Program-made: the position numbers and the translations under genes
From: Nitrospira sp.
GTDB taxonomy: Bacteria > Nitrospirota > Nitrospiria > Nitrospirales > Nitrospiraceae
Length of the DNA stretch: 64,000 bases
Reading direction: 5' to 3'
Assembly: GCA_041742455.1 (NCBI GenBank)
Contig: JBGSIO010000145.1
Location: 9,335-73,334 of the forward strand
The notes under the pieces: generated by a model
What the model was told of the DNA's origin: nothing
What the model saw: only the letters and a program-made list of their open reading frames with translations
Databases searched by the model: none
Part shown: one piece after another, positions 1 through 64,000 of the stretch
Numbering within the stretch: position 1 is the first letter of the stretch
Layout: every line of letters starts with the position of its first letter

Positions 1-275
1 TTCTTTCACCGGAGACGAGTGACTATCCACACAAACGTGGCGCCTTATCCATGGCCAAAATGCCGCGAGAGAGTAATAGCACACGCGACTTCAATGACAA
101 TGGCTCACAATTTTTTATCTGCGTGGACGACAACAGCGGTCTTGACCGTCGCTATACGGTGTTTGGCGAAGTCTTTCGGGGAATCGAAGTCGTCGACAAG
201 ATCGTCAGCGTCCCTCGCGATGAGCGAGACAATCCGTTAGAGCCGATCTTCATCACCATGAGCGCAAAGGAATAG
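1..275 (+). CDS. Cyclophilin-type peptidyl-prolyl isomerase, C-terminal part (5' end outside window)
   Basis: Frame is open from the window edge: HKRGALSMA...NGSQFFICV...YTVFGEV, typical cyclophilin motifs. Confidence 0.9.
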   Translation, partial: LSPETSDYPHKRGALSMAKMPRESNSTRDFNDNGSQFFICVDDNSGLDRRYTVFGEVFRGIEVVDKIVSVPRDERDNPLEPIFITMSAKE

Positions 276-1304
276 TTGATCGGGCATCGGCACGGCATGC
301 TTATGGACGCAGGGACCCATCTTCCCAGAGGGACTATCCTCTCCGCATCAAATGCAGCCTCGATTCGTCTGGCAGGCAGGATCATCAAAACGGGCGGGCT
401 TGTCGCGTTCCCAACGGAAACAGTCTATGGCCTTGGCTGTGATGCCATGAATCCAGAAGCAGCAGCGAAGGTCTTCGAGGCCAAACAACGTCCACAGTTT
501 GATCCGCTCATCGTGCATCTTGCTGATCGAACGCAATTGGATGCGGTTGTCGCATCACAGCCACCAATGGCTCAGAGACTCATGGATGAGTTCTGGCCTG
601 GCCCGCTCACGCTGGTCTTGCCAAAGCAATCCGTCGTCCCTGATCTCGTCACAGCCGGCTTATCGACGGTTGCAGTTCGAATGCCGAACCACCCCATAGC
701 GCAAGCTCTCATACGAGAAGCAGGCACCCCGATTGCCGCTCCCAGCGCCAATCTCTTCGGCTATGTCAGTCCCACGAATGCGCGCCATGTGTCGGAAAGC
801 CTTGGAAACAAAGTGGACATCATTCTCGACGGTGGGCCCTGCCAAGTTGGTGTAGAATCAACGATCGTCTCGCTGCTCGGCCCTCAACCAGAACTATTGC
901 GGCCCGGCAGTATCACCCTCGAACAACTCACCGCCGTGATCGGTCCAGTGCGTGACCTATCGTCGAACCATAATCATCCAATCGCTCCTGGTCAATTGAC
1001 GCGCCACTACGCAACGCTCACTCCCCTGACCATTCTCGCCTCTGTCGGGACCAGACCAGTCTTGAGACCTGACGAGCGTGCGGGCCTCCTGCTCATCTCC
1101 CAATCGAAAGAGAGGAAAAGCGGCTTTGCTGCTATTGAGGTCTTGTCCCCTGCCGGTGATATCCGAGAGGCAGCACGAAATCTCTTCGCCGGCCTTCGGA
1201 GGTTGGACTCTCTTGGTCTGGATCGAATCTATGCGGAACCTTGTCACGAAATGGGTCTGGGACTGGCAATCATGGATCGCCTGCGCCGCTGCGCGGCGCG
1301 CTGA
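276..1304 (+). CDS. tsaC: Threonylcarbamoyl-AMP synthase, Sua5-type (YrdC domain plus SUA5 C-terminal domain); true start may be a few codons downstream
   Basis: VAFPTETVYGLG, KQRPQFDPLIVH, AAPSAN and APGQLTRHYA motifs. Confidence 0.95.
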   Translation: MIGHRHGMLMDAGTHLPRGTILSASNAASIRLAGRIIKTGGLVAFPTETVYGLGCDAMNPEAAAKVFEAKQRPQFDPLIVHLADRTQLDAVVASQPPMAQRLMDEFWPGPLTLVLPKQSVVPDLVTAGLSTVAVRMPNHPIAQALIREAGTPIAAPSANLFGYVSPTNARHVSESLGNKVDIILDGGPCQVGVESTIVSLLGPQPELLRPGSITLEQLTAVIGPVRDLSSNHNHPIAPGQLTRHYATLTPLTILASVGTRPVLRPDERAGLLLISQSKERKSGFAAIEVLSPAGDIREAARNLFAGLRRLDSLGLDRIYAEPCHEMGLGLAIMDRLRRCAAR

Positions 1305-1376
1305 GACTGGAACACCTTGCGCCACTGGTTTCGATCGTCCAGAGTTTGTGAAGCAGAAGCATACTGGGCGGGCAAC

Positions 1377-2417
1377 TTACTTTTCTCCCCCACCTAACAC
1401 CACATGAAACGTCAGATCGGCGTCGACTCGGCGAACTTTAACTGCAACCTCTTGGCCTGGGGCGGTGCGCTCGATAAGATAGTTTTTCAACTGGGCACCA
1501 TCCACAATTTCCGTATTCTCAATTGCCAGCAAGATATCGTGCTTTTGAATACCTGCCGTCTTCGCCGGCTCCGCGACATCCTTCACCGCCATGCGCAACC
1601 TCGTCCCATCTTTCACCGACGTCATATGGATCCCCAGTTTCGAGAACAGAAGCGGCTTCCCTGAAAGAGCGGCTTGGACGATACGCTCGGCGAGGCTTCC
1701 CGGAATGGCAAAAGCCATGCGGCTACAGTATGCCTGGGTCTCTTCTTTATCCGTTTGAATGACAGCATGTAGAATACCGACAACTTCTCCTTGGGCATTG
1801 AACAGTCCACCTCCGGAGTTTCCACTGCAGGCCGAAAGGTCTGCCTGAATCAGTCGAGTATCGACGGTTTGCAGGAAAGTATTGGTGTTGCCGAGCCTCC
1901 CAAAGGCCATCGTCGGCCCCCAGCCAAGCGGATAACCGACCGTGAAGACCTCCATTCCCGGTAAAACGTCCTCCGTCGAAAATGATGTCTCAGCCTGCAG
2001 TTTAGAGCGATGCTGTTCGACAATCCGATACACGACCGCATCCATAAATGCGCTATCCCCCACGAGGTCGGCGGAAAGCTCATGGAAATCATGCGTCAGT
2101 AGGCGGATCTGTTTCTGAATGATCGTCCCTCCCGAGAGATCATGCTTTTCCGCGGCATGTCTTGCCGTAATCACATAGCCATCTCGTAGGTGAAACCCGG
2201 TTCCACGGACGGCAATTTTTCCGGGCCTTTCCGGCATGCGCTGGTCCTGAGTCTCCGCCAGAATTCCCACCGTCACTTGTTTTGCCCGAAGAAATGCGTC
2301 CTGGCTGAGCGGCGTGACTTCAGCTCTGAGCTCGAGACTTGGCACCAAGGTCGCAACACCCAGGAGAAACGCGAATAGGCCCATACACCGAACCGGCACA
2401 GAGACGAGATTACTCAT
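1377..2417 (-). CDS. Exported trypsin-like serine protease with C-terminal PDZ domain (HtrA-like)
   Basis: Signal peptide; triad TARH / D / GNSGG; PDZ-like C-terminus (AGIQKHDILLAI). Confidence 0.9.
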   Translation of the reverse strand: MSNLVSVPVRCMGLFAFLLGVATLVPSLELRAEVTPLSQDAFLRAKQVTVGILAETQDQRMPERPGKIAVRGTGFHLRDGYVITARHAAEKHDLSGGTIIQKQIRLLTHDFHELSADLVGDSAFMDAVVYRIVEQHRSKLQAETSFSTEDVLPGMEVFTVGYPLGWGPTMAFGRLGNTNTFLQTVDTRLIQADLSACSGNSGGGLFNAQGEVVGILHAVIQTDKEETQAYCSRMAFAIPGSLAERIVQAALSGKPLLFSKLGIHMTSVKDGTRLRMAVKDVAEPAKTAGIQKHDILLAIENTEIVDGAQLKNYLIERTAPGQEVAVKVRRVDADLTFHVVLGGGEK

Positions 2418-2633
2418 TCGACAATCCTTTCAAACGGTCCTTCATCATGGACCACAATGAAATAGAATCAGCTATTATTCTCCCTGAAATTTTGCCAGCA
2501 TACCGCATCACTCTTGTTCAATTCAGCCCTCATGAAAGCGCATCGAGGCTCTCTGCCTCCCTTGTAAGCCGTGGACCCTGAGCTTATAGTCTCACACAAA
2601 ACGAGTCCTCATGAACATCCTGGACACCGCTTG

Positions 2634-3533
2634 ATGCCGAACCGTTGCACGTCGTCTCTACTCTCCCTAATTCTCCTTTTCATCATGCCATGCCCTACGA
2701 TGGCAGCGTCTGAATCAAAACCCACTCCGGAACTGGCCAAGCATTTGATTCGGATCGCTGGACTGGCTCAACCATCCCCGATGGTCACCATTCCTGCCGG
2801 ATCATTTTTGCTCGGTTCCAAGAGAGTCGATGGTGATCCATATGGAAAGTGGACACAGTTCGATGATACAGAACTCCCTCAGCAACAGGTCTGGTTGGAT
2901 GACTACGAGATCGATCGTGAGGAAGTCAGCCTCGGAGAATATCTCTCCTATCTTCAGAAGAAAAAGCTGTACCCCTCTACTGATTTGCAGAAACTCATCT
3001 GGCATCTTATCACCATCCATTTCGTTTCAGACCAGACTTTGACCCGATGGCCTGCGCTCTATGTCACATGGGCAGAGGCACAGAGCCTCTGTGGGACAAA
3101 GCGCGCAAGGCTTCCGACGGAAGCCGAATGGGAAAAGGCTGCACGCGGTTCTGCGGGAAACCTCTACCCATGGGGCGAAGCGGCTCCTACCTCCACTCTC
3201 GCCATGTTTGGGCAGCATCATGTTCATGAAATCCCCATTCTGGCTGCCGTCGATTCACATGATGAAGGGAAGAGCCCCTATGGCCTTCACCATATGGCAG
3301 GAAATGTGGCCGAATGGGTACAGGACTGGTTCGGTTTCGACTACTATGCCTATATGCCGGAGCGTAATCCGCCTGGCCCATCCGCAGGGCGCTACAAAGG
3401 CGTTCGCGGAGGCTCCTGGAAAAGTAAGCGAGTGATGCTCCGATCGGCGACCAGAGGCGGAGCGGCTCCAGATCAACGTTCGGCAACCATCGGGTTTCGA
3501 TGCGCACGATCATCGACTTCTCCGCTCCCGTAG
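2634..3533 (+). CDS. Exported FGE-sulfatase (SUMF1)-fold protein 1; ORF track start 2571, more likely ATG 2634
   Basis: RLPTEAEWEKAARG, YPWG, MAGNVAEW, RGGSW, GFRCA; no catalytic FGE CxxxxC. Confidence 0.9.
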   Translation: MPNRCTSSLLSLILLFIMPCPTMAASESKPTPELAKHLIRIAGLAQPSPMVTIPAGSFLLGSKRVDGDPYGKWTQFDDTELPQQQVWLDDYEIDREEVSLGEYLSYLQKKKLYPSTDLQKLIWHLITIHFVSDQTLTRWPALYVTWAEAQSLCGTKRARLPTEAEWEKAARGSAGNLYPWGEAAPTSTLAMFGQHHVHEIPILAAVDSHDEGKSPYGLHHMAGNVAEWVQDWFGFDYYAYMPERNPPGPSAGRYKGVRGGSWKSKRVMLRSATRGGAAPDQRSATIGFRCARSSTSPLP

Positions 3534-3634
3534 GGATGAGCCCTCTACTCGACACCACTCCGCAGAATATCCACACAAAGCTGCCGAGGGCTGGTGAGGG
3601 AAATTCACTGATTCTTATGGTAGGATCTTGCCCG

Positions 3635-4225
3635 ATGCGTCAGCTCTGTTGGATATTGGTGTTTGTATGGAGTGGGCTGCTGTTTGGGCACCAAGCTTCA
3701 GCCCTGGAGTTTACAGCTGATCAGGTGACTAAAATCGACGGCAAGTTGCATAAATCCTATATCTATTACCGTGATGCGATGTGGCGGATCGAACACCATA
3801 GCACGGGACCCGTCAACGTCAGCATCGTGCGGAAGGACAAACAGATCGTCTGGCTTTTACTGTCAAGAATGAAACACTTCAAGACCATTCCCTACAGCCC
3901 TGACCATGACTTGAGGGTGGGTGTGCAGATGGAGGGAGAAGTTTCGCGGCAGGAGATCGGTTCGGAAGTACGCGAAGGACATCCCACGGTGCTTTATGAG
4001 GTCACGACGAAGCAAGGGGAGCGAGTCGATGCCTATTACCAATGGGTTGCCACGGATATCCGGTTCCCCATGAAACTTGCCAAGAAGGACGGTAGCTGGA
4101 TTGTCGAGTATCAACACGTAAAAATGCGCTCTGTTTCAGACTACCTCTTTAACTTACCTGTGAACTTTCAGCCGCTGGAAGCATTTGACACGCCGGAGCC
4201 CAAACAGAACGGGCCAACGATGTGA
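3635..4225 (+). CDS. Exported LolA-like/DUF4412-like beta-rich protein 1; likely start 3635
   Basis: Signal peptide ending ASA-LEF; beta-strand pattern; clear similarity to the ORF at 7574-8209. Family assignment is from recall. Confidence 0.7.
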   Translation: MRQLCWILVFVWSGLLFGHQASALEFTADQVTKIDGKLHKSYIYYRDAMWRIEHHSTGPVNVSIVRKDKQIVWLLLSRMKHFKTIPYSPDHDLRVGVQMEGEVSRQEIGSEVREGHPTVLYEVTTKQGERVDAYYQWVATDIRFPMKLAKKDGSWIVEYQHVKMRSVSDYLFNLPVNFQPLEAFDTPEPKQNGPTM

Positions 4226-4245
4226 TACACGAAGGAGGAGGGATC

Positions 4246-5157
4246 GTGCGAGTTTATCGGATTGCCTTAGGCATGACACTAACGGGACTAATCGCTGTGG
4301 GGGGAGCACTTGCGCTGGACGTAGCCGATGTTGTTCGGCAGTGGACTCCTGAAGGAAAACGACTGGCGGAGGAGCGAGCCAAGCTTTCGGCGCATGACGA
4401 AATGATCATGATTCCTGCCGGCGAGTTTTTGATGGGAAGCGACAAAAAAGTTGATCGCAACGCGTACCAAGCCGAACTCCCGCAGCACAAAGTCTATCTG
4501 GACGCTTACGAAATCGACAAGTTTGAAGTCACGACGGTACAATTTCTGAAATATGTCCTGGCTCATGATCTGCCGCCTCTGATCGACTGGCAGTATGACG
4601 GCGGAAACTTCCAGGAAACGATGTCGAATCATCCCGTCATGCATATATCCTGGACTGATGCCGATGACTACTGTCGCTGGGCAGGCAAACGCCTCCCAAC
4701 CGAAGCAGAATGGGAAAAAGCTGCGCGTGGGGAAGATGGACGTATCTATCCTTGGGGCAATCAGATGGCTGGATTGTCGAGAGCGAACTTCGGACGGACT
4801 GGCTTGTCAGGCCCGGTACGAGATCGCCCAGAGCGCCTCTTGCTCTATCCGCCGATTATCTCTGTCGACAAGTACGACAATGCTGTGAGTCCATACGGGG
4901 CCTTTCAGATGTCCGGTAATGTGGCCGAATGGGTTGCCGATTGGTATGACTCAAAATACTATGCGACGGCACCCGATCGGAATCCAAAGGGACCGGAGAA
5001 GGGAACTCAGCGGAGCTTCCGCGGCGGCAGCTGGATCGACAGCACCCCAAGCGTACGAACCGCGCAACGCAACGGGACAGACCCCAACACAAAGATGAAT
5101 TGGCTCGGCTTCCGTTGTGCACGAGATGTGAAGATGTCACCAGAAGCCGAGAACTAA
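4246..5157 (+). CDS. Exported FGE-sulfatase-fold protein 2; likely GTG start 4246
   Basis: Strong RBS (GAAGGAGG) upstream; RLPTEAEWEKAARG, MSGNVAEW, GFRCA. Confidence 0.9.
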   Translation: MRVYRIALGMTLTGLIAVGGALALDVADVVRQWTPEGKRLAEERAKLSAHDEMIMIPAGEFLMGSDKKVDRNAYQAELPQHKVYLDAYEIDKFEVTTVQFLKYVLAHDLPPLIDWQYDGGNFQETMSNHPVMHISWTDADDYCRWAGKRLPTEAEWEKAARGEDGRIYPWGNQMAGLSRANFGRTGLSGPVRDRPERLLLYPPIISVDKYDNAVSPYGAFQMSGNVAEWVADWYDSKYYATAPDRNPKGPEKGTQRSFRGGSWIDSTPSVRTAQRNGTDPNTKMNWLGFRCARDVKMSPEAEN

Positions 5158-5277
5158 ACAGCCGCTGTATCGTCGTATCACAGCAAAACGGTACAGATGA
5201 GCTGGGGCTGCTGGCGCACGACGTGATCATCTGAGCACGTTCGGAAGGGTCACGGATTGTGAGTGAGTGTCCGTTGA

Positions 5278-6123
5278 TTATTTCAACGGCGCATCGGCTG
5301 CACACCGAAACCCTGTCGACTCATTGCGCATCATTGGATCGCTCTCTACGCGGGTAAAGATACGGACGGTGGGCGTTTCGTTTTGCCATCCTGCGCCACG
5401 AATGACCTTCTTTGAACCAGTTTTTGGACCTTGAGGGTTCTTCTGCGGGCTCTTCTCATAATACTGAGCGTCATACCAGTCATTGACCCACTCCCAGACG
5501 TTACCGGCCATGTCGTATACGCCAAATGGACTTTTGCCTGCCTCATAACTTCCAACAGGCATGAGGGTCTTCTCTCCAATCCATCGTTGATTGTAATTGA
5601 GATGCTTCGCCGTCGGTTCCACATTCCCCCATGGGAACCGTCTATCGGACGTTCCTTTGGCAGCCTTTTCCCACTCTGCTTCCGTAGGGAGCCGTTTGCC
5701 AGCCCATCTGCAGTACGCTTCTGCGTCAAACCAATCAACGTTGATCACAGGCCGATCGACAAGGGAGTCTGTGATGCTGTCCCCTTGCCACAGATTTCGC
5801 GTTGGATTTTTGGGGTTCTGTGGTACACGATGCCCGGTAGACTTGACAAAGGCTAAATATAATCCATTCGTCACTTCATACTTATCGATCGCGAACGTGT
5901 CGACAAACACGTCATGACGCGGATATTCATCCCGACCCCCGTCTCGATCTCCATCGGGTACTCCCATTGGAAACGAGCCGGCCGGAACCATGATCATCGG
6001 GGCACCATCCTTGGCGGCTAGGAACTCCTCTGGATCGTGAGCAGATCGGTCATCGGCGAATGAACTGGACAGACCAAGCACAAGACTCCACAGAACCGAG
6101 TAAACCACACATCGCACAAGCAT
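5278..6123 (-). CDS. Exported FGE-sulfatase-fold protein 3
   Basis: Signal peptide; RLPTEAEWEKAAKG, MAGNVWEW, GFRCA. Confidence 0.9.
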   Translation of the reverse strand: MLVRCVVYSVLWSLVLGLSSSFADDRSAHDPEEFLAAKDGAPMIMVPAGSFPMGVPDGDRDGGRDEYPRHDVFVDTFAIDKYEVTNGLYLAFVKSTGHRVPQNPKNPTRNLWQGDSITDSLVDRPVINVDWFDAEAYCRWAGKRLPTEAEWEKAAKGTSDRRFPWGNVEPTAKHLNYNQRWIGEKTLMPVGSYEAGKSPFGVYDMAGNVWEWVNDWYDAQYYEKSPQKNPQGPKTGSKKVIRGAGWQNETPTVRIFTRVESDPMMRNESTGFRCAADAPLK

Positions 6124-6211
6124 CGCACACGCTCCTTCCGGGAAGTCAAAGGAAAATTGATCGTATCACACCACTGACGAGCGATGCCGAAACCAGACCG
6201 CAATTTTACAC

Positions 6212-7570
6212 CTATTGGCTCGGTGCAGTGACTGTCAACAGTGCACCCCCTGCCGTAGCTCGAACGGCATCATCCTCGTCATGCAGATTTTGCTTGAACA
6301 ACTCCGTCGCACGCGCGCCCTCGACCTTCGCGATCGATCGGATCGCTGCAATCCTTACACGAGGGACAGTGTCCTGTACCAGCAGCATCAACGCCGATCG
6401 TGCCGGCTCTCGATTTGCCTGTCCCGCATGCCCCAAGGCTCGTGCCACGGCAGCACGAACCGCCGGCTCTTTCGTATTGATGAGCGTTCGAACCGAGCCG
6501 GCTACGATTTCATACCGTTCATTGAGCTCGAGCAGCGCACCGATCACAAACGCCCTCACCGCGGAGTCGCGGTCATCGAGCGCCTTCATCAGAGCCGACG
6601 GTGCGTCCGAACCCTGCATCTTGCCTAAACTCACCGCCGCAGCAATTCGAACAGGAGTGAGTGGATCCACCAGAAGTCGCGTCAATACGGGTACAGCTTG
6701 CGCAGATGGCATATGGCCAAACCCTGTCGCGGCAGCTCCTCGCACTGATGGTTGCTTGTGTTGGCTCGCTTCGATCAGGATGGGATACACGCTTGAGGAT
6801 GGTTGCACCACTAATGCGCGAATTGCCGATGTTCGTTCATCTGGATTCGGCGCTTTCGCATATCGCACCAGCAGATCACACGCCTTTGGACGTTTCAGAT
6901 GACAGAGAACCTCGGCTGCCGCCACACGCACCCGTACCTCCGGGTCCTTAAGCAGCGGCTCAACGAGCGAGACAACCGACACATCGTCTGACTTCGCAAA
7001 CCCCTTGAGTACTGCCTCCTTTACGAGCACGGCTTGATCCCCAAGGGCCTGCCTGAACTTTGGCGAGCGGCGTCCGGCGTCCAGCTTGGCAAACCCTTCG
7101 GCTGCCAAAGCTCTGACTAGACCAGATCCGTCATTGAGGCCCTCTTCGAAAAACGGAATAGCATCAGGACTCTGCCACTCTTTCAGAGCCGTATACGCCG
7201 CTCCACGCATCTGCTCTCGCATGTCCTTCGTAAGGACCACAATGAATCCGATGGCCACCTCCCGAAGAATCACCCCATCATCTTGCTGTAATGACTGCGC
7301 CAGCTTGTCATATTCCATGAGGGCATCTTTGGGGTTGCCAAGCCTCACCAACGTTCGGACTTTGAGTCGGCGAGTGTCCGGTAGGGCGGAGGTCTCTGTG
7401 TCAAGTTTGGCCAACTCCTCAAAAGCCTTTTGGTACTCCGCGTTGTCGTACAACGCTTGGATCTTCTGAAGGTCGGACTGCGTCCCGCCACCTGCCGGTT
7501 CGAAGATGAGAAGAAGACACGCGAGCGGGAATAGGACCGACACAGCTCGTCGAATAAACAACGCGATCAT
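6212..7570 (-). CDS. Predicted exported TPR-like plus HEAT-repeat protein
   Basis: N-terminal hydrophobic signal; repeated L.D....VR..AA..LG units. Confidence 0.85.
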   Translation of the reverse strand: MIALFIRRAVSVLFPLACLLLIFEPAGGGTQSDLQKIQALYDNAEYQKAFEELAKLDTETSALPDTRRLKVRTLVRLGNPKDALMEYDKLAQSLQQDDGVILREVAIGFIVVLTKDMREQMRGAAYTALKEWQSPDAIPFFEEGLNDGSGLVRALAAEGFAKLDAGRRSPKFRQALGDQAVLVKEAVLKGFAKSDDVSVVSLVEPLLKDPEVRVRVAAAEVLCHLKRPKACDLLVRYAKAPNPDERTSAIRALVVQPSSSVYPILIEASQHKQPSVRGAAATGFGHMPSAQAVPVLTRLLVDPLTPVRIAAAVSLGKMQGSDAPSALMKALDDRDSAVRAFVIGALLELNERYEIVAGSVRTLINTKEPAVRAAVARALGHAGQANREPARSALMLLVQDTVPRVRIAAIRSIAKVEGARATELFKQNLHDEDDAVRATAGGALLTVTAPSQ

Positions 7571-7573
7571 CCT

Positions 7574-8209
7574 CTACTCCACCCTCCTCTGATTGGCCAC
7601 ACTCGGCCGCTTTCTATAGCCTGGTGGCTCTTCGAAATAGATGCTGGGTTGTGCCGACATACGTATCCGTTCATACTCGAACGACCAATCACGGTCCTGG
7701 CTGACCAACTTAAGTACGATCCCAGTCTCTGCATCGACCCATTCGTAGAATCGTTCAAGACGTCCGTGGCGTTCAGTTTGAACGTCGAACAACCGTGCAG
7801 TTCGACCAGCTACCTCGTCATCTCCGACAGAGGTCCTCTGAGTTTCCCCAACCAATTGAGGATGGGTTAGGAAAACATCTTCGGTCAATGGCGTAACCAA
7901 TAATTCCTTTCGCTGCGGAAGGACATACCAGATTTCCGCGACATCCGGCCTGATGATTTCAATGGCGGCGAAGCCAAGCTCGGTTCGAATAGCATACGTA
8001 TACTCCAACCTGAGCCAAGCACCCTTGGCAAACACTTGTGCCCGATACTGTTTCCCATTCACCCGTTTGACGAGCGTGCCTGAAAATTCCGGCTCTGAGG
8101 GAAGACTGTCGATGGCTGTTGAACTGGAGATCGGCCAACATAGCACGCCGACACAAATGGACGTACACACCACCAAGCTGCAGGCTTTCCTCGCAGCGCA
8201 GAGAAGCAT
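7574..8209 (-). CDS. Exported LolA-like/DUF4412-like protein 2
   Basis: Signal peptide; paralog of 3635-4225 (EF...YEWV...LKL...W..EY...F..P). Confidence 0.7.
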   Translation of the reverse strand: MLLCAARKACSLVVCTSICVGVLCWPISSSTAIDSLPSEPEFSGTLVKRVNGKQYRAQVFAKGAWLRLEYTYAIRTELGFAAIEIIRPDVAEIWYVLPQRKELLVTPLTEDVFLTHPQLVGETQRTSVGDDEVAGRTARLFDVQTERHGRLERFYEWVDAETGIVLKLVSQDRDWSFEYERIRMSAQPSIYFEEPPGYRKRPSVANQRRVE

Positions 8210-8215
8210 CGGTCG

Positions 8216-9139
8216 TCAATGCTGGTGTTCGAGCAGTGGTTGGATATCGATGGAGTATCCCAACGATTCAAGACCGAATCGTGGGTTGTCCATGACTTTA
8301 TATGCCGTTCGACTTCCCTTCGGAGCAGGCACTGAGAGCTGCTCGACGAGTTTTCCATCCGGTTGCACCACGACGGATTTTGTTGTGCCTGGTCCTGTCT
8401 GTGGATGCCACACCACCAACTGATATGTACCAGGTGGAATGCCGTCGATCTTAAACCTCCCCTGAGCGTCGGTCAGAGCATAATAGGGATTGTTGACGGC
8501 CATGGCCCAACTTTCCATATAGGCGTGAAATCCACATTGCATATAGAAGGTACGCCGGCCCTTATTCAGATAGATCGGGCCGACCAGCGATTTGCCGGGA
8601 GCATGGTTATGCAACGCATGGAGATCTCCCCGCCGATGCTGATGGTTCATCACGAGCGGTGTGTTGAACAATACACGAGCGCCCGCCTCCGGCGATGTTT
8701 CATACCCTTGTATGTCGTGCATAACGGGATCCATATTGATCACCTCGACTGCATGCCCGTTCCGGACGACCGTCATGAACGGCTGGAACATGCAATCGCG
8801 TGCTTCGATCAATGGAACAGACACCTCGAAAGGTTTCCCGGCTTCGACTCCTTCCAGAAGCACAATGGCATCCTTCAATCCTCCCTGATGGCCCACGACA
8901 AAGTCATGGAGCAAGCGCCACCCACGACCGTTGGAAATTCGGCCGCAATAGGCAGGGTCAGGAAAAGTAACGAGATTGAACCCTTTTGGCTCAGGCACCG
9001 GTCCGTCGAGTGCGATCGTGCCTTCTATCGTTCCGCTATGCTCAACCTCGACGACTTCATAGGCGTAACCAGGTACAATCCCCATCGATAGGGCGAGAAC
9101 TCCGATTCCAAACGCGAAGGACGTACTTCTTGTGCTCAA
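8216..9139 (-). CDS. Exported cupredoxin-type protein embedded in a carboxypeptidase-regulatory-like beta-sandwich; predicted type-1 Cu site
   Basis: Signal peptide; DPVMHDI and MQCGFHAYMESW (CxxHxxM); His-rich insert HQHRRGDLHALHNH. Confidence 0.8.
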   Translation of the reverse strand: MSTRSTSFAFGIGVLALSMGIVPGYAYEVVEVEHSGTIEGTIALDGPVPEPKGFNLVTFPDPAYCGRISNGRGWRLLHDFVVGHQGGLKDAIVLLEGVEAGKPFEVSVPLIEARDCMFQPFMTVVRNGHAVEVINMDPVMHDIQGYETSPEAGARVLFNTPLVMNHQHRRGDLHALHNHAPGKSLVGPIYLNKGRRTFYMQCGFHAYMESWAMAVNNPYYALTDAQGRFKIDGIPPGTYQLVVWHPQTGPGTTKSVVVQPDGKLVEQLSVPAPKGSRTAYKVMDNPRFGLESLGYSIDIQPLLEHQH

Positions 9140-9163
9140 TTTCTTTTCCTCTTCCCGAGATAT

Positions 9164-10099
9164 TCAGTGGCGCTGTTTCTCGATCATCGGATCAATTTCT
9201 TTCTTGGTTTCCTCGGTCACGTTGAACCGGTTGTACGCATGATCAAGCACCTCGTTGGCGTAGAGTCGGCCAGTCGGGGCTGCGACCACCAGTTGAGTAT
9301 CGACCACCCCTTTCGGACCGATCGTCACTATCTGTTCGGTGGTACTCCGGACATAGGGATGCCACACCACGAGCTTGTACGTCCCAGGCGGCACATCAGT
9401 GAGGGTGAACCTCCCCTGCTCATCCGTCTTGGCAAAGTAGGGATTCGTGACGGCAACCCCCCAACTCTCCATATAGGCGTGAAACCCGCATTGCATGACG
9501 AACACCCGCCGGCCCTTGCTCAGGTTGACCAATTGTTTCGTCGGCGCACCGGCCATATGTTTATGATACATCCCCGCGTCACTGCGATCTTTCAGATCCC
9601 GAGGATGGGCCGGGTTCATCGGAAGGGGGACGTTGAATAATACCCGCGGGCCGAGATGTGACGTTTCGTACGCTTGAATGTCGTGCATGACTGGGTCCAT
9701 GTTGACGACCGTCACCGGTTGATTGTCTCTTACCACCGTTGTGAAGGGGAGAAAGAGACAATCTTTTGCCTCAATTTTCCGTGCGCCATCATCCTCGAAG
9801 GGCTTCCCCGTCTCAACCCCTTCGAGGTACACAAGGACCTCTCGAAACTCACCCTCAGGGCCAATATTGAAAGGTTGCAGGATGCGCCAGCCTTCGCCGT
9901 CAGAAATACGACCGCAATAAAACTGGTCGGGCAGCGTCGTAAGATTGTAACCTTTGGGCTTGGGCACCTGCCCCTCCAGCTTCACGGTCCCGGTGAGGGT
10001 CCCGCCATCTGAGACCGTCACTTCCTTGTAGGCATAGGCCGGCGACCCGATAGAGAAGGTCGTCACTACCGCAATTAACGCATATCGTGTCAGGTTCAT
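9164..10099 (-). CDS. Paralogous exported cupredoxin-type protein; true start ATG 10099
   Basis: GGAGGAGGAG RBS; same DPVMHDI and MQCGFHAYMESW motifs. Confidence 0.8.
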   Translation of the reverse strand: MNLTRYALIAVVTTFSIGSPAYAYKEVTVSDGGTLTGTVKLEGQVPKPKGYNLTTLPDQFYCGRISDGEGWRILQPFNIGPEGEFREVLVYLEGVETGKPFEDDGARKIEAKDCLFLPFTTVVRDNQPVTVVNMDPVMHDIQAYETSHLGPRVLFNVPLPMNPAHPRDLKDRSDAGMYHKHMAGAPTKQLVNLSKGRRVFVMQCGFHAYMESWGVAVTNPYFAKTDEQGRFTLTDVPPGTYKLVVWHPYVRSTTEQIVTIGPKGVVDTQLVVAAPTGRLYANEVLDHAYNRFNVTEETKKEIDPMIEKQRH

Positions 10100-10211
10100 T
10101 GGTCTGCTCCTCCTCCCATCTCTCTCGCACAGACGTGAACAGTGGGATCTTGCATACATCTGATTGATTATACCGAGTTCCGCTCAGGATTGCAGGACTG
10201 TGGATCCTGAT

Positions 10212-10248
10212 AAAAAACAGGGGAGCCGCACATTCTGTACGGCTCCCC
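10212..10248 (-). terminator. Rho-independent terminator after multicopper oxidase 1
   Basis: Stem GGGGAGCCG/CGGCTCCCC followed by a U-tract on the minus strand (A-tract 10212-10217). Confidence 0.8.
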
Positions 10249-10279
10249 TCCTCTTTTCTCCGCAGAATTCCTGAGCGAC

Positions 10280-13200
10280 TTACTTCATCGCCGTCGGAAT
10301 AACCTGAAGTTGCTCCTCGGCTTCCGCGTGCTTGGAACCGACTCCACCAGCGCTCAGCGGCTGGAGCCGCTTGTCGCCACTTGGCAGAACTCGCAGATAG
10401 CCCCATTGCCCAGACTGCGAATATGGCAACCGCTGGTTGCTGTATACATAGTCGCCAGACATCCGGTAGGGACCTCCGGCCGAAGGGATAAATACATCGA
10501 GGGTTTCAGATCCGGAGAACTCCACGACACTGATCTGGTCCGCGCCTCGCATAAATGGCTCGATCGGCCATTCATGTTTTTCGACGCCGAACATGCCGTT
10601 CTGTTCATTGTTGACGCCGATAACATGGATGCGCACCGGATCGCCGGCATGTGATTCGATGATAGGTGTTGCCGGATCTTCAGGATTGTCCGCCTTGCAA
10701 GGCTGGAACATCTTCCCGAGTGAACAACCCTGCTCTTCCCGGTATAAGTATGGTTCAGACCGGTAGTTGATTCCGGTTAAACCCGCGACATTCTGCACAT
10801 ACGGCATGAAGCTCGTGCCGATGATGTTATCCTCGTCTTGGAAAAACAAGGCTACATCCCGATAGTTCGGACGCATTTCGTTTCCAGGGACAGACCGATC
10901 CACGATTACGTCGGCCGCCCAGGCATTCTTGTTCGACAGATCGACACCGGTCTTAGGATCCCGATACTTCGATCCCTTCGGACCGACAACAATCGCACCG
11001 AACAAGCCGTTCCTTGGATTTGTCATCACATTGCCCCAGTCCCAGACAAGTGAGGTCGTCTCACCGTTGAACGGATCGGCATAGTAGGTGTAGACCCGTT
11101 CACTACCTGGAACGATCGTCTGATCGCCGGGATTATTTCCGACATTGGCTCCCATTGAATCCTTGGGATCGAACGCGAGTCCAATCGCGGAGAATGAAGC
11201 CTTACTGTCCTTCATCTTATTCTTGAGATTAACCTTGACGCAGTCACCAATATTCACCCGAAGCGTCAGTGGCATAGGTCGCGAGTTTCCAGACACCTTC
11301 GCCACCTCGTCCTCCAGCGCATAAATTCTCGCATCTGGATTGGCGACCTGTATCTTCCGCTCAAAATCGACCTCAATGGCTTCCGGAGCCTTCGGATTAA
11401 AGGTCATCGACGGATAGTCCATCGCGACCACATTGAAGCTCTTGACCGGGGCATCGGCTGGGCACACCGGCAAGGCCTTTGGGATCTCCCCTTTATTGGA
11501 GAATCCCGCCGGCAATTTTTTCAGATCGGGTTGTTCCTTGTCATACACCCGGAGAATTCCCCATCCACCTTCCGACAGCTTTGAGGATCGGCCGTTAAAG
11601 TGGATAAAATCTCCCGCTTGATGACGAGGACCACCAGCCTCCGGCACCACCAAGTCATACCGTTCGGCAATGCCGATATGGATGGAGTTCTTCCGGTTGG
11701 CATCAGGCGCATACCGTTCTGTCCAGAATGTATGGCCTGATAAGGTCCACGTCATTGTTTCGTTCATGAGGGTATGCAACAGTCGGAACACCATGGTGTC
11801 GCCCGTGTACGCCCGCAGAAGCGGCGTATAGGGGTCTCCATGGATCTGGCTGTTGAAGATTTGCGAGACATCCGGATTCGTCGCCAAACGCTGGGCGATT
11901 GGTCCCGCCCGGAAGTTCAGGCCACTTCCGGTGGTGTGTGTTCCGCCGTTCAGGAACGGCATCGGAGTCATATAAATCTTTTCCGGCATGGCGAAGGACA
12001 CGGTCTTCCCTGCCTCCAAAGCCACCTCAATGGGCTGACCAGGAGGATTCCCTGCCGTCACAATATTCACGGTATGCGGCACCGTATCATGTACCTGAAC
12101 CATGAGTTCACGGAAGCTGTTATTCACCCCATGCCCCACGGGCTCGTTGGTATGAATATCCGCGATGGGACCGCTGCGGATTTGTTTCCCTGTCGTTGGA
12201 TCGTGGTAGGTCGATCCCACCGGTTCGGCGATAAACGTCCCGAATCCACCGTGTGGCCACGTCGTGGCTCCGAATGCGTGGTCGTGCCAAAACACGGTTC
12301 CCACGTCCGCATCCACCCAGAACCGTTGACGGACAAACTCTACCGTCACGATGTCCTTTGCTGGGTGATCGTTCTTTAACCCCTTGGACAGGGTAATCTG
12401 ATTGCCCTTGATGGCCTTGATACGCGCGATCTCATTGCCCTTTACGTTATCGGCTCCGACCATGATCAAGGTTCCGACGTGATACTGTTTGGCATTCTTC
12501 ACCGAAATCGTATTGGCCCCTTTCTTCACAGCCGAGGTCAACACGGTATTCATCGGGGCAGGAAGCCCCTTGGGATTCTTCTTCTCGAGCATCGTGAACG
12601 GACGGACCGATTGCTCGTACGAGAATCCGGTGATCACACCGTCTGATGCCTGATTGTCGAACTGCAGGAAGTGCCAATGCGTGTTGATCTTCGACGCCTG
12701 GAAATTGGTGTAGTCGTCGTCATCCCACTCACTGGTCAATGTCCAGTCCACACAATCGTAAATATTGCCGCGCACGACCAACGGATACTTGAGATCGTCG
12801 TTGGCGCGAATCGCCGCTTCCTCTTCGTGCAACACGTAGATCAGACCGTTCTGATCGATCACCGCTGGCTCCTTACCTTGAGCCTTGGCAATTTTGATCG
12901 GCACCTTGATGAAATGAACATTGAAGCTCTTCCGTCCAGCATTGGTCGGACAGAGACTCCAATTCCCCTGCTCACCAGGTTTGGCTTGATCGAGGCTCTC
13001 TTCTCCATTGTCGTCACGCCGGATCATCTCCAACCATGGCGCCCCGACGTGATTCGGAGAAAACATCACGCGTTTTCCAAAGTGCGGGGTGAGATGTGGC
13101 CAGGCCACCTTCCCGGTCAGCGGCTCAAACATGATCGGGTGCCGCTTGCCCGGATGGGGCGACACGTACTTAGGATTCTCAATGGTGCTTTCTTTTTCGC

Positions 13201-15109
13201 TCATCGCACGACTGCCTTCCCACGTCCAATCCAACACCGTGGCATCATACGAGACGATCTGGCCCTTCTCATCATCCTTATGGCCAGGCTTCCCAGCTGG
13301 CGGCAACTGCATCGCGACCCAATCCTTGACTGTGATGGTGGCCGGATTTCCCTTCCAGTTGCTCTTCCCCTTCTCGATGATCTTGAATTGGGTCCCGAAC
13401 CAGTCAACGGTCTGCCCGACCAACTTATCGGACGAAATCGGTTCTTTTATACGACCTTTCCGATCAGGCAACTCACGCAGATCCGGCATCACATCATTCC
13501 GCAGGTCACCCTGCTGGATCGTATTGTACACGCGCCAGTAGCCCCACATGCCGGACACATAGTGATGCGCCACATGGCAATGGAACAGAAAATCGCCGGC
13601 CAGCTGTTGGCAAAGACCGGAGCCGCACTCCGTTTCCAGATCCAAGGCTTCCGATGGGCCGATGACTTCTACGTCGACACGATCCGTCTTGTGACGAATA
13701 ACAGGATACTTGACTGGACCATTCATCGCCGTGGCCCAAAGGTTCATATCATCAATGGCCCTCGGACTCCTCGGCCATCGGATGGATCCACCATGCGGAT
13801 GATGGCTATGGAACACTTCTGACCCGCCATGAACAAGGCGAAACTTCGCTGGGTCTCCGATGTAGGATCGAGGAATTGTGGGAGAGGCATCGCCGAAGGT
13901 ATAGGAGCTATACCCCATCGACTCATCCTCAAAACCAAAATATTCATGCTGCAAATGCATATTATTGATGCCGAACGGCTCACTGCGATAATTGATCGCG
14001 CGGCCACCAGGACGATAGGTATCGGTCAACGGATCACGTTGAGGCAAGAAATCGCCCTTCTTGTTGAGCGGGCGGAAGGCTTCGTCGCCGACTTCATGGT
14101 AATACAAGACGAACTCCCGGAAGTCCGGACCGGTCCCATTCTTGATCATGACTTGCCAGCCACTCGTGGCCGGAGTCGCATCTCCCGTTCCGAGCGGCTC
14201 CCAGTATGTTGAGCCGCGAGGCTCCACAACGAAAGACCCGAACATTCCCATGACGGTCAGTTCGCGATCGTTGCTATAGGTGTGGAACTGGCGAACTCCC
14301 TCCTGCGTGTTGGGATGGATATACCATTCCAAGTCCACGGACTTGTCTTTGCTGGCGATGGCATCAGAATTCGTCGTGATTGCCGCAGCGCCTGTCTTAC
14401 TCACAACCGTCGACGAGCCATGAATGTGAAGGCTGACGTCCTCGCCGCCTTCCAATTTGTTGCTCAGCTTGATCTTGACACAGTCTCCCTGATTCGCACG
14501 AAGCGTCAGTGGCTGAATCCACTGCGCTTGTACGCCCGGGATCACGGCCCCAGGATCGAACCCGTCCTTATCGCGTGCTTCACGATTCGTCGTTTCTTCG
14601 GCTCTGACCTTGTCGATATCCTCATCCAGCACATACATGTATCCCGGATAAAAATCGAGCCACTGGTTGAGCGTGATCTCGACATTGATCGCAGAGACAT
14701 TGTACTGCTTCACCGGCGCAGTTGCGGGACACTTGCCTCCTCCGGTCGCAGCCACCGGTTCGACCCGAGGATCGGACATGAGCAACATATCCTGCCCGCC
14801 GGCTCCGTACTGGTGCATCATGGTCGACGTGTTGTACATGCCTGTGTTGACCGCCTGGACCTGCGGATCCTTGGACATATGGTCCATGATGCGCTGGTGT
14901 TGCTGCTCGACCATCGCGGACCGTTCGCCTCTTCCTGACATGGCGTCCTCGACGATCGTCTGCCCTTTGAGCTGTTCCGCCCAAGCCGGCAGCTGATGGT
15001 TCATCGCAACATGAGAGGGACTCTCGGCGGTCACCAGTGCCGGCATAGCCAACAACGCCATGCCCGCAAGCCCTCTTAGGACTCTGGTTGATGGTGAATG
15101 GAAATACAT
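10280..15109 (-). CDS. Large (1,609 aa) exported multicopper oxidase, MnxG-like motif order
   Basis: HSHHPHG, HCHVAHHYVSGM (T1 C/H/M), THWHF and FWHDH, plus LHIHG in domain 1; signal peptide. Confidence 0.9.
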   Translation of the reverse strand: MYFHSPSTRVLRGLAGMALLAMPALVTAESPSHVAMNHQLPAWAEQLKGQTIVEDAMSGRGERSAMVEQQHQRIMDHMSKDPQVQAVNTGMYNTSTMMHQYGAGGQDMLLMSDPRVEPVAATGGGKCPATAPVKQYNVSAINVEITLNQWLDFYPGYMYVLDEDIDKVRAEETTNREARDKDGFDPGAVIPGVQAQWIQPLTLRANQGDCVKIKLSNKLEGGEDVSLHIHGSSTVVSKTGAAAITTNSDAIASKDKSVDLEWYIHPNTQEGVRQFHTYSNDRELTVMGMFGSFVVEPRGSTYWEPLGTGDATPATSGWQVMIKNGTGPDFREFVLYYHEVGDEAFRPLNKKGDFLPQRDPLTDTYRPGGRAINYRSEPFGINNMHLQHEYFGFEDESMGYSSYTFGDASPTIPRSYIGDPAKFRLVHGGSEVFHSHHPHGGSIRWPRSPRAIDDMNLWATAMNGPVKYPVIRHKTDRVDVEVIGPSEALDLETECGSGLCQQLAGDFLFHCHVAHHYVSGMWGYWRVYNTIQQGDLRNDVMPDLRELPDRKGRIKEPISSDKLVGQTVDWFGTQFKIIEKGKSNWKGNPATITVKDWVAMQLPPAGKPGHKDDEKGQIVSYDATVLDWTWEGSRAMSEKESTIENPKYVSPHPGKRHPIMFEPLTGKVAWPHLTPHFGKRVMFSPNHVGAPWLEMIRRDDNGEESLDQAKPGEQGNWSLCPTNAGRKSFNVHFIKVPIKIAKAQGKEPAVIDQNGLIYVLHEEEAAIRANDDLKYPLVVRGNIYDCVDWTLTSEWDDDDYTNFQASKINTHWHFLQFDNQASDGVITGFSYEQSVRPFTMLEKKNPKGLPAPMNTVLTSAVKKGANTISVKNAKQYHVGTLIMVGADNVKGNEIARIKAIKGNQITLSKGLKNDHPAKDIVTVEFVRQRFWVDADVGTVFWHDHAFGATTWPHGGFGTFIAEPVGSTYHDPTTGKQIRSGPIADIHTNEPVGHGVNNSFRELMVQVHDTVPHTVNIVTAGNPPGQPIEVALEAGKTVSFAMPEKIYMTPMPFLNGGTHTTGSGLNFRAGPIAQRLATNPDVSQIFNSQIHGDPYTPLLRAYTGDTMVFRLLHTLMNETMTWTLSGHTFWTERYAPDANRKNSIHIGIAERYDLVVPEAGGPRHQAGDFIHFNGRSSKLSEGGWGILRVYDKEQPDLKKLPAGFSNKGEIPKALPVCPADAPVKSFNVVAMDYPSMTFNPKAPEAIEVDFERKIQVANPDARIYALEDEVAKVSGNSRPMPLTLRVNIGDCVKVNLKNKMKDSKASFSAIGLAFDPKDSMGANVGNNPGDQTIVPGSERVYTYYADPFNGETTSLVWDWGNVMTNPRNGLFGAIVVGPKGSKYRDPKTGVDLSNKNAWAADVIVDRSVPGNEMRPNYRDVALFFQDEDNIIGTSFMPYVQNVAGLTGINYRSEPYLYREEQGCSLGKMFQPCKADNPEDPATPIIESHAGDPVRIHVIGVNNEQNGMFGVEKHEWPIEPFMRGADQISVVEFSGSETLDVFIPSAGGPYRMSGDYVYSNQRLPYSQSGQWGYLRVLPSGDKRLQPLSAGGVGSKHAEAEEQLQVIPTAMK

Positions 15110-15338
15110 GGACCGACCTCCTTAAGAAAATAAGTACGAGATCGACTGAGTCCGCTGCTCAGTCCGTCTCGGATGCTCCGCCCTAATTTGAAGAATAAGA
15201 AGACAAAGCAATATCGATTGCACAGAAAAGCCCTAAAAAAGAGACGTACTCATCTTCAAACGATAAGGACTGCAAGATACTGAACTTCACATTGAGTGTC
15301 AAGGTTCTGCAGGTGGAGATCGCTCTCTAGACGGGCAA

Positions 15339-16016
15339 TTAATGTGCTACGGGCGACTTCCGATTGGCCGTGTTCTGGAGATCCATCTCCAACACCATTG
15401 CACTCTCACGGTTCTTGGGGTCCGTCTTGATGGGCATCCGGTCCACCATTAACTTGATCACAGGAAGCGCCACGATAACAGGGGTCTTATCCGAGGCATT
15501 GGAATGGAGCGCAATGCGAATATTTTTAGGTCGATCGCTCGGGGTGACTTCCGCGACAAGCTCCTTCCCCATGAACCCGACGAGCAATCCGCTGCCGTCG
15601 GAGAGCTTATGGATTTCGTAATCATTGTCGGTTGACGCGGTCCGATCCAAGATCAGATCCGGACTTTGTGTCACCAGCGCCAACCCCAGGTGTGTCGGCG
15701 CAATAAAGCCATAGCTGCCCGTCGGTGCGTCCGAGAACCGACCTCTGCCGACCCGCAGCTCGGTGACGCCGTTCTTCGTTCTCATCTGGCGCCGCAGCTC
15801 AACCTCACTGCCGGCGGTTTCAATCACGACAGCTGCGGGCGCAGCCTTTTGTATTGGCAACGTCTCCAGTTTTTCCCCTGAAGCAGTCTCGATACAGTTC
15901 GGGACGCCGCTCAGACTCATGAATATGAGCACCAAGACGACCATGGAGTGCTGACTCGGCCTGATGCAAGCGCTATGGGACGCGATATGGATATGACGCA
16001 TGGTTTCTCCGGGCAA
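15339..16016 (-). CDS. Hypothetical, probably exported protein (start uncertain)
   Basis: 225-aa ORF co-oriented with the cluster; hydrophobic N-terminal segment; no motif recognised. Confidence 0.7.
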   Translation of the reverse strand: MPGETMRHIHIASHSACIRPSQHSMVVLVLIFMSLSGVPNCIETASGEKLETLPIQKAAPAAVVIETAGSEVELRRQMRTKNGVTELRVGRGRFSDAPTGSYGFIAPTHLGLALVTQSPDLILDRTASTDNDYEIHKLSDGSGLLVGFMGKELVAEVTPSDRPKNIRIALHSNASDKTPVIVALPVIKLMVDRMPIKTDPKNRESAMVLEMDLQNTANRKSPVAH

Positions 16017-16078
16017 GCGACGCTACCTATTCTGGATTCTAAAAAAGCCGACAGGGAAAAAGCAAACGCGGTAGGATC

Positions 16079-16972
16079 TCACGGACGCTCGACCCATCGT
16101 GCAACCTCTGAGGTCGCGCATCGAAAGCCAGTCAGATAGCTCTGGCGATCGGGCGGTGCCGCATTGCGGCCCGCGGACCGTGCGACCTCGGGGTCTTCAT
16201 TCCATGAGCCGCCGCGAAAAACCTTGAGCGCGCCAGTCGCTGGCCCTTGCGGATTTAGTTCGCCACTATGCCGATAGTATTCAGGCTCGAACCAGTCCGA
16301 CACCCATTCACTCACGTTTCCTGCCATCTGATACACACCGTACGGACTGACACCCTTGTCGTAACGATTGATGTTGGCCAGCGGGGGATACTTGAACCCC
16401 CGTTTCGAGCCTGAGTGTGCGATGTTGCTCTTGATCCAACCGGCTGGTTCGTCGCCCCACGGAAAGATCCGCCCATCCATTCCACGCGCGGCTTTCTCCC
16501 ACTCCGCTTCCGTCGGCAAGCGCTTGCCCGCCCACCGACAGTACGCATCGGCTTCATACCAGCTGACGTTTATTACCGGATGCAGGGCACTTTTTTCTGG
16601 AAATGGACGGTCTCGCCAAAATTTCGGCCACTCCATACCCATCCCGAGCACGAAGCGCAAATACTCGACGTTCGAGACCTCGTACCGGTCGATCCGAAAC
16701 CTATCAAGATAGACGCGACGTTGCGGCAGCTCCTGTGGACCGGCAGCACGATCCTTGTGCGGATCGCTTCCCATGAGAAATTCTCCGGCAGGGACTACTA
16801 CCATCCCGCTGGGCACCTCCAGCACCGCCAGGCGTTCCGGTTCGTCGAGCGGAGTCCAGAGTGGAGGCTGCATTGAGGACTCGTGATCCGCCAAACTGGG
16901 ACCGACACAGAACAGCGCCATCGCGCACATCTGAACGAGCGCCAAGACTGCGCGCGTGATCCATCCACTCAT
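16079..16972 (-). CDS. Exported FGE-sulfatase-fold protein 4
   Basis: Signal peptide; RLPTEAEWEKAARG, MAGNVSEW, GFRCA. Confidence 0.9.
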   Translation of the reverse strand: MSGWITRAVLALVQMCAMALFCVGPSLADHESSMQPPLWTPLDEPERLAVLEVPSGMVVVPAGEFLMGSDPHKDRAAGPQELPQRRVYLDRFRIDRYEVSNVEYLRFVLGMGMEWPKFWRDRPFPEKSALHPVINVSWYEADAYCRWAGKRLPTEAEWEKAARGMDGRIFPWGDEPAGWIKSNIAHSGSKRGFKYPPLANINRYDKGVSPYGVYQMAGNVSEWVSDWFEPEYYRHSGELNPQGPATGALKVFRGGSWNEDPEVARSAGRNAAPPDRQSYLTGFRCATSEVARWVERP

Positions 16973-17029
16973 GACAGAATCATCTCAGCCATACCAATCA
17001 ACCAGACACTGAGTTACTGAATCACATAA

Positions 17030-17064
17030 CAAAAGGGGGAGCCGTTCTCACCTACGACTCCCCC
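17030..17064 (-). terminator. Rho-independent terminator after multicopper oxidase 2, homologous to the one after oxidase 1
   Basis: Stem GGGGGAGCCGT/ACGACTCCCCC with a minus-strand U-tract. Confidence 0.75.
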
Positions 17065-17093
17065 TCCTGTTTTTGAGGCCCTGTCCGATCGGT

Positions 17094-20000
17094 CTATTTC
17101 ATGGCCGTCGGCATAACCTGAGGCTGCGGTGTCTCATCCGCCCGCTTAGCCCCCACACCACCCGCACCGAGCGGTTGGATCCGCGTATCACCGACAGGCA
17201 ACACACGGAGGTAGCCCCATTGTCCTGATTGCGTGTAGGGCAGTCGTTGATTCGACCAGACGAAGTCTCCAACTTGACGATACGGGCCGCCCGCACCGCC
17301 ACGTAGGAACACATCCAGTATTTCAGAGCCGGCATACTCGACCACACTGATCATGTCGGCTCCTGGCATATAGGGCTCGATCGGCCACTCGTGACCTTCG
17401 ATCCCAAACATGCCGTTCTGCTCACTGTTGGCGCCGATCAAGTGAATCCGAATCGGATCACCGGCATGGGCCTCGATCAACGGCGTCACCGGATCTTCGG
17501 GCTTCTCCACGACGCAGGGCTGGAAGATCTTGCTCAAAGAGCAACCTTGATTCTCGCGGAACAGATACGGCTCGGCCCGATAATTGACCGAGGTCAGGCC
17601 CGCGACATTTTGTACGTACGGCATGAATGAGGTCCCAATGATGTTGTCCTCATCCTGGAAGAAGAGGGCCACATCACGGTAGTTCCGCTTTCCAACGTTC
17701 TCAGGAAGGCTGGCATCAACGATCACGTCAGCCCTCCAGGCGTTCTTCTGAGAAATATCGGCTCCGCTCACAGGATCCCGGTACTGAGACCCTCGTGGAC
17801 CGACGATGACCGCGCCGTACAATCCATTGCGTGGATTGACGACGATGTTCCCTCCATCCCACACCAGTGATGTCGTCTCCTTATTGGCCGGATGCGCGTA
17901 ATAGGTGTAGGCGCGCGCTTCGCCTGGGGCCACGGTCTGATCACCACCGTTGTTGCCGACATTAAGCCCCTGGCTATCCTTCGGATCGAAGGCCAAGCCT
18001 GGCGCAAAGAACGACGCTCGGCTCGCCTTCATTTTGTTCTTGAGATTGACCTTGATACAGTCGCCAAGGTTGACCCGCAACGTCAGTGGGTGCGGGGTCT
18101 TGCCGCCGGAAACCGTCATCGCCTCTTCCTCGAGCGCGAAGATCTTGCCCTCCGGTATGGTCAGTTCGATCTTCCGCTCGAAATCCACCTCGATGACGTC
18201 CGGCGATTTCGGATTGAGCTTCATGGGCCGATCGACCGCCACGACGTTAAAGCTCTTCACCGGTGCATCCGCCGGGCAGACGGAACCAGGAGTGGCCGGA
18301 ATACTGAGGGGATTTGTGCCCTTCGGTAACGGCTTCAGATCGGGCACCTCCTTATCGAGCACCCGCACGATCCCCCAGCCACCTTCGGCAAAATGCGAGG
18401 TACGCCCGTTGAAGTGGATATAGTCGCCCGGCATTCCCTGAAATCCGCCGGCCTTGGTCACAAGATCGTATCGTTCAGCAATCCCGACGTGAATCGAGTT
18501 CTTCCGGTTGGCATCTGCCGCATACCGTTCGGTAAGGAACGTATGCCCAGAGATCGTCCAGACGTGGGATTCATTCATCAGCTGATGCAGCAAACGGAAC
18601 ACCATCGTATCGCCTGTATAGGCCCTCAGCAGAGGGGTATCCGGATCCCCATGAATCGCGCTGCTGAATAGTTTCGAGGTATCCGGATTATTCGCCAACC
18701 GTTGGGCAAACGGTTCCGCGCGGAAATTGAATCCACTGCCGGTCGTATGTGTGCCCCCATTGAGATATTTGTTCGGGGCGTTCAGGATCTTTTCCGGCAT
18801 CTGGAACGACACGGTTTTGCCTGCTTCCAGCGCAACTTCTACCGGTTGTCCAGGTGGATTTCCCGCCTCAATCACGTTGACCGTGTGCGGCACCGTGTCG
18901 TGGATCGAGACCATCAACTCGCGGAAGCTGCCGCTCACACCGGCTCCGATCGGTTCGCTGCTGTGAATGTCCGCGATCGGACCGCTGTAGACCAACTTGC
19001 CGTTCTTCGGATCGTGATAGGTCGATCCGTACGGTTCCACGATCGTGACACCGAATCCTCCGTGTGGCCAGGTGGTAGCGCCGAACGCATGGTCATGCCA
19101 GAACACAGTCCCCATATCGACATCGACCCACCACCGATACCGGACGAACTCCGGCGAGACCAAGTCATTGGCCGGATGATGGTGCTTGAGTGGTTTGAAG
19201 AATATAATCTGATCGCCCTTGATCTCTTTAATGCGGGCGACTTCTTGACAGCTCTTGTCTCGCGGGAGAGAGGCCGTCGGATCGTTGCCTTTCTCCAAAC
19301 AATCCATACCCACCATGACCTCAGTGTTCACATGAAACTTGGTGGCACCGGGAGCCATCTGGATTTTGACCGAAGTGGCACCGGCCTTTACGGGGCTCGC
19401 TAACTTTCCCACCATCGGCGCAGGCAAGCCATGCTTGGTCTTCTTGCCCCACATGGTGAAGGGTCGAACAGACATTTCGTATTCGAACCCGGAGATAACA
19501 CCGTCCGAGTTTCCGGTATCGAACTGGAAAAAATGGGGATGGATGTTGATCTTCGACGACTGGAAATTTGTGTAATCGTCGTCATCCCACTCGCTCGTCA
19601 GAATGACATCGACACAGTCATACACGTTGGCACGAATAACCGCCGGTACTTTGAGGTCATCATCTCCTCTCGTCAACCGTTCTTCCTCGTGCAACACGTA
19701 GATCAACCCGTCCTTGTCGACGATAGGCGGTTCATTGCCTTGCTTCTTTGCCAGCGTAATCGGCAAGCGGATGAAGTGAATGTTGTAATGTTTGCGGTTC
19801 GCATTCTCCGGACAGAGACTCCACCGTCCCTGCTCGCCGGGCATGGCCGGCTCTGACGTTCTCTCACCCTTGGCGTCCTGGTGAATCGGCTCTAGCCACG
19901 GTGCTCCGTTGTGATTGGCTGAGAACGGAACACGTTTCCCAAAATGTGGCTTGAACAGCGGCCATGCCATTTTCCCCGTCGTCGGGTCGAATAGAATCGC

Positions 20001-22022
20001 CGGTCTTGTGCTGTCATCCCACTTCGCCGCCCACACATATTTGGGGTTTTGGGCCGTACTTTCGCGTTCACCCCGCGCGATGTTGCCGTCCCACTTCCAG
20101 TCCCACACGGTCGCATCATACGCGAGAATTTGGCCCTTCTCGTCGTCCGTATGCCCGGGCTTTCCCTGCGCAGGCACGAACATCTCGACCCAGTCCTTGA
20201 TGTTCACGATCGCCGGATTCGATTTCCAATTGGTCTTCTGACTCTTGTCCACAATTTTGAATGTTTTGCCGAACCAATCAAGAGTCGTCCCGATCAGCTT
20301 GTCGGACGAAACACCCAACTTCATCCGGCCAGCACGATCCGGCAGCTCCCGGAGATCCGGCATGCTGTCCGTATGGGCCGCCCCAACTTGGAGCGTATTG
20401 TAAAACCGGCCGTAGCCCCACATCCCTGCGACATAGTGGTGCGCGACATGGCAGTGATAGAGGAATTCGCCGGCCAGATGCTGACAGCCGCCACCGCCAC
20501 ATTCAGGTTCGAGGTCCAACGCTTCAGATGGACCGATGACTTCGACGTCCACACGGTCGGACTTCGTTCGGACGACCGGATATTTTACCGGACCATCCTG
20601 ACCCATCGCCCACATATTGTTTGGTTCGGTGCCAGGACTGCGCTGCCAGCGAATCGATCCGCTATGCGGATGGTGGGAATGGAATACTTCCGACCCACCA
20701 TGGACGAGCCGCCACTTGACCGGATCACCCAGATAGCCGCGGGCAATCGTCGTCGGCGTATCACCGAATGTGTAGGAGCTATAGGCCAACGATTCGTCCT
20801 CGAATCCGAAATATTCGTGTTGCAAATGCATTTGATCGATGCCGAACGGCTCACTGCGGTAATTGATCGCCCGCCCGCCGGGACGATAGGCATCCGTCAG
20901 CGGGTCGCGCTGAGGCAAGAAATCTCCCTTCTTGTTCAGGGGACGAAAGGCTTCATCTCCGACTTCGTGGTAAAACAACACGAACTCGCGAAAATCAGGG
21001 CCCGACGCATTATCGATATTCACCTGCCAGCCGCTCCTGACCTCCGGAGCAGGCCCTCCGCTTCCGAGCGCATCAAGATACCTGGCGCCTTGCGGCTCCA
21101 CGATAAAGGCCCCGAAGAGACCCAGGACCGTGAGTTCGCGATCGTGGCTATACGAGTGGAATTGACGGACGCCCTCCTGCATCTTCGGATGGATGTACCA
21201 TTCGAATTCTTGAGCCTTACCGGGCGCCACAATGGAATCGGGATTGGTCGTCGTGGCTGGTTTACCGGTAGCGCTCACAACCATGCTCGACGCTTGGATG
21301 AAGAGGCTCCCATCTTCCCCTTCCATTTGATTGCGCAGGGTCATCTTGACACATTCGCCCTGATTCGCCCTGAGGACCAAGGGTTGAATTACGTCGCCCT
21401 GTAGGCCAGTGCTGACAGCCCCCGGTTCAAAGCCGTCCTTTTCACGAGCTTCTCTGTTCTTGGCCTCTTCGGCTCGAGTTTTCTCCAGATCCTCAGTCAA
21501 CACGTACATATAGCCCGGATAAAAATCGAGCCAGCGGTTCAATGTGATTTCGATGTTGATCATCGACACATCAAACTGTTTGCTCGGCACTCCCGCGGGA
21601 CATTTCCCTCCCGAAGTCAAGACCGGCTCACCTTTGTTCGAATCCGTCATCAGAAGGAAACTACTGCCGTCCTGCCCCATGTACTGGTGCATCATCGACA
21701 TATTGTTGAAGGCACCCGACGTCTGCTGAGCCTTGGCGTCTTTTTGGGCCTGTTGTTCCAACTTTTCCATCAACCGATGGTGCTGCATCTCCATCTTTTG
21801 CGCGTTGTCGGCGCGGCCCTCGATGGCGTTCTCCACCACGGTCTGACCCTTGAGCTGTTGGGTCCAGCCTGGCATCGCCACCGGTGTGGCGTGACCTCCC
21901 TGGGACGAATGATTGGGTTCTGCGGCAAACACCGGTGCTGCCACAACACTTCCTGCGATCAGGACAGCGTGCAACATCAGCAACCGTCGCTGCCAACGCT
22001 GTAGTTGAAAGAGCGATCTCAT
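17094..22022 (-). CDS. Large (1,642 aa) exported multicopper oxidase, paralog of 10280-15109
   Basis: HSHHPHS, HCHVAHHYVAGM, IHPHF and FWHDH; collinear with oxidase 1 along its whole length. Confidence 0.9.
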   Translation of the reverse strand: MRSLFQLQRWQRRLLMLHAVLIAGSVVAAPVFAAEPNHSSQGGHATPVAMPGWTQQLKGQTVVENAIEGRADNAQKMEMQHHRLMEKLEQQAQKDAKAQQTSGAFNNMSMMHQYMGQDGSSFLLMTDSNKGEPVLTSGGKCPAGVPSKQFDVSMINIEITLNRWLDFYPGYMYVLTEDLEKTRAEEAKNREAREKDGFEPGAVSTGLQGDVIQPLVLRANQGECVKMTLRNQMEGEDGSLFIQASSMVVSATGKPATTTNPDSIVAPGKAQEFEWYIHPKMQEGVRQFHSYSHDRELTVLGLFGAFIVEPQGARYLDALGSGGPAPEVRSGWQVNIDNASGPDFREFVLFYHEVGDEAFRPLNKKGDFLPQRDPLTDAYRPGGRAINYRSEPFGIDQMHLQHEYFGFEDESLAYSSYTFGDTPTTIARGYLGDPVKWRLVHGGSEVFHSHHPHSGSIRWQRSPGTEPNNMWAMGQDGPVKYPVVRTKSDRVDVEVIGPSEALDLEPECGGGGCQHLAGEFLYHCHVAHHYVAGMWGYGRFYNTLQVGAAHTDSMPDLRELPDRAGRMKLGVSSDKLIGTTLDWFGKTFKIVDKSQKTNWKSNPAIVNIKDWVEMFVPAQGKPGHTDDEKGQILAYDATVWDWKWDGNIARGERESTAQNPKYVWAAKWDDSTRPAILFDPTTGKMAWPLFKPHFGKRVPFSANHNGAPWLEPIHQDAKGERTSEPAMPGEQGRWSLCPENANRKHYNIHFIRLPITLAKKQGNEPPIVDKDGLIYVLHEEERLTRGDDDLKVPAVIRANVYDCVDVILTSEWDDDDYTNFQSSKINIHPHFFQFDTGNSDGVISGFEYEMSVRPFTMWGKKTKHGLPAPMVGKLASPVKAGATSVKIQMAPGATKFHVNTEVMVGMDCLEKGNDPTASLPRDKSCQEVARIKEIKGDQIIFFKPLKHHHPANDLVSPEFVRYRWWVDVDMGTVFWHDHAFGATTWPHGGFGVTIVEPYGSTYHDPKNGKLVYSGPIADIHSSEPIGAGVSGSFRELMVSIHDTVPHTVNVIEAGNPPGQPVEVALEAGKTVSFQMPEKILNAPNKYLNGGTHTTGSGFNFRAEPFAQRLANNPDTSKLFSSAIHGDPDTPLLRAYTGDTMVFRLLHQLMNESHVWTISGHTFLTERYAADANRKNSIHVGIAERYDLVTKAGGFQGMPGDYIHFNGRTSHFAEGGWGIVRVLDKEVPDLKPLPKGTNPLSIPATPGSVCPADAPVKSFNVVAVDRPMKLNPKSPDVIEVDFERKIELTIPEGKIFALEEEAMTVSGGKTPHPLTLRVNLGDCIKVNLKNKMKASRASFFAPGLAFDPKDSQGLNVGNNGGDQTVAPGEARAYTYYAHPANKETTSLVWDGGNIVVNPRNGLYGAVIVGPRGSQYRDPVSGADISQKNAWRADVIVDASLPENVGKRNYRDVALFFQDEDNIIGTSFMPYVQNVAGLTSVNYRAEPYLFRENQGCSLSKIFQPCVVEKPEDPVTPLIEAHAGDPIRIHLIGANSEQNGMFGIEGHEWPIEPYMPGADMISVVEYAGSEILDVFLRGGAGGPYRQVGDFVWSNQRLPYTQSGQWGYLRVLPVGDTRIQPLGAGGVGAKRADETPQPQVMPTAMK

Positions 22023-22081
22023 ATCTCGGCCTCCTCTCCTTGGATATGGCTATGGCTTCAGACCGTGAGTTGATTGCTGTC

Positions 22082-22255
22082 GGTCGATCATCAATCGACC
22101 ATCCCCTATACGCCTATTCGGTAGTGAGCACCGGCCTCCGACTCGCATCCGGCCCCCTCTCTTTGGAGGGTAAAGAGCTGGTGAAGGGTTCCTTCTTGCG
22201 AAGGAATGGGTCATTCGGAGGCCGGTCCAAAATCACCCAGACCTTCACCAGCAAC
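22082..22255 (-). ncRNA. Candidate structured cis-regulatory RNA in the 5' leader of multicopper oxidase 2
   Basis: Perfect 11-bp helix 22242-22252/22177-22187; perfect 12-bp helix 22215-22226/22130-22141; 7-bp stem with GCAA (GNRA) loop on the minus strand; further hairpins at 22159-22177 and 22082-22100. Confidence 0.55.
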
Positions 22256-22265
22256 AATTCTTGTC

Positions 22266-22281
22266 AGCAATCACCATGCCG
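22266..22281 (-). promoter_or_regulatory. Sigma54-like promoter for oxidase 2
   Basis: Minus strand reads CGGCATGGTGATTGCT (GG-N10-GC); predicted +1 near 22255. Confidence 0.5.
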
Positions 22282-22657
22282 AGAGGAACAAGCACGCCGA
22301 TAATCGAAACTTCGTAAGGTGTGACAATGTGTTAGGTGAATGGTGGTTGTGTGCCACCGATTGAAAGGCTCAGAGGAATTATTCCGCTGATAAAGTCACT
22401 CTCAAGAGGCTATTCATGAAAATACTTAAAAATCATGAAGTTCCACTGCCTAATATGTTGGACATTACTCATCGAAGAAATGGGGCGTAACGGGGCAACC
22501 GTGGCTCTCTCGGTTTGGAGAGACTGACTAACGAATCGCCCTTTTACGTCGGAGTTCTCTGACCAAGCAAGGAAGGAACACGACGGTAGAATTTCCTCGA
22601 GCGAGAATTCACTTACTCTGCCGTCAGGAACCTTGTCGGAGGCAGTGGAGCTGCGTG

Positions 22658-23893
22658 CTAGAAGAACGCCATGCTGGCGTACGTGACGGTCGAGTTGTAT
22701 TGATCGGTAATCCCGCGATCGTAGCGGAGGACCTGCCCCTTTTCAGCTTGGATCAATCGCAGCAGGCTATAGATGGGCGAGAAGCCGGAAATGCGCCGTT
22801 GGTCGTTTTCTTTTTGAATATAGGCAGCGAAGCCGTCCGGTTTAATCTCTTCCACCTGTTTCAACATTTCCAGATCTCGTTGCATGGAGCGATGAAAAGA
22901 GAAATCGGTCGGTGGTGCACTATCGCCGTAACGAAGGCCGAGATGAGCCAACTCCCCTGCCGCAATCATGCACACGACTTTTCCAGAGGCGACGACTGTC
23001 TCCCGTAGAGTGGTAAGGAATTGTTCGACGGAGGCTCGAACGGCTGCATCGTTCAGGCTCATTGCAGAGAAGGACGACAGCACTGGGACAATCGTGAAGG
23101 GCTTGCCGACGATGGTCTGAAGGAACGGCAACTGGAACTCAATCGCATGCTCCGATTGATGAGCAATGTCCTCTTTGAAGTACTGCGGCACCAGTTCCTG
23201 TAACCGCTCCACTATCATCCGATCGGTTTGCACGACTCCTAAGGGCGTCTCGAAATCCTTGTCGGTGACGGCGAAGAGATTCTCCAGTCCCGCATGGGCC
23301 GTCCCGATGACCACATAGACATCAGGCTGCTGACACTCTTGCAGTTCTTTGTAGCCCCACGCGTATACGGATCCAGCTTGTTTGAGTTCATAGGTTGGTG
23401 CAACGATTCCCTTGATCAACTTGCCTCGATGCTCAGACGGTTTGAAATCCGGCCCCTCGCCCGAGGTAAAGAATCCATCAAGCTGTTTCTTCAACTTCAC
23501 GCCGTCGGCTTCGTAACTACGTCCTGCAAAAGCAGCCGGTCGCGTCGACTGCTGTCGATACTCCTGCCGAGCCTGCTGCCGCGCCGTCTCGGTTCTCGGG
23601 CCTTCCAAGAACAGTTTTTGTTCAAGATCTACCACCAGCTGATCCACTTTGTTCGGCAACAGGAACTCGCCGAACCGTTTCAAGTACAACGCGCCGATGT
23701 CCTGAATGGAGTGCTCTCCGTCGAAATGTTGCACAATGAAGAAGAAATTGAGCGGAAGAACAAGCTTCTCTTTGCTCAAACCACTGGGATCCCAGAGCAC
23801 GATCAACTGATCTTCACCCTGCTGAATGGGAGAAAATTGCAGATTCCGCAGGACCGGATACTGCGTGGAATCCTTGGTGATACCAGACGTCAT
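22658..23893 (-). CDS. MEMO1-family protein (AmmeMemoRadiSam system protein B-like) with a PqqD/RRE-like N-terminal domain; track start 23974 reads into a repeat, true start about 23893
   Basis: AFAGRSYEAD, DFETPLG, EHAIEFQLPFL, ELAHLGLRYGD. Confidence 0.85.
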   Translation of the reverse strand: MTSGITKDSTQYPVLRNLQFSPIQQGEDQLIVLWDPSGLSKEKLVLPLNFFFIVQHFDGEHSIQDIGALYLKRFGEFLLPNKVDQLVVDLEQKLFLEGPRTETARQQARQEYRQQSTRPAAFAGRSYEADGVKLKKQLDGFFTSGEGPDFKPSEHRGKLIKGIVAPTYELKQAGSVYAWGYKELQECQQPDVYVVIGTAHAGLENLFAVTDKDFETPLGVVQTDRMIVERLQELVPQYFKEDIAHQSEHAIEFQLPFLQTIVGKPFTIVPVLSSFSAMSLNDAAVRASVEQFLTTLRETVVASGKVVCMIAAGELAHLGLRYGDSAPPTDFSFHRSMQRDLEMLKQVEEIKPDGFAAYIQKENDQRRISGFSPIYSLLRLIQAEKGQVLRYDRGITDQYNSTVTYASMAFF

Positions 23894-23934
23894 AGCGGAA
23901 GACATTGTAGGGGATGGACTGGAGCAGCTGCAAC

Positions 23935-24055
23935 CTGAGAATGCCGCAAAACCCCGCCAGCTTCGCTCTCGCATCGCTCAAGACCTCAACGTACCAACCA
24001 CGTACGCCTCAGCCTTTCGCTCGCTGCGGCCTCGCTGGACGAGCGTTTCCAGCTC
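23935..24055. repeat. Short copy of a dispersed palindromic repeat/MITE family
   Basis: CCAGCTTCGCTCTCGCATCGCTCAAGACCTCAACGTACC and CGCTGCGGCCTCGCTGGA match the reverse complement of both ends of the 42799-43034 element. Confidence 0.75.
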
Positions 24056-24086
24056 TCAATAGCTCCAATATGCGCCGTATCGATCT

Positions 24087-24854
24087 CTAGTGAGTATCCG
24101 GAGGGTGCTCTTGGCCTCCTCGCCAAGCGAGCACGCACAGCGCTCCTACGACGACAACCACCAGCCAGATGGTTGGCCGGCCGTATGAGGCATCAGAGAA
24201 TTCGATCAAGTCCGTCAATCGGCCGATCAACAAGGACATGCGGGCCATAACCGTATAGCCGAAGGCGGCGCCGAATGAAATCATCAGGAACAGTATGCCC
24301 GTGCGAGCGACAAACTTTCCTGCCCCACTATGTTCAATGGAGAAAAAGAAGTAAAAGAGGACCGACCCAACCCCCAGCAAAATGATGATCGCATTGAGGT
24401 CGCTGGCTGGATTGAGCAGATTCATCGAAAAGGTGAGGCCGTCCTGTCCTGCGAGCGACAAGAGCGGTCGAACGGTATCCTCGACTTGCTTGAGGATGAA
24501 GGATGAAATTGTTCGTGGAATCGCTAACCCGGCCCCCATCCCGACGATGAAGGCGAAGGCATATCGAGACAGCCAGGCTGCCTTCGGCACATACCGAGTC
24601 AGCATCAGCATCCCAATAGCGACGGGAATCAGCAGGGCGATCTCACCGTTCTCCACGATCGGTTTGACGACCAAGTGGACAATGACCGTATCGTAGGTCT
24701 TCACGATCACGTAGCCGACCGAGACACCCACATAGAGATGTTCCGCGAGCTTGAAGAGCGGGTTATCTTTATAGAGAAAGGAAAAGATGAGTAGCGTTAA
24801 CCCGGTCGCGACCCAAGCTCCTACGATCGATTCAAACGGCATGGCATTCACCAA
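24087..24854 (-). CDS. Polytopic membrane protein of the GlmL operon
   Basis: About 7 hydrophobic segments; tight spacing with the upstream gene. Confidence 0.85.
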   Translation of the reverse strand: MVNAMPFESIVGAWVATGLTLLIFSFLYKDNPLFKLAEHLYVGVSVGYVIVKTYDTVIVHLVVKPIVENGEIALLIPVAIGMLMLTRYVPKAAWLSRYAFAFIVGMGAGLAIPRTISSFILKQVEDTVRPLLSLAGQDGLTFSMNLLNPASDLNAIIILLGVGSVLFYFFFSIEHSGAGKFVARTGILFLMISFGAAFGYTVMARMSLLIGRLTDLIEFSDASYGRPTIWLVVVVVGALCVLAWRGGQEHPPDTH

Positions 24855-24858
24855 TACG

Positions 24859-25683
24859 TTACCCTCTCTGCTGTCGAAGCGAAAAATAGAACAAGTTGCA
24901 CATGATCACCAACACAATGATGGCGAGATGCGTGGCCGACTGGGCATCCATTCCCGCCACGGCCTTGCCCTTTTGGTCGATGAGGCTTTCATACTCCGCT
25001 GCGCCACGGAGCCCACCGATGAGCCCGTTAATCTGCCCACTCCGGAGCAAGGGATACAATCCCGGGGCCATCACTCCTGTGCAACCGCCGCCAAGCTCGA
25101 ACTTATATTTGTCCTTCCCAAAGACATACCACTCTTCCACTCCCGGTCGTCCGGCGCCCAAGCTGACCATGTAGCCGACATCTTTCAGATTGCGGACTCC
25201 GTCCAAGATCGGCAACTCCTTGGTGGGTCTTCCACCATAGTCGCTTGGAAATGCTGAATAGAGATTCTGTCCCATGTTAATGATCACGGCCTGCCCGCCG
25301 GGGCTCCATCCGAGAAAGACATAGTCGTTTCCGTATTCCTTCCCCATCTCTTCGGCTACCTGCGTCACGAGCTGGTCCGCCATACCGGTCCCAGACACCC
25401 ACAGCGTCATGGTGATCACGCGAAGATTTTTCTTAAAAGCATGGCGCAAGAGCGCAATGGCTTGCGGATAGAGTTCCGGTTTGGACGCGGGATCAAAATC
25501 AATCGACAAGAGAAAGACCGACCGCTCCGGCAACGATTCAATGTGATCGTAGACACCACGTACTTCCGTTGAAATCTTGATCGGCAAACCGACAGGATAC
25601 AGCAGCGGCAAAAGCGTGCAGAGACCGATCACCAAAAAGATAATCCGTCGGTCGATCTTGAGCATGCGCTCCGAGAAACTCAT
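24859..25683 (-). CDS. Membrane-anchored alpha/beta protein of the GlmL operon
   Basis: TM segments at both ends flanking a soluble alpha/beta region. Confidence 0.85.
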   Translation of the reverse strand: MSFSERMLKIDRRIIFLVIGLCTLLPLLYPVGLPIKISTEVRGVYDHIESLPERSVFLLSIDFDPASKPELYPQAIALLRHAFKKNLRVITMTLWVSGTGMADQLVTQVAEEMGKEYGNDYVFLGWSPGGQAVIINMGQNLYSAFPSDYGGRPTKELPILDGVRNLKDVGYMVSLGAGRPGVEEWYVFGKDKYKFELGGGCTGVMAPGLYPLLRSGQINGLIGGLRGAAEYESLIDQKGKAVAGMDAQSATHLAIIVLVIMCNLFYFSLRQQRG

Positions 25684-25711
25684 GCCTTTTCCAATTCTCT
25701 CTCACCCATCC

Positions 25712-26362
25712 CTACTCCTTCCCCCCACCAAGATACGACCGCTCAACGCCGAAAATAATCTTGAACGACAAGGCGACGGCCCCGAGGCTGACTCCGATCA
25801 AAATGGCTCGACGTACCGACGCATTGAGCACATTCAAAATCCAGGAAGATACATCACCGCTGAGTGGAATCAAATATTCGCCCAATGGCACTCGCCCCAT
25901 CATGACGATCATAGCCGCCACCAAAAGCACTGCCGCTTCACGACTCTTGGCCCTAAACGAGCGATAGGCGGCAGATGCGATGAAGAAGGCCAAGATGGCA
26001 AACATCGTCCCTTGCAGCGGCACCATCATATAGTTGTAGACCCAGCCGAAGGCTGTCATGGCCCCTTCGACACTTTCCTTGCCGTCGGCCCAGAGCCCAA
26101 CCGCAATCGTGCCCAACATTCCGGCATACAATACGAGGCTATAGCCCCATCCCGCTTCCTGACGTCTGATCTTAGCCGCATGCTGATGGAAGAGACTGGT
26201 CACACCCAAAATCAGCGCAAACCCCCCGATGATCTGGAGCCACTTCGTCGCCGACGTGAGCATTTGCTCCGAAGCCGGATGTGGCACGTAGTACTGACCG
26301 GCAAACAGGAGACCGGTGATCAGAGTGATCAAGAGAGGAAGTTGTCGTCGGAGAAAAATCAT
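25712..26362 (-). CDS. Polytopic membrane protein of the GlmL operon
   Basis: About 6 TM segments; 4-nt overlap with the upstream gene. Confidence 0.85.
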   Translation of the reverse strand: MIFLRRQLPLLITLITGLLFAGQYYVPHPASEQMLTSATKWLQIIGGFALILGVTSLFHQHAAKIRRQEAGWGYSLVLYAGMLGTIAVGLWADGKESVEGAMTAFGWVYNYMMVPLQGTMFAILAFFIASAAYRSFRAKSREAAVLLVAAMIVMMGRVPLGEYLIPLSGDVSSWILNVLNASVRRAILIGVSLGAVALSFKIIFGVERSYLGGGKE

Positions 26363-27639
26363 TTCAGATCCCTAAACAGATCGAGCACGAGTTCCGGCCA
26401 CTGCGCGCCGGTCACGGCTCCGACCGTCGCCAATACCGTTCCGACGGCAATTGCGCTAAGAATCACCGCTTTCCCGATATCCTGACCGAGGAGTGTCCCG
26501 ATCTGGACCGGCTCTTTGGAAAGGTACGCGCTGGCCGCATAGAGTTCTTCACCGATCAACGTGTAGTCGCAGGTCGTGACGAAGAACGGTAGCTGATGGT
26601 CCGAGTCGGTGCCGGCGATCTGAATAGCGCCGGTACTCGCGCCGGTTTCCGTCAGCAGCAACGATTCGGCAAAGTAGGAGCCCATGAAAAAATTGGCGGC
26701 CGGTTTTCTTCGCAGCATAATGCCGTCTACCGCTGCCGTGTAACTGAACTGATCCGACGTAATAAAAAAGTTCGCGTCTTCCTTGAAGAGATCAGGCTTA
26801 CCCGCTTCCAAATAGGCCTGTTTTGTAATTTCCTGACACACCGCCATCGTGATCGGCTCTCGGTGAGGAACCATCAGTTCTGTTCCATACAGCGCGGCTC
26901 GTTTCGCAACCTTCCCTAGGATGACGGCCGCCGCGATCGTCGAGGGGTCATGCAGGTCGTGCGCCCCGGTTAAATACAAAATCGGCTTGCCCAGTTCGGT
27001 GGCTCGTCCGATCGCTTCATCGACCGCATCAAGACCAGGAATACGCCGGAGGAAGATTTCGTTTCGCTTCGCATAACTGATCGAGAAGAACACCAGCCCT
27101 CCGAATGAGACCGCGATGATGAGATTGTTGAGTTGGTTCCAATTGAACCAGTTCGGCGATGGAGTGGAGATCAAGACCGGGCTGAAGATCCGCTGGTTGT
27201 CTTGCACCGTGGCCACGGCCACGGCATAGGACATGCCATCGATGATTTCTATCCCCTTCCCGCTTCTGGCCATGACTTGATGCCAAGCTTTGTCAGCCTT
27301 TCTGGTCCACCAAGCCGTTTTTGTGTCTTTGATGTAATGGGTATTCGATGGAAACTCCGCGATGATGGTGAATGCCGATGGATCACTCGCCGAAGCTTCT
27401 CCGACCAAGACCTGATAACGAATGTCGGACCGATCGCTTGGCGCAGGCGCCCACTGCACCGTGAGGCTTCCTCCTCCATCGCTCGGCGTATCGAAGACCC
27501 GGACCTCTTGGGGAACACTGATAGCTGTCTCAGCCGATGCGTAAGGTGAGAGGACGCTCGACCCACAGAAGTTCATGACTAGCAAGAGCCCTATGACGCG
27601 GCCACAGTCACCTTCCAGAAAATACGTTTCACGCTTCAC
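26359..27639 (-). CDS. Fibronectin-III-like exported domain plus membrane-embedded alpha/beta domain (DUF6754-like, from recall)
   Basis: Signal/TM, FN3-like VPQEVRVFDT...LTVQWAP...YQV...YAVAVAT, internal TM, IRRIPGLDAVDEAIGRATELG, C-terminal TM. Confidence 0.8.
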   Translation of the reverse strand: MKRETYFLEGDCGRVIGLLLVMNFCGSSVLSPYASAETAISVPQEVRVFDTPSDGGGSLTVQWAPAPSDRSDIRYQVLVGEASASDPSAFTIIAEFPSNTHYIKDTKTAWWTRKADKAWHQVMARSGKGIEIIDGMSYAVAVATVQDNQRIFSPVLISTPSPNWFNWNQLNNLIIAVSFGGLVFFSISYAKRNEIFLRRIPGLDAVDEAIGRATELGKPILYLTGAHDLHDPSTIAAAVILGKVAKRAALYGTELMVPHREPITMAVCQEITKQAYLEAGKPDLFKEDANFFITSDQFSYTAAVDGIMLRRKPAANFFMGSYFAESLLLTETGASTGAIQIAGTDSDHQLPFFVTTCDYTLIGEELYAASAYLSKEPVQIGTLLGQDIGKAVILSAIAVGTVLATVGAVTGAQWPELVLDLFRDLK

Positions 27640-27642
27640 ATT

Positions 27643-28776
27643 TCACGACCCTTCAATCACCTCGATATTCGTCCGTGGAACCACGACTCGGCTTCCATCG
27701 GATAACGTTACTTCCAACACTCGCACCTCGCTCTCCGTGGGAATCTTGATCAGTTCAGGCGGAAGAGCCGACACTTCGCCGATGCGCCCAAACATGGGAT
27801 CACGGATGATACGGACCGGGTCGCCACGACGAATGCCCTCGCGTTGTGGCTGAGCCGCTCCCCCTGCCTGTCCATCTCCCTGCGGAATGATAATTTCAGG
27901 ACGAATCACTCCGGCTCGGATCTGAGTGGCACCGGAGATCGACGCTTTCCGGCCGGCGTGAGCTGAGAGCAGCTTGAATGTTTTGGCCGCCATTGGAATG
28001 GTCCCAAAACCCTCGGTCAAGATCAAAGTAAACCCCACCTGCTCTGTCCCTGTGATCGCCACGCCAAGGTCATACCCCAATAAAGCGCGCAGATCCTCAT
28101 CATGAATCCCGCCCACAACCAGGCCGGCCACACCTACCGTTTTGGCCTGGTTCATCGCATCGGCTGAAAGGAAGGATCCTCCGATCACAACTTTGCCCTT
28201 CATGGCAGGAGTAAGGTGCCCAGGAGTCAACGGTTCGTCTGGAGATTTCACCGCCATCACAATCTCACCCGAGGTCTCCCCACCGATGCCGAAGATGCCT
28301 TGGACCAGGCTGCAAGTCGTTTCCACTACAACGCCCTGCTGAGGGATCGTTTCGACAATGGCTCCATCCACATAGGCCAGTAACTGCAGCAGGCGCGGCG
28401 GTTCACGCAAGAGCACTTGTCCTGTCACGCTCGATATTGACTCGATCGTCCCTGTGACCGGTGAGCGAATCTCGGTCTTGAACCATTTAATCAGCGGCTT
28501 ATTCTCAGCAAGTATCTCATCTTTCGCGACTGCATCACCGGCCTTCTTGATCAAATAGTCCTTGATCTCGCCCGGGGCGACACTCAGCTGATTCGCGAGA
28601 TTGACTGGAAACACTTTCCCCGGCAATTCTGCCTGAGCCACCACCTGATCGGAACGGACTCGATCGCCAACTTGCACCAGCAGCGTCCCTGGCAGAGGTA
28701 ACATGCGCCGACGATGGACGACCGTATGGTCAGTGACAGTTAAACCGGGGGTATAGGAATGAGCCATCGTATTCAC
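27643..28776 (-). CDS. Conserved hypothetical protein with barrel-sandwich-hybrid repeats and a KOW-like C-terminus
   Basis: LLVQVGDRV, KKAGDAVAKDEILAE...IRSPVTGTI, GDPVRIIRDPMFGRIGEV. Confidence 0.75.
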   Translation of the reverse strand: MNTMAHSYTPGLTVTDHTVVHRRRMLPLPGTLLVQVGDRVRSDQVVAQAELPGKVFPVNLANQLSVAPGEIKDYLIKKAGDAVAKDEILAENKPLIKWFKTEIRSPVTGTIESISSVTGQVLLREPPRLLQLLAYVDGAIVETIPQQGVVVETTCSLVQGIFGIGGETSGEIVMAVKSPDEPLTPGHLTPAMKGKVVIGGSFLSADAMNQAKTVGVAGLVVGGIHDEDLRALLGYDLGVAITGTEQVGFTLILTEGFGTIPMAAKTFKLLSAHAGRKASISGATQIRAGVIRPEIIIPQGDGQAGGAAQPQREGIRRGDPVRIIRDPMFGRIGEVSALPPELIKIPTESEVRVLEVTLSDGSRVVVPRTNIEVIEGS

Positions 28777-28833
28777 CAGGACTGAGCGAATGCGTCTTCT
28801 CTTAGCATCTCAGTCCTTCGCCCTCAGCTCTCA

Positions 28834-30666
28834 CTACTCCGCTGTCGGATACAGTCCGACTGCCTTGAACCATTTCGCCAGTGCCGCGACACGTCCTGGT
28901 TGATCAGCTGGAAGTCGGAGCGGTCGCCCACGGCCATCGAGCAAAAGTCCGACAACTCCGCCCTGGACTTCTCGCGTCACGGGCACACCAGCCCCAGCCC
29001 CCATATTGACCCCTTTAGCGGGCTGAACCTTGATCGTAGCTTGCGCGCCTGATTCCAACGGAAACAGCCGCAGCTCGCCGAATCTCAGTTGCTCTTTCAT
29101 GGCCTTCCCATCGGGCCCCGTCAGTTCATAGTCTGCACAGAGCTCTCCGTCTTTTCCCTGTCCGATCGGCGCCACGCAGGTCCCGAGATAGATCATGCAA
29201 TCTCGCACAAAGACATCCGTCGCAGCCTGTTCATTGATCGTGGACAGGACTCCGAGGTGTGGCATCATAAAAATGCTGTCGACCGACAACCTCGTACAAC
29301 CCGTCGGCTCATACGCATCGACCATCATGAGCATCGATTGGATACGCCGTGGCGCATGGGACAGAATTCCGCCGCTTCCGACAATCAGATCCAGCTTCAG
29401 CATGTCGATCAACGTCTTGCCGGAGGTCTGTTGTTCGAAGACATCCGAAATTGTCCGCTCTTGCTGCACACCTTTGAGTCCCGTGGCCAGCGACTTGTGA
29501 TGGATCAGGGCCAGCCGCAGGGCTTCTCGCGCAATTGCCTGCTCGATCTGCAGTTCGTCGAGCGTTTGCGGAATGGTCGTGGGCCGGATCATTTTGTTTT
29601 TAATCCGGTTGCGCAGGGTCTGCTCGTCGATCGTGAACGGAACCCAGCGCATGATGTTGGCCAATCCTGCTTCAGCCAGCACATTGGACACACTGTAGGA
29701 CATGCCGAGATTGGCGCTGACCGTTCGGTTAAACACTCCGTCAAACACGGAAAATACGTCGGTCGTCGCGCCTCCGATGTCCACGCCGATCAGGTTCAAG
29801 TGTTCCCGCTTGGCGATCGTCTCCATGATGAGGCCAACGGCAGCGGGAGTTGGCATGATCGGCGCTCCGGTCATGTCGATCAGCTTCTTGTACCCAGGCG
29901 CCTGCTGCATGACATGCTCAAGAAAGAGATCATGAATTTTGTTCCGCGCCGGCGCCAGATTCTCTCGTTCCAGGACCGGTCGAATATTCTCCGTGACTAC
30001 CAGCGCCGACTTGTTCTCCAGAATCGTTCTCACTTGCGACTGGGCTTCCTTATTGCCCGCGTAGATCAACGGCAATTTGTAGGTCACCCCAAACCGTGGT
30101 CGGGGTTCCGCCGCGGCGATATATTCTGCCATCTCTACTACATGCGTGACCGCCCCACCATCGGTTCCACCCGACATCAGAATCATGTCCGGCCTCATGG
30201 AACGGATTCGTTCGATCTTTTCATGTGGTAACCGCCCATCGTTCGCAGCCAACACATCGATTACGATGGCACCGGCCCCCAGCGCGGCCCGCTGCGCGCT
30301 CTCCCCCGTCATATTCTGTACGACTCCGGTCACCATCATCTGCAACCCACCACCGGCACTGCTGGTCGAGATATAGATGTCGACTCCCGTCTTGTCGTCT
30401 CGACAGGGCGTGATGATCTTGTCTCCATCAAGAATCTTGCGACCAGAGAGCTCCTCGATTTCAGCAATTGCATTCAGCACACCACGCGTGACGTCTTCGA
30501 ATGGCGCTTCTACCGTCGTCGGCGCTTCACCCCGATAGGTCTGCCGATATTCGTCGCCGACCTTTTCGATGAGAATGGCTTTCGTCGTCGTGCTGCCACA
30601 ATCAGTGGCGACAATGACGTTGAGAGGCTGGGCACTCTTAGCCGATTCGGCGTGTGCCATTAGCAA
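28834..30666 (-). CDS. glmL: Glutamate mutase L (GlmL/MutL)-family ASKHA-fold protein
   Basis: ATDCGSTTTKA and GVDIGGATTDVFS phosphate loops; SSAGGGL, PDMILMSGGTDGG, IMPTPAAV, RTVSANLGMSYS. Confidence 0.85.
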   Translation of the reverse strand: MLMAHAESAKSAQPLNVIVATDCGSTTTKAILIEKVGDEYRQTYRGEAPTTVEAPFEDVTRGVLNAIAEIEELSGRKILDGDKIITPCRDDKTGVDIYISTSSAGGGLQMMVTGVVQNMTGESAQRAALGAGAIVIDVLAANDGRLPHEKIERIRSMRPDMILMSGGTDGGAVTHVVEMAEYIAAAEPRPRFGVTYKLPLIYAGNKEAQSQVRTILENKSALVVTENIRPVLERENLAPARNKIHDLFLEHVMQQAPGYKKLIDMTGAPIMPTPAAVGLIMETIAKREHLNLIGVDIGGATTDVFSVFDGVFNRTVSANLGMSYSVSNVLAEAGLANIMRWVPFTIDEQTLRNRIKNKMIRPTTIPQTLDELQIEQAIAREALRLALIHHKSLATGLKGVQQERTISDVFEQQTSGKTLIDMLKLDLIVGSGGILSHAPRRIQSMLMMVDAYEPTGCTRLSVDSIFMMPHLGVLSTINEQAATDVFVRDCMIYLGTCVAPIGQGKDGELCADYELTGPDGKAMKEQLRFGELRLFPLESGAQATIKVQPAKGVNMGAGAGVPVTREVQGGVVGLLLDGRGRPLRLPADQPGRVAALAKWFKAVGLYPTAE

Positions 30667-30766
30667 CCACTCTGGCTAAGAGTGAGTCGCTCGTCGTACG
30701 TGAAGTGTGACGCGCGAGAAATTAGAAACAAGATACACTTCACGAGATACGCTTCACGGCGGTATG

Positions 30767-31138
30767 TCATTGAGCCGTTGCTCCCTTTGGAGCAGACTTG
30801 GCTTCAATGATGGCAATGAGACGAGTGACTGTATCCCGGCGTTCGAGCAAGCGGGAAACTTGCTCGACTTCTTTGACGTTGAACGCGCAATCGATGATCG
30901 GCGTCATGAAATGCAGGGCTTGACTACCCAGAAAGTTCATCGGCCCCATGGACTCCAAAAACATCGCCGCCGGCGCCGCCATACCGCGCTTGACGATCGT
31001 CTCGGCGATCCGTTCCAGCAACTGACCATCCTCGATTGAAAGAGGCTGATCCTCAGGCCGTACGGCAAAGGCATGGCGCAGTCCGGCTCGGACTTTGGCC
31101 AGCTTTTCCGCTGCGTTTCCCTTGAAGAATGGTCGCAT
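30767..31138 (-). CDS. Small hypothetical protein, first gene of the GlmL operon
   Basis: 123-aa ORF directly downstream of a consensus-like promoter. Confidence 0.75.
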   Translation of the reverse strand: MRPFFKGNAAEKLAKVRAGLRHAFAVRPEDQPLSIEDGQLLERIAETIVKRGMAAPAAMFLESMGPMNFLGSQALHFMTPIIDCAFNVKEVEQVSRLLERRDTVTRLIAIIEAKSAPKGATAQ

Positions 31139-31176
31139 AAGTGTAGGTTGGATAAGGCAAACCTCAAACGGGTCGC

Positions 31177-31205
31177 ATTATATGAAGGGGGTGCAGGAGA
31201 GTCAA
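31177..31205 (-). promoter_or_regulatory. Sigma70 promoter of the GlmL operon
   Basis: Minus strand TTGACT-N17-TATAAT. Confidence 0.75.
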
Positions 31206-31340
31206 TTCGATGGTGGAACCGGAAAACTGGTATCAAGGCCTAGCATCCCAGTACCCTTAAGCGTCACTGTGAAGTGGACGTAACAATCGAACGTCTTCAA
31301 ACGGTGATGACATAAGGCACACATTGGATTAAACTGGCCC

Positions 31341-31619
31341 ATGAAGCCGTTTCGTTGGAACCACGAGAAGAATGAACGACTGAAAGCTGAGCGAAATATT
31401 TCTTTCGAGGAAATCGTGCTTGCCATTGAAACCGATGGATTGCTCGATATTGTGGCGCACTCCAACCTCGGCAAATACCCTCGTCAACGAATGTTTGTCG
31501 TCGCGATCGAGCACTATGCCTACTTGGTTCCGTTCGTGGAAGAATCGGACCACTATTTCCTGAAAACGGTCATTCCGAACAGGAAGGCGACCCGTGACTA
31601 CTTGAAAGGTGGTGTGTAA
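31341..31619 (+). CDS. BrnT-like type II TA toxin
   Basis: FRWNHEKNERLKAERNISFEEIV...FLKTVIPNRKATRDYL; adjacent RHH gene. Confidence 0.75.
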   Translation: MKPFRWNHEKNERLKAERNISFEEIVLAIETDGLLDIVAHSNLGKYPRQRMFVVAIEHYAYLVPFVEESDHYFLKTVIPNRKATRDYLKGGV

Positions 31620-31946
31620 ATGAGAAAACATCGACCATCATATGAGGAAGAAATTGCCAAAGACTATGAAAAAGGCCGCTTCAAGTCCGTTGCTCCCTCA
31701 AAAGCCGAACTCAAGCGCTTTAAAGAAGCGGCCCGGGCGACGTTCATCAAAAACCGGAGAGTCAACGTGAGATTGTCCTCGCCCGATTTGATGGATATCC
31801 AGACTCGTGCTGCCGAAGAAGGGGTGCCGTACCAAACACTCATTGCCAGCGTACTACATAAGTTCGTGACAGGTCGATTCACGGAAAAATCATCGCGTCT
31901 CACAACGCGGTCGAGCGGGCGCGCCAAACGACGTCGTGCTGCCTAA
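31620..31946 (+). CDS. CopG/RHH antitoxin; C-terminus reads through an attC-like sequence
   Basis: RVNVRLSSPDLMDIQTRAAEEGVPYQTLIASVLHKF. Confidence 0.8.
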   Translation: MRKHRPSYEEEIAKDYEKGRFKSVAPSKAELKRFKEAARATFIKNRRVNVRLSSPDLMDIQTRAAEEGVPYQTLIASVLHKFVTGRFTEKSSRLTTRSSGRAKRRRAA

Positions 31947-31955
31947 GACTTAGGG
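31897..31955 (+). other. Eroded attC-like site
   Basis: GTCTCAC-AACGCGGTCGAGCGGGCGCGCC...CTTAGGG; each core box is one mismatch from RYYYAAC/GTTRRRY. Confidence 0.45.
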
Positions 31956-31970
31956 ACATCGAAAAGTCTG

Positions 31971-32238
31971 ATGGCCATGGGACTTATCACACCTAAGACC
32001 GTTGCTGAAAAGCTTGCCGCTCACCTGCAACATAAGCTATCGCTGGACAGCCTAGTGGCCTGGGCAGATTTGGCAATGATGGACGGCGAATTCGATCCAG
32101 CTCATCTCCCGACCATTCGCGACTGTGGCGAGAATCGGCGTCGCCGACGTAGGCGCATTCGACCTCACCTGGGAAGACTGCGAGCAACTCCTCACGCAGC
32201 TCGGCTCTTCCGCACAAGTCAGCATCGTCGCTCAGTAG
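31971..32238 (+). pseudogene. Frameshifted small hypothetical gene
   Basis: Frame 1 gives MAMGLITPKTVAEKLAAHL...PTIRD; a shifted frame continues VARIGVADVGAFDLTWEDCEQLLTQLG...AQ* to 32238; break near 32125. Confidence 0.7.
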
Positions 32239-32485
32239 CTGTCCGTCGAGGACTTCGACATGATGGTTCCGCTCTATGCAGCAGTAGATAGCGTTACTAT
32301 ACTCAGGTTGCTCAATCTCCTACTTCTCAATTCTTGCAAGAAAAAGTAGAATGGCGCAGTTTTAGCTGAGCGTCCGCGGTTTATCTGCCATCCTAAGTCG
32401 ATATAACGAAGGTGTACGAAGCTCATTTGATGTGCTGATCCACGTTCTAATCCATTAGCTTTGAAACCTTAGCGACGGTGATTCC

Positions 32486-35400
32486 TTGAACGACCAACAA
32501 GCACCTAGCCATGAACGCCACAAGGTGGTTCGACTTATCGATTATCTGACACGGCTGGCTCAGCTTCGCACGAAGTTGATTCGAGACATTGCTGAATATG
32601 AAAAGGTTATTTGGATATCAGATGTTCCCCAGGAGCGAGGTTGCTTCACGCAAGCATGGGGACGTGAGGAGGAACATGATCCGGACGAATGGCTAGAAGT
32701 GCAAGGCAGGCGCGAGCCGGAATTGCCAGCCGTCCCCTCTCAATGTAAAGACTGGGTAAAACTATCGGAGCTTCGCAACAAGAACGACTTGCCAGAACTC
32801 ATGCTTGAGATCACCCGAGAAATCCAGAATCCCGATTGGCGGGAAGGATCTGACCAACCCGAAACCATTCCGCATATCGAATTGCTCGGAGATCATCCAG
32901 AGGTGCGGCAAACGTGGGACCAGTATGTAGAAAACAAATGGTTCCCTTGGAGGGAACAACATAATTTGTGGGAAAGAGTTCAAAAGGTTTATTCCGCCCT
33001 TTTTGCCACCCATCAAGAACAACTTCGCTTGGGCGAGGAATATGAGCTTGTACTAGGTCTGGGTCTGCTGACATGGCAGACACCTACTGGACAGCGCGTC
33101 AGACGACACCTGGTTGTCGCCGATGCTTTCTTAAAGTCTGAAGCTCAGTTAGGCAAATTCACTGTCCATCCGCACACTGAAGGCGCCAAACTACGGCCAG
33201 AGCTCGATATGCTAGACATCGAAGAACAACCGGCACGAGCGGAAGAAACCGCGAAGGGCTCATTAGGCGATGCAGAAGATGATCCCTGGGATAGGCACTG
33301 TGTTGAAGGCGTTCTTCAAGCCCTAGTGCATTCGATCAATTCGCAAGGTGATTATAACGACTCATTGGAGGCAAAAACTATCCGTGCATTGCCAAAGCCC
33401 ATTGTAGAATATGCCCCTGCTTTGATCCTCCGAAAGCGTACCGCCAAAGGCCTCACTGAAACCCTGAAACGCATAAGGGAGCAGGTTGAGCGTGGTGAAG
33501 ACATCCCTGGCGAATTCGCAGATCTTGCAGAGATTAGTCCACAGGCTGATCACGAATCGACCAATGAGGCAGAAGAGATTAGGAATAAATTTGGTGGAGA
33601 TATTTTCTTCCCAAAACCATCGAATGACCAGCAACGGCGTATCGTCGACAAAATCCAATCATCAAGCGGTGTACTGGTGCAAGGTCCTCCCGGGACCGGA
33701 AAGTCTCATACCATTGCGAATCTTATCTGTCATTTGCTAGCAACTGGGAATCGCATACTTGTAACTGCAAAGACCCCAAGAGCCTTGCAGGTGCTTCTAG
33801 GTAAGAACGATGAGAAAAAACCACTCAAGGTAAACGCCCCATATAACGATAATCAGAAAGATTACGGCCATATTCCTGAAGAAATCAAGCCATTGTGTAT
33901 CAACTTGCTTGGCAGTGGGCAGGAAGAAAAGAAATCACTAAACGCGAGTGTCCTTGGCATACTTCGTAAAAACGAGGAGTGGAAACCAGACTCTGCTAGC
34001 CAGGAGCAGCAGAGTCTTGAAAAGCGCCTTGGGAAGCTTCGCGAGGAAAAGACAATAGTCAGCCGGCGCCTTCGCGATATTCGGGAGTCCGAGACCCACA
34101 CGCAATCGATCGCGGAAGGAGTTTATCGTGGGACGGCAGCCAGAATCGCTGAAGCCGTAAATCGCAACCGAGCTACCTATGAATGGTTCGTGGATTCCAT
34201 TCCCCTGGATAAGTCTTGCCAGACTTCCGCAAACGACCTGCGAAGCATGCTGGTGGCCCTTCGCCAATTCACGACGGAAAAGCGTAAGGAATTGGGGCTT
34301 GCATGGCCCGAGACGTTGCCATCCAACGAACGTTTTGCTGAACTGGTGAAGAGAGAAGCCAGTGCGGCAGAAGAAGAGCAGAACTTCAAAGACGGAGCTG
34401 ATGAACGCACTGCCGATCACCTCGCACAAAGCAGTTCGGCAACCATTGAGGCAATTCTTGAACCCCTGTGCACTTTTCGCGATGCTCGAAAGAGAATGCT
34501 AACAACATCGTATTCTTGGATAGGCGAGGCCGTTCGCGACATCCTGAGCGGCAATCCGACCCTATGGCAGGAACTTCACCGTGTCACGCAAGGCGTAATT
34601 TCATCAGTCGAGCGACTCATTGACACTGCGGATAACACTCACATCGAGTTCCCGAATACCCTCGATATCAGAATGCTTTACGAAGATGCTCGGCAACTGC
34701 AATACCACATGGAAAACGGAGGAAAATTGGGTTGGGGGATCTTTCGACCCAAATTAGTAAAAGAGCGAACTTATGTTATCGAGACTGTAACAATCGACGG
34801 ACGGGCATGCTTTACGGTCGAACATTTTTCAACTCTTGCCGATGTGCTGCATGTGCGCATTCAATGTGAGAAGGCATGGGGCTTCTGGGTAGGGAGGAGC
34901 GAGAGGGTTCCAGGGCCATATAGGCTACAACTGTCCGCCCTAAAATCACAGCGTGATGGACTCAAGCACGCCTTGTCACTCGAAGTGCATATTGCTAAAT
35001 GCCGGGAGGCTATCGGGCAATATCCAACGCTAGATCAGCCTCTATTCGTTGACGAATCCCAGATTGAGAGGATTATCTCCTCATGCCATCTAGCACTAGC
35101 TCGTACCCGTAAGCGGCTCGTCTCTGAAGAAATTCAATGTATTGAGACTCCTATTTCTCGCATGGCTGCCCAGGCCAATATACACCCCGTTGTAAATGAT
35201 GTGCTGACCGCGATTCGTAGCCGCAACGTGGATAGATTTGCTAAGAGTGTAAACGCAATTCAAGAACTGGAGCAAATGCGGCAGCGGCTTCAGAGGGCGG
35301 ATGAGGATTTTTTAAATCTGCGGCGTATTCTGCCACGCCTTGCAGATAGGCTTCAACGAACTTGTGGTAATCCAGTATGGGATGAAAGGGTCCAGCAGAT

Positions 35401-37414
35401 TGGTGATGCTTGGCATTGGGCTCAAGCAAGTCATTGGATTGAAGAGTATATCCGGAAGGAAGACGTTCCAGCGCTCGCCAAGCGAGCTAAACAGATCGAA
35501 GACGAAATAAACAGCGTTGTCGCGAAGCTCGCTGCACTTCATGCATGGGCATTCTGCTTTAAGCGACTGGAAGAGCCGCATCGCCGGCACCTGGAAGCGT
35601 GGCGCAAGCATGTCAATTCGCTGACTAAATCTGGCACAGGCACACGTGATTTTCGGAATCGTCAGGCGGCTCAGCGAAGCCTAAATCAATGTAAAGATGC
35701 CGTTCCAGCATGGGTGATGCCCTTGCACCGCGTTTGGGACACAGTGGATCCCAAACCAGGCATGTTCGACGTCATCATAGTTGATGAGGCTTCTCAGTGT
35801 GGATTTGAAGCATTGCCTCTCCTCTATCTGGGGAAAAAGATATTAGTCGTTGGAGATGATAAACAGATCAGTCCCAGTGGAGAGTTTCAAGATACGACGC
35901 CGATTAACAAGTTGATAGATGAATTTCTTTATGATTTCAATTTTAAACAATACTTCGATGTCAATGTAAGCCTTTTTGACCATGGGAAGCTTCGCTACGG
36001 AACAGGGCGTATCACACTGCTCGAACACTTCCGCTGCATGCCAGAAATCATCCGTTTCAGCAATGACCTTTGCTATTCGGATACGCCATTAATTCCCTTG
36101 AGGCAGTATGGGCCAAATCGGCTACCACCGCTGGAGCATGTTTTTGTGAACGGTGGGTATCGCGAAGGTTCAAACAGTCGAACAATCAATCGTCCCGAAG
36201 CCGAAGCTATTGTCGATAGAATCGTGGAAATGTGCTGCGACAGCCGATACGACAGTAAGTCGATGGGGGTAGTTGTTCTTCAGGGTGAGGCACAAGCGGC
36301 TTTGATTGAGAATCAGTTGCTTGAGAAACTGGGCGCTGAGGAAATGGAACGGCGGCGCCTGGTCTGCGGCAATTCCTACAGCTTCCAGGGAGATGAGCGG
36401 GATATCATGTTCCTGTCGCTCGTCGCGGCCAGCAACGAAAGAATTGGGGCTCTCACGAAGGCGGTGGACGAAAGGCGCTTCAATGTCGCGGCCAGCCGTG
36501 CTCGTGATCAGATGATTCTTTTCCATTCCGTCACTTGTAATGATCTCAGTTCGTCCTGCCTTCGACGACGATTGCTGGAATTCTTCGAGAATACGAAACC
36601 ACGGCAGATTGCCGGAATTGAGCGAAGTGAACTTGAGCGGCGGGCAGCACAGGACAATCGGCGCCTTGTGAACCCTCCCTCACCATTTGGCAGCTGGTTC
36701 GAAGTTGACGTTGCTCTTGAGCTTCTGCGCAAAGACTTCACGGTTCTTGCCCAGTACGAATTCGCCGGTAGGCGTATAGACCTTGTGGTTGAAGGTGGAC
36801 AAGCACGCTTGGCCGTAGAATGCGACGGAGACCATTGGCATGGAGCTGACCAGTACGAGGCCGATATGCAACGTCAGCGCGATCTGGAGCGATGCCAATG
36901 GGAATTCTTTCACGTAAGAGAAGCGGCGTTCTACGCCAACAAAGATAATGCCCTTTTAGGGTTATGGAGAGCGTTGGAAGAGCGCGATATTTTCCCGAAC
37001 TCTCAACGTGTGGACCCGGCCCGTGAAGACAATTTGGAAGATGTAGAAATGGGCACATCGGACACTGCTGCTACTGCAGATGACGATGGTGCGGAAAGCG
37101 ATCATGACCATTCATCCGACGGTTCGCCAAGTGACTTCATCGCATCAGGACGTCGGGTGGAAGAGATAACGGGGGTAGAAATACAAGATGCCATTCTCCA
37201 GGCTTTAACGAAGTGCCCGAATCACTCCTGCACCCTGCACTCTCTTGCCGCTCGTGCTCTAAAAGAGCTAGGCGTGTTGACGCGCGGAAAGCCTCGCGAG
37301 GTATTTGAAAAGCGAACCATGCAATCTGTCAGTATTCTCGAAAAACGTGGCCGAATAGAAACCTATAAGGCTAAGAATCGGAGGCTGAGACTGCTCCATC
37401 AAGAAACAGCCTAG
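32486..37414 (+). CDS. 1,642-aa Upf1-like SF1 helicase fused to a Vsr/MTES_1575-like PD-(D/E)xK nuclease and a C-terminal wHTH-like domain; candidate defence protein
   Basis: GPPGTGKS, DEASQ, VVGDDKQ, EHFRC, FQGDERD, RRFNVAASRA; RRIDLVV...LAVECDGDHWH. Confidence 0.9.
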   Translation: MNDQQAPSHERHKVVRLIDYLTRLAQLRTKLIRDIAEYEKVIWISDVPQERGCFTQAWGREEEHDPDEWLEVQGRREPELPAVPSQCKDWVKLSELRNKNDLPELMLEITREIQNPDWREGSDQPETIPHIELLGDHPEVRQTWDQYVENKWFPWREQHNLWERVQKVYSALFATHQEQLRLGEEYELVLGLGLLTWQTPTGQRVRRHLVVADAFLKSEAQLGKFTVHPHTEGAKLRPELDMLDIEEQPARAEETAKGSLGDAEDDPWDRHCVEGVLQALVHSINSQGDYNDSLEAKTIRALPKPIVEYAPALILRKRTAKGLTETLKRIREQVERGEDIPGEFADLAEISPQADHESTNEAEEIRNKFGGDIFFPKPSNDQQRRIVDKIQSSSGVLVQGPPGTGKSHTIANLICHLLATGNRILVTAKTPRALQVLLGKNDEKKPLKVNAPYNDNQKDYGHIPEEIKPLCINLLGSGQEEKKSLNASVLGILRKNEEWKPDSASQEQQSLEKRLGKLREEKTIVSRRLRDIRESETHTQSIAEGVYRGTAARIAEAVNRNRATYEWFVDSIPLDKSCQTSANDLRSMLVALRQFTTEKRKELGLAWPETLPSNERFAELVKREASAAEEEQNFKDGADERTADHLAQSSSATIEAILEPLCTFRDARKRMLTTSYSWIGEAVRDILSGNPTLWQELHRVTQGVISSVERLIDTADNTHIEFPNTLDIRMLYEDARQLQYHMENGGKLGWGIFRPKLVKERTYVIETVTIDGRACFTVEHFSTLADVLHVRIQCEKAWGFWVGRSERVPGPYRLQLSALKSQRDGLKHALSLEVHIAKCREAIGQYPTLDQPLFVDESQIERIISSCHLALARTRKRLVSEEIQCIETPISRMAAQANIHPVVNDVLTAIRSRNVDRFAKSVNAIQELEQMRQRLQRADEDFLNLRRILPRLADRLQRTCGNPVWDERVQQIGDAWHWAQASHWIEEYIRKEDVPALAKRAKQIEDEINSVVAKLAALHAWAFCFKRLEEPHRRHLEAWRKHVNSLTKSGTGTRDFRNRQAAQRSLNQCKDAVPAWVMPLHRVWDTVDPKPGMFDVIIVDEASQCGFEALPLLYLGKKILVVGDDKQISPSGEFQDTTPINKLIDEFLYDFNFKQYFDVNVSLFDHGKLRYGTGRITLLEHFRCMPEIIRFSNDLCYSDTPLIPLRQYGPNRLPPLEHVFVNGGYREGSNSRTINRPEAEAIVDRIVEMCCDSRYDSKSMGVVVLQGEAQAALIENQLLEKLGAEEMERRRLVCGNSYSFQGDERDIMFLSLVAASNERIGALTKAVDERRFNVAASRARDQMILFHSVTCNDLSSSCLRRRLLEFFENTKPRQIAGIERSELERRAAQDNRRLVNPPSPFGSWFEVDVALELLRKDFTVLAQYEFAGRRIDLVVEGGQARLAVECDGDHWHGADQYEADMQRQRDLERCQWEFFHVREAAFYANKDNALLGLWRALEERDIFPNSQRVDPAREDNLEDVEMGTSDTAATADDDGAESDHDHSSDGSPSDFIASGRRVEEITGVEIQDAILQALTKCPNHSCTLHSLAARALKELGVLTRGKPREVFEKRTMQSVSILEKRGRIETYKAKNRRLRLLHQETA

Positions 37415-37500
37415 CAATACGCGGGTTATGATGACTGACAACGAGTGGTCTCCTTTTTATCGACTTGAGCCAGCGCGATAATTGCGACAGAAGAGACGTC

Positions 37501-37761
37501 ATGGACAGAATCCCTTGTGTGACCAAAGCTAAATATCGAAGCGGCTTCAGGATTCATGTAACCTTCGATGACCATTCCGAGAAAACCATCGACTTTCGAC
37601 GCTATCTGAAGGGGCCGGTTTTTGAGCCGCTGAAAGACGTGAAGTACTTTCGGAGATTCTTCCTAGATGGCTGGACCGTCGCCTGGCCAAACGGTGCGGA
37701 CATTGCCCCCGAGGAACTATACGAGAGTGCCGACGTCGGTACGGAACGCGGGGCGGCTTAG
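37501..37761 (+). CDS. DUF2442-like protein (antitoxin-type); likely start 37501
   Basis: VTKAKYRSGFRIHVTFDD...GPVFEPLKD...F...TVAWPNGADIAPEELY. Confidence 0.8.
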   Translation: MDRIPCVTKAKYRSGFRIHVTFDDHSEKTIDFRRYLKGPVFEPLKDVKYFRRFFLDGWTVAWPNGADIAPEELYESADVGTERGAA

Positions 37762-37802
37762 TCTCAAGATCAGTACCAACGCCAACAATCGGTACACCTC
37801 AC

Positions 37803-38018
37803 ATGAACATACAGCCGCGAACAAAACTGATTCACGAAGGGCGATATTTGGCCGAAGTCGACGTTGAACTGTTAGTAACCGATGACGAGTGGTCTCCCTA
37901 CCTATCGGTCGAAGACGCCTATAAACTCGATGAGGTGCGTGAGGCGTTAAAAACCGGAGACACCACGACAGCAGCACGATACGGCCGTGTGTTCGCTCTG
38001 ACTCCGATTGCCGTCTAA
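37803..38018 (+). CDS. Small TA-associated (antitoxin-like) protein
   Basis: HEGRYLAEVDVEL...WSPYLSVEDAYKLDEVREAL; stop codon lies inside GTCTAAC. Confidence 0.7.
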   Translation: MNIQPRTKLIHEGRYLAEVDVELLVTDDEWSPYLSVEDAYKLDEVREALKTGDTTTAARYGRVFALTPIAV

Positions 38019-38080
38019 CCATTGTTCTGAGTGCAACCACGGAAGCGCCGTGAGCCCCTCGTCACCTCAACTCTGTAAAC
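38013..38080 (+). other. Eroded attC-like site
   Basis: Perfect RYYYAAC (GTCTAAC) over the stop codon; CTCAACTC L'-like remnant; no intact R'. Confidence 0.4.
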
Positions 38081-38273
38081 TCAGGCAGACTTCCTCTTAC
38101 TATGCTATCCATAATGATAGAGCTGCTTGATCCTTGCATGCGCGCCTTCAACCTCACGTGAGAAGATTGCAAACATCTCCTCTCCCAGTTCGGCTATTCT
38201 GCACAAGTCAGCAATAGCCGCAATGGAACTGTGCCGGGCGATATGGTATGCGGACGCGGCGCTATGGAGAGCG

Positions 38274-38364
38274 TTGACAAGTGATTAAACACGCGCAAGA
38301 ATCACTGACCAGTTTTTAGTTCGGCGGCGGGTAGTATGCAGGTCAGTATACTCAGTTGTTAGCC
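38274..38364 (+). other. Promoter plus attI-like module, copy 1
   Basis: TTGACA-N17-AAGAAT, then about 55 nt ending in GTTAGCC, 13 nt before the ATG; ungapped homology to 39461-39551. Confidence 0.55.
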
Positions 38365-38377
38365 CTCTGAGGCTCTA

Positions 38378-39355
38378 ATGTCTAAGCCGCTATTTGAAAT
38401 CGATATCTCACCCTCAGCTCAGTCAAGCCTAGAGGCTCATTCTCTCCTCGCGTCAGTTGACCCGAGTGCATGTCACCATCTGTGCTGCCAGCTACGCTTG
38501 CCACTCGGGATCTACAACCTCTCAGTTTCCCGCATCAGCGAGCGGCTCTTCTCGCTCTGCAAGCGTCTTGAGGAGTACTTCACGGCATCAGCTGACATTA
38601 ACACGCTTGGGAAAAAGCGGCAGCTTCGCACGGAGATCGTCGATTTCATGGAGCTTGCGATCTATGCAGCCGCAGAGCACGTCGATGATATCGATTCGAT
38701 CGCAAATGGTTTCTTCAGCCACGGGGAGTACGCTAAAAAGAATGCTGCGTATCGACACCTGAATACCAAGATTAAGGAACACAAACGTTACCTCTCCGCT
38801 ACTGCCAACGCCATCAAGCATAGTCAGGCAAGGTTACGACTCTACTCGTGTGAATTCCGACAGCCAGGAGTTCACAGTTGCCTTCACGGCTATTTCGTAG
38901 AGGGCGTAGAGTATGGTGTGGTAGGTCCCAACAAACTGCTTCACAAAGATCATGTCGTCTTCTCGGTAACTACCCTGGTCTGGGAGATCATTACCTTCGT
39001 CCTTCAGTGCTCCCGAGACCTGAAGGTCTTTCTCTCCTCGCGAGCGGCACTCCTGCCCAACATCGTGGAAGCATCTTCCGACCGATTCACGAAGGCTGTC
39101 AGTTCTGCGGCAAGGCTTCCCCTATATAGCTTTGGCGAGGAGCATCCGTTCTCCCGTTCAACAGTTAAGATACAGGCATCGAGCAACGAAGCTTCTGATC
39201 TGGACTCAAAGCTATACGGATCGCTCAAGACCCCATGGGCAGTCTCTGCACCGCCGGTCTTTGGCCCTGATCGATCCGAATTCGATGGGGACGGCTGTTC
39301 ACATCAGTTCCGCATTGTTCAACCGAAGAATATTTCGTTTCATCATTGGCAGTGA
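38378..39355 (+). CDS. Hypothetical cassette-like protein (325 aa), possibly HEPN-related
   Basis: Bounded by GTTAGCC (38358) and GCCTAAC (39359); helical, with a NAIKH motif. Confidence 0.7.
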   Translation: MSKPLFEIDISPSAQSSLEAHSLLASVDPSACHHLCCQLRLPLGIYNLSVSRISERLFSLCKRLEEYFTASADINTLGKKRQLRTEIVDFMELAIYAAAEHVDDIDSIANGFFSHGEYAKKNAAYRHLNTKIKEHKRYLSATANAIKHSQARLRLYSCEFRQPGVHSCLHGYFVEGVEYGVVGPNKLLHKDHVVFSVTTLVWEIITFVLQCSRDLKVFLSSRAALLPNIVEASSDRFTKAVSSAARLPLYSFGEEHPFSRSTVKIQASSNEASDLDSKLYGSLKTPWAVSAPPVFGPDRSEFDGDGCSHQFRIVQPKNISFHHWQ

Positions 39356-39386
39356 GAGGCCTAACTTCCGCATGTGGCAAAATGAT

Positions 39387-39457
39387 GTCAGAGTGTCGTT
39401 GTGTTCGCGGACACCAAAATCACCAGAGCGGTTCTCTCGAAATTGCACTCTGACCCC
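39387..39457. repeat. 71-bp inverted-repeat element (REP/MITE-like), copy 1
   Basis: GTCAGAGTG...AAATTGCACTCTGACCCC; same length as and homologous to 40241-40311. Confidence 0.75.
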
Positions 39458-39460
39458 AAT

Positions 39461-39551
39461 TTCACAAGTTATTGAGCGCGCGCAACAATCGTTCGCCAGT
39501 CTTCGGTTGATCGGCGTGTATTATGCTGGTCAGTGTACTCAATAGCTATGA
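39461..39551 (+). other. Promoter plus attI-like module, copy 2
   Basis: TTCACA-N17-AACAAT; ends in GCTATGA(G), complementary bar one base to CTCATAAC at the end of the following ORF. Confidence 0.55.
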
Positions 39552-40057
39552 GGGTCACCGGAAGGAACAGTGATTCCGTGAAACTTCGCCAAGCACCACG
39601 GTTCCATGCGTACTTCCGTCGTCTCGAAGGCCGCGAGGTGATGGTTATGTCCCGCCATGACTGGGAGCAGGCGAGCCGGCTTCGCGAACTCGAGATGGCC
39701 CAAATCGACTTGAAACCGACGCCGATCGCTGGCGTGGCCGAAGTCAGCCAGATCGAAGCTGCGGTTGTCGTGCGAAAGTCGCCCATTGAGGTCGTCGTTG
39801 AGATTTACCGATACGATGCAGTCGACCTTCCTCTACCGATCAATTTGGATCGGTACCTGGTATGGGAAACCTTGCCACCTCATCGGAATTTCGTCACGAT
39901 GGTGAATGCGGCGTCAACAGAGGACAATGCCAACATGCAAGGCTTCTTAGATGATCATGTGTTTTTCATCAAGGACGTTGTACGAGCCGGCCACCACTTG
40001 GCCGATCTGCCTGAACACGTCAAGGCATTCATGCGTCGCGACGATGCGGCCTCATAA
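39548..40057 (+). CDS. Hypothetical cassette protein; ATG lies inside the core site
   Basis: ORF track 39533-40057; stop codon inside CTCATAAC. Confidence 0.7.
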   Translation: MRVTGRNSDSVKLRQAPRFHAYFRRLEGREVMVMSRHDWEQASRLRELEMAQIDLKPTPIAGVAEVSQIEAAVVVRKSPIEVVVEIYRYDAVDLPLPINLDRYLVWETLPPHRNFVTMVNAASTEDNANMQGFLDDHVFFIKDVVRAGHHLADLPEHVKAFMRRDDAAS

Positions 40058-40100
40058 CTTCGCGGGCGGGCTTCGCGCCCCTTTCACCGTGGCGTTAGTC
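40052..40100 (+). other. attC-like site, internally shortened
   Basis: TCATAAC-TTCGCGG-GCGGGCTTCGCGCCC-CTT-TCACCGTGGC-GTTAGTC with a central GGGC/GCCC hairpin. Confidence 0.6.
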
Positions 40101-40121
40101 GTAATGATGTAAAGAATCACC

Positions 40122-40238
40122 CTGGCAAATGCTGAGGCAACTGTAGAAGAACTGGTCGGACTGATCGAGCGAGGAGAGCTGCGCTTACCAGAAATGCAGC
40201 ACCGCTACGTGTGGCGATCCACAAGTGTAGAAAAATGA
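40122..40238 (+). pseudogene. N-terminal remnant of a DUF262 (GmrSD-family) gene
   Basis: Reads LANAEATVEELVGLIERGELRLPEMQHRYVWRST then stops at the second 71-bp element; CTG in place of a start codon. Confidence 0.75.
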
Positions 40239-40240
40239 GG

Positions 40241-40311
40241 GTCAGAGTGTCATTGTGTTCTCAGACGCCCTAATTACATGAGCGACGTTCTGAAAATTGC
40301 ACTCTGAACTC
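40241..40311. repeat. 71-bp inverted-repeat element, copy 2
   Basis: GGGTCAGAGTGTCATTGTGTTC...AAATTGCACTCTGA. Confidence 0.75.
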
Positions 40312-40349
40312 AAAACGTGACCTGATCGGAACTCCAGACTACTCCTATC

Positions 40350-41012
40350 ATGATTGATGACCTCAAAAAGCTAATTGATCGCTCTGTTGAACTACTCGAA
40401 GAAGTTCAAAGAATTGAGTCAGGTCGCAATAAAAAAGAGGTGTCTCAGTTTGAAGTTAACAACCTCGCCTCCCGCGGTATGAATTTGATCCAATCCGTTG
40501 TCGGTCCGAAGTCGGTTTACTATGAGAATCTGCGTAACGCGCTGAAACAGAAGTGGACCGTCAGCCAATACATGGCAGTATCAGGTGTCCTTCAAGCGTT
40601 CCACCTGGACCTCGCAAAAGGCCACCTCGTAAATATTCGCCATGAAGTGGAAGCTGTGGTGGTCTCGGAAATCCTTACCCAGGCAAGAAAACTATCCAAG
40701 ACAAAGGGAGTTCATCCAGCCGCGGCAGTAATAGTAGCCTGCGCGGGTGTCGAGGAATTTTTACGCAACTGGTGTGAAGAAAAGTCCATCGTTATCACTG
40801 AGAAACAACGATCCATTGCCAAGTTTGCCTCTGAACTTCGAAGCAATGGCCATATCGAATTACCTGTAGAGCGAAGAATTTCGTCTTGGGCTGATTACCG
40901 CAACGATGCCGCCCATGGTGCTGATTGGCAGAAGATCACTCAAGAAATCGCCAACCGCGTAATTCGTGAAATCGAGGAGTTCATTCTTGAGAACCGAAAG
41001 ATTCTAGGCTAA
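40350..41012 (+). CDS. HEPN-motif protein (candidate RNase effector)
   Basis: C-terminal ...EEFLRNW...YRNDAAHG (Rx4H) in a helical context. Confidence 0.7.
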   Translation: MIDDLKKLIDRSVELLEEVQRIESGRNKKEVSQFEVNNLASRGMNLIQSVVGPKSVYYENLRNALKQKWTVSQYMAVSGVLQAFHLDLAKGHLVNIRHEVEAVVVSEILTQARKLSKTKGVHPAAAVIVACAGVEEFLRNWCEEKSIVITEKQRSIAKFASELRSNGHIELPVERRISSWADYRNDAAHGADWQKITQEIANRVIREIEEFILENRKILG

Positions 41013-41238
41013 GCGCCAAATACCCAACCGATTATTCCTCCTGACATTGCACACAAAGGATCACAGGCCGCTGAAACTAAGCCGAGCCTCGAGGTTTGCG
41101 GTGGGAGAAAGCAGAGGATCAGCAGCGCTGTAGGTCTTCACTTGCTTCCCACTTTCAAACACAAAGGGAGCAGTCAGGTTGTCGTTCTCATTCAGTGGAA
41201 TACGATGGGCAGACGTGGGCGTTTCACGAGCACTTGGA

Positions 41239-41847
41239 TCAACCGGGCCGACCTTGCCCCATCTTACTCTCCGTCCCCTTCCACAACCGCTCAATATTCC
41301 CCTTGTGCTTAATCACGATTAACCCGCTCACGATCACTGAAAAAATGATAAACGCTGTCGTCGGACGAACCAACGCAGCGATGACGGGAAACAATCCAAA
41401 CGCAGTCAGTGCGCCGCCGGAAGAGTAGCGCCAGAGTGCCACCGCTCCGATCCAGGCTAGCAGAAGCAACAGCCCAATCAACGGCGCGACTCCAAGGACA
41501 GACCCCAGCGCAGTCGCGACTCCCTTTCCACCTTTGAATCCTAGAAACGGCGAAAAGAGATGGCCCAGAAACGGAGCAAGCGCGACGGCCAGAATCGCCC
41601 ATTCATCCTCCAGCAGCTGCGTCGCCGCAAATCCCATCACCCACCCTTTACCCATGTCCCCGACCAAAGTCAGGATACCGGGTATCTTGCCCGACACACG
41701 CAGCACATTCGTAAACCCGACGTTCTTGCTCCCGACCGTGCGAGGATCCGGCAGACCCATCGCCCTTGAGATGACGACCCCAAACGGGACTGCCCCCAGC
41801 AGATATCCACACACCACAAGCCCAATGATCAGTCCGAGATGATCCAT
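41239..41847 (-). CDS. plsY: Glycerol-3-phosphate acyltransferase
   Basis: YLLGAVPFG, GSKNVGFTNVLR, GHLFSPFLGFKGGKGVAT, KHKGNIERL. Confidence 0.95.
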   Translation of the reverse strand: MDHLGLIIGLVVCGYLLGAVPFGVVISRAMGLPDPRTVGSKNVGFTNVLRVSGKIPGILTLVGDMGKGWVMGFAATQLLEDEWAILAVALAPFLGHLFSPFLGFKGGKGVATALGSVLGVAPLIGLLLLLAWIGAVALWRYSSGGALTAFGLFPVIAALVRPTTAFIIFSVIVSGLIVIKHKGNIERLWKGTESKMGQGRPG

Positions 41848-41912
41848 AGTCTATTTGAAGGTATCGCTGCCGTTTATTTCCGCATTACCTACCACAAGCC
41901 TGTGCCTGAACG

Positions 41913-42785
41913 TCATTGGAACTTTTCAGGATGCACAAAGAAGTCGAGCATGACTCGATTCAGATTGGGCCAGTCGCGATGGCTGCCGGTTCCTTCGCAA
42001 TAGAGCGTTGTGCCGCCTGAGGCACAGCCTTGATACGCGCGGCATCCTCCCTCCAGTGGTTTCGTCTTCGTCACATCACACTGGTTGCATCCCGCCCAAC
42101 AGGCTGAAGTTTGGATTCCCCAGCCGGGAAATAGCTTGTCGTTCTTGCTATGCATAGTCATGACCGGGATGGGAGCTCGGCATTGATAGGCCTCAAGGTC
42201 TTTGCCGGTCACCCCAGCAGCACTCGGTGCAATGGCAGCCGGCACCTTCTTCGTCTTTTCGATTACGGCCAGCATCAAGGACGCGGTGCCTCCATCTGAA
42301 TGGCCGGTGACAGACACTCTGTGCTCATCGATGCACCACTCCTTTGCCACCAGGTCAGGAATCGTCCCAAGCTGTTCAATGGTCGAAATATTCAACGGTT
42401 TGTGATCGGTATAGACGACGACCAACCCTACGCCGGTCGCTGCAGTCGTGAGGCCTGTGAGACGCTCGGATTCCCAGCGGCTCAGCCCAGCCGGCGCATA
42501 CACGATCAAGAGAGGATGGGCAAATGTCGGGTCATAGTTGGACGGCGTACGGACCATATACCGGATACCGTCAGCCGAGACTTTTCCGTCTGTCGCACCG
42601 GCGAGCCCTGAACGTGCACCGGCTTCACACCGGGGTGCCGACGGAGTATTTGCATAGACGTAGGTTTCTAATTGAGGAGGCGTTCCGTTCTCGGTGCAGG
42701 CGGTAACTAGGAAGAAAAGACTGATACAGGTAATAATCTGATCTGAAAACCGCGGTCCAGGGACGGCGAGGGATTTCAAGCCCAT
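41913..42785 (-). CDS. Lipoprotein alpha/beta-hydrolase (PHB depolymerase/LpqC-like esterase)
   Basis: LVTAC lipobox; GHSDGG nucleophile elbow; HSKND and GSH. Confidence 0.75.
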   Translation of the reverse strand: MGLKSLAVPGPRFSDQIITCISLFFLVTACTENGTPPQLETYVYANTPSAPRCEAGARSGLAGATDGKVSADGIRYMVRTPSNYDPTFAHPLLIVYAPAGLSRWESERLTGLTTAATGVGLVVVYTDHKPLNISTIEQLGTIPDLVAKEWCIDEHRVSVTGHSDGGTASLMLAVIEKTKKVPAAIAPSAAGVTGKDLEAYQCRAPIPVMTMHSKNDKLFPGWGIQTSACWAGCNQCDVTKTKPLEGGCRAYQGCASGGTTLYCEGTGSHRDWPNLNRVMLDFFVHPEKFQ

Positions 42786-42798
42786 ATCAGGCGTGCTA

Positions 42799-43034
42799 CA
42801 GGATGTTCAAACGGGACATCCAGCGAGGCCGCAGCGAGGCGATGAATAAGGAGCCTCACGTTTGCAGACGGGCGCGAGATGGTGAGCGCCCCGTGTCTTA
42901 AAGGGCCGAGGCATAAGCTTTCTCACCCGCCCACCCCGAGCAGCCAGAGCAGCCAGAGCAGCTCTCTCCCGCTTTGGTATGTTGAGGGTCTGAGCGATGC
43001 GAGAACGAAGCTGGGGTCTCGTTTCAACATCCTG
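42799..43034. mobile_element. MITE-like element with terminal inverted repeats and an apparent 4-bp target duplication (GCTA)
   Basis: CAGGATGTTCAAACGGGAC ... GTCTCGTTTCAACATCCTG; GCTA at 42795-42798 and 43035-43038; internal GAGCAGCCA tandem; no ORF. Confidence 0.75.
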
Positions 43035-43035
43035 G

Positions 43036-43632
43036 CTACAGTCCTTTGGCGACGACCTGCTTCCAAAAGCTCCACACATACTGACCACCGGAGACATAGC
43101 CCAGCACGAGCGAGAGGTACAAGGTGAAAATGCCTGCTAAGTGCATATTCCCGAGTTCAGCGAGCCCTGTCCCTTCTAGGATCAGCAAGATAATCGCCAC
43201 CACTTGTAGGGCCATCTTGTATTTGCCGGTCGTCTCTGCCGCGATGATCATTCCTTCTCCTGCCGCAATGGCTCGGATGCCCGTGACCGCTAACTCTCGC
43301 GCAACGATCAACAGGACGACCACTGCGCTGACTCGCTCCACGTTCATGAGGAGAATCAATGCGGACAGAACCAACAGTTTGTCTGCGATGGGATCGAGCA
43401 GCTTGCCCAGCTTCGTCACCTGGCCTGTTCGCCTGGCGATATACCCATCCAACATATCTGTGACCGCCGCGACGGCGAAAATGATCGCGGCCGCCAGCGA
43501 CTGATCCGGCGTGGGATTGACGAAGAGGATGATGAAGACCGGGATCAAAAGAATGCGGGCGAGCGTCAAGACATTGGGCACATTGAGCGATTCCGCCCCG
43601 ATGTCTCGCCACACTTCCAAGACACGATTCAT
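43036..43632 (-). CDS. pgsA: CDP-diacylglycerol--glycerol-3-phosphate 3-phosphatidyltransferase
   Basis: NVPNVLTLARI, TDMLDGYIARRTGQVTKLGKLLDPIADK. Confidence 0.95.
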   Translation of the reverse strand: MNRVLEVWRDIGAESLNVPNVLTLARILLIPVFIILFVNPTPDQSLAAAIIFAVAAVTDMLDGYIARRTGQVTKLGKLLDPIADKLLVLSALILLMNVERVSAVVVLLIVARELAVTGIRAIAAGEGMIIAAETTGKYKMALQVVAIILLILEGTGLAELGNMHLAGIFTLYLSLVLGYVSGGQYVWSFWKQVVAKGL

Positions 43633-43690
43633 CGTTTCGTCCTCTGACTAGAATGCTATCGCACGACGTCGACCTGACTACGCCATCCTG

Positions 43691-44716
43691 CTACACAATC
43701 CCGTTCTTGAGCAAGTCATGAAGATGGACGACGCCACGGATAGTCCGCTCATTTTCTACGACCACCAATGTCGTAATTGAAAACCGTTCCATCATCTCGA
43801 CCGCCTTGGCTGCCAGCTCATCTGGTCCGATGGTCTTGGGATTCTGCGAGGCCAACTCCCGCGCCGTGGTGTTGACTAAATCCGTCCCTCGTTGGATAAA
43901 GCGTCGCAAGTCTCCATCGGTAATCACGCCGACCAACAACCCTTCCTGATCCACGACGGTCGTCATGCCGAGTTTTTTTGCCGTCATCTCCAGCATGGCG
44001 GCCATGCCTCCGACAGAGGCTTCCACCATGGGAACGTCCGATTCAGCATGCATGAGGTCCTTCACATTCACCAGCAATCGCCGACCCAACGTTCCACCGG
44101 GATGAAATCGAGCAAAGTCTTCTTCTTTGAATTCGCGTTTCTGCAGCAACGCCACGGCGAGCGCATCGCCGAGCGCCAGTGTCGCGGTCGTGCTGGCGGT
44201 CGGCGCTAATCCCATAGGACAAGCTTCTTCCGCAACCGAGACGTCCAGCACCACATCGGAATTCTTCGCCAAGGTGGAGTTCATACGCCCTGTGCATGCA
44301 ATGACCGGAATGCCCAGGCGTTTCACGAAGGGAAGCAACTGTAATAGTTCCTGTGTTTCACCGCTGTTGGAGATCGTCACCAATACATCCCGGCGTGCCA
44401 ACATGCCGAGATCTCCATGGACACCTTCGGCCGGGTGTAAGAAGAAGGAGGAGGTCCCGGTGCTGGCAAGAGTCGCAGCGATTTTTTGTCCAATCAGACC
44501 AGACTTGCCCATCCCGGAGACAACCACTTTTCCCTTACAGCGAGCCAGCACGTCCACGGCCTTGACGAACCGATCGTCCAGCCGTTCGATCAATGCCTCG
44601 ACCGCCCGCGCTTCGATTTCCAGCACGCGCCGACCCTCGGCGAGACTGCCGCTCCCCTTCTCAGCTTTCGAGACTCGAGCCGCCGATGTCAGCTTTACGG
44701 TTTTGTCGCGTTCCAT
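43691..44716 (-). CDS. kdsD: Arabinose-5-phosphate isomerase (SIS plus CBS domains)
   Basis: [35 protein letters not shown]. Confidence 0.95.
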
Positions 44717-45516
44717 ATCCGTAGAACTCGTTCCAATAAGGGTTTCAAGTGATGCAACGGAACCATATTCGGCCCATCGGACAGCGCCTCATCCGGATTC
44801 GGATGAACCTCCATGAAAAATCCATCGACACCGGCTCCGGCGGCAGCACAGGCCAACGGCTCGACAAATTCACGTTGGCCGCTCGATTTCGTTCCTCCAC
44901 CCCCAGGCAGCTGAACGCTATGCGTCGCATCGAAGACCACAGGATATCCGAAGCCACGCATGATAGGGAAGGACCGCATATCAACGACCAGATTATTGTA
45001 GCCGAACGACGAACCGCGCTCGGTGAGGACAATGCGACGACTCCCGCATTCCTCGATCTTCTTTACGGCATTGCCCATTTCCGAGGGCGAGAGAAACTGC
45101 CCCTTCTTCACGTTCACGACGGCTCCGGTCTTAGCGGCTGCAATTAAGAGATCCGTCTGCCGACAGAGAAAGGCTGGAATCTGGAGCACATCCACCACCT
45201 TCCCGGCTTCCGTTGCCTGTTCTTCCGTATGTACATCGGTCAAAACAGGCAGCGCAAGCTGATCTTTCACCTTCTTGAGGATCGCAAGCCCGCTTTCAAG
45301 ACCAGGGCCACGAAAGGAGGTGATGGATGTTCTATTGGCCTTATCAAACGACGACTTAAAGATGTACGGAATTCCTAACGCTTTTGCGATCTCGGCGATC
45401 CGGCCGGCCGTCTCCATGACAACCTGCTCGCTCTCGATCACACAGGGACCGGCAATGAGAAACGGACGTTGTCCTTGCCCGACCTTGAAGGAACCGATTT
45501 CGATGAGCTGTGCCAT
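44695..45516 (-). CDS. kdsA: KDO8P synthase
   Basis: [31 protein letters not shown]. Confidence 0.97.
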
Positions 45517-45525
45517 AGCTTACAA

Positions 45526-47127
45526 TTAGTGTCCTAGTTTTCTGCGCAAAGCCGCTCCTACAAACCCGCTGAATAGCGGATGTGGACGATGCGGGCGAGA
45601 GCTATACTCAGGATGGAACTGGGTGCCTAAAAACCAGGGATGATCCTTCAATTCGATGATCTCGACGAGGCGACCATCGGGAGACACTCCACTCAAGACC
45701 AGCCCCTTCGCGGTCAGCTGCTCCCGATACGCATTGTTGAATTCATAGCGATGCCGATGGCGTTCACGGACCTCGCTCACTCCGTACATCTTCTGCGCGA
45801 GTGTCCCCTCTCCCAACTTGCAGAGATACGATCCGAGCCGCATCGTGCCGCCTTTATCACTCACCGCATGCTGATCAGGCATGAGATGGATGACGGGATG
45901 AGGCGACCGTTCGTCAAACTCGGCGCTGTTGGCGTCGGCAAGCCCGGCCACGTTCCGCGCAAACTCGATCACAGCGCATTGCATCCCCAAACACAGACCC
46001 AGGAACGGCAGCTGGCGTTCCCGCGCATACTTGATGGTGGCGACTTTTCCCTCGATCCCCCTCGTCCCAAACCCACCTGGAATCAAGACGCCGTCAGCCT
46101 CTCGCAAGATACGCTCGGTGCCTTGCCGCTCGATGTCTTCGGACTCGATCCAATGGATATGGACCTTGGTTTCATGATCGATCCCGCCGTGGACCAACGC
46201 CTCGCCTAAGCTTTTGTAACATTCCTTCAGCCCCACGTACTTCCCCACCAGCGCGACAGAGATCTCGTGCTTCGGCCGCTTGATCTTCTGCACCATCGCA
46301 TCCCATTCACGAAGGTTGGGCTGACCGGTCTCCAAATGGAGCTGCCGAACGATCAATTCATCCAACCCCTCCTTTCGGAACACGATCGGCACTTCATAGA
46401 TGGTCTCGACGTCTTTCGCGGTGATAACGGCGTCCTTGTCCACGTTACAGAACATGGCAATTTTGCCTTTGAGTTCCGGCGGAATGTAGCGGTCGGTTCG
46501 GCACAGCAGAATGTTGGGCTGGATACCGATCTCGCGAAGCTTGTTGACCGAATGTTGTGTCGGCTTGGTCTTTAGCTCGCCGGCCGTTCCGATATAGGGC
46601 ACTAAGGTCAGGTGAACGTACAAGACGTTATCGCGCCCGACGTCATACGGCATCTGCCGGATCGCTTCCAGAAACGGCAAGCTTTCAATGTCGCCGACCG
46701 TACCCCCGATCTCGACGATCGTGACATCGATCCCTTTTGAGATGCGCATGATCGCTTGTTTGATCTCATCCGTCACATGGGGCACGACCTGGACTGTTCC
46801 ACCGAGATAATCTCCTCGCCGCTCTTTCGTGATGACGGAGTGATAGATCCGACCGGTCGTGTAATTGCTCTCTCTGGTGAGTGAGAGGGTGGTGAACCGT
46901 TCATAATGTCCGAGGTCGAGATCCGTTTCGGCTCCATCGTCCGTGACATAGACCTCGCCATGTTGATAGGGGTTCATCGTGCCGGGATCGACGTTGATGT
47001 ACGGATCCAGTTTCAGAAAGGTGATCTTCAACCCCCGGCTCTCCAGCAGGTTTCCGATGGCGGCCGAAGCCAGTCCTTTCCCCAATGATGAGACCACTCC
47101 TCCCGTCACGAAAATGAATTTATTCAT
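45526..47127 (-). CDS. pyrG: CTP synthase
   Basis: [34 protein letters not shown]. Confidence 0.98.
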
Positions 47128-47171
47128 GGCTGCCCTCTTTGATGGACATCAGACCGATCCGAATATGGCGC

Positions 47172-47972
47172 TCATGACTTAAAAAACACTCCACTCGTCT
47201 TCAACTCGAGCCTGATTGCATCATACTGCTGCAGTCGCTCGGCCACGTCAGTGACGTCTTCCGGTCGATCGACCCGCAGCGATGCATGCTTGGTTTCCCA
47301 CACGCGGATGCGAATCCCGTGGTCCAATGCACGGAGTTGTTCAAGCTTTTCGGCCTCTTCTAATCGACTTGTCGGCAGGGCCGCCAATCGAAGCAAGGTC
47401 TCCTTTGTGTAGATGTACAACCCCAGATGGATATAGTGGAGCCCTCCGACCACGTGGCTTCCCGAATCGTCGCGCACGAACGGGATCGGGGCTCGCGAAA
47501 AATACAGCGCCTCCCCTCGGGCATCGGCCACCACTTTGACCACTGAAGAATTAAGAAGGTCCTCCGTCGAGTCCATCACCCGCTTGAGCGTCCCCATGCC
47601 CGCTCCGCTTTCGAGAAACGGCTCGATAAGATCAGTCAATAGTTCAGGGTTTAAGGGGATCTCGTCGCCCTGTAAATCCAAGAAGTACTCTCCCGCAAAC
47701 ATACGAGCGACGGCAGCCACACGGTCCGTGCCGGTTCGGTACTCACCTGTGACAAGCAGTGCCCGACCGCCAAACCGCTCAACCGCCTGCTTGATTCGCT
47801 CATCATCCGTCGCCACCAATACTTCTGAGACCGCACGGCAAGCGACCGCCCTTTCATACACGTGCTGAATCAGCGGCTTGCCGTTGAGCGCGACAAGCGG
47901 CTTCCCTGGAAAACGGGAGGACCCATATCTGGCAGGAATCACAACCGTGACCGATCGTGAGACTTTAGTCAT
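47172..47972 (-). CDS. kdsB: CMP-KDO synthetase; true start about 47972
   Basis: VIPARYGSSRFPGKPL, TGTDRV, LEEAEKLEQLRAL. Confidence 0.95.
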   Translation of the reverse strand: MTKVSRSVTVVIPARYGSSRFPGKPLVALNGKPLIQHVYERAVACRAVSEVLVATDDERIKQAVERFGGRALLVTGEYRTGTDRVAAVARMFAGEYFLDLQGDEIPLNPELLTDLIEPFLESGAGMGTLKRVMDSTEDLLNSSVVKVVADARGEALYFSRAPIPFVRDDSGSHVVGGLHYIHLGLYIYTKETLLRLAALPTSRLEEAEKLEQLRALDHGIRIRVWETKHASLRVDRPEDVTDVAERLQQYDAIRLELKTSGVFFKS

Positions 47973-49032
47973 CTCCAAATGCCTCGGACAGTTGCTTTGG
48001 CGACACCGTTGCAGTCCCGACCATTCCCACGACGATCCCGGCTGCATAATTGGCCATCATCGCGCCCATCTTGATGCCGGCACCGGCTCCCAACGCCAAT
48101 GCGAGAGTCCCGATGACCGTATCGCCGGCACCGGTGACGTCGTAGACCTGTCGCGCCTTGGTGGGCAAATGCCACGAGACTCCATCCCCCTCGTACAGAC
48201 TCATTCCTTTTTCACCACGCGTGATCAGTACGGACTGGCACCCGAGTCGCTGACGGATCATGGCTCCCGCTTCATTGATCGTCTGATTGTCATCCCCATG
48301 CATGCCCGACGCCTGCGTCGCTTCAAGATGGTTCGGGGTGATGACGGTCACCCCCTTATAGAAATTGAAATGCTCGACTTTCGGATCGACAATCACCGGA
48401 ACCCTGCGCAACGCAGCAAGTCGGGTCATCTCAGACATCAATCCGGAAGACACGACTCCCTTGGCATAGTCTGACACGACGACACAGGACAACTCGCGCA
48501 GTTTTGATTCGATATACCGAAGAATCTTGTGCCGAAGGGCCGCTTTCAATTCGCTACGCCCTTCGATGTCATATCGGACAATCTGCTGGTTATGCGCGAT
48601 CACCCGACTCTTTTTGGTTGTGGGACGTTCACGATCGACGACAATCCCTCCAAGCGCGCCTCGCGTGTGCCCCAATTCTTTGACCAGCTGCTTCCCACTT
48701 TGATCAGCTCCGATCACACCGCACAGATGGGCTTTCCCTCCCAATGCCAAGATGTTGCTGTAGACGTTGGCGGCTCCACCCAGTCGAATGGACTCGGACT
48801 CGACATGGACGACGGGGACCGGCGCTTCCGGAGAGATCCGGCTCACCCTCCCCATCACATAATGATCAAGGATCAGGTCCCCAATGACCAGGACGGATGC
48901 CTGCGGGAACCGTTGAAGATACTGTCGAAGCTCTTTAGGCGAGGGAGTCTCACCGCCCCCCTTCGGCCCTTCGTTCGGACGCGGAGCTCCGCTGGTTTTC
49001 TTTACTGGATTGCCTTGCCGAATCGTTCCCAT
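47965..49032 (-). CDS. rfaE1: Heptose-7-phosphate kinase (RfaE domain I); start at or after 49032
   Basis: RISPEAPVPVV, LGGAANV, SDYAKG, VYDVTGAGDTV. Confidence 0.93.
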   Translation of the reverse strand: MGTIRQGNPVKKTSGAPRPNEGPKGGGETPSPKELRQYLQRFPQASVLVIGDLILDHYVMGRVSRISPEAPVPVVHVESESIRLGGAANVYSNILALGGKAHLCGVIGADQSGKQLVKELGHTRGALGGIVVDRERPTTKKSRVIAHNQQIVRYDIEGRSELKAALRHKILRYIESKLRELSCVVVSDYAKGVVSSGLMSEMTRLAALRRVPVIVDPKVEHFNFYKGVTVITPNHLEATQASGMHGDDNQTINEAGAMIRQRLGCQSVLITRGEKGMSLYEGDGVSWHLPTKARQVYDVTGAGDTVIGTLALALGAGAGIKMGAMMANYAAGIVVGMVGTATVSPKQLSEAFGDD

Positions 49033-49772
49033 CGAACCCACTCCGTCCAGTTCCCCTGCCCATTCCATGACCAATAGATTCGAAATGCCTTGCCCCGGAT
49101 CTTCTCTTCTCGCACATACCCCCAAAATCGGCTGTCCAGACTTTGGTCGCGATTATCGCCCATCACAAAATACGATCCTTCAGGGACCGTCACTGGTCCG
49201 AAATTATCACGTGGGTTGATGCTGCTATCGATCACTCCGGGATCGATTCGTTGGGTAAACGCTTTGTCGTCGAGCGGGTGACCGTTCACGATTACGACTT
49301 TGTTCCGAAGCTGGATGGTATCCCCTGGCAATCCCACGATTCGTTTTATGAAGTCCTTTTCTTCATCTTCAGGGAAGCGAAACACGACGATGTCGCCACG
49401 TTCCGGTTTGCCAAAAGCAATCACGGTGGTGGAGGTGTAGCAATTGACCGGCGGAAAGCTCCAGAGCATCTTGCAGTCCGTCGGCCACTGCAGACCATAG
49501 GACAACTTGCTGACCAGGATGTGATCGCCGATCTGCAAGGTGGGGATCATCGATCCCGATGGAATCTTAAACGCCTGCACCACGAATACACGAATCGCGA
49601 AGGCCAACAGCATGGCCACGATGATCGCTTCCGCGTACTCCCGGACAAGGGACTTACGTCCGACCTGATCCGCCTGGCCCCCAAGCTTGGCGCTGGAAAG
49701 CGCCGCTGGGTCTGCCGACCCCGATGAGCCGGACAGCTTCTCTACATTTCGCTGATTTGGATCGAGGCTCAT
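49002..49772 (-). CDS. lepB: Signal peptidase I; true start 49772 (ATGA overlap with lepA)
   Basis: [32 protein letters not shown]. Confidence 0.97.
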
Positions 49773-51568
49773 TCTTCCCCGACTCTCAGGATTGCGAGGA
49801 ACGCTTCCTGCGGGACCTCGACGCTGCCGACTGCTTTCATGCGCTTCTTTCCTTCCTTCTGCTTCTCTAACAACTTCCGTTTTCGCGTAATATCGCCGCC
49901 ATAGCATTTTGCCAGCACGTTCTTCTTCATCGCCCCGATGGTCTCACGCGCAACGATCTTACTCCCGATCGCCGCCTGAATGGCAATCTCGTACATCTGC
50001 CGTGGAATCAACTCCTTCATTTTCTCGGCAAGCTGACGTCCACGCTGGACCGAACGGTCTTTATGCGTGATAAACGACAACGCATCGACCGCTTCGCCGT
50101 TCAGGAGAATATCGAGCCTGACGAGATCGGACTCGCGGTAGCCGAGCACCTCGTAGTCGAGCGACGCATAACCCTGAGTGCGCGACTTGAGCTTATCGTA
50201 AAAATCGAGGATGACTTCGTTCAAGGGCAATTCATAACTGATCACGACCCTGGTTGGATCGAGAAAATGCAGCCCCTTCTGGATACCTCGGCGCTCCTGA
50301 CAGAGCTGGAGGATGGCCCCCATGTACCGCTCAGGCGTGATGATCGAGGCCAAAATAAACGGTTCTTCGAATGACTCGATGCTACTCGGAGGCGGAAGCT
50401 GTGACGGGTTATTGACCTCCAGGACGTCACCCTTCGTCGTGAGGACACGATAGACGACGGTCGGAGCGGTCGTGAGGAGGGTCAGATTGTATTCACGCTC
50501 AAGTCGTTCCTGAATGATTTCCATATGCAGCAGGCCCAAAAACCCACAGCGAAAACCGAACCCCAACGCGAGCGATGTCTCAGGTTCATAGGCGAAGGAG
50601 GAGTCGTTCAATCGCAATTTGATCAACGCATCGCGTAAATCTTCATATCGGCCGGTGTCGGTGGGATAGAGCCCACAGAAGACCAGCGGCTTGACCTCCT
50701 TGTATCCGGGAAACGGCGCAGCAGTCGGCACAACGGCGTCCGTCAGCGTATCACCGATTTTGACGTCGGCGACTTCCCTCATGTTGGCACAGAGGTACCC
50801 CACCTCGCCGGTCAGCAGTTCGGATTTCTTTGTTCGTTTAGGGGTGAACTGGCCGACTTCCATGACCTCAAACGTCCGGTTGTTCGACATGACTTTGATC
50901 TTCATGCCGGGCCGGATGAATCCGTCCACGAGCCGCGCAAGAACGATTACCCCCTGATAATTGTCGAACCAGGAGTCAAAAATAAGTGCCTTCAGCGGGG
51001 CTCGTGGATCACCGGAGGGAGGAGGAACCCTGGCAATGATCGCTTCCAACACTTCCGGTACGCCTTTGCCTTCCTTTGCACTGATGGGGAGGGCATCGTC
51101 GGCGTCGAGCTGGAGCACTTCAGAGATCGAGTGCTTCGTTCCTTCAATATCCGAACTCGCCAGATCAATCTTATTGATGACCGGGATAATGGTGAGGTTG
51201 TTGGCCATGGCCAAATTCACATTGGCAATGGTCTGCGCCTGCACCCCTTGCGTCGCGTCGACGAGCAACAGCGCCCCCTCACACGCCGCAAGGCTCCGTG
51301 AGACTTCATAGGTAAAATCGACGTGCCCGGGCGTATCGATCAAATGCAAGGCATACGTCTTCCCATCCTTCGCTCGGTACCTGATGGCCACTGCGTGGGC
51401 TTTGATCGTAATGCCACGTTCCCGCTCGAGATCCATGGCATCGAGGATCTGTTCTTTGGCCTCTCGAGCAGTGACTGCGCCAGTAGCTTCTAGGAACCGG
51501 TCAGCGAGGGTTGATTTGCCGTGATCGATATGAGCGATGATTGAAAAATTGCGTATAAGGCTTTGCAA
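49769..51568 (-). CDS. lepA: Elongation factor 4
   Basis: [38 protein letters not shown]. Confidence 0.98.
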
Positions 51569-51595
51569 ATCCTAGCTCATTCGTAAAATCGATTT

Positions 51596-51624
51596 ATTAT
51601 AGTTATTGCTTCGGAGGTTGTCAA
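51596..51624 (-). promoter_or_regulatory. Consensus sigma70 promoter of the lepA operon
   Basis: Minus strand TTGACA-N17-TATAAT. Confidence 0.85.
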
Positions 51625-51646
51625 AGACGTCACCCACCCTTATAAT
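51618..51646 (+). promoter_or_regulatory. Sigma70 promoter of bioA
   Basis: TTGTCA-N17-TATAAT; -35 overlaps the lepA -35. Confidence 0.8.
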
Positions 51647-51765
51647 CACGCGCCGCACCCGACCGATTATTTAGTCACGCGTCTTCTCTCCGCCATCGAT
51701 GATGATAGCGACCCTTCTTCACGATAGCCGAGCGCGCTGTGATACATGATGCATGTTGCAGAACC

Positions 51766-53133
51766 ATGGCACGACGACCCACAACCCGACAACTGATCGA
51801 CTGGGACCGTCGATATCTCTGGCATCCGTTTACCCAGATGCAAGAGTGGGAGCAAGAAAAGCCGCTCATCATCGAACGTGGCAAAGGTTCCTATCTCATA
51901 GATACAGAGGGGAAGAAATATCTCGACGGGACGTCATCCATTTGGGTAAACCTCCACGGGCATCGACATCCGGTTCTTGATCGTGCAATCAAGAAGCAAC
52001 TCGACAAGATTGCCCACTCGACGTTCCTGGGTCTCACCAATCCACCGGCCATTGAGCTAGCGCGCGAGTTGATTCGAATCGCTCCAAAGGGCCTCACCCG
52101 CGTCTTTTATTCCGACAACGGCTCGACGGCGGTTGAAATCGCGCTGAAGATGGCCGTCCAGTATTGGCAACAGCGGCATCCGAAGGCAGGCCCAAAGAAC
52201 ACGTTTCTGCACCTGAAACTGGCCTATCATGGGGATACGATCGGCGCGGTGAGCGTCGGCAACATTGAGTTGTTCCATTCACGCTTCAAGCCGCTGCTCT
52301 TCCCCACCGTGGAGGCGGAACCGCCTCACTGTTACCGCTGTCCGCTCCAACTCACCTACCCCTCTTGCCGGATGGCCTGCCTCGAACCGATCGAACAGGT
52401 GCTGAAAAGCCGCCATCGAGAACTGGCCGGATTCATCATCGAACCACTCATGCAGGCAGCTGCCGGCATGATTCCCCAGCCGGCCGGCTACTTGAAACGG
52501 ATTCGAGAGCTCTGTACGAAATACAATGTGCTCTTGATTGCTGACGAAGTCGCAACCGGTTTTGGACGAACCGGAAAGATGTTTGCGTGCGAGCACGAAA
52601 ACGTTACGCCTGATCTGATGGCCATCAGCAAGGGACTGACCGGCGGGTACATGCCGTTGGCGGTGACGTTGACGACCCATGAGATCTACCGAGGGTTTCT
52701 GGGGACCTATGGCGAGTTCAAGACCTTCTTCCATGGCCATAGTTTTACCGGCAATCCACTTGGATGTGCCCTTGCGCTCGCCAATCTCGGCATATTCAAG
52801 ACTGAAAAAACACTGGTCCGACTGCAAGTCAAAATCAAATTGCTCGCGCAACTCCTGCAGCCATTTCAGCACCTGTCTCATGTCGGCGACATCCGTCAGC
52901 GTGGACTCATGGCGGGAATCGAATTAGTCCAAGATAAGATCACGAAAAAATCCTATCCACTCAGTGTTACAGCTGGTCATCGCGTAGCGGCTACCGCCAG
53001 GTCCAAGGGGTTGATCTTGAGGCCAATTGGTAACGTGCTCGTGCTCATACCGCCACTATCGACAACTGTCGAAGAATTGAAGAAAACGGTGGAAATCCTC
53101 GCCGAATCGATAGAAACCCTACGCATCGACTGA
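51766..53133 (+). CDS. bioA: DAPA aminotransferase; likely start 51766
   Basis: WHPFTQM, YSDNGSTAVEIALKMA, YHGDT, SKGLTGGY, HGHSFTGNPL. Confidence 0.97.
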   Translation: MARRPTTRQLIDWDRRYLWHPFTQMQEWEQEKPLIIERGKGSYLIDTEGKKYLDGTSSIWVNLHGHRHPVLDRAIKKQLDKIAHSTFLGLTNPPAIELARELIRIAPKGLTRVFYSDNGSTAVEIALKMAVQYWQQRHPKAGPKNTFLHLKLAYHGDTIGAVSVGNIELFHSRFKPLLFPTVEAEPPHCYRCPLQLTYPSCRMACLEPIEQVLKSRHRELAGFIIEPLMQAAAGMIPQPAGYLKRIRELCTKYNVLLIADEVATGFGRTGKMFACEHENVTPDLMAISKGLTGGYMPLAVTLTTHEIYRGFLGTYGEFKTFFHGHSFTGNPLGCALALANLGIFKTEKTLVRLQVKIKLLAQLLQPFQHLSHVGDIRQRGLMAGIELVQDKITKKSYPLSVTAGHRVAATARSKGLILRPIGNVLVLIPPLSTTVEELKKTVEILAESIETLRID

Positions 53134-53213
53134 GTGTCGCCTACTTCACCTGCTCACTTCCGTTTGCCGGTCATGTCTCCGATCACATCGACAGGGTCAT
53201 AGGATAACGTCTT

Positions 53214-54014
53214 TCAACAGAGTCGTACTTCCTGGCCCACGTCGACTTGCAGACATCGCGCCGCGCTCTCTTCCTGCAGAAAGATTTCCAAGAATCCACC
53301 ACTATTGATCAACGCGGCAGGACTCTCTCCATCCCCTTGACTGTAGTTACCCACTAACTTGGTCACGATGTGTGTTCCAATATGGATCTCGATCTTTGCC
53401 AGACCAATGGTTGCCTGAAATTCCCGTATCTGCTTCGCCGTGACATTTGAGATCAGATTACCGAATCGATCAATATACTCAATCCTTCCAATCAAGATTT
53501 GATCTTGCTGCTGAGGCGCCCATACCAGGCTTTTCATGGGATCATTAATCACCGGACCAAAAAATGAAGGCGGCTCCCCACTGGCAAGCAAGGCAGCGAC
53601 CGGCGCGAACAGATCACGTCCGTCAAACGTACCCCCTTCTGAAGGGAGCCGATAGCGCGCCTCCTCGATCTGCCGAATGATGACGTCCTGCTCATGCTCC
53701 AGGACGTGGCTGAGCAAGCCGTTATCCGGCGCCAAAAAACTATAGCGTGACGTGGTCGCAAGGATCGCCCGCCTGGTGCTTCCGACGCCGGGGTCCACAA
53801 CACAGACATAGATCGTACCGTCCGGGAAATGGCGGTAACAGGCGCCGAGCACATAGCTGGCGTCATCGATCTGATGCGAAGGAATTTGATGGGAGATATC
53901 TACGACCCTGGCATTGGGGTGGATGGTCAAGATCACACCCTTCATGCTCGCGACGAACCAGTCACGCTCACCGAAATCTGTCAGCAGGGCAATGAGAGGG
54001 CGTGACGCCGGCAC
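53214..54014 (-). CDS. SAM hydroxide adenosyltransferase/chlorinase-fluorinase family (DUF62); start about 54014 (track 54056)
   Basis: IALLTDFG, VVDPGVGSTRR, TFDGRDLFAP, IDRFGNL. Confidence 0.9.
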   Translation of the reverse strand: MPASRPLIALLTDFGERDWFVASMKGVILTIHPNARVVDISHQIPSHQIDDASYVLGACYRHFPDGTIYVCVVDPGVGSTRRAILATTSRYSFLAPDNGLLSHVLEHEQDVIIRQIEEARYRLPSEGGTFDGRDLFAPVAALLASGEPPSFFGPVINDPMKSLVWAPQQQDQILIGRIEYIDRFGNLISNVTAKQIREFQATIGLAKIEIHIGTHIVTKLVGNYSQGDGESPAALINSGGFLEIFLQEESAARCLQVDVGQEVRLC

Positions 54015-54015
54015 G

Positions 54016-54492
54016 TCAGCATTCCTCGAATTTGATCTCCACAACCTCGTATTCAACCATCTTCACAGGAGTTTTGACTTCGACAAAGTCTCCGACTCGC
54101 TTACCGATCAGTGCCCGCCCGACCGGAGACTGTACGGAGATCTTGTTGAACTTCATATCGGCTTCGTCTTGACCGACCAACGTGTACTGCTTCTTGTCTT
54201 GCGACTCTTGTTCCACGACCAACACCGTTGCGCCAAAGACAATGGTATCGCTCGTGCGTCCCGCGATTTCAACGATGCGGGCCTCCGCCAGTTTCGTCTC
54301 CAGTTCCGAGATTCTTGACTCGATGAATCCTTGGCGTTCTTTGGCCGCGTCGTACTCGGCGTTCTCACTAAGGTCTCCATGCGCTCTCGCCTCCGCGATC
54401 GCCTCAATCACCTTCGGCCGCTCGATTTTCCGCAGGCGACCCAACTCCGCCTTGAGTGCGTCATAGCCTTTCTTCGTAATTGGTGTGGGCAT
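54016..54492 (-). CDS. greA: Transcription elongation factor GreA
   Basis: HGDLSENAEYDAAKE, ISVQSPVGRALIG. Confidence 0.97.
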   Translation of the reverse strand: MPTPITKKGYDALKAELGRLRKIERPKVIEAIAEARAHGDLSENAEYDAAKERQGFIESRISELETKLAEARIVEIAGRTSDTIVFGATVLVVEQESQDKKQYTLVGQDEADMKFNKISVQSPVGRALIGKRVGDFVEVKTPVKMVEYEVVEIKFEEC

Positions 54493-54514
54493 GCTCCGCT
54501 CGCTCCTGGACGAT

Positions 54515-57500
54515 TTATGCTTGATGATACTCTTGCAGTGAACGGATCGATAGAGTTTTTTTCAAGATGGCTTCAATTCCCATCGCCGCCGCATGGGCGC
54601 CACGCATCGTGGTAAAATACGGAATGCCTCGATGCAATGCCTCCCTTCTGATCGACAAGGAGTCGGCATGAGCCGAAGCAGTTCGCACCGTATTGACCAC
54701 GAGCGCTACTGAACCATTTTTAATGTGATCGACGATATGAGGCCTCCCTTCAGCCACCTTATTCACAACTTCTACAGAAAGCCCGTGCTCGCGCAAGTAT
54801 CCCGCTGTTCCACTCGTTCCTTGAATGCGCATCCCTAGCCTGTTCAGTACCTTACCGACCTCAAGAGCCGCCGGGCGATCGGATTCTTTCACGCTGATAA
54901 ACGCCGTCCCCACCGTGGGAAGGCCTGCCCCCGCTCCCGCTTGCGATTTCGCAAACGCCCATCCAAAATCGCCATCGATCCCCATCACTTCGCCGGTCGA
55001 CTTCATCTCGGGCCCCAACAACACATCCACACCGGGAAATTTATTAAACGGGAAGACGGCTTCTTTCACCGAGAAGTGCTCGGGTAGAGGGGCGCTGGTA
55101 AATCCGAGTTCCTTGAGAGTTTTTCCCATCATGACTTTCATGGCTAACTTTGCGAGCGGCACGCCTATCGCTTTGCTGACGAACGGCACGGTTCGAGACC
55201 CCCGTGGATTCACCTCGAGCACGTAGATCGTCCGACCTTTCACGGCAAATTGCGCATTCATCAGACCGATGACCCCAAGCTCCAAGGCCAGCATGCGCAT
55301 TTGACGCTCAATCTCGCTCACAATGGCTTTATCCAAGGTGTATGGAGGGAGTGAGCAGGCGGAGTCGCCGGAATGCACACCCGCCTCCTCGATATGTTCC
55401 ATGATACCCGCCACAACCACGGTGTCTCCGTCGGAAATGGCATCCGCATCGACCTCGATCGCATCGGCCAGATACTTATCAATCAACACCGGATGCTTGG
55501 GGGACGCCTTCACCGCTGATTGCATATACTCCAACAAGCCGGATTCGTCATAGACGATCTGCATCGAACGCCCGCCCAAGACGTACGACGGTCTGACCAT
55601 GACCGGGTAACTGACCCTTCCAGCAATCTGCACCGCCTCTTTAACCGACCGAGCCATTCCGCTTTCCGCCTGCCGCAATCCCAACCTCGTCAGAAGCTCC
55701 CGGAATCGTTCTCGGTCTTCGGCTAAATCGATGGCATCCGGGCTTGTACCAAGAATCTTCACACCCGCCTTCGACAACGGTAGAGCGAGTTTCAAGGGCG
55801 TCTGACCGCCAAACTGCAAGACGACTCCGATCGGCTGCTCGCGATGGATCAGATTCAGCACATCTTCCTGCGTGAGTGGCTCAAAATAAAGTCGATCAGA
55901 TGTATCGTAATCCGTACTCACGGTTTCCGGATTGCAGTTCACCATGATCGTATCGATCCCATCTTCTCGAAGTGCCATCGCCGCATGGACACAACAATAG
56001 TCGAACTCAATTCCTTGTCCGATGCGATTCGGCCCGCCACCGAGAATCACCACTTTTTCCCGGTCAGAGGGTCGAGCTTCACACTCTCTCCCATACGTTG
56101 AATATAAGTATGGAGTTTGTGCCTCGAATTCCGCCGCGCAGGTATCCACTCGCTTATAGGTGACCCCTCGTGTCGGATGTTGCATGCGCGCCCTGGTGAC
56201 CTCGGACACCTCACATCCCAGCAGGTGCGCGATGCGATCATCGGAAAACCCCAGCTCTTTCGCGTCCCAGAGTAGCGTCCCGTCCAATACTGAACCTGGA
56301 TCGGCGGCATGATCGACAAGTACGCGTTCAAAATCAATCAACTCCCTTACCTGCGCCAGGAACCAGGGATCGACCATGGTCGTGGCAAACAGCTCTTCGT
56401 CCGTCAATCCGAGTCGCATGGCATCAGCGAGGTACCAGAGCCGTTCCGGAATCGGGCTGCGAAGCATACGTTCAAGTTTTTCCTTCGCCGCCTGTCGATC
56501 AAACTCGGCCGGTATGCCCCGATCAATCCCAAACCGGGAAACCAAGCCGTTCAGTTCTAATTCGAGCGACCGAATGGCCTTCTGCAAGGATTCCTTGAAC
56601 GTCCTTCCGATGGCCATCACTTCGCCGACCGACTTCATTTGTGTGGTCAAGGTCGGATCGGCCCCCTTGAACTTTTGGAATGCAAACCGAGGAATTTTGA
56701 CCACCACATAGTCGATCGCCGGTTCAAAAGAAGCTTTGGTGACACCGGTAATATCATTGGTGATTTCATCCAAGGTGTATCCGACGGCAAGCTTGGCGGC
56801 AATTTTTGCGATCGGGAATCCGGTCGCCTTGGACGCCAGCGCCGAACTGCGCGACACCCGAGGGTTCATTTCAATGACGACCATCTCCCCGTTCGCCGGA
56901 TTGACGCCGAACTGAATGTTCGAGCCACCTGTATCGACGCCGATCTCCCGAATCACACGAAGAGCCGCGTCACGCATGCGTTGATATTCTTTGTCTGTCA
57001 ATGTCATCGCGGGCGCAACAGTGATGCTATCTCCAGTATGCACGCCCATCGGATCGAAATTTTCAATCGGACACACGATGACGACATTGTCTTTGAGATC
57101 CCGCATGACCTCGAGTTCATATTCTTTCCATCCGATAACCGACTCTTCGATCAACACTTGGCTGACTGGGCTCATCGCCAGCGCCCAATCGATCAATTTC
57201 TCGAATTCTTCTCGGTTGTATGCGATATTTCCGCCGGTGCCTCCCATCGTAAAGGACGGTCGAATGATCGCCGGAAATCCCACCGTCTCCAGAATGGCCA
57301 CGGCTTCCTGCCGATTGTGTGCCGTGCCGCTCGTTGGTACTCGGAGGCCGATTCGCTGCATGGCCAGCTTAAACGCTTCCCGATCCTCGGCTTTATGAAT
57401 GGCTTCTGCCGAGGCACCGATGAGCTTCACACCATATTTCTCAAGAACTCCTTGCTTCACTAAACCCATCGTGGTGTTGAGAGCCGTTTGGCCACCCATG

Positions 57501-57766
57501 GTCGGAAGCAAGGCATCGGGACGCTCACGAGCAATCACGCGCTCAACCACCTCGACGGTGATCGGCTCCACATACGTTCGATCAGCCATCTCCGGATCCG
57601 TCATGATCGTAGCCGGATTGCTGTTGATCAGAATGATTCGGTAGCCTTCTGCCTTGAGCGCTTTGCAGGCCTGGGTCCCGGAATAATCGAACTCGCAGGC
57701 TTGACCGATGACGATCGGGCCAGACCCGATCATGAGGATTGACTGAATGTCCGTTCGTTTTGGCAT
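54515..57766 (-). CDS. carB: Carbamoyl-phosphate synthase large subunit
   Basis: [17 protein letters not shown], duplicated ATP-grasp, MGS domain. Confidence 0.98.
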
Positions 57767-57784
57767 CGTGTCGTGATCGTTGAC

Positions 57785-58762
57785 TCAGCTAGATGGTGGC
57801 ATAGGCCCAATCAGTGGCTGATAGGGGGCCGGCACAGGTCGCACACCCCCCTGCGCCGCATCGTAGTGCTTCAGCGCTTCAGGGATCCAGGCTTCAATTT
57901 GGTTGATGCGCGCGATATCGGAAGGGTGCGTGGAAAGAAACTCCGGAATATTATGCTGCGACCGAAAACAGACCTTATTGATCATTTGCCTTGGACATCC
58001 ACTCATCCGCTCCCAGAATGGGACCGCTTCCCGAGGATCATAGCCGGCCTGCGCCATCAGCTTGAGTCCGATGTAGTCCGCTTCAGACTCCTGTTTTCGT
58101 CCGAACGGCAATGACACCCCCACCCCATAAGCACTCATCGCCGCCATCGCGGCATCCGGGCGACCGACGGCAGCACCAGCTGCAAGCGCGCCGACTTGTC
58201 CGATCATTTCAAGGATGCTCCGGCTGTACCGCTCGGCTCCATGACGCTGAAGCGCATGCGCCACCTCATGCCCGATCACCGTTGCTAAGCCGTCCTCGTT
58301 CTTGGTCAGCTTCAAAATCCCCGTGAAGATCGCCACCTTCCCACCCGGTAAGGCGAACGCGTTGATGGTGCGATCGTCCTTGATGATGGCAAACTCCCAT
58401 TGATATTCCGGTTTATTCGCGACTGCCGCGATACGTCTCCCGACCCGATTGACCATCTCATTCAACGCCAAATCGTCACTGACAGGCGCTTTGCGTAGTA
58501 ACTCACGGTACGCGCCGATCCCCATGGCAATTTCTTTCTCCTCGGATATGTAGATAAATTGATCCCGTGCTGTGCCCGGCGCCCGCACGCATCCCGTCAG
58601 AGTTGGGACCAGTCCGCCAGCAGTCGCTATGCTGAAGAGCCAGCTGAAGCCAGCCAGCCATCGGGCCCCACGTTGCAACAAGGCTCGGCGCCCAATGATG
58701 GTTGAGCACAACGTGTCGATCTTCTGATCTATCCCCTGTTCCATTTCGATTCTCTGGATCAC
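57785..58762 (-). CDS. M48-family metallopeptidase, probable Tat-exported lipoprotein
   Basis: GRRALL, LTGC lipobox, NAFALPGG, HEVAH, EADYIG, FLSTHP. Confidence 0.9.
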   Translation of the reverse strand: MIQRIEMEQGIDQKIDTLCSTIIGRRALLQRGARWLAGFSWLFSIATAGGLVPTLTGCVRAPGTARDQFIYISEEKEIAMGIGAYRELLRKAPVSDDLALNEMVNRVGRRIAAVANKPEYQWEFAIIKDDRTINAFALPGGKVAIFTGILKLTKNEDGLATVIGHEVAHALQRHGAERYSRSILEMIGQVGALAAGAAVGRPDAAMAAMSAYGVGVSLPFGRKQESEADYIGLKLMAQAGYDPREAVPFWERMSGCPRQMINKVCFRSQHNIPEFLSTHPSDIARINQIEAWIPEALKHYDAAQGGVRPVPAPYQPLIGPMPPSS

Positions 58763-58812
58763 AGCCGATCATCATTATAGTACCATTCATAGGGATCGGC
58801 GCCTTGCGTTCA

Positions 58813-59763
58813 CTATGGCATCCATAGATACATGAACTGTGGCGTCCCTCCTCTGACAAATGACGCCAGATCGAAGTCGGTAAAACCTGCCAGGACACCA
58901 GGTGCCAGAAGTCGTGAGTAGACGTTGTTGGAGTATTCTCCCGGACGCTGGTAGGTCACGACGCGGGCTTCTGTCAGTCCCGCCTTCTTCTTGGCCAACT
59001 CAACCGCATCTTCCAGATAGCCGATCTCATCGACTAAGCCCGCCGTTTTGGCTTGCTCACCGGTATAGATCCGTCCATCGGCCAATCGTTTGATCTGCTC
59101 CATCTGTAAGTTGGAGCGGCCCTCCTGCACGATGTTCAAGAATCGTTGATAAAATGAATCGATGAGTCCTTGAAAGATGGCTCGTTCTTCCAGCGTCATG
59201 GTGCGAAACGGCGAGCCCATGTCCTTGCGAGGGCCTGATGTGACCGCCGTTGCCTCAACTCCGATTTTTTCCAACAACCCTTTGGCGTTGACCGTGAGCA
59301 TGATGACACCGATACTGCCGGTGACGGATGATGGATGAGCAAGAACGGTATCCGCTGCGGCGGCAATATAGTATCCCCCGGATGTCCCGATATCCATGAT
59401 CGTCGCGATGATGGGGATTTTTCGTGTGGCTTTGAACGTCTTGAGTTCATGATAAATAATATCCGACGCCGTGACCGTCCCACCTGGCGTATTGATACGA
59501 AGCACGATCGCTTTGATCTGCTCATCCTTTGAGGCCCGTGTCAGCTGTTCCTTCACGCTCGCGATCATACTGACCGAAGGCCGGAGTCCTTCCTTCTCCT
59601 GAGAACTGATGACTCCGGAAATTTCGATCAGTAAGACCTTTGCCTTTCCGGTCCCATCGACCTGGGCTTCTTGCAGAGGTCCTGGTCCAGGGAACAGCGG
59701 AAAGTTAAACGTGCAGCCGGATAAACAGAGTCCGATGACGGCCACGACCAAGCAATTACGCAT
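58813..59763 (-). CDS. sppA: Signal peptide peptidase SppA (short form), lipoprotein; true start 59763
   Basis: [34 protein letters not shown]. Confidence 0.93.
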
Positions 59764-60934
59764 GTTGTTTCTCCATAAGTTGCACGAATTCTTCAAACAA
59801 GTACGCAGCATCATGGGGTCCCGGTGCCGCCTCCGGGTGGTACTGCACGGAGAACACCGGATGGTCCATGCACGCCATTCCTTCGATCGAGTAATCATTC
59901 AGGCTGACATGGGTGAGCGATAGTTTCCCATAGCGTGTCTCGATTACCGGCGGTGCCTTCGGCACTTCGCGAAGAGGCGCAGGACTCTGCACGGCGAAGT
60001 TATGATTCTGCGAGGTGATTTCAACTTTTCTCGAACGGAGATCCATCACAGGATGGTTGGTCCCATGATGACCGAATTTCAGCTTGTAGGTTTTGAGGCC
60101 AAAGGCTAAGCACAGAATCTGATGGCCTAAACAAATACCGAAGATTGGATACCGACCAATCAGCTCCTCCAGGGCCTTAACCGCATAGGGAACTCCTTCC
60201 GGATCACCTGGGCCGTTAGAGAGGAAAATACCGTCTGGTCGTAGCGCTTCAACCTCTGCCGCAGATGTCCCAGCCGGCACAACCGTCACCTGACAACCCA
60301 CATCGACCAATCGCCTCAGAATGTTATATTTGATCCCAAAGTCGTAGGCCACGACTCGCCACCGTGTAGACCGTCCGTAGTCTCGCCCATTTGTCGAGGC
60401 CTCTGGTATCCACTCGCCTGATCCTGTCGTCCATTCGTATGCACACGCGCAGGTGACCTCGGTGGCCAAGTCTCGCCCAATGATACTGGGTGCTTGCTTG
60501 GCTCGACCGATGGCTCGGTCACGATCCAAATCGACATGCGTTATGACCCCCTGTTGCGACCCATGCTCACGTAAATGCCGCGTCAAGGCTCTCGTATCGA
60601 TTCCTTCGATTGCGACGACCTGCGCTTCCGTCAGCATTTCCTGAATCGTCTGCTTACTTCGCCAGTTACTGATCAGACGGCTAGCCTCCAATACGACGAA
60701 GCCTTCAGCCCATGATCGACGCGACTCCATATCTTCCGGTGTCACACCGTAATTGCCGATGTGCGGGCACGTCATGGTGATGATCTGCCCCTTATACGAT
60801 GGATCAGTCAGTACCTCTTGATAGCCGGTCATAGCCGTGTTAAAGACGACTTCGCCGACCGTCTCCCCTTCATAGCCAAGCGCACGGCCTTCGAATACCG
60901 TCCCATCTGCCAGTGCCAACAACGCCTTTTTCAT
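59756..60934 (-). CDS. carA: Carbamoyl-phosphate synthase small subunit
   Basis: [38 protein letters not shown]. Confidence 0.98.
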
Positions 60935-61452
60935 ACCCCTTGTCCACCCAGATCGATCGACCGTTTCGTCTTGATCCCGATAAGAATCAGTCCCAAGACA
61001 AGGTTAAGCATATACAGCGACCTGATCGGCATCAAAACACGAAAGAGGCTCTCCAACGCCGCTTTCTTTGCCGTCTCATCCTTCGTCGCGAACGCCTGCG
61101 CTTGTAGCTCCGCAGCATGTGGATGCAACACCGCGATAATGAGCCCCGCGATCATGACCATCACGACCAGCACGATGATCTCGCTGCGTCCGACCGCTAT
61201 CATTGGATCCCCGATCCACCATCGAAACCACGCTGCGACACAGAGGATCACGCTCGCACCTATCACAAACCGCTGATACCCTTCGAACGTTCGTGTCAAA
61301 AACATCCCTCCAGAATCCTGTCCACCGAATGTGTTGAACACGGCCGGAATGACCGCCCCGCTCAGCACAATCATTCCTCCCACCCATATCGTAAGAGCCA
61401 CCCATTCAAGCGTCAGACAACCGACCTTTCCCCAACAGGGCACGTGTCGCAC
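60931..61452 (-). CDS. Membrane protein, DUF4149-like; likely GTG start about 61452
   Basis: Four TM helices; LTIWVGG...VIPAVF. Confidence 0.75.
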
Positions 61453-61456
61453 GGCA

Positions 61457-62743
61457 CTATCGTCCCGCGACACCGGTCTCAAATACGACCCGGCCGCCGA
61501 CGATGGTGACATGCACCCGTCCCTTGACCTTCCACCCAGCGAACGGCGTATTGCGGCTCTTAGACCGAAACTTCGTCGGATCGACTTCCCATTGTTCGTG
61601 CTGATCCACGATCACTACATCGGCATCTGCACCGACTGCAAGTGTACCCTTGTTCAGTCCGAACGCCGTCGCCGGTGCCGATGTCAGTTTCTGCACCGCT
61701 TGTTCCAGTGACAGCACGCCTTCTTCCACCAATCCCAACGTCAACGGAAGCGCCGTCTCAAGCCCAACGATTCCGAATGGGGCCTCGGTAAAGTCTTGCT
61801 GCTTTTCCTGCGTCGCATGGGGCGCATGATCCGTCGCGATCACATCGATCGTCCCGTCTCGCAATCCTTCCTTGATCGCTTGGACATCTGCCCATGTGCG
61901 CAACGGAGGGTTCATCTTGGCGTGCGTATTGTATCCGCGCACCAACTCTTCTGTGAGCATGAAGTGATGCGGACAGGCTTCGGCGGTCACGTGAATCCCA
62001 CGACCTTTTGCTTCGCGGACCATCCGAACAGACCCAGTCGTGCTGATATGTGCAAGATGGAGCCGGGCTCCGGTCAGCTCAGAGAGTGAGAGATTGCGCG
62101 CGACCATGACATCCTCCGCAGCCGCGGGGATACCCGGCAATCCAAGCTCGGTCGAGATCAATCCTTCGTTCATGCAGCCGCCTTCAGCCAAATGCAGATC
62201 TTCACAATGGTCGACGACTGCGAGATCGAATGCCAAGGCGTATTCCATCGCGCGCCGCATGACCAGACTGTTCATGACGGGCTTTCCATCGTCAGAGATC
62301 GCTACGCAGCCGGACCGTCGTAAATCACCGATCTCCGCTAACTCCTTCCCCTCCGATCCCTTCGTAATCGCACCGATCGGCAAGACGTTCGCAAGGCCAG
62401 CCAATCGAGAACGTTCCAGCATGAATTCAGTGACCGCTTGATTGTCATTCACTGGATTCGTGTTCGGCATGCAACAGACCGTCGTAAAGCCACCCGCGAC
62501 GGCTGCAGCACTGCCGCTTTGAATCGTCTCCTTGTACTCAAATCCCGGTTCACGAAAGTGGACATGCAAATCGACAAACCCCGGCATGACGACTTTCCCA
62601 CTCGCTTGAATGGTTCGAGCCTCAGCCGGTGCGGGAAGATTCTGACCAAGCGCCGCGATTTTCCCGTTGTCAATCAGCACATCAGCGATCCCAACAAATC
62701 GTCCGGGGTCAAGAACACGCCCACCTTTAATCAGAATCGACAC
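61457..62743 (-). CDS. pyrC: Dihydroorotase; true start GTG 62743
   Basis: DLHVHFREPG, KMNPPLR, ATDHAPH. Confidence 0.96.
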   Translation of the reverse strand: MSILIKGGRVLDPGRFVGIADVLIDNGKIAALGQNLPAPAEARTIQASGKVVMPGFVDLHVHFREPGFEYKETIQSGSAAAVAGGFTTVCCMPNTNPVNDNQAVTEFMLERSRLAGLANVLPIGAITKGSEGKELAEIGDLRRSGCVAISDDGKPVMNSLVMRRAMEYALAFDLAVVDHCEDLHLAEGGCMNEGLISTELGLPGIPAAAEDVMVARNLSLSELTGARLHLAHISTTGSVRMVREAKGRGIHVTAEACPHHFMLTEELVRGYNTHAKMNPPLRTWADVQAIKEGLRDGTIDVIATDHAPHATQEKQQDFTEAPFGIVGLETALPLTLGLVEEGVLSLEQAVQKLTSAPATAFGLNKGTLAVGADADVVIVDQHEQWEVDPTKFRSKSRNTPFAGWKVKGRVHVTIVGGRVVFETGVAGR

Positions 62744-62777
62744 GGAGAGCTCCTCTCTGAGAAATATTTCCCATCCG

Positions 62778-63698
62778 CTAACTCGCTCCCGACATGAGGT
62801 ACAAAATTCCCATTCGCACCGCAACGCCGTTGGCGACTTGGTCGAGAATGACCGAGGACAGACTATCGGCCACTTCCGGCGCGATTTCGACTCCCCGATT
62901 GATCGGCCCCGGATGCATGACAATCACTCCGGTGTCCGCAATCTGTACTCGATCAGCTGTCAAGCCGTAGAGCCGCGAATATTCCCGGATGGTCGGAAAC
63001 AACGCGCGTCCCTGACGCTCCAATTGCAACCGAAGCATCATGATGACATTCACGTCGCGCAGGCCTTCGTCCATGTGGTGGTATACCTTCGGTCCGAGCT
63101 TCTCCACACCGCACGGCATCATCGTCGGTGGCCCAATCAGACGCACTTCTGCGCCAAGCTTAACGAGCGCATAAATGTTCGACCGAGCGACTCGACTATG
63201 CGATACATCTCCGACGATGGCCACGCGCAGGCCCTTAAAGCTCATCCCTCGTTGGCGGATCGTATACAGATCGAGCAAGGCCTGCGTCGGATGCTCATGC
63301 CATCCGTCGCCGGCATTGATGACCGACGACTTGACCCCGTTTGCGAGGGTTTCTGCAGCACCAGCGGACGAGTGACGCAGGACGATAATGTCGGCTTGCA
63401 TGGCTTCAATGTTCCGGGCCGTGTCGAGCAACGTCTCTCCCTTCACCACACTGCTGGAAGACGGCGCAAAGTTAATCACGTCGGCACTGAGCCGCTTGGC
63501 TGCTAATTCAAAGGACGTGCGGGTTCTCGTGCTTGGCTCAAAGAACAGATTCACAACCGTCTTGCCCCTGAGAGCCGGTACTTTTTTGATCTCTCGTCCT
63601 GTCACTTCCTTGAAGGAGTCGGCCGTTTCCAGGATGAGTGTCATCTCATCCACCGATAAAGAGGCAAGACTCAACAGATCTTTGCGCTTGAGGCTCAT
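62778..63698 (-). CDS. pyrB: Aspartate carbamoyltransferase catalytic subunit
   Basis: [29 protein letters not shown]. Confidence 0.98.
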
Positions 63699-63711
63699 AA
63701 GATCCTCCGCT

Positions 63712-64000
<289 letters not shown>

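Follow-up and report, generated by a model that had tools for sequence, protein, structure and literature searches.

Conserved Nitrospira modules around six-domain MnxG-family multicopper oxidases are joined in one gene island

The giant multicopper oxidase (MCO) of nitrite oxidisers was already reported in 2013, for both Nitrospina and Nitrospira, and was then interpreted as a putative Mn oxidase acting against reactive oxygen species (ROS) (PMC3578206). The Nitrospina homologue is abundant in ocean metaproteomes (PMC9477243), and the authors working on sand-filter Nitrospira pointed out that homology poorly predicts the substrate of an MCO. We found no published assay of any member of the Nitrospira/Nitrospina clade. 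Here, we report that a region in the window (i.e., the whole 64,000-nucleotide stretch of Nitrospira sp. DNA analysed) is a fusion, specific to one sub-lineage, of conserved Nitrospira modules, each organized around a six-domain MnxG-family MCO. ORF listing combined with Pfam/NCBIfam scans confirmed 13 consecutive genes in 1377-22022, as an earlier note on this DNA had described. They encode two MnxG-type oxidases of ~1,600 aa, two cupredoxins, four FGE-fold proteins, a HEAT protein, a distant paralogue pair (g3/g7), an HtrA-like PDZ protease and one orphan (g11):

1377..2417, minus strand: g1, exported HtrA/DegP-like serine protease with one PDZ domain (Pfam Trypsin_2 E 2e-19, PDZ_2 E 3e-10)
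2571..3533 (probable start 2634), plus strand: g2, exported FGE-fold protein (Pfam FGE-sulfatase E 4e-44)
3635..4225 (start 3500/3635), plus strand: g3, exported g7 paralogue by BLASTP, no family
4222..5157, plus strand: g4, exported FGE-fold protein (Pfam FGE-sulfatase E 3e-58)
5278..6123, minus strand: g5, exported FGE-fold protein without catalytic cysteines (Pfam FGE-sulfatase E 2e-62)
6212..7570, minus strand: g6, exported HEAT-repeat protein (Pfam HEAT_2 E 5e-45)
7574..8209, minus strand: g7, exported beta-rich protein, possibly LolA/RseB-like
8216..9139, minus strand: g8, exported cupredoxin and Ig-like protein, "cupB" of module A (AlphaFold/Foldseek fold and ligands)
9164..10159 (also given as 9164..10099), minus strand: g9, exported cupredoxin and Ig-like (CarboxypepD_reg) protein (similarity to g8, ligands)
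10280..15109, minus strand: g10, MCO1, six-domain MnxG-family MCO of 1609 aa with a Met/His-rich N-terminal extension
15339..16016 (probable start 15944), minus strand: g11, exported orphan protein, no family
16079..16972, minus strand: g12, exported FGE-fold protein without the catalytic cysteine pair (Pfam FGE-sulfatase E 1e-58)
17094..22022, minus strand: g13, MCO2, six-domain MnxG-family MCO of 1642 aa (Pfam Cu-oxidase domains)

The label "exported" is based on a Kyte-Doolittle measure and on N-termini read by eye. The signal-peptide-like N-termini claimed earlier for about 13 proteins were recovered in 13/13 products as an N-terminal hydrophobic segment (best 12-residue mean ≥2.0 in the first ~60 residues), a segment missing from the products of the flanking genes (Sua5, 1.2; Memo-like, 0.8). 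The duplications described in the same note are real paralogies by BLASTP: g10 and g13 share 66% identity across 1631 aa, g8 and g9 51%, the four FGE-fold proteins 37-45% mutually (E 1e-52 to 8e-86), and g3 and g7 25% over 202 aa (E 2e-20). Module B of the window starts with a sigma-54 promoter and a 76-nt leader, followed by MCO2 (g13), the FGE-fold g12 and g11. Module A consists of MCO1 (g10), with a promoter candidate and a strong terminator, then the two T1 cupredoxins g9-g8, g7 and the HEAT protein g6, which form a tight operon after MCO1, and perhaps g5. The divergent g2-g3-g4 operon (FGE-fold, g7 paralogue, FGE-fold), whose genes overlap, and the protease g1 are an add-on.

That the large MCOs are true MnxG homologues, as had been proposed, is borne out by comparison of g10 with PDB 9bxa_A (E 2.2e-74, five stretches). 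Internal profile comparison of g10 gave three two-domain units, i.e., odd/even domain pairs. H434/436/437/439, H510-C511-H512, H516, M521, H811/H813 and H942/H944 of g10 are invariant in 18 paralogues from three clades; these show, as a prediction from sequence, that each MCO has a single complete T1 copper site plus eight trinuclear-cluster histidines, with the ligands shared out between the second domain (HSHHPH and HCHxxxHxxxxM) and the third (HxH and HxH). With a pLDDT of 49, the AlphaFold model of the MCO could not be used, so the copper-site geometry had to be read from the ligand motifs. The NCBIfam MnxG match of g13 reached 106.9 bits, far under the cut-off, and the equivalog scored 132 bits versus a cut-off of 3100; the function of the Pseudomonas enzyme is therefore not transferable to these MCOs. 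g13 has a possible twin-arginine signal (QRRLLML). The MCO1, MCO2 and third-type clades are each resolved in the tree with support 100/100, g13 being placed in the MCO2 clade (100/100), and MCO1 orthologues (79-97% identity) occur at 80 Nitrospira loci.

Pfam recognises only the CarboxypepD_reg domain in g8 and g9. The top Foldseek matches of the g8 AlphaFold model (pLDDT 77) are 5fc9, amicyanin, plastocyanin and pseudoazurin (probability 1.00), and a Nitrosopumilus cupredoxin is matched as well. The g8 ligands H141, C202, H205 and M208 show no variation across 38 sequences, and the ligands of g9 (His, Cys, His and Met) are likewise invariant; fold and ligand conservation thus back the earlier assignment of both as T1 cupredoxins with the amicyanin-type C-x2-H-x2-M loop. 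Orthologues of g8 (60-94% identity) adjoin MCO1 across Nitrospira, while the g9 orthologue NITMOv2_3986 (80% identical) is directly downstream of MCO2 in N. moscoviensis, and g9 orthologues come after MCO2 elsewhere too. It is plausible that the cupredoxins are the MCOs' own electron carriers.

The FGE-fold proteins are of the non-catalytic type, as had been suggested, both catalytic cysteines being absent: g12 aligned to human FGE has no Cys at either copper-binding position, and the C-terminal motif of g5, RGAGWQNETPTVR, is Cys-free. Orthologues of g12 come after MCO2 in N. moscoviensis, N. defluvii and other genomes; g5 lies near MCO genes in one sub-lineage only; g2-like genes (49-61% identity) are found beside third-type MCOs, an MCO2-type gene of family f3 and the MCO of a sister order. 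For the "LolA-like" pair g3/g7 the paralogy stands, but the label is weakly supported (g7 against MucB_RseB E 0.008, against PDB RseB E 0.55). A g3 homologue is divergently upstream of MCO2 in N. moscoviensis (44% identical) and another is between a third-type MCO pair (33%), g7 is conserved after cupB at most Nitrospira loci, and g6 orthologues (39-91% identity) are kept downstream of g7 across Nitrospirales. The protease g1, with a visible GNSGG serine motif, accompanies the g2-g5 genes within the sub-lineage. The orphan g11 has no match in Pfam or NCBIfam, and its homologues are restricted to closely related loci of Nitrospira, where they lie between FGE genes and MCO1. Roles of these accessory proteins as maturation factors and quality-control protease, proposed earlier, are a guess.

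Four control signals were located on the minus strand:

22266..22281: sigma-54-type -24/-12 promoter of MCO2, cGGCAtggtgaTTGCt (pattern match and conservation)
22177..22252: 76-nt conserved structured leader RNA within the ~240-nt 5' UTR of MCO2
15274..15302: sigma-70-like promoter candidate TTGACA-17-TATCTT upstream of MCO1 (consensus scan 10/12, a weak pattern match)
10219..10249: strong intrinsic terminator between MCO1 and g9 (14-bp stem with 9 G-C pairs, T-run)

In the window alone the count of the sigma-54 pattern is not above chance; its GGCA and TTGC boxes are conserved upstream of 17 distinct MCO2 orthologues, including those of N. moscoviensis and N. defluvii, and a sigma-54 activator and a PAS histidine kinase adjoin MCO2 in N. 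moscoviensis. The leader folds as a three-way junction with an 11-bp P1, a P2 carrying the invariant loop GGACCGGCCUCC, and a P3 hairpin. RNAalifold on a 17-sequence alignment gave 26 pairs, four of them with compensatory changes; the share of paired cells is 98.6%, versus 33-57% in slid controls. No Rfam family matches the leader, and every match of its covariance model precedes a giant MCO gene, of either the MCO2 type or the third type. The loop CCGGCCUCC can mask the ribosome-binding site by predicted base pairing, being complementary to an invariant GGAGGCCG located there; since both sequences are invariant, covariation does not contribute here.

For expression, we used transcript ranks among 4391 coding sequences of N. 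moscoviensis on nitrite (supplement of PMC6606698). The MCO2 orthologue NITMOv2_3987 ranks 19th, the linked cupredoxin cupC 20th, the MCO1 orthologue NITMOv2_3660 53rd and the g9 orthologue 130th, whereas cupA, cupB and the g7-like and HEAT genes beside MCO1 are all below rank 855. The presumed co-expression thus holds for MCO2, cupC and MCO1 but not for the latter genes, making their stoichiometric complex with MCO1 unlikely; the terminator behind MCO1 fits the much lower transcripts downstream of it. Such very high constitutive transcription on nitrite medium exceeds expectation for a stress or trace-metal enzyme. The top three ranks, obtained on nitrite only, are in the range of respiratory genes and would suit a cupredoxin-fed periplasmic branch of the nitrite-oxidising electron-transport chain, which we regard as rather unlikely, though worth serious consideration. 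Electrons would pass from periplasmic nitrite oxidoreductase (NXR) to the T1 cupredoxins (cupC, g8 and g9), the giant MCO and O2, as an overflow valve, O2 scavenger or respiratory protection without an external metal substrate. Amicyanin-loop cupredoxins are classical dedicated electron shuttles, and within the phylum the family is confined to the aerobic class Nitrospiria (26/121 sampled genomes match, all in this class). In Nitrospina, the MCO gene sits in an NXR/electron-carrier cluster with cupredoxin-like genes (PMC3578206), and MCO peptides and NxrA vary together in low-oxygen water; in oxygenated waters of the South Pacific, however, the MCO tracked catalase, not NxrA (PMC9477243). Electron flow from a cupredoxin to an MCO of the giant type is a putative step, and the cluster encodes no NXR, cytochrome or other membrane-bound, haem-binding or quinone-linked product, leaving the suggested link to energy conservation without sequence support. 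Nitrite oxidation by Nitrospira NXR is periplasmic; with O2 reduction on the same side, proton release and uptake would cancel and no energy would be conserved.

It is improbable, in our view, that the cluster serves copper/iron homeostasis like CueO, PcoA or ferroxidases, with periplasmic Cu(I) or Fe(II) being oxidised for protection or supply of the metal-rich nitrite-oxidising machinery and the cupredoxin, FGE-fold and g3/g7 proteins acting as metal-binding carriers. The Met/His-rich N-terminal extension of both MCOs, with a weak NCBIfam match to a His-rich family, points this way, as do weak NCBIfam matches to CopA-type MCOs, the DUF3347 domain in a 47% identical Planctomycetota homologue, and the CopD/DUF4149-like and CusB/HlyD-like genes after the MCO2 module in N. 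moscoviensis. Ceruloplasmin, the classical six-domain MCO, is a ferroxidase. The known cuprous oxidases, however, are three-domain proteins of ~500 aa induced by copper, unlike the present genes with their very high transcription without added metal stress; among solved structures MnxG, a Mn oxidase, comes closest, rather than CueO; and the window cluster has no CopA/CusA-type transporter or metal-responsive regulator.

Giant oxidases occur in 60/61 Nitrospirales genomes, in 1-5 copies each. Module A is conserved across Nitrospirales, the order MCO1-cupA-cupB-g7-HEAT being found at Nitrospira loci including N. moscoviensis and N. defluvii and also in family f2. Module B (MCO2, cupredoxin, two FGE-fold genes) is a separate locus ~300 kb from module A in these two species, and MCO2-cup-FGE-FGE is found in at least nine further genomes; the island is not one ancestral unit. 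Third-type MCO pairs are accompanied by FGE, cupredoxin and g3-like genes, and in the sister order an FGE gene precedes the MCO and two cupredoxin genes follow it, so that the proposed co-conservation of accessory gene types with giant MCOs extends to three paralogous modules and a sister order. Some genomes without MCO1 still keep g8-g7-g6. The window's genome has ~16 paralogues of the FGE-fold type and 7 of the cupredoxin type, some of them paired together far from any MCO; the FGE-fold proteins may therefore serve cupredoxins, or something else. Still less probable is that two MCO operons and unrelated exported proteins of expanded families were merely juxtaposed by rearrangement, as the derived arrangement of the window, cupC left on a separate contig, gene order and content differing among close relatives, 16 FGE-fold paralogues scattered through the genome and unequal transcript levels inside module A might suggest, because the recurrence of giant MCO, cupredoxin, FGE-fold and g3/g7-like genes around three long-diverged MCO clades and in a sister order is not explained by chance, and export unites all island products but not those of the flanking genes.

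We favor, with a probability of roughly one half, MnxG-family periplasmic oxidases with dedicated cupredoxins and non-catalytic partners in a protective or homeostatic role. The MCOs would reduce O2 to water with single electrons donated to the T1 copper by a reduced metal ion, possibly Mn(II), favored by MnxG homology, or else Fe(II) or Cu(I), and the amicyanin-type cupredoxins would be dedicated one-electron partners. The cysteine-less FGE-fold, g3/g7 and HEAT proteins may be non-catalytic binding, assembly or scaffold subunits, and g1 may handle turnover. The role is probably ROS or O2 removal, or periplasmic redox-metal control, rather than energy conservation. MCO2 would be switched by its dedicated sigma-54 activator, the leader acting on translation. 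Of the earlier interpretation, the MnxG homology, the cupredoxins, the FGE-fold proteins without cysteines and the co-conservation are retained; the energy link and full co-expression are not.

In comparison with the MnxG system, the island has no MnxE/MnxF-like partners; its modular accessory set and leader RNA appear undescribed so far, and the cupredoxins, FGE-fold companions and RNA leader are concrete handles for testing the role of the oxidase.

The island at window positions 1377-22022 encodes an exported, multi-paralogue MnxG-family oxidase system with T1 cupredoxins and recurrent FGE-fold and g3/g7-type companions, a system that is very highly expressed in a cultured relative and has a private regulatory leader on two of its clades of multicopper oxidase (MCO); we regard this much as firmly shown. 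The contig carrying the window (C145) belongs to a Nitrospira metagenome-assembled genome of 3.85 Mb that is 96% complete. The island consists of 13 adjoining genes, g1-g13:

g1, HtrA-like protease (Trypsin_2 plus PDZ)
g2, g4, g5 and g12, FGE-sulfatase-fold proteins (Pfam PF03781)
g3 and g7, distant paralogues with no clear family
g6, HEAT-repeat protein
g8 and g9, cupredoxins, of which Pfam sees only the C-terminal CarboxypepD_reg domain
g10 and g13, multicopper oxidases of 1609 aa and 1642 aa, respectively
g11, orphan of 225 aa

The earlier note had described a consecutive, exported-looking cluster with paralogue pairs, and this description is correct: a hydrophobic signal-like N-terminal segment is present in all 13 island proteins and absent from the flanking Sua5 and Memo-like proteins, and BLASTP identities between paralogues are 66% for the two MCOs (g10, hereafter MCO1, and g13, MCO2), 51% for g8/g9, 37-45% for the FGE-fold proteins and 25% (E 2e-20) for g3/g7. 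The closest relative of MCO1 comes from an uncultured Nitrospira (97% identical), followed by those of N. moscoviensis (90%) and N. defluvii (86%); MCO2 of N. defluvii is 88% identical to g13. Tat export of MCO2 is possible because of its QRRLLML motif and the arginine runs in its orthologues. Arginine-rich N-termini resembling twin-arginine signals (QRRLLML, RRKRRRT, RRRRQR) were seen in MCO2 and in MCOs of a third type, a deeper clade encoded elsewhere (window 17094-22022 and loci L081, L095 and L104 taken together), unlike the plain Sec-like signal of MCO1; the export routes of the MCO paralogues may differ. The protease g1 is of the HtrA/DegP type (Trypsin_2, E 2e-19; PDZ_2, E 3e-10) with a single PDZ domain, and its translation contains a GNSGG serine motif and an upstream ARHAA histidine. 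As for the pair previously called LolA-like, the paralogy of g3 and g7 stands and the family label is weak: at E 0.008, MucB_RseB was matched in two of the 16 g3/g7-type members and DUF4412 in a single member, and a g3/g7 profile run against the PDB returned RseB at E 0.55, ranked under OspA. Outside the island, the 1642-aa ORF at 32486-37414 (+), which equals MCO2 in length and sits in a lower-GC stretch, was rejected as a third MCO; its product is an SF1 helicase that carries an MTES_1575-type nuclease domain. A Memo/AmmeMemoRadiSam-B-like protein with an N-terminal extension of about 140 aa and no signal peptide is encoded at 22658-23974 (-); in several relatives (L089-L092) its gene likewise immediately precedes MCO2 and is accompanied by the membrane-protein operon 24087-30666.

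The proposed kinship of the large MCOs with MnxG extends over several domains, since phmmer aligned g10 with MnxG (PDB 9bxa_A) at E 2.2e-74 and 254 bits in five stretches, g10 residues 195-550 and 1061-1453 being aligned. Neither protein passes the NCBIfam MnxG equivalog NF041487 (g10 132.3 bits, g13 106.9 bits; cut-off 3100), and both are, as judged from these scores, distant MnxG-family members and not equivalogs. In hhalign comparisons between segments of an 18-sequence MCO paralogue alignment, residues 130-330 match 1230-1430 (probability 99.4) and parts of 725-990 (93-96), and residues 330-560 match 1000-1230 (98.2) and 1430-1614 (96.5), which shows the giant MCO, as predicted from its sequence, to be made of six cupredoxin domains in three odd/even two-domain units. 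Domain 2 is followed by an insert of about 170 residues, and the N-terminus bears a Met/His-rich extension. The ligands of domain 2, i.e., HSHHPH (434-439; H434/436/437/439), HCH (H510-C511-H512), H516 and M521, and those of domain 3, i.e., HxH (H811/813) and HxH (H942/944), are invariant in 18/18 paralogues, so that one complete T1 site and eight trinuclear-cluster histidines would be distributed across domains 2 and 3. HIH at 228 of g10 was rejected as a copper ligand, being missing in g13 and not conserved. Please note that the AlphaFold2 model of g10 residues 100-1299, based on the 18-sequence alignment, has a mean pLDDT of 49 and a pTM of 0.39, and with a model of such low confidence the copper-site geometry is inferred from sequence. 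By family assignment, all genes in 1377-22022 belong to other families or are orphan, MnxE/MnxF-type subunits not being found among them, and the literature turned up no enzyme assays of Nitrospira or Nitrospina MCO members.

The CxxHxxM cupredoxins anticipated in the earlier note are borne out by both fold and ligands. With the g8 model (pLDDT 77, pTM 0.74), the best Foldseek match is a Nitrosopumilus cupredoxin (5fc9_A, E 7e-5, target TM-score 0.70), and amicyanin, plastocyanin, pseudoazurin and auracyanin are each matched at probability 1.00. H141, C202, H205 and M208 are invariant in 38/38 sequences from the subfamilies cupA, cupB (the g8 type) and cupC; the ligand loop in this alignment is the amicyanin-type C-x2-H-x2-M, and two more cysteines are invariant. 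No curated cupredoxin profile matched, Pfam gives CarboxypepD_reg and fn3_3 (C-terminal domain) and NCBIfam nothing, and public records name these proteins "carboxypeptidase regulatory-like", the copper site being missed. A g8 homologue search covered close relatives, all its matches being from Nitrospira at ≥80% identity.

The FGE-sulfatase domain PF03781 is found in g2, g4, g5 and g12 at E 4e-44 to 2e-62, and the best PDB relatives of these proteins are FGEs (E 3e-37). The Cu(I)-binding catalytic cysteines are absent from all four, the loop reading NEDPEVA..R in the alignment with human FGE; formylglycine-generating catalysis by g2, g4, g5 and g12 is rejected because both catalytic cysteines are missing. 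Among 79 Nitrospira FGE-fold paralogues, C145 and C285, both outside the catalytic loop, are the only conserved cysteines, and conservation is restricted to fold residues and one probable disulfide. The genome contains in total about 16 FGE-fold paralogues and seven cupredoxin-family genes. On contigs C2 (61831-65273) and C104 (12357-21633) of this genome, FGE-fold genes adjoin cupredoxin genes far from any MCO, which indicates that the FGE-fold proteins may be linked to the cupredoxins and not to the oxidases.

Gene order across relatives indicates that the island is a fusion, in which module A (MCO1, cupredoxins, g7 and the HEAT gene g6) and module B (MCO2, cupredoxin and FGE-fold genes) were joined and g1-g5 added in the sub-lineage of the window. 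The order MCO1-cupA-cupB(g8)-g7-HEAT(-cupC) is shared by N. moscoviensis, N. defluvii and the majority of 80 loci, and the Nitrospirales family f2 has it as well. MCO2 of N. moscoviensis lies about 300 kb from MCO1; the genes after it are orthologues of g9 (80% identical) and g12 (80%) and an FGE gene like g4 (78%), and a g3-like gene lies upstream in divergent orientation; the order MCO2-cup-FGE-FGE also occurs in N. defluvii and at least nine other genomes. The cupC orthologue is kept at its ancestral site on contig C104. A single ancestral operon is rejected, as the modules are separate elsewhere and cupC was left on C104.

MCOs of the third type (53-55% identical) occur in tandem pairs with g2-like FGE, cupredoxin and g3-like genes, and a sister-order genome (G138) has three MCO copies, two of which are each followed by two cupredoxin genes, one of the two also having an FGE-fold gene before it. 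The same partner types therefore recur beside MCO1, MCO2, third-type and sister-order MCOs, i.e., the accessory genes are co-conserved with the oxidases. In two relatives (L091 of G057 and L092 of G029), MCO1 is lost and g8-g7-g6 are retained right after module B, indicating that the cupredoxin, g7 and HEAT genes are not strictly MCO1-dependent. Tandem third-type pairs were also seen in other Nitrospira (L104 and L105, in G041 and G002), as were three giant MCOs within islands of about 33 kb (G057, G053 and G038). In the maximum-likelihood tree, MCO1, MCO2 and the third type are each separate with 100/100 support, and the MCO1/MCO2 duplication is placed before the Nitrospirales families diverged. 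Of 61 good Nitrospirales genomes, 60 encode giant MCOs, at one to five copies per genome; N. moscoviensis has four, two of them without partner genes nearby (L086 and L087). Among 121 sampled Nitrospirota genomes they are confined to the class Nitrospiria; beyond the phylum, clustering at 50% identity gives 1812 clusters, with Planctomycetota and Anaerolineae proteins among them.

Two elements stand out when the regions upstream of 17 distinct MCO2 orthologues are aligned:

22266-22281 (-), sigma-54 -24/-12 box, conserved across the 17-orthologue alignment
22177-22252 (-), nearly invariant 76-nt leader, starting about 15 nt past the sigma-54 box

The sigma-54 site is credible because of its conservation across species and not because of its count within the window, where the pattern alone is not above chance. 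The leader folds into a three-way junction with 26 pairs and 98.6% of cells paired; four pairs, in helices P1 and P3, show compensatory changes, and P2 is invariant in the core set and varies with compensation in divergent third-type copies. A covariance model of the leader finds one copy in the window's genome and one to three in each relative of family f1. In 1.64 Mb of loci, 24/24 matches immediately precede an MCO gene of the MCO2 or third type, as do all forward-strand matches in genomes; the model finds no leader before MCO1, before the additional paralogues of N. moscoviensis, or before the MCO genes of f2, f3 (a further Nitrospirales family) or the sister order. In Rfam 15, no family is over threshold for the leader at either of the two thresholds used, the best being ATPC at E 6.8. 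The leader has the pairing, and the fixed position before one gene family, expected of a conserved cis-regulatory structure. Its loop, CCGGCCUCC, has its complement in GGAGGCCG at the ribosome-binding site, which suggests that the loop may mask this site and exert translational control; both sequences are invariant and hence without covariation. A second copy of GGAGGCCGG is located at 22130-22138.

The MCO2 module of N. moscoviensis is adjoined by a sigma-54 activator, with no recognisable receiver domain in Pfam, and a PAS-PAS histidine kinase (L085, 3748000-3767999); the activator orthologue in the window's genome is on contig C2. Downstream of the N. moscoviensis module we also observed OMP-like, CopD/DUF4149-like, cytochrome c'-like, Pyr_redox_2 and CusB/HlyD-like genes, and the window's genome keeps the MCO2-neighbour genes of N. 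moscoviensis on C2:55459-67521, without MCO2.

Expression data come from Mundinger et al. 2019 (PMC6606698), whose supplement lists N. moscoviensis transcripts for 4391 coding sequences in a nitrite-fed chemostat. There the MCO2 orthologue (NITMOv2_3987) ranks 19/4391 with 4464 RPKM versus a median of 97.6, cupC (NITMOv2_3655) 20, the MCO1 orthologue (NITMOv2_3660, whose coordinates are exactly those of locus L016) 53 and the g9 orthologue (NITMOv2_3986) 130. The four genes between MCO1 and cupC are absent from ranks 1-855 of this table, which puts their transcripts at least about seven-fold under MCO1. In the island, a very strong intrinsic terminator (14-bp stem and T-run) lies at 10219-10249 (-), between MCO1 and the g9-g8-g7-g6 operon, and the low transcripts of the genes after MCO1 fit this strong terminator directly after g10; it is possibly an attenuation point that sets the MCO-to-accessory transcript ratio.

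With regard to function, the MCO would carry out an O2-dependent one-electron oxidation of a metal, Mn(II) in the first place by homology, and its role would be protective or homeostatic. In the main rival reading, nitrite-driven electron flow would have a branch that is fed by cupredoxins and reduces O2. This reading is favored by the high constitutive MCO expression and by the gene context in Nitrospina; such a branch would conserve no energy, because both half-reactions are periplasmic. A farther-reaching reading, which we consider distinctly unlikely, takes the leader as a new riboswitch class sensing the metal or a small molecule of the oxidase, and the MCO2-cupredoxin-FGE-fold set as a regulated redox branch of the periplasm wired into the respiratory chain of the nitrite oxidiser via the abundant cupredoxins; if this were true, Mn(II) or other metal oxidation could feed energy metabolism, or nitrite electrons could reach O2, and it would explain why, in Nitrospira and marine Nitrospina alike, the MCO is one of the most abundant proteins. 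The earlier idea of metal oxidation tied to energy conservation finds no support in the cluster, which has no membrane, haem or quinone component; such a link might still exist, since the cupredoxins, which are abundant, could connect to complexes encoded elsewhere. Overall, what was first observed in this stretch is correct and its interpretation is partly supported, with protective or homeostatic metal oxidation as the reading we would favor.

Most nitrite oxidation on Earth is performed by Nitrospira and Nitrospina, and the giant MCO is among the most highly expressed genes or proteins of both, with its function guessed since 2013. At least three old MCO paralogue clades exist, each with amicyanin-like cupredoxins, cysteine-less FGE-fold proteins and g3/g7 proteins, and two of them have a private sigma-54 promoter and structured leader RNA; the clades, their shared partners and the private leader make MCO function now testable. 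Database names are also corrected: the "carboxypeptidase regulatory-like" proteins are cupredoxins, and the FGE-fold proteins cannot be formylglycine-generating enzymes. The oxidase itself is known; its accessory modules, the fused island and a sigma-54/leader control specific to MCO genes appear to be undescribed.

Lücker et al. 2013 (PMC3578206) reported a periplasmic MCO common to Nitrospina gracilis and Ca. Nitrospira defluvii and similar to the Bacillus Mn oxidase, proposed a Mn(III)-based ROS defence, and noted cupredoxin-like genes in the NXR cluster. This MCO is of the same protein family as g10/g13; that paper, however, treats it as a single gene and gives no account of its paralogue clades, of its companions (FGE-fold, g3/g7 and HEAT), of the RNA leader or of the fused island. 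In ocean metaproteomes, the Nitrospina MCO is the second most abundant Nitrospinae oxidoreductase in the Pacific (PMC9477243). In a sand-filter study, every Nitrospira MAG contained mnxG-like genes, and its authors warned that homology is a poor predictor of substrate. Manganitrophaceae were described as encoding "two novel MCOs", and the MCO goes unmentioned in a 2025 paper on the comparative genomics of Nitrospirales.

The Mnx complex of Bacillus sp. PL-12, i.e., MnxG with an MnxE3F3 ring (PDB 9bxa), is a Mn(II)/Mn(III) oxidase of the exosporium. It works with small accessory proteins encoded beside MnxG (review PMC13689576). Shared with our system are a homologous six-domain MCO, the HCH/T1 motif in the second domain and not at the C-terminus, and small accessory proteins encoded alongside the oxidase; in contrast, the Nitrospira MCO is about 400 residues longer (Met/His-rich N-terminus, insert between domains 2 and 3), its neighbours are two-domain cupredoxins, FGE-fold, g3/g7 and HEAT proteins with no MnxD/E/F homologues, and the predicted location is the periplasm of a Gram-negative chemolithoautotroph.

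In P. putida, mnxG and mcoA are sigma-54-dependent with a dedicated sigma-54 activator (PMC13689576); in our system, the conserved -24/-12 box and the activator encoded nearby form a parallel. MnxG/McoA of strain GB-1 are also large exported MCOs with several paralogues per genome and copper-handling accessory genes in their operons, whereas the island has no SCO1/SenC gene, its MnxG equivalog scores are 132 and 107 bits versus 3100, the activator is without a Pfam receiver domain, and no structured leader is reported for the Pseudomonas genes.

The NirK-NirV pairs of denitrifiers resemble the island in that the gene of a periplasmic copper enzyme, a member of the cupredoxin superfamily, adjoins that of an FGE-fold protein with a probably non-FGE function, NirV being listed as an uncharacterised FGE-family member. 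The partner here, however, is a giant MCO and not a nitrite reductase, and four FGE-fold copies lie in the island, out of about 16 genome-wide; NirV is likened by description.

Amicyanin is the dedicated electron acceptor of methylamine dehydrogenase, and its gene adjoins that of the enzyme it serves. Unlike amicyanin, g8 and g9 are extended by beta structure at the N-terminus, carry a variable His-rich insert ahead of the ligand loop, and have an Ig-like CarboxypepD_reg domain at the C-terminus as well as a disordered tail, but they share with it the cupredoxin fold, the short C-x2-H-x2-M loop and a gene placed beside that of the putative partner enzyme.

Follow-up and report, generated by a model that had tools for sequence, protein, structure and literature searches.

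In SAM-II, preQ1-II and preQ1-III RNAs, the Shine-Dalgarno (SD) sequence pairs with an aptamer loop as a pseudoknot. ZTP-type RNAs combine a two-part aptamer with a linker of variable length and a pseudoknot, and the 5' hairpin of ompA and the STAB-SD of Bacillus cryIIIA are 5'-terminal stabilisers. To our knowledge, next to nothing is known of post-transcriptional control in Nitrospira, the main nitrite oxidisers (including complete ammonia oxidisers) of soils, waters and treatment plants. The literature yielded neither a transcription start site or small-RNA study in Nitrospira nor a prior description of the leader reported here.

The leader precedes a gene for an MnxG-like giant multicopper oxidase in the window, by which we mean the whole 64,000-nucleotide stretch of Nitrospira sp. 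DNA that was analysed. As in SAM-II, preQ1-II and preQ1-III, a loop is complementary to a ribosome-binding site, the pairing would form a pseudoknot with respect to the closing helix, and there is no terminator. Unlike these RNAs, the leader has no Rfam match, its ribosome-binding site lies 150-300 nt away, its junction strands are unconserved, and the complementary site is common to several genes of the operon. The resemblance to ZTP-type RNAs lies in a core followed by a linker of 13-70 nt and then a short box complementary to the core loop, but here about a third of leaders lack the box, which is itself an SD mimic, and again Rfam gives no match. The yybP-ykoY (Mn2+) and czcD/NiCo RNAs are cis-regulatory elements in front of metal-related genes, the role that a sequence-only reading of this locus had envisaged for the leader; it matches neither at E <= 10, and its architecture differs. 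With ompA and STAB-SD it shares a structure within a few nucleotides of the predicted 5' end and SD-like boxes without start codons in the untranslated region. In contrast to those stabilisers, its loop is invariant and complementary to ribosome-binding sites of the operon, and its three helices covary. Pseudomonas putida GB-1 provides a precedent for sigma54 control of mnxG-type genes, in that a sigma54 promoter and an enhancer-binding protein drive transcription of an MnxG-type oxidase gene, whereas no structured leader is reported there (PMC13689576).

A cmscan of positions 21500-23200 against Rfam 15, on both strands and with permissive filters, returned no match at E <= 10, so that a known family, which would have contradicted the sequence-only reading, was not found. 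We regard the leader as a new RNA family whose general kind is known: it would work like SD-sequestering leaders and like riboswitches in which an aptamer loop and the SD pair as a pseudoknot. Its unusual feature appears to be that one leader loop matches ribosome-binding sites across the operon.

Genomic context and promoter

The locus comprises the following features.

22082-22281, minus strand: region with the leader, inside a 635-nt gap between a Memo-like gene and the oxidase gene
22658-23974: Memo-like gene, flanking the gap on the side opposite the oxidase
17094-22022, minus strand: MnxG-like giant multicopper oxidase led by the RNA, 1642 aa, exported
22267-22280, minus strand: sigma54-type box GGCAT-GGTGA-TTGC (-24 GG / -12 GC), with a predicted start at ~22255

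The oxidase carries Cu-oxidase domains (Pfam) and is clearly homologous to the Mn oxidase MnxG (PDB 9bxa, E = 3.4e-84). An orthologue was found in 198 of 201 Nitrospiraceae genomes, which makes the oxidase a core gene of the family. The N. moscoviensis orthologue, NITMOv2_3987, ranks 19th by RPKM among all coding sequences of cells growing on nitrite (PMC6606698 Table S1), and its leader, at about NZ_CP011801 3762835-3762917 on the minus strand, scores 98.2 bits with the covariance model described below. An mnxG-like gene of unproven function has been noted in all Nitrospira MAGs, and a possible role of the MnxG-like oxidase in Mn or Fe oxidation is under debate (bioRxiv 10.1101/2024.12.25.630300).

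The promoter-like box, read from 22280 to 22267, has GG at -24, GC at -12 and the spacing of TGGCAC-N5-TTGC. A sigma54 promoter had been predicted from the single sequence, and comparison strengthens the prediction: a GG(C/T)A(C/T)-N5-(T/C)TGC box occurs upstream in 84 of 93 homologous leaders, and in 82 of those 84 the first helix (P1) starts 13-14 nt past the -12 GC. This fixed spacing places the predicted 5' end of the RNA ~2 nt before P1. The main exceptions are seven divergent leader copies between genes of a second oxidase locus, which are presumably transcribed from further upstream. We also considered an adjacent sigma54 activator as a clue to the signal, and dropped it because none of the 23 genes for enhancer-binding proteins in the genome lies on the leader's contig.

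Architecture and conservation of the junction

The region listed above encodes a three-way junction followed by a linker with further hairpins.

22173-22254, minus strand: three-way junction core (P1, P2, P3), 82 nt, 105.8 bits with the covariance model
22242-22252, minus strand: P1 5' arm GCUGGUGAAGG, 11 perfect pairs with 22177-22187
22177-22187, minus strand: P1 3' arm CCUUCACCAGC, partner of 22242-22252
22207-22239, minus strand: P2 hairpin UGGGUGAUU / AAUGACCCA with one G.G mismatch and a 15-nt loop (arms 22239-22231 and 22215-22207)
22216-22230, minus strand: P2 apical loop UUGGACCGGCCUCCG, proposed anti-Shine-Dalgarno element
22228-22215, minus strand: P2 loop 14-mer GGACCGGCCUCCGA, conserved
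22226-22215, minus strand: P2 loop segment ACCGGCCUCCGA, complement of box C
22189-22206, minus strand: P3 hairpin UUCCUUC-GCAA-GAAGGAA, variable in sequence and covarying
22155-22170, minus strand: hairpin CCCUC-CAAAGA-GAGGG, predicted fold
22082-22100, minus strand: hairpin GGUCGAUUGAUGAUCGACC, predicted fold

All elements described in the sequence-only reading (sigma54 box, P1, P2, P3, a complement of the P2 loop, and hairpins) are present on the minus strand. The two hairpins placed before the ribosome-binding site both exist, but conservation of the one at 22100-22082 is limited to three genomes, the closest ones (L001, L009 and L010). A second CCUCC box lies in the 5' arm of the hairpin at 22155-22170, whose 3' arm overlaps decoy box B (see below); other genera have hairpins that, judged by eye, are related to it with changed arms. 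An attenuator, which had been one suggestion for the leader, is unlikely: there is no intrinsic-terminator-like site in 21900-22700, which fits translational control rather than attenuation.

The RNAfold minimum-energy structure is the three-way junction. Single-sequence folding energy lies weakly below that of shuffled sequences (z = -2.15 on the minus strand and -2.38 on the opposite strand). Such a modest value, alike on both strands, means that the fold alone cannot exclude chance, and it is the one observation that favours a fortuitous complementarity, a mobile repeat or an operator acting at the level of DNA. Comparison of genomes speaks against all three. The junction occurs in 150 of 201 Nitrospiraceae genomes and 29 of 39 genera, nearly always as one copy each, and the block conserved among Nitrospiraceae is exactly the P1-closed junction. 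Related loci include those of N. moscoviensis and N. defluvii. In a sample of 401 genomes from across the phylum, the covariance model matched 82, all in the leader's own family or a sister family of the same order, and none outside these two. Dispersed copies, as expected of a MITE, were sought by BLAST in the leader's own 3.85-Mb assembly, where it matches only its own locus, and the model finds one copy in the window.

The covariance model was built from a MAFFT alignment of 65 distinct cores. With RNAalifold, this alignment gives a consensus of three helices in which nine of 22 pairs covary, and P1 and P3 show compensatory changes. When 87 distinct sequences are aligned to the model, standard pairs fill 97.4% of pair cells, and both sides have changed in 17 of 19 modelled pairs; this second alignment is fitted to the model and its counts lean towards it, but the independent MAFFT result agrees in direction. 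As controls, slid alignments reach 37-59% paired cells, and none of 500 shuffles attains the observed values. In P1, ten of 11 pairs have changed on both sides and 99.4% of cells are paired (87 sequences). All five modelled pairs of P3 show compensatory changes, and its loop is a GNRA tetraloop in 52 of 91 sequences. The outermost pair of P2 is U-A, C-G or A-U depending on the genus, and a conserved purine-G mismatch (G.G or A.G) occupies its internal position in 54 of 65 sequences; the nucleotides flanking the P2 loop are invariant. Neither the sequence nor the length of the junction strands J1/2, J2/3 and J3/1 is constant.

With the model, the minus strand reaches 105.8 bits, compared with 22.8 bits for the plus strand, and the non-Watson-Crick pairs in the helices are mostly G.U. 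This asymmetry, together with the wobble pairs, indicates that the structure belongs to the mRNA-sense strand. The expectation that orthologous leaders would be conserved with compensatory changes is thus borne out, and the conservation of the junction and its compensatory changes exclude chance. With a single genomic copy, order-wide conservation, strand-specific scores and pair statistics, and compensatory and G.U changes that fit the mRNA strand only, a chance complementarity, repeat or DNA operator is refuted and retains a next to negligible probability. A leader peptide seems improbable as well: the helices vary in a compensatory manner, and inspection of the junction by eye revealed no start codon that is conserved. 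We conclude that the leader is very probably a functional structured RNA.

The RNA is tied to one gene family. All examined copies lie on the sense strand 150-390 nt upstream of an MnxG-like oxidase of ~1600 aa, and their secondary structure is backed by compensatory changes, as in cis-acting leaders. In the tested family genomes with a high-identity orthologue, the leader is found directly upstream, except in one fragmented MAG (G034), where the orthologue carries the extended SD site GGAGGCCG and lies ~65 nt behind another gene with no junction upstream. Genomes with only a paralogue of ~67% identity, including one complete genome of the same genus, are without the leader. The sequence-only claim that the oxidase mRNA begins with a structured RNA lacking annotation accordingly finds support in the comparative data, and the position of this RNA makes it a candidate for cis-regulation.

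The P2 loop, ribosome-binding sites and linker boxes

The following sites are complementary to the P2 loop.

22027-22034, minus strand: extended Shine-Dalgarno site GGAGGCCG in front of the oxidase gene, complementary to loop CGGCCUCC at all 8 nt
15113-15121, minus strand: ribosome-binding site GGAGGUCGG of a second oxidase paralogue (10280-15109)
22150-22158, minus strand: decoy SD-like box B GGGGGCCGG, nine pairs with loop CCGGCCUCC, one of them G.U
22130-22141, minus strand: decoy SD-like box C UCGGAGGCCGGU, 12 perfect pairs with the loop, 73 nt past it

The loop 14-mer is identical in 76 of 92 leaders from two families and occurs once in the 3.85-Mb genome. A role of the loop in palindromic kissing dimers was dropped because CCGGCC is not self-complementary. 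The oxidase ribosome-binding site is correspondingly constant: 70 of 92 leaders carry GGAGGCCG, 81 of 92 carry GGAGGCC, and GGAGG stands 7 nt from the start codon in 60 leaders. Such extensions are rare elsewhere in the genome. Among the GGAGG sites before long open reading frames, about 620 in number, eight of 628 (1.3%) read GGAGGCCG and 29 of 617 (4.7%) read GGAGGCC, so the CCG extension is not a trait of the organism's ribosomes. The 3' end of the 16S rRNA was not found in this assembly; these genome-wide statistics led us to reject a lineage-specific ribosomal anti-SD as the source of GGAGGCCG. The conserved complementarity between this site and loop CGGCCUCC extends beyond a generic SD sequence.

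The excess is not confined to the oxidase. In 16 genomes, the other downstream genes of the operon have GGAGGCC at 13 of 28 GGAGG sites, against the 4.7% background (binomial p = 1e-10, with relatedness ignored here as in all our ribosome-site statistics). Genes with the extension encode a cupredoxin-like protein, a second FGE-sulfatase-like protein and the oxidase paralogue. At the second oxidase (10280-15109), the covariance model finds no leader; only the ribosome-binding site resembles the motif, and GGAGGUCGG could form nine pairs, one of them G.U, with the same loop.

The duplex between the loop and GGAGGCCG has eight pairs and a predicted energy of -19.0 kcal/mol, at the 5th percentile among GGAGG sites paired with this loop. 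The energy is unremarkable, and the argument for loop:SD pairing rests on conservation. Variant loops mostly still pair, through wobble changes or a shifted register: a loop ending in ...CCUCCUGA pairs with the site UCAGGAGG, and CCGGCUUCC pairs with GGAGGCUGG. In a subclade of the genus with long leaders, the site is relaxed to GGAGGCCA or GGAGGCAG and the loop is unchanged, and in some divergent paralogue leaders the pairing is no better than background. As a counterpoint, the loop hardly varies, so the loop:SD pairing is almost without true covariation.

These properties bear on a simpler role for the leader, in which a folded 5' end and SD-like boxes that hold ribosomes protect a very long, highly expressed mRNA against decay that depends on the 5' end, and nothing is switched. 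About 2 nt separate P1 from the predicted 5' end, the mRNA measures 5 kb or more, the N. moscoviensis orthologue stands at the high transcript rank given above, and the linker boxes without start codons resemble STAB-SD. A stabilising hairpin, however, needs neither an invariant 14-nt loop nor complementarity of that loop to ribosome-binding sites of the operon, and P2 and P3, which would be dispensable for it, are kept by compensatory change. We consider stabilisation as the main function improbable.

They also bear on a role in trans, with the junction as a platform for a protein or RNA that acts at the loop, or as a stable 5'-derived small RNA that is released, accumulates in excess and masks GGAGGCC sites of several operon genes. 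The loop is invariant over 14 nt, which exceeds what an 8-bp pairing in cis requires and hints at a further partner, be it a protein, a ligand or another RNA. Several operon genes bear a matching site, and one loop cannot mask several sites of a single mRNA simultaneously. The extreme 5' position and 11-bp closing helix would confer resistance to decay, and G034 retains the site without an upstream leader. On the other hand, there is neither a processing site nor a terminator after the junction, no second genomic locus has the loop or its full complement, and, leaving the Memo-like gene aside, no neighbouring gene appears to offer a conserved candidate protein. Action in trans thus strikes us as rather unlikely.

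The linker between the core and the oxidase gene contains further complements of the loop. The box B:loop duplex is predicted at -21.3 kcal/mol and the box C:loop duplex at -27.5 kcal/mol; box B is half-buried in the hairpin at 22155-22170. Linker complements of at least 8 nt occur in 44 of 92 leaders compared with 1.7 in shuffled linkers, and (G)AGGCCGG boxes are found in most genera. Box B, box C and the ribosome-binding site are alternative partners for the loop, and the loop:box pairings are mutually exclusive and form pseudoknots relative to P1. A perfect 12-nt complement of the loop in the middle of the leader had been singled out in the sequence-only reading. It is indeed present, as box C, but it is not universal, and the conserved partner of the loop is instead the ribosome-binding site. 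Boxes B and C are lineage-specific, the latter being limited to genera g1, g2, g11 and g31, where it is best read as a lineage-specific decoy copy of the ribosome-binding site.

A pseudoknot partner behind a linker of variable length is reminiscent of some known riboswitch classes. The junction and the loop:box pseudoknot could form an aptamer for copper, manganese or another small molecule, and the ligand would decide whether the loop is held by the pseudoknot, leaving the site free, or paired with the ribosome-binding site. Such a riboswitch, which in view of its absence from Rfam would be a new class, is favoured by a covarying and well-conserved junction at the 5' end of the mRNA, by the conserved purine-G mismatch of P2 and the invariant nucleotides flanking its loop, and by the nature of the regulated genes, which encode copper proteins homologous to a Mn oxidase. 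Its weak points are the variable strands J1/2, J2/3 and J3/1, where most riboswitches hold a conserved pocket (an atypical rather than excluding feature), the fact that about a third of leaders have no pseudoknot box, and the predicted control that sigma54 and an enhancer-binding protein already exert on the operon. On this balance we find ligand sensing doubtful.

A model for control of the oxidase operon

We propose that the leader is transcribed from the sigma54 promoter and tunes translation through loop:SD pairing. From the observed structure, conservation and position of the leader, its complementarities and the statistical excess of matching sites, we put the probability of this reading at roughly 0.55. 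A sigma54-dependent promoter would transcribe the oxidase operon, with the RNA beginning ~2 nt before P1. The first 82 nt would fold as the three-way junction, and P2 would display the loop GGACCGGCCUCCGA. This loop would serve as an anti-Shine-Dalgarno element that pairs with the oxidase site GGAGGCCG and may also pair with the GGAGGCC sites that precede more distal operon genes. Pairing would thereby limit or time translation of the oxidase and the operon genes. The decoy boxes, here GGGGGCCGG and UCGGAGGCCGGU, may compete for the loop as a pseudoknot and so free the true ribosome-binding site; release could come from the decoys or from a further factor. Against the model stand the near-absence of covariation in the loop:SD pairing, the relaxed sites of the long-leader subclade, the leaderless site of G034, and two points also raised for action in trans, namely that a single loop could not cover several sites of one mRNA and that 14 invariant nucleotides suggest an additional partner. 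We infer from the complementarities that the pairing takes place in the cell, that it represses rather than activates, and that some signal shifts the balance between the partners.

Beyond this model we speculate, at lower confidence, that GGAGGCC(G) is an operon 'address', carried by the genes for the oxidase, the cupredoxin-like protein, the FGE-like maturation protein and the second oxidase, and that it is read by the leader loop, which would then belong to a new metal or redox riboswitch or to a 5'-derived RNA that acts in trans on the operon as a whole. If this tentative reading is true, the leader sets the output of an uncharacterised enzyme system that is among the most highly expressed in Nitrospira. 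The match of ribosome-binding sites across an operon to a single leader loop is an unusual arrangement, and the leader would add a structured RNA family suitable for Rfam. A conserved RNA in front of the oxidase gene also opens an experimental route to the conditions and reasons for making the enzyme.

Sites around the leader

The giant oxidase gene is headed by a leader with a conserved three-way junction, and a sigma54 box precedes that leader. Further upstream of this box are two matches to a sigma70-like promoter.

22405-22378 (-): sigma70-like promoter match, 10/12 consensus positions
22327-22300 (-): sigma70-like promoter match, 9/12 consensus positions

Many leaders (e.g., those of loci L038, L040 and L041) also carry an extra conserved block, UCAACCA-CCGCC...GGCGGG-AUAACAGGGG, about 20-60 nt upstream of the start codon. 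Across many genera it forms a hairpin immediately 5' of the ribosome site. The leader in the window has only (A)UCAAC of this block.

Second oxidase and operon content

No separate leader precedes the second giant oxidase in the window (10280-15109). Judged by sequence, the ribosome site of this oxidase could form nine pairs with the leader loop if wobble pairing is allowed.

15113-15121 (-): ribosome site GGAGGUCGG of the second giant oxidase

A conserved gene set lies downstream of the leader in the operons of 16 genomes (L206-L221). Besides the oxidase it encodes a cupredoxin-like protein that carries the motif CGFHAYM, two FGE-sulfatase-like proteins and one porin-like protein. GGAGGCC is the ribosome site of several of these operon genes.

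Duplicated, divergent and degenerate leaders

One genome (G154) has two full-scoring leader copies 9 kb apart, at positions 1999 and 11110 of locus L074 (C8:128620-146853). Each is followed by a high-identity oxidase copy, and the second leader is ~750 nt long. Some genomes encode a second oxidase locus with two additional leader types, both divergent (L117-L120, L123-L125). The first has a sigma54 box upstream; the second is intercistronic, lacks this box, starts with UGUCUGGUGAAGG at its 5' end and has a loop containing ...CCUCCUGA.

The oxidase orthologue in a fragmented MAG (L229, G034:C92:3000-3700) still has the GGAGGCCG site and is preceded, ~65 nt upstream, by a response-regulator-like gene. 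The three-way junction is absent between these two genes, and the leader motif was not found anywhere else in this fragmented genome. The lack of a leader at this locus reflects a rearrangement or else an artefact of the assembly. In a small genome from the sister family (L114, G314:C1:1093613-1100691), the leader loop is degenerate (GGAGCGGCUCC), the oxidase ribosome site reads CGAGGCCGG, and the oxidase reading frame is cut short by a stop after 214 aa. Decay seems to be affecting leader and oxidase gene in parallel.

The oxidase behind the leader

The gene downstream of the leader encodes an MnxG homologue that is core to the Nitrospiraceae, being found in 198 of 201 genomes. Orthologues within the family share 72-99% identity over the first 500 aa.

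17094-22022 (-): MnxG homologue, oxidase gene downstream of the leader
NZ_CP011801 3757742-3762682: NITMOv2_3987, the N. moscoviensis orthologue

NITMOv2_3987 is annotated as a protein of unknown function, despite ranking 19th in the transcriptome of N. moscoviensis on nitrite (PMC6606698 Table S1).

Follow-up and report, generated by a model that had tools for sequence, protein, structure and literature searches.

Orphan attI-promoter modules in a Nitrospira genome are probably relics of a sedentary chromosomal integron

Two related modules in the window (the whole 64,000-nt stretch of Nitrospira sp. DNA analysed here) are best explained as copies of the attI site of a sedentary chromosomal Nitrospira integron, equipped with a built-in Pc-type promoter, that have been left behind as orphan relics; we put the probability of this reading at about 0.8. 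A first-pass annotation of this DNA had reported two 88-nt blocks, at 38277-38364 and 39464-39551, that align without gaps at 63 of 88 positions, a count that we reproduced; on neither strand of the window does any other match to the 88-mer exceed 40/88. Each block was said to start with a sigma70-like promoter pair and to end in a GTTRRRY-like core before an ORF. Both promoter-like pairs are present, but they begin 3 nt ahead of the aligned sequence rather than within it. The first core, GTTAGCC, lies 13 nt upstream of the ATG at 38378, but the second block ends in GCTATGA(G) (39545-39552), with GCT and no true GTT core. The parts of the locus are as follows (arrow, crossover).

38142..38213, + strand: remnant of the 3' end of gene X, a pseudogene with an in-frame stop, on the left flank of module a
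38218..38364, + strand: module a, putative full-length orphan attI with promoter (nhmmer model positions 5-154, E=2.8e-43)
~38228-38247: distal direct repeat of module a, degenerate
38274..38302, + strand: predicted Pc-type promoter of module a (TTGACA 38274-38279, N17, AAGAAT 38297-38302)
~38332-38350: proximal direct repeat of module a
38358..38364, + strand: putative attI core (R box) of module a, GTTAGCC, with the predicted crossover G↓TT as the start of cassette 1
38378..39355, + strand: cassette 1 ORF, 325 aa, conserved hypothetical
39359..39378, + strand: 5' stub (R''-L'') of attC1, with R'' GCCTAAC at 39359-39365, 4 nt past the stop of 38378-39355
39379..39462, no strand: D2a, a small inverted-repeat (MITE-like) element that interrupts attC1 and adjoins module b at its -35 box
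39461..39551, + strand: module b, putative 5'-truncated, decayed attI (ΔattI; nhmmer model positions 30-152, E=1.4e-24)
39461-39489, + strand: promoter-like pair of module b, TTCACA-N17-AACAAT (-35 39461-39466; -10 39484-39489)
39545-39551, + strand: mutated core of module b, GCTATGA
39641..40057, + strand: cassette 2 ORF, 138 aa, ATG with GAGG ahead
40051..40100, + strand: degenerate attC candidate of cassette 2 (R''-like CTCATAAC 40051-40058; R'-like GTTAGTC 40094-40100)
40231..40316, no strand: D2b, a second copy of the inverted-repeat element, upstream of a HEPN-like ORF at 40350-41012

The 88-nt repeat is part of a larger module of ~140-145 nt. Module a extends ~55 nt upstream of the reported block, to ~38218, can be aligned to copies that adjoin intI starting at their intI stop codon, and is the counterpart of the entire spacer between intI stop and crossover in intact relatives. 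Searching the genome and its relatives for the repeat, as the first-pass annotation had proposed, was productive: nhmmer located two additional own-genome copies (C97:2385-2236 and C7:27533-27388), bringing the total there to four, and BLAST found copies in 12 of 24 other genomes of the genus and none in 16 genomes that represent five further genera of the order. Across Nitrospira and Nitrospiraceae genomes there are 47 distinct copies, and the gene downstream is different in all four own-genome copies and in all 47, which bears out the idea of an attI-like module loaded with different cassettes. Modules a and b are 67-72% identical to each other, and a local tandem duplication is ruled out because each is closer to copies in other genomes (the closest copy to module a, at 82% identity, is in another genome; module b is the most diverged copy, with a median identity to the others of 63%). 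On these identities, both window copies appear to be old.

In relatives, the module begins at the stop codon of intI, which is transcribed toward it. The clearest case (L110) encodes an intact 459-aa IntI with canonical R/HxxR/H/Y motifs that scores 440 bits against TIGR02249 (cut-off, 265 bits), followed in order by its TAA stop, the module, G↓TTAGGT, a 236-aa ORF and an attC with ACCTAAC...GTTAGGC. A second (L091) has a full-length IntI ORF (384.7 bits), the module and one cassette, the attC of which is perfect (GGCTAAC...GTTAGCC; fold z=-3.9). Besides these two, one copy adjoins a frameshifted intI and 13 continue upstream into partial 3' remnants, among them the C7 copy of the window's own genome, so that the proposed check for copies abutting intI came out positive in relatives; a full-length intI is still linked to only two or three of the 47. 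At four loci (L110, L091, L059 and L062) intI, attI and cassettes all lie on one strand. The module accordingly lies 3' of intI, a refinement of the first-pass annotation. The Nitrospira IntI carries a ~105-aa N-terminal extension absent from VchIntIA, for which Pfam gave no match, Foldseek against the PDB returned nothing at E<0.5 and a single-sequence AlphaFold model was of low confidence (pLDDT 58.8). We also considered whether the TTGACAAGTGATTGA block is the C-terminus of IntI (...LTSD*); it is not, as the intI stop lies ~58 nt upstream.

At its other end the module stops abruptly. Similarity among copies is lost within 7 nt, at the GTTRRRY crossover, with pairwise identity of 0.76-0.83 at -20..-1 and 0.25 from +7 on; GTT is invariant in 33 cleanly aligned copies and an RRRY-like pattern follows it. 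Complementarity between the two ends of a cassette, which had been put forward as the signature of IntI-mediated insertion, is statistically supported across the family: at the attC that ends the first downstream gene, R'' is the exact reverse complement of the module's own core in 11 of 36 copies, compared with 2.1 expected from swapped cores, and in those 11 an R' partner lies 55-143 nt beyond R''. The C97 copy also combines GTTAGCC with GGCTAAC. Comparison across relatives thus shows what is expected of attI, namely an intI-adjacent site ending in GTTRRRY at which cassettes are joined, with a sharp junction whose core matches the cassette's own attC.

Read from the intI side, the module consists of a distal 18-nt direct repeat (ACTATGCCGGTCTGTATA) at ~-130, the promoter TTGACA-N17-AAGAAT, a proximal repeat at ~-26, ACTCAAT (a conserved L-like box upstream of the R box) and the R box G↓TTRRRY itself. 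Of the 47 copies, 42 have TTGACA, 39 have AAGAAT and 41 have the 17-nt spacer, and the promoter always stands 55±2 nt upstream of the core. That of module a scores 10/12 in a consensus scan; the -35 element TTCACA is unique to module b. We infer that the promoter drives the first cassette, and the window modules probably still act as promoters. The internal direct repeat (ACTATGCCGGTCWGTATA, two per module) reaches significance in 16 of the 28 full-length copies, and its two occurrences are predicted to be IntI binding sites.

Could the same architecture reflect a duplicated promoter/operator that serves a shared regulator upstream of unrelated genes and has no role in recombination? The conserved TTGACA-N17-AAGAAT would suit such a role and the pair of 18-nt direct repeats might serve as operators, but we consider it very improbable, because it leaves unexplained the unbroken homology into the 3' end of intI in 15 copies, the loss of similarity exactly at GTTRRRY and the complementarity of the junction core with the downstream R''. 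The module recurs between plus-strand ORFs of a cassette-like island, and a GTTRRRY-like core stands at its end, but we give still less credence to the notion of a genus-specific attC-type repeat (comparable to the VCRs of Vibrio), a structured RNA or a leader lying between cassettes. RNAalifold found no consensus structure among 39 copies on either strand, single-sequence folding gave a mean z of -0.14, and no Rfam family matched at gathering score anywhere in the 64-kb window; moreover, the two internal repeats are direct rather than inverted, and the true attC sites of these arrays form hairpins of 55-140 nt whose sequences bear no relation to the module. On the folding evidence the module is neither a leader nor a small RNA, an attC-like reading is likewise ruled out, and the lack of a conserved fold fits a double-stranded attI rather than an attC.

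If the modules are attI sites, they would derive from a lineage in which intI was transcribed toward the cassettes and the module filled the space between intI stop and crossover, with IntI joining incoming cassettes at the R box G↓TTRRRY. Both window copies would since have lost intI, leaving copy a as a complete orphan attI at the head of a 325-aa ORFan cassette and copy b as a truncated, mutated ΔattI at the head of a 138-aa ORFan cassette, with D2a separating copy b from the attC stub of cassette 1. The cassette 1 ORF has no match in Pfam or NCBIfam and no homologue among 133 other Nitrospira genomes, and its 217 homologues elsewhere are scattered over Burkholderiales and Nitrospirota. In one metagenome contig (L108) the homologous cassette likewise begins at GTTAGAC, and the attC1 stub is homologous to the sequence past the stop of that cassette until D2a starts. 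The complement of its R'', GCCTAAC, has one mismatch to the core GTTAGCC, the near match that had been noted. The window reads cassette 1 ORF (38378-39355), R'' stub, D2a and module b, which lacks its distal half and is truncated at the -35 box, part of the TTCACA being contributed by the end of D2a. D2a forms a 73-nt direct repeat with 40241-40313, and folding pairs its terminal inverted repeats (AAAATGATGTCAGAGTG / CACTCTGACCCCAATTT) into a hairpin; a third full copy of the element lies on contig C57 and another upstream of a module in a further locus (L013). The D2 element is not an attC, since it has terminal inverted repeats and lacks R''/R' boxes.

The cassette 2 ORF, the longest frame of which runs from a GTG at 39533 within module b, belongs to no family in Pfam or NCBIfam and likewise has no homologue among the 133 other Nitrospira genomes. 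Its stop codon, TAA, is overlapped by CTCATAAC (40051-40058), the complement of which differs from GCTATGAG at one position; the reported near-complementarity of the second core to this sequence is therefore real. The attC candidate at 40051-40100 shows no attC-like fold (z=+0.95) and an arm-duplex energy within background, and DNA folding of candidates at 40048-40104 and 38009-38096 was no better than that of shuffled sequence. Neither a strict R''/R' MFE scan of the island nor a crude AAC...GTT arm-duplex scan of 31200-41200 yielded a convincing intergenic attC, the latter giving no candidate above background. These results suggest that the attC sites of the window have decayed, leaving only R''-like boxes at the stops with one mismatch each to the core.

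Module a is flanked on its left by a trace of a gene, X, of which a fuller copy stands at the head of the island.

31341..32240, + strand: island head, with a candidate BrnT-like gene (31341-31619), a candidate CopG-type antitoxin gene (31620-31946) and gene X (31971-32240)

The BrnT-like and CopG-type matches are weak, both under the Pfam cut-offs, and this copy of X is frameshifted. The region aligns over 1471 nt, at 82.6% identity, with its orthologous locus in another Nitrospira (L012/L072), in which X is followed by a recognisable module. In the window, the X remnant at 38142..38213 shares 82% identity across 72 nt with the 3' end of the fuller copy (32153-32224), and tblastn with the X protein of a relative matched its residues 59-83 there, ending 5 nt short of module a. 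Truncated modules linked to X occur at the orthologous locus of four species and are followed by different genes. Gene X matches no Pfam or NCBIfam family at the curated cut-off; one of two homologues has a sub-threshold zf-HC2 match of 20 residues. No GTTRRRY marks the left border of the island. A degenerate third module is possible at ~32300-32465, upstream of a helicase gene, where it is suggested by a MAFFT alignment and by a promoter-like hit from the consensus scan, TTCTCA-N17-TAGAAT at 32324-32352; nhmmer found no module match there even at E≤10. Decay of an integron array would explain this island, in which toxin-antitoxin, defence-like and ORFan genes occupy 10 kb of the plus strand.

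The first-pass annotation, whose interpretation proved largely correct, had left a choice between landing pads serviced in trans and relics, and had seen no integrase nearby. Indeed, tblastn finds neither intI nor an intI remnant in the window. Its genome (a draft of 145 contigs, 95.75% complete) yielded no intact intI and no IntI above the TIGR02249 cut-off, its only trace being a ~60-codon remnant with stop codons at C7:27555-27881; an intI may have been missed in so fragmented a draft. As no intact intI was found in the genome and no foldable attC in the island, the window modules are most likely fossils of an integron platform. Copy a could nonetheless accept cassettes if an IntI arrived. 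Live landing pads, kept under selection and served by an IntI from another locus of the cell or one gained by transfer, so that capture continues without a linked intI, deserve a hearing. One case is a relative (L083) in which two units of inverted-repeat element, ΔintI and attI show 97.8% identity and have intI truncated at one and the same point, yet head different first cassettes, each with a perfect R'' (GTTAGAC/GTCTAAC and GTTCGGC/GCCGAAC), which implies that IntI acted after intI had been truncated. Some Nitrospira genomes (G152, for example) have two or three IntI genes, the genes behind the X-linked modules differ among the four species, and the GTT core and promoter are kept in ~40 of the 47 copies; in ~23 copies with no detectable intI remnant both are well kept, which could reflect continuing selection, and hence use, rather than decay. 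Against this, neither the window's genome nor the L083 MAG yielded an intact intI, the attC sites of the window appear decayed, copy b has a GCT core and no distal half, and the window copies look old. We therefore doubt that the window modules are live pads: the missing intI, the decayed attC sites and the truncated, mutated copy b make relics the better fit for this genome, servicing in trans being backed in relatives (L083).

Simple deletion of intI does not explain the recurrent link to gene X or the tandem ΔintI-attI units of relatives. As a speculation, and one that we think unlikely, such integrons might be "distributed", with selected free-standing attI-promoter sites used in trans by any IntI, ΔintI-attI units moving like cassettes through attI x attC recombination to build tandem arrays (the window, L083 and L094), and the 18-nt repeats acting as arm-type sites read by the N-terminal extension of IntI.

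To our knowledge, attI has been defined experimentally in only a few integron classes. Treating the modules as attI of a Nitrospira integron, we can set out from comparison a full attI anatomy for an environmental lineage, the nitrifying Nitrospira, in which most attI copies of the genus have outlived their integrase and sites in at least one relative took up cassettes after their own intI had died. The sequence set bears on orphan attI sites as pads serviced in trans, on the layout of Pc where intI faces the cassettes and on the role of the IntI N-terminal domain. Partridge is said to have described, in 2009, unusual ΔattI-type gene cassettes of mobile integrons. Such cassettes are known from mobile integrons (Gonzales Machuca et al. 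2026, PMC12901181), and internal or truncated attI sites within arrays are less unusual than the first-pass annotation had held. The window, with its putative ΔattI, resembles them in placing a truncated attI after the cassette ORF, where attC is expected, in the order attI-ORF-ΔattI; it differs in that an attC stub and an inverted-repeat element lie between ORF and ΔattI, in its mutated core, and in being a sedentary chromosomal array without an integrase.

The class 1 site attI1 has an R box GTTRRRY, an L box, direct repeats DR1/DR2 and the Pc/P2 promoters nearby (PMC12901181, PMC4889954). Like it, the module is a primary site beside intI with a G↓TT crossover, an imperfect L-like box, two further direct repeats and a promoter directed (by prediction, for the module) into the first cassette. 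In contrast, the module has no sequence similarity to attI1, is ~140 nt rather than 65 nt long, has 18-nt repeats that flank the promoter at a spacing of ~104 nt, and lies 3' of intI, whereas attI1 is at the intI 5' end; its IntI sites are only predicted. In chromosomal integrons of the Treponema denticola type, intI is transcribed toward attI and cassettes (PMC3607928), all on one strand as in Nitrospira. The Nitrospira elements differ in phylum (Nitrospirota) and in the ~105-aa extension of IntI, and their site is defined by 47 copies, whereas a GTTAGGT box was the sole basis for guessing at attI in Treponema. A CALIN comprises ≥2 attC sites (PMC4889954) and, like the island, is of cassette type without a neighbouring intI; unlike a CALIN, the island has retained attI modules and no convincingly foldable attC, and the crude arm-duplex scan of 31200-41200 did not find two attC sites. 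The integron elements reported earlier from Nitrospira were only two CALINs, in Ca. N. inopinata, and IntegronFinder does not search for attI outside class 1 (PMC9024848). Taken together, these comparisons make the Nitrospira element a new example of a known system rather than a new kind.

The duplicated 88-nt repeat claimed in the first-pass annotation was reproduced: positions 38277–38364 and 39464–39551 align without gaps at 63 of 88 nucleotides, and the best other match to the 88-mer on either strand of the window reaches 40 of 88. Both copies belong to a longer element of ~145 nt, here called the module, with copy a at 38218–38364 and copy b at 39461–39551. The complementary boxes noted at the far ends of the two cassettes were also found.

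Landmarks of the two modules
38274–38302, promoter-like pair of copy a, TTGACA-N17-AAGAAT
38358–38364, core of copy a, GTTAGCC, 13 nt 5′ of the ATG of the 325-aa ORF (cassette 1)
39359–39365, box for the core of copy a, GCCTAAC, one base off the perfect complement
39461–39489, promoter-like pair of copy b, TTCACA-N17-AACAAT
39545–39551, core of copy b, GCTATGA, preceding the 138-aa ORF (cassette 2)
40051–40058, box for the core of copy b, CTCATAAC, one base off the perfect complement

Nothing is missing from copy a downstream of the intI stop position; its promoter and GTT core are perfect and its distal repeat is degenerate. Copy b, the most diverged copy of the whole family, starts at its own −35 box, part of which comes from the end of a small inverted-repeat element (D2a), and its core reads GCT. 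Because copy a is closer to a copy in another Nitrospira MAG (locus L010, 82% identity) than to copy b (67–72%), comparison of the copies indicates that a and b are not a recent duplication.

A profile built from copies a and b identified two further copies in the source genome, one on contig C97 directly 5′ of a 300-aa DUF5677 ORF and one on contig C7 5′ of a 102-aa ORF; in three of these four copies the similarity extends ~55 nt further upstream than had been seen at first. Of 24 further genomes of the genus, 12 have the module by BLAST; 16 genomes representing five other genera in the order have none. Searching one genome per species (185,579 species) with a degenerate pattern gave 39 loci, 33 of which are true modules by nhmmer, nearly all labelled Nitrospira, Nitrospiraceae or Nitrospirota; the other six are close to the roughly seven expected by chance, as we estimate from the information content of the pattern. 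Removal of duplicates left 47 distinct copies, which we sorted by upstream content.

Content upstream of the module
Full-length intI ORF (locus L091), 1 of 47
Full-length but frameshifted intI, 1 of 47
Partial intI 3′ remnants, unbroken into the module, 13 of 47
Small gene X, 4 of 47
Nothing recognisable, about 23 of 47

A module abutting intI, which the first-pass annotation had proposed to look for, exists in relatives, next to intI genes or remnants, and here next to a remnant. In the source genome it is the C7 copy, immediately preceded on the same strand by a stop-ridden intI remnant (C7:27555–27881, positions 216–315 of the TIGR02249 IntI model); the same-strand order of intI then module recurs in relatives. 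The type example came from searching the genomes that contain some of the module loci: L110 (G152:C21) encodes an intact IntI of 459 aa (440 bits against TIGR02249, cut-off 265) with the canonical motifs GLRLMECCRLRV, HTLRHSFATHLL and LGHTDVRTTMIYTHV. The TAA stop of this gene is followed directly by the module, ending in ...ACTCAATAG|TTAGGT, then by a 236-aa ORF and an attC (ACCTAAC...GTTAGGC). Locus L091 is arranged likewise: its attC (GGCTAAC...GTTAGCC) is perfect and folds strongly (−20.9 kcal/mol, z=−3.9), but the second catalytic arginine of its IntI is replaced by Q. These two layouts indicate that the module is the whole spacer from the intI stop codon to the cassette junction.

The Nitrospira IntI proteins (L110:1096–2475, L091:2390–3673, minus strand, and L059:5335–6636, minus strand) are 427–459 aa long and carry a conserved N-terminal extension of ~105 aa (…IRIRPGE.GRLIV..PY.PE.VAKIKT..GR.WH…W.VP…) that VchIntIA (2A3V) lacks and for which we found neither a Pfam nor a fold match. 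IntI proteins of a second lineage (G051 type, ~55% identical) go with another attI (L081:~760–960, minus strand as read), which has three direct repeats GGNCYTATACGGAA, ends in ATACATA|GTTAGGT and is missed by the module profile.

Of the 47 copies, 42 have TTGACA, 39 have AAGAAT and 41 keep the 17-nt spacer; the end of the −10 box always lies 55±2 nt from the core G. An 18-nt core-adjacent block, ACTATGCCGGTCAGTATA, at about −26 has a direct repeat at about −130; among 28 full-length copies, the repeat reaches significance in 16. The most conserved stretch, ACTCAAT-A-GTTAGGC, is read as a putative L-like box beside the R box. RNAalifold gave no consensus structure on either strand of the module, and the window has no Rfam match. 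The module fits a double-stranded attI in which several putative integrase-binding repeats flank a Pc-type promoter; we infer that the repeats bind integrase and that the promoter drives transcription.

With module copies aligned on the core, mean pairwise identity is 0.76–0.83 over the final 20 nt before it, GTT never varies, an RRRY-like pattern occupies positions +3 to +6 (cores include GTTAGCC, GTTAGGC, GTTGGGC and GTTAGAC), and identity falls to 0.25, the chance level, from +7. This pattern fits that expected if cassettes join at G|TT, bringing their own TTRRRY. The argument from end-to-end complementarity held family-wide: 11 of 36 copies have, downstream, an R″ box that is the exact reverse complement of their own 7-mer core, followed 55–143 nt later by a GTTRRRY partner, against 2.1 such cases expected when cores are swapped between copies. 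The C97 copy is another complementary case (core GTTAGCC, with GGCTAAC right after the ORF). On metagenome contig L108, a 71%-identical homologue of the 325-aa ORF directly follows a GTTAGAC core, and the similarity continues past the stop codon; cassette 1 therefore has the same boundaries in an independent context.

Both window modules lie in a 10-kb island (~31.3–41.1 kb) of exclusively plus-strand genes, flanked by core genes on the minus strand.

Contents of the island, in order
Weak BrnT-like and weak CopG-type antitoxin matches, both under Pfam cut-offs
Gene X
32486–37414, 1642-aa SF1 helicase-nuclease (AAA_11/AAA_12, C-terminal MTES_1575 nuclease domain)
DUF2442 protein and 71-aa partner
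Remnant of X
Module a and the 325-aa ORF
attC stub
D2a
Module b and the 138-aa ORF
Degenerate attC candidate
D2b
HEPN-like ORF

A second Nitrospira has an orthologous locus that matches the left 1.5 kb (flank, BrnT, BrnA, X) at 82.6% identity and in which a recognisable module follows X. The left flank is common to four Nitrospira species up to ...GGAGAGTCAATTCGATGGYGGAACC (~31215–31240) and diverges right after, at a point that has no GTTRRRY core. Searches of 133 other Nitrospira genomes gave no homologue of either cassette ORF; the 325-aa protein is a member of an uncharacterised family with scattered occurrence in Burkholderiales and Nitrospirota. The helicase gene possibly lies behind a very degenerate module. 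By eye, a short frame at ~40148–40222 (…LIERGELRLPEMQHRYVWRST) resembles the N-terminus of a DUF262-type protein, encoded intact in the L083 array, and is probably a gene fragment.

Two small elements accompany the modules.

Sites of D2 and gene X
D2, window 39379–39462 and 40231–40316; source genome C57:14273–14377; L013:1341–1424
X, window 31971–32240 and 38142–38213; L012:1173–1436; L016:1171–1434; L027:~1263–1460

The D2 element measures 84 nt and is bounded by terminal inverted repeats of 17 nt (AAAWTGRKGTCAGAGTG); copy D2a also interrupts the attC of cassette 1. D2 is present in few copies, and those seen lie within or next to integron arrays. L083, L091 and L110 carry a relative of D2 (GGGGTCGGGA...TCCCGACCCC) that shares its inner sequence (GTCATTGT...) but whose repeat arms differ by compensatory changes. 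Gene X encodes 87 aa and matches no family above cut-off; it often lies directly 5′ of a 5′-truncated module in several species, with differing neighbours on its other side; the cassettes before it differ, and each ends in an R″-like YCTAAC box 11–30 nt from X. X may be a ΔattI-type cassette.

Are the window modules still in use? In relatives, orphan sites have been: locus L083 (283–2566) holds two 97.8%-identical units of inverted-repeat element, ΔintI and attI, with the same truncation point and different first cassettes, each with a perfectly matched R″, which, to judge from these arrays, show use after the loss of the sites' own integrase. Locus L094 (380–2490) has three tandem ΔintI-attI units with different cassettes; two of them have a GTTRGGG core in front, as though the ΔintI-attI segment itself had gone in like a cassette. 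Since some of the genomes carry two or three IntI genes, servicing of orphan sites in trans is plausible for the genus. For the source genome, however, we consider it unlikely: TIGR02249 detected no intact integrase in this 95.75% complete genome, where the recombinases are XerC/D-like only, apart from the C7 remnant; the island holds no attC-like hairpin above background; and copy b is damaged. The missing intI, the decayed attC sites and the damage to copy b favour reading the window modules as relics, with promoters perhaps still serving fixed cassettes.

The concepts of integron, attI, Pc and CALIN are established (PMC4889954), and truncated attI sites in arrays correspond to the recombination-proficient ΔattI-type cassettes of mobile integrons (PMC12901181). 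Transcription of intI toward attI, an atypical orientation described for Treponema (PMC3607928), is common to the Treponema and Nitrospira integrons. The module is therefore a further case of a known system. The integron elements reported before in Nitrospira were two CALINs only, and attI sites are 'poorly described outside class 1' (PMC9024848); new here is an attI delimited for an environmental integron lineage, mostly seen as orphans. With its L and R boxes plus DR1 and DR2 (PMC12901181), attI1 follows a logic comparable to that of the Nitrospira module, which is unrelated in sequence and about twice as long.
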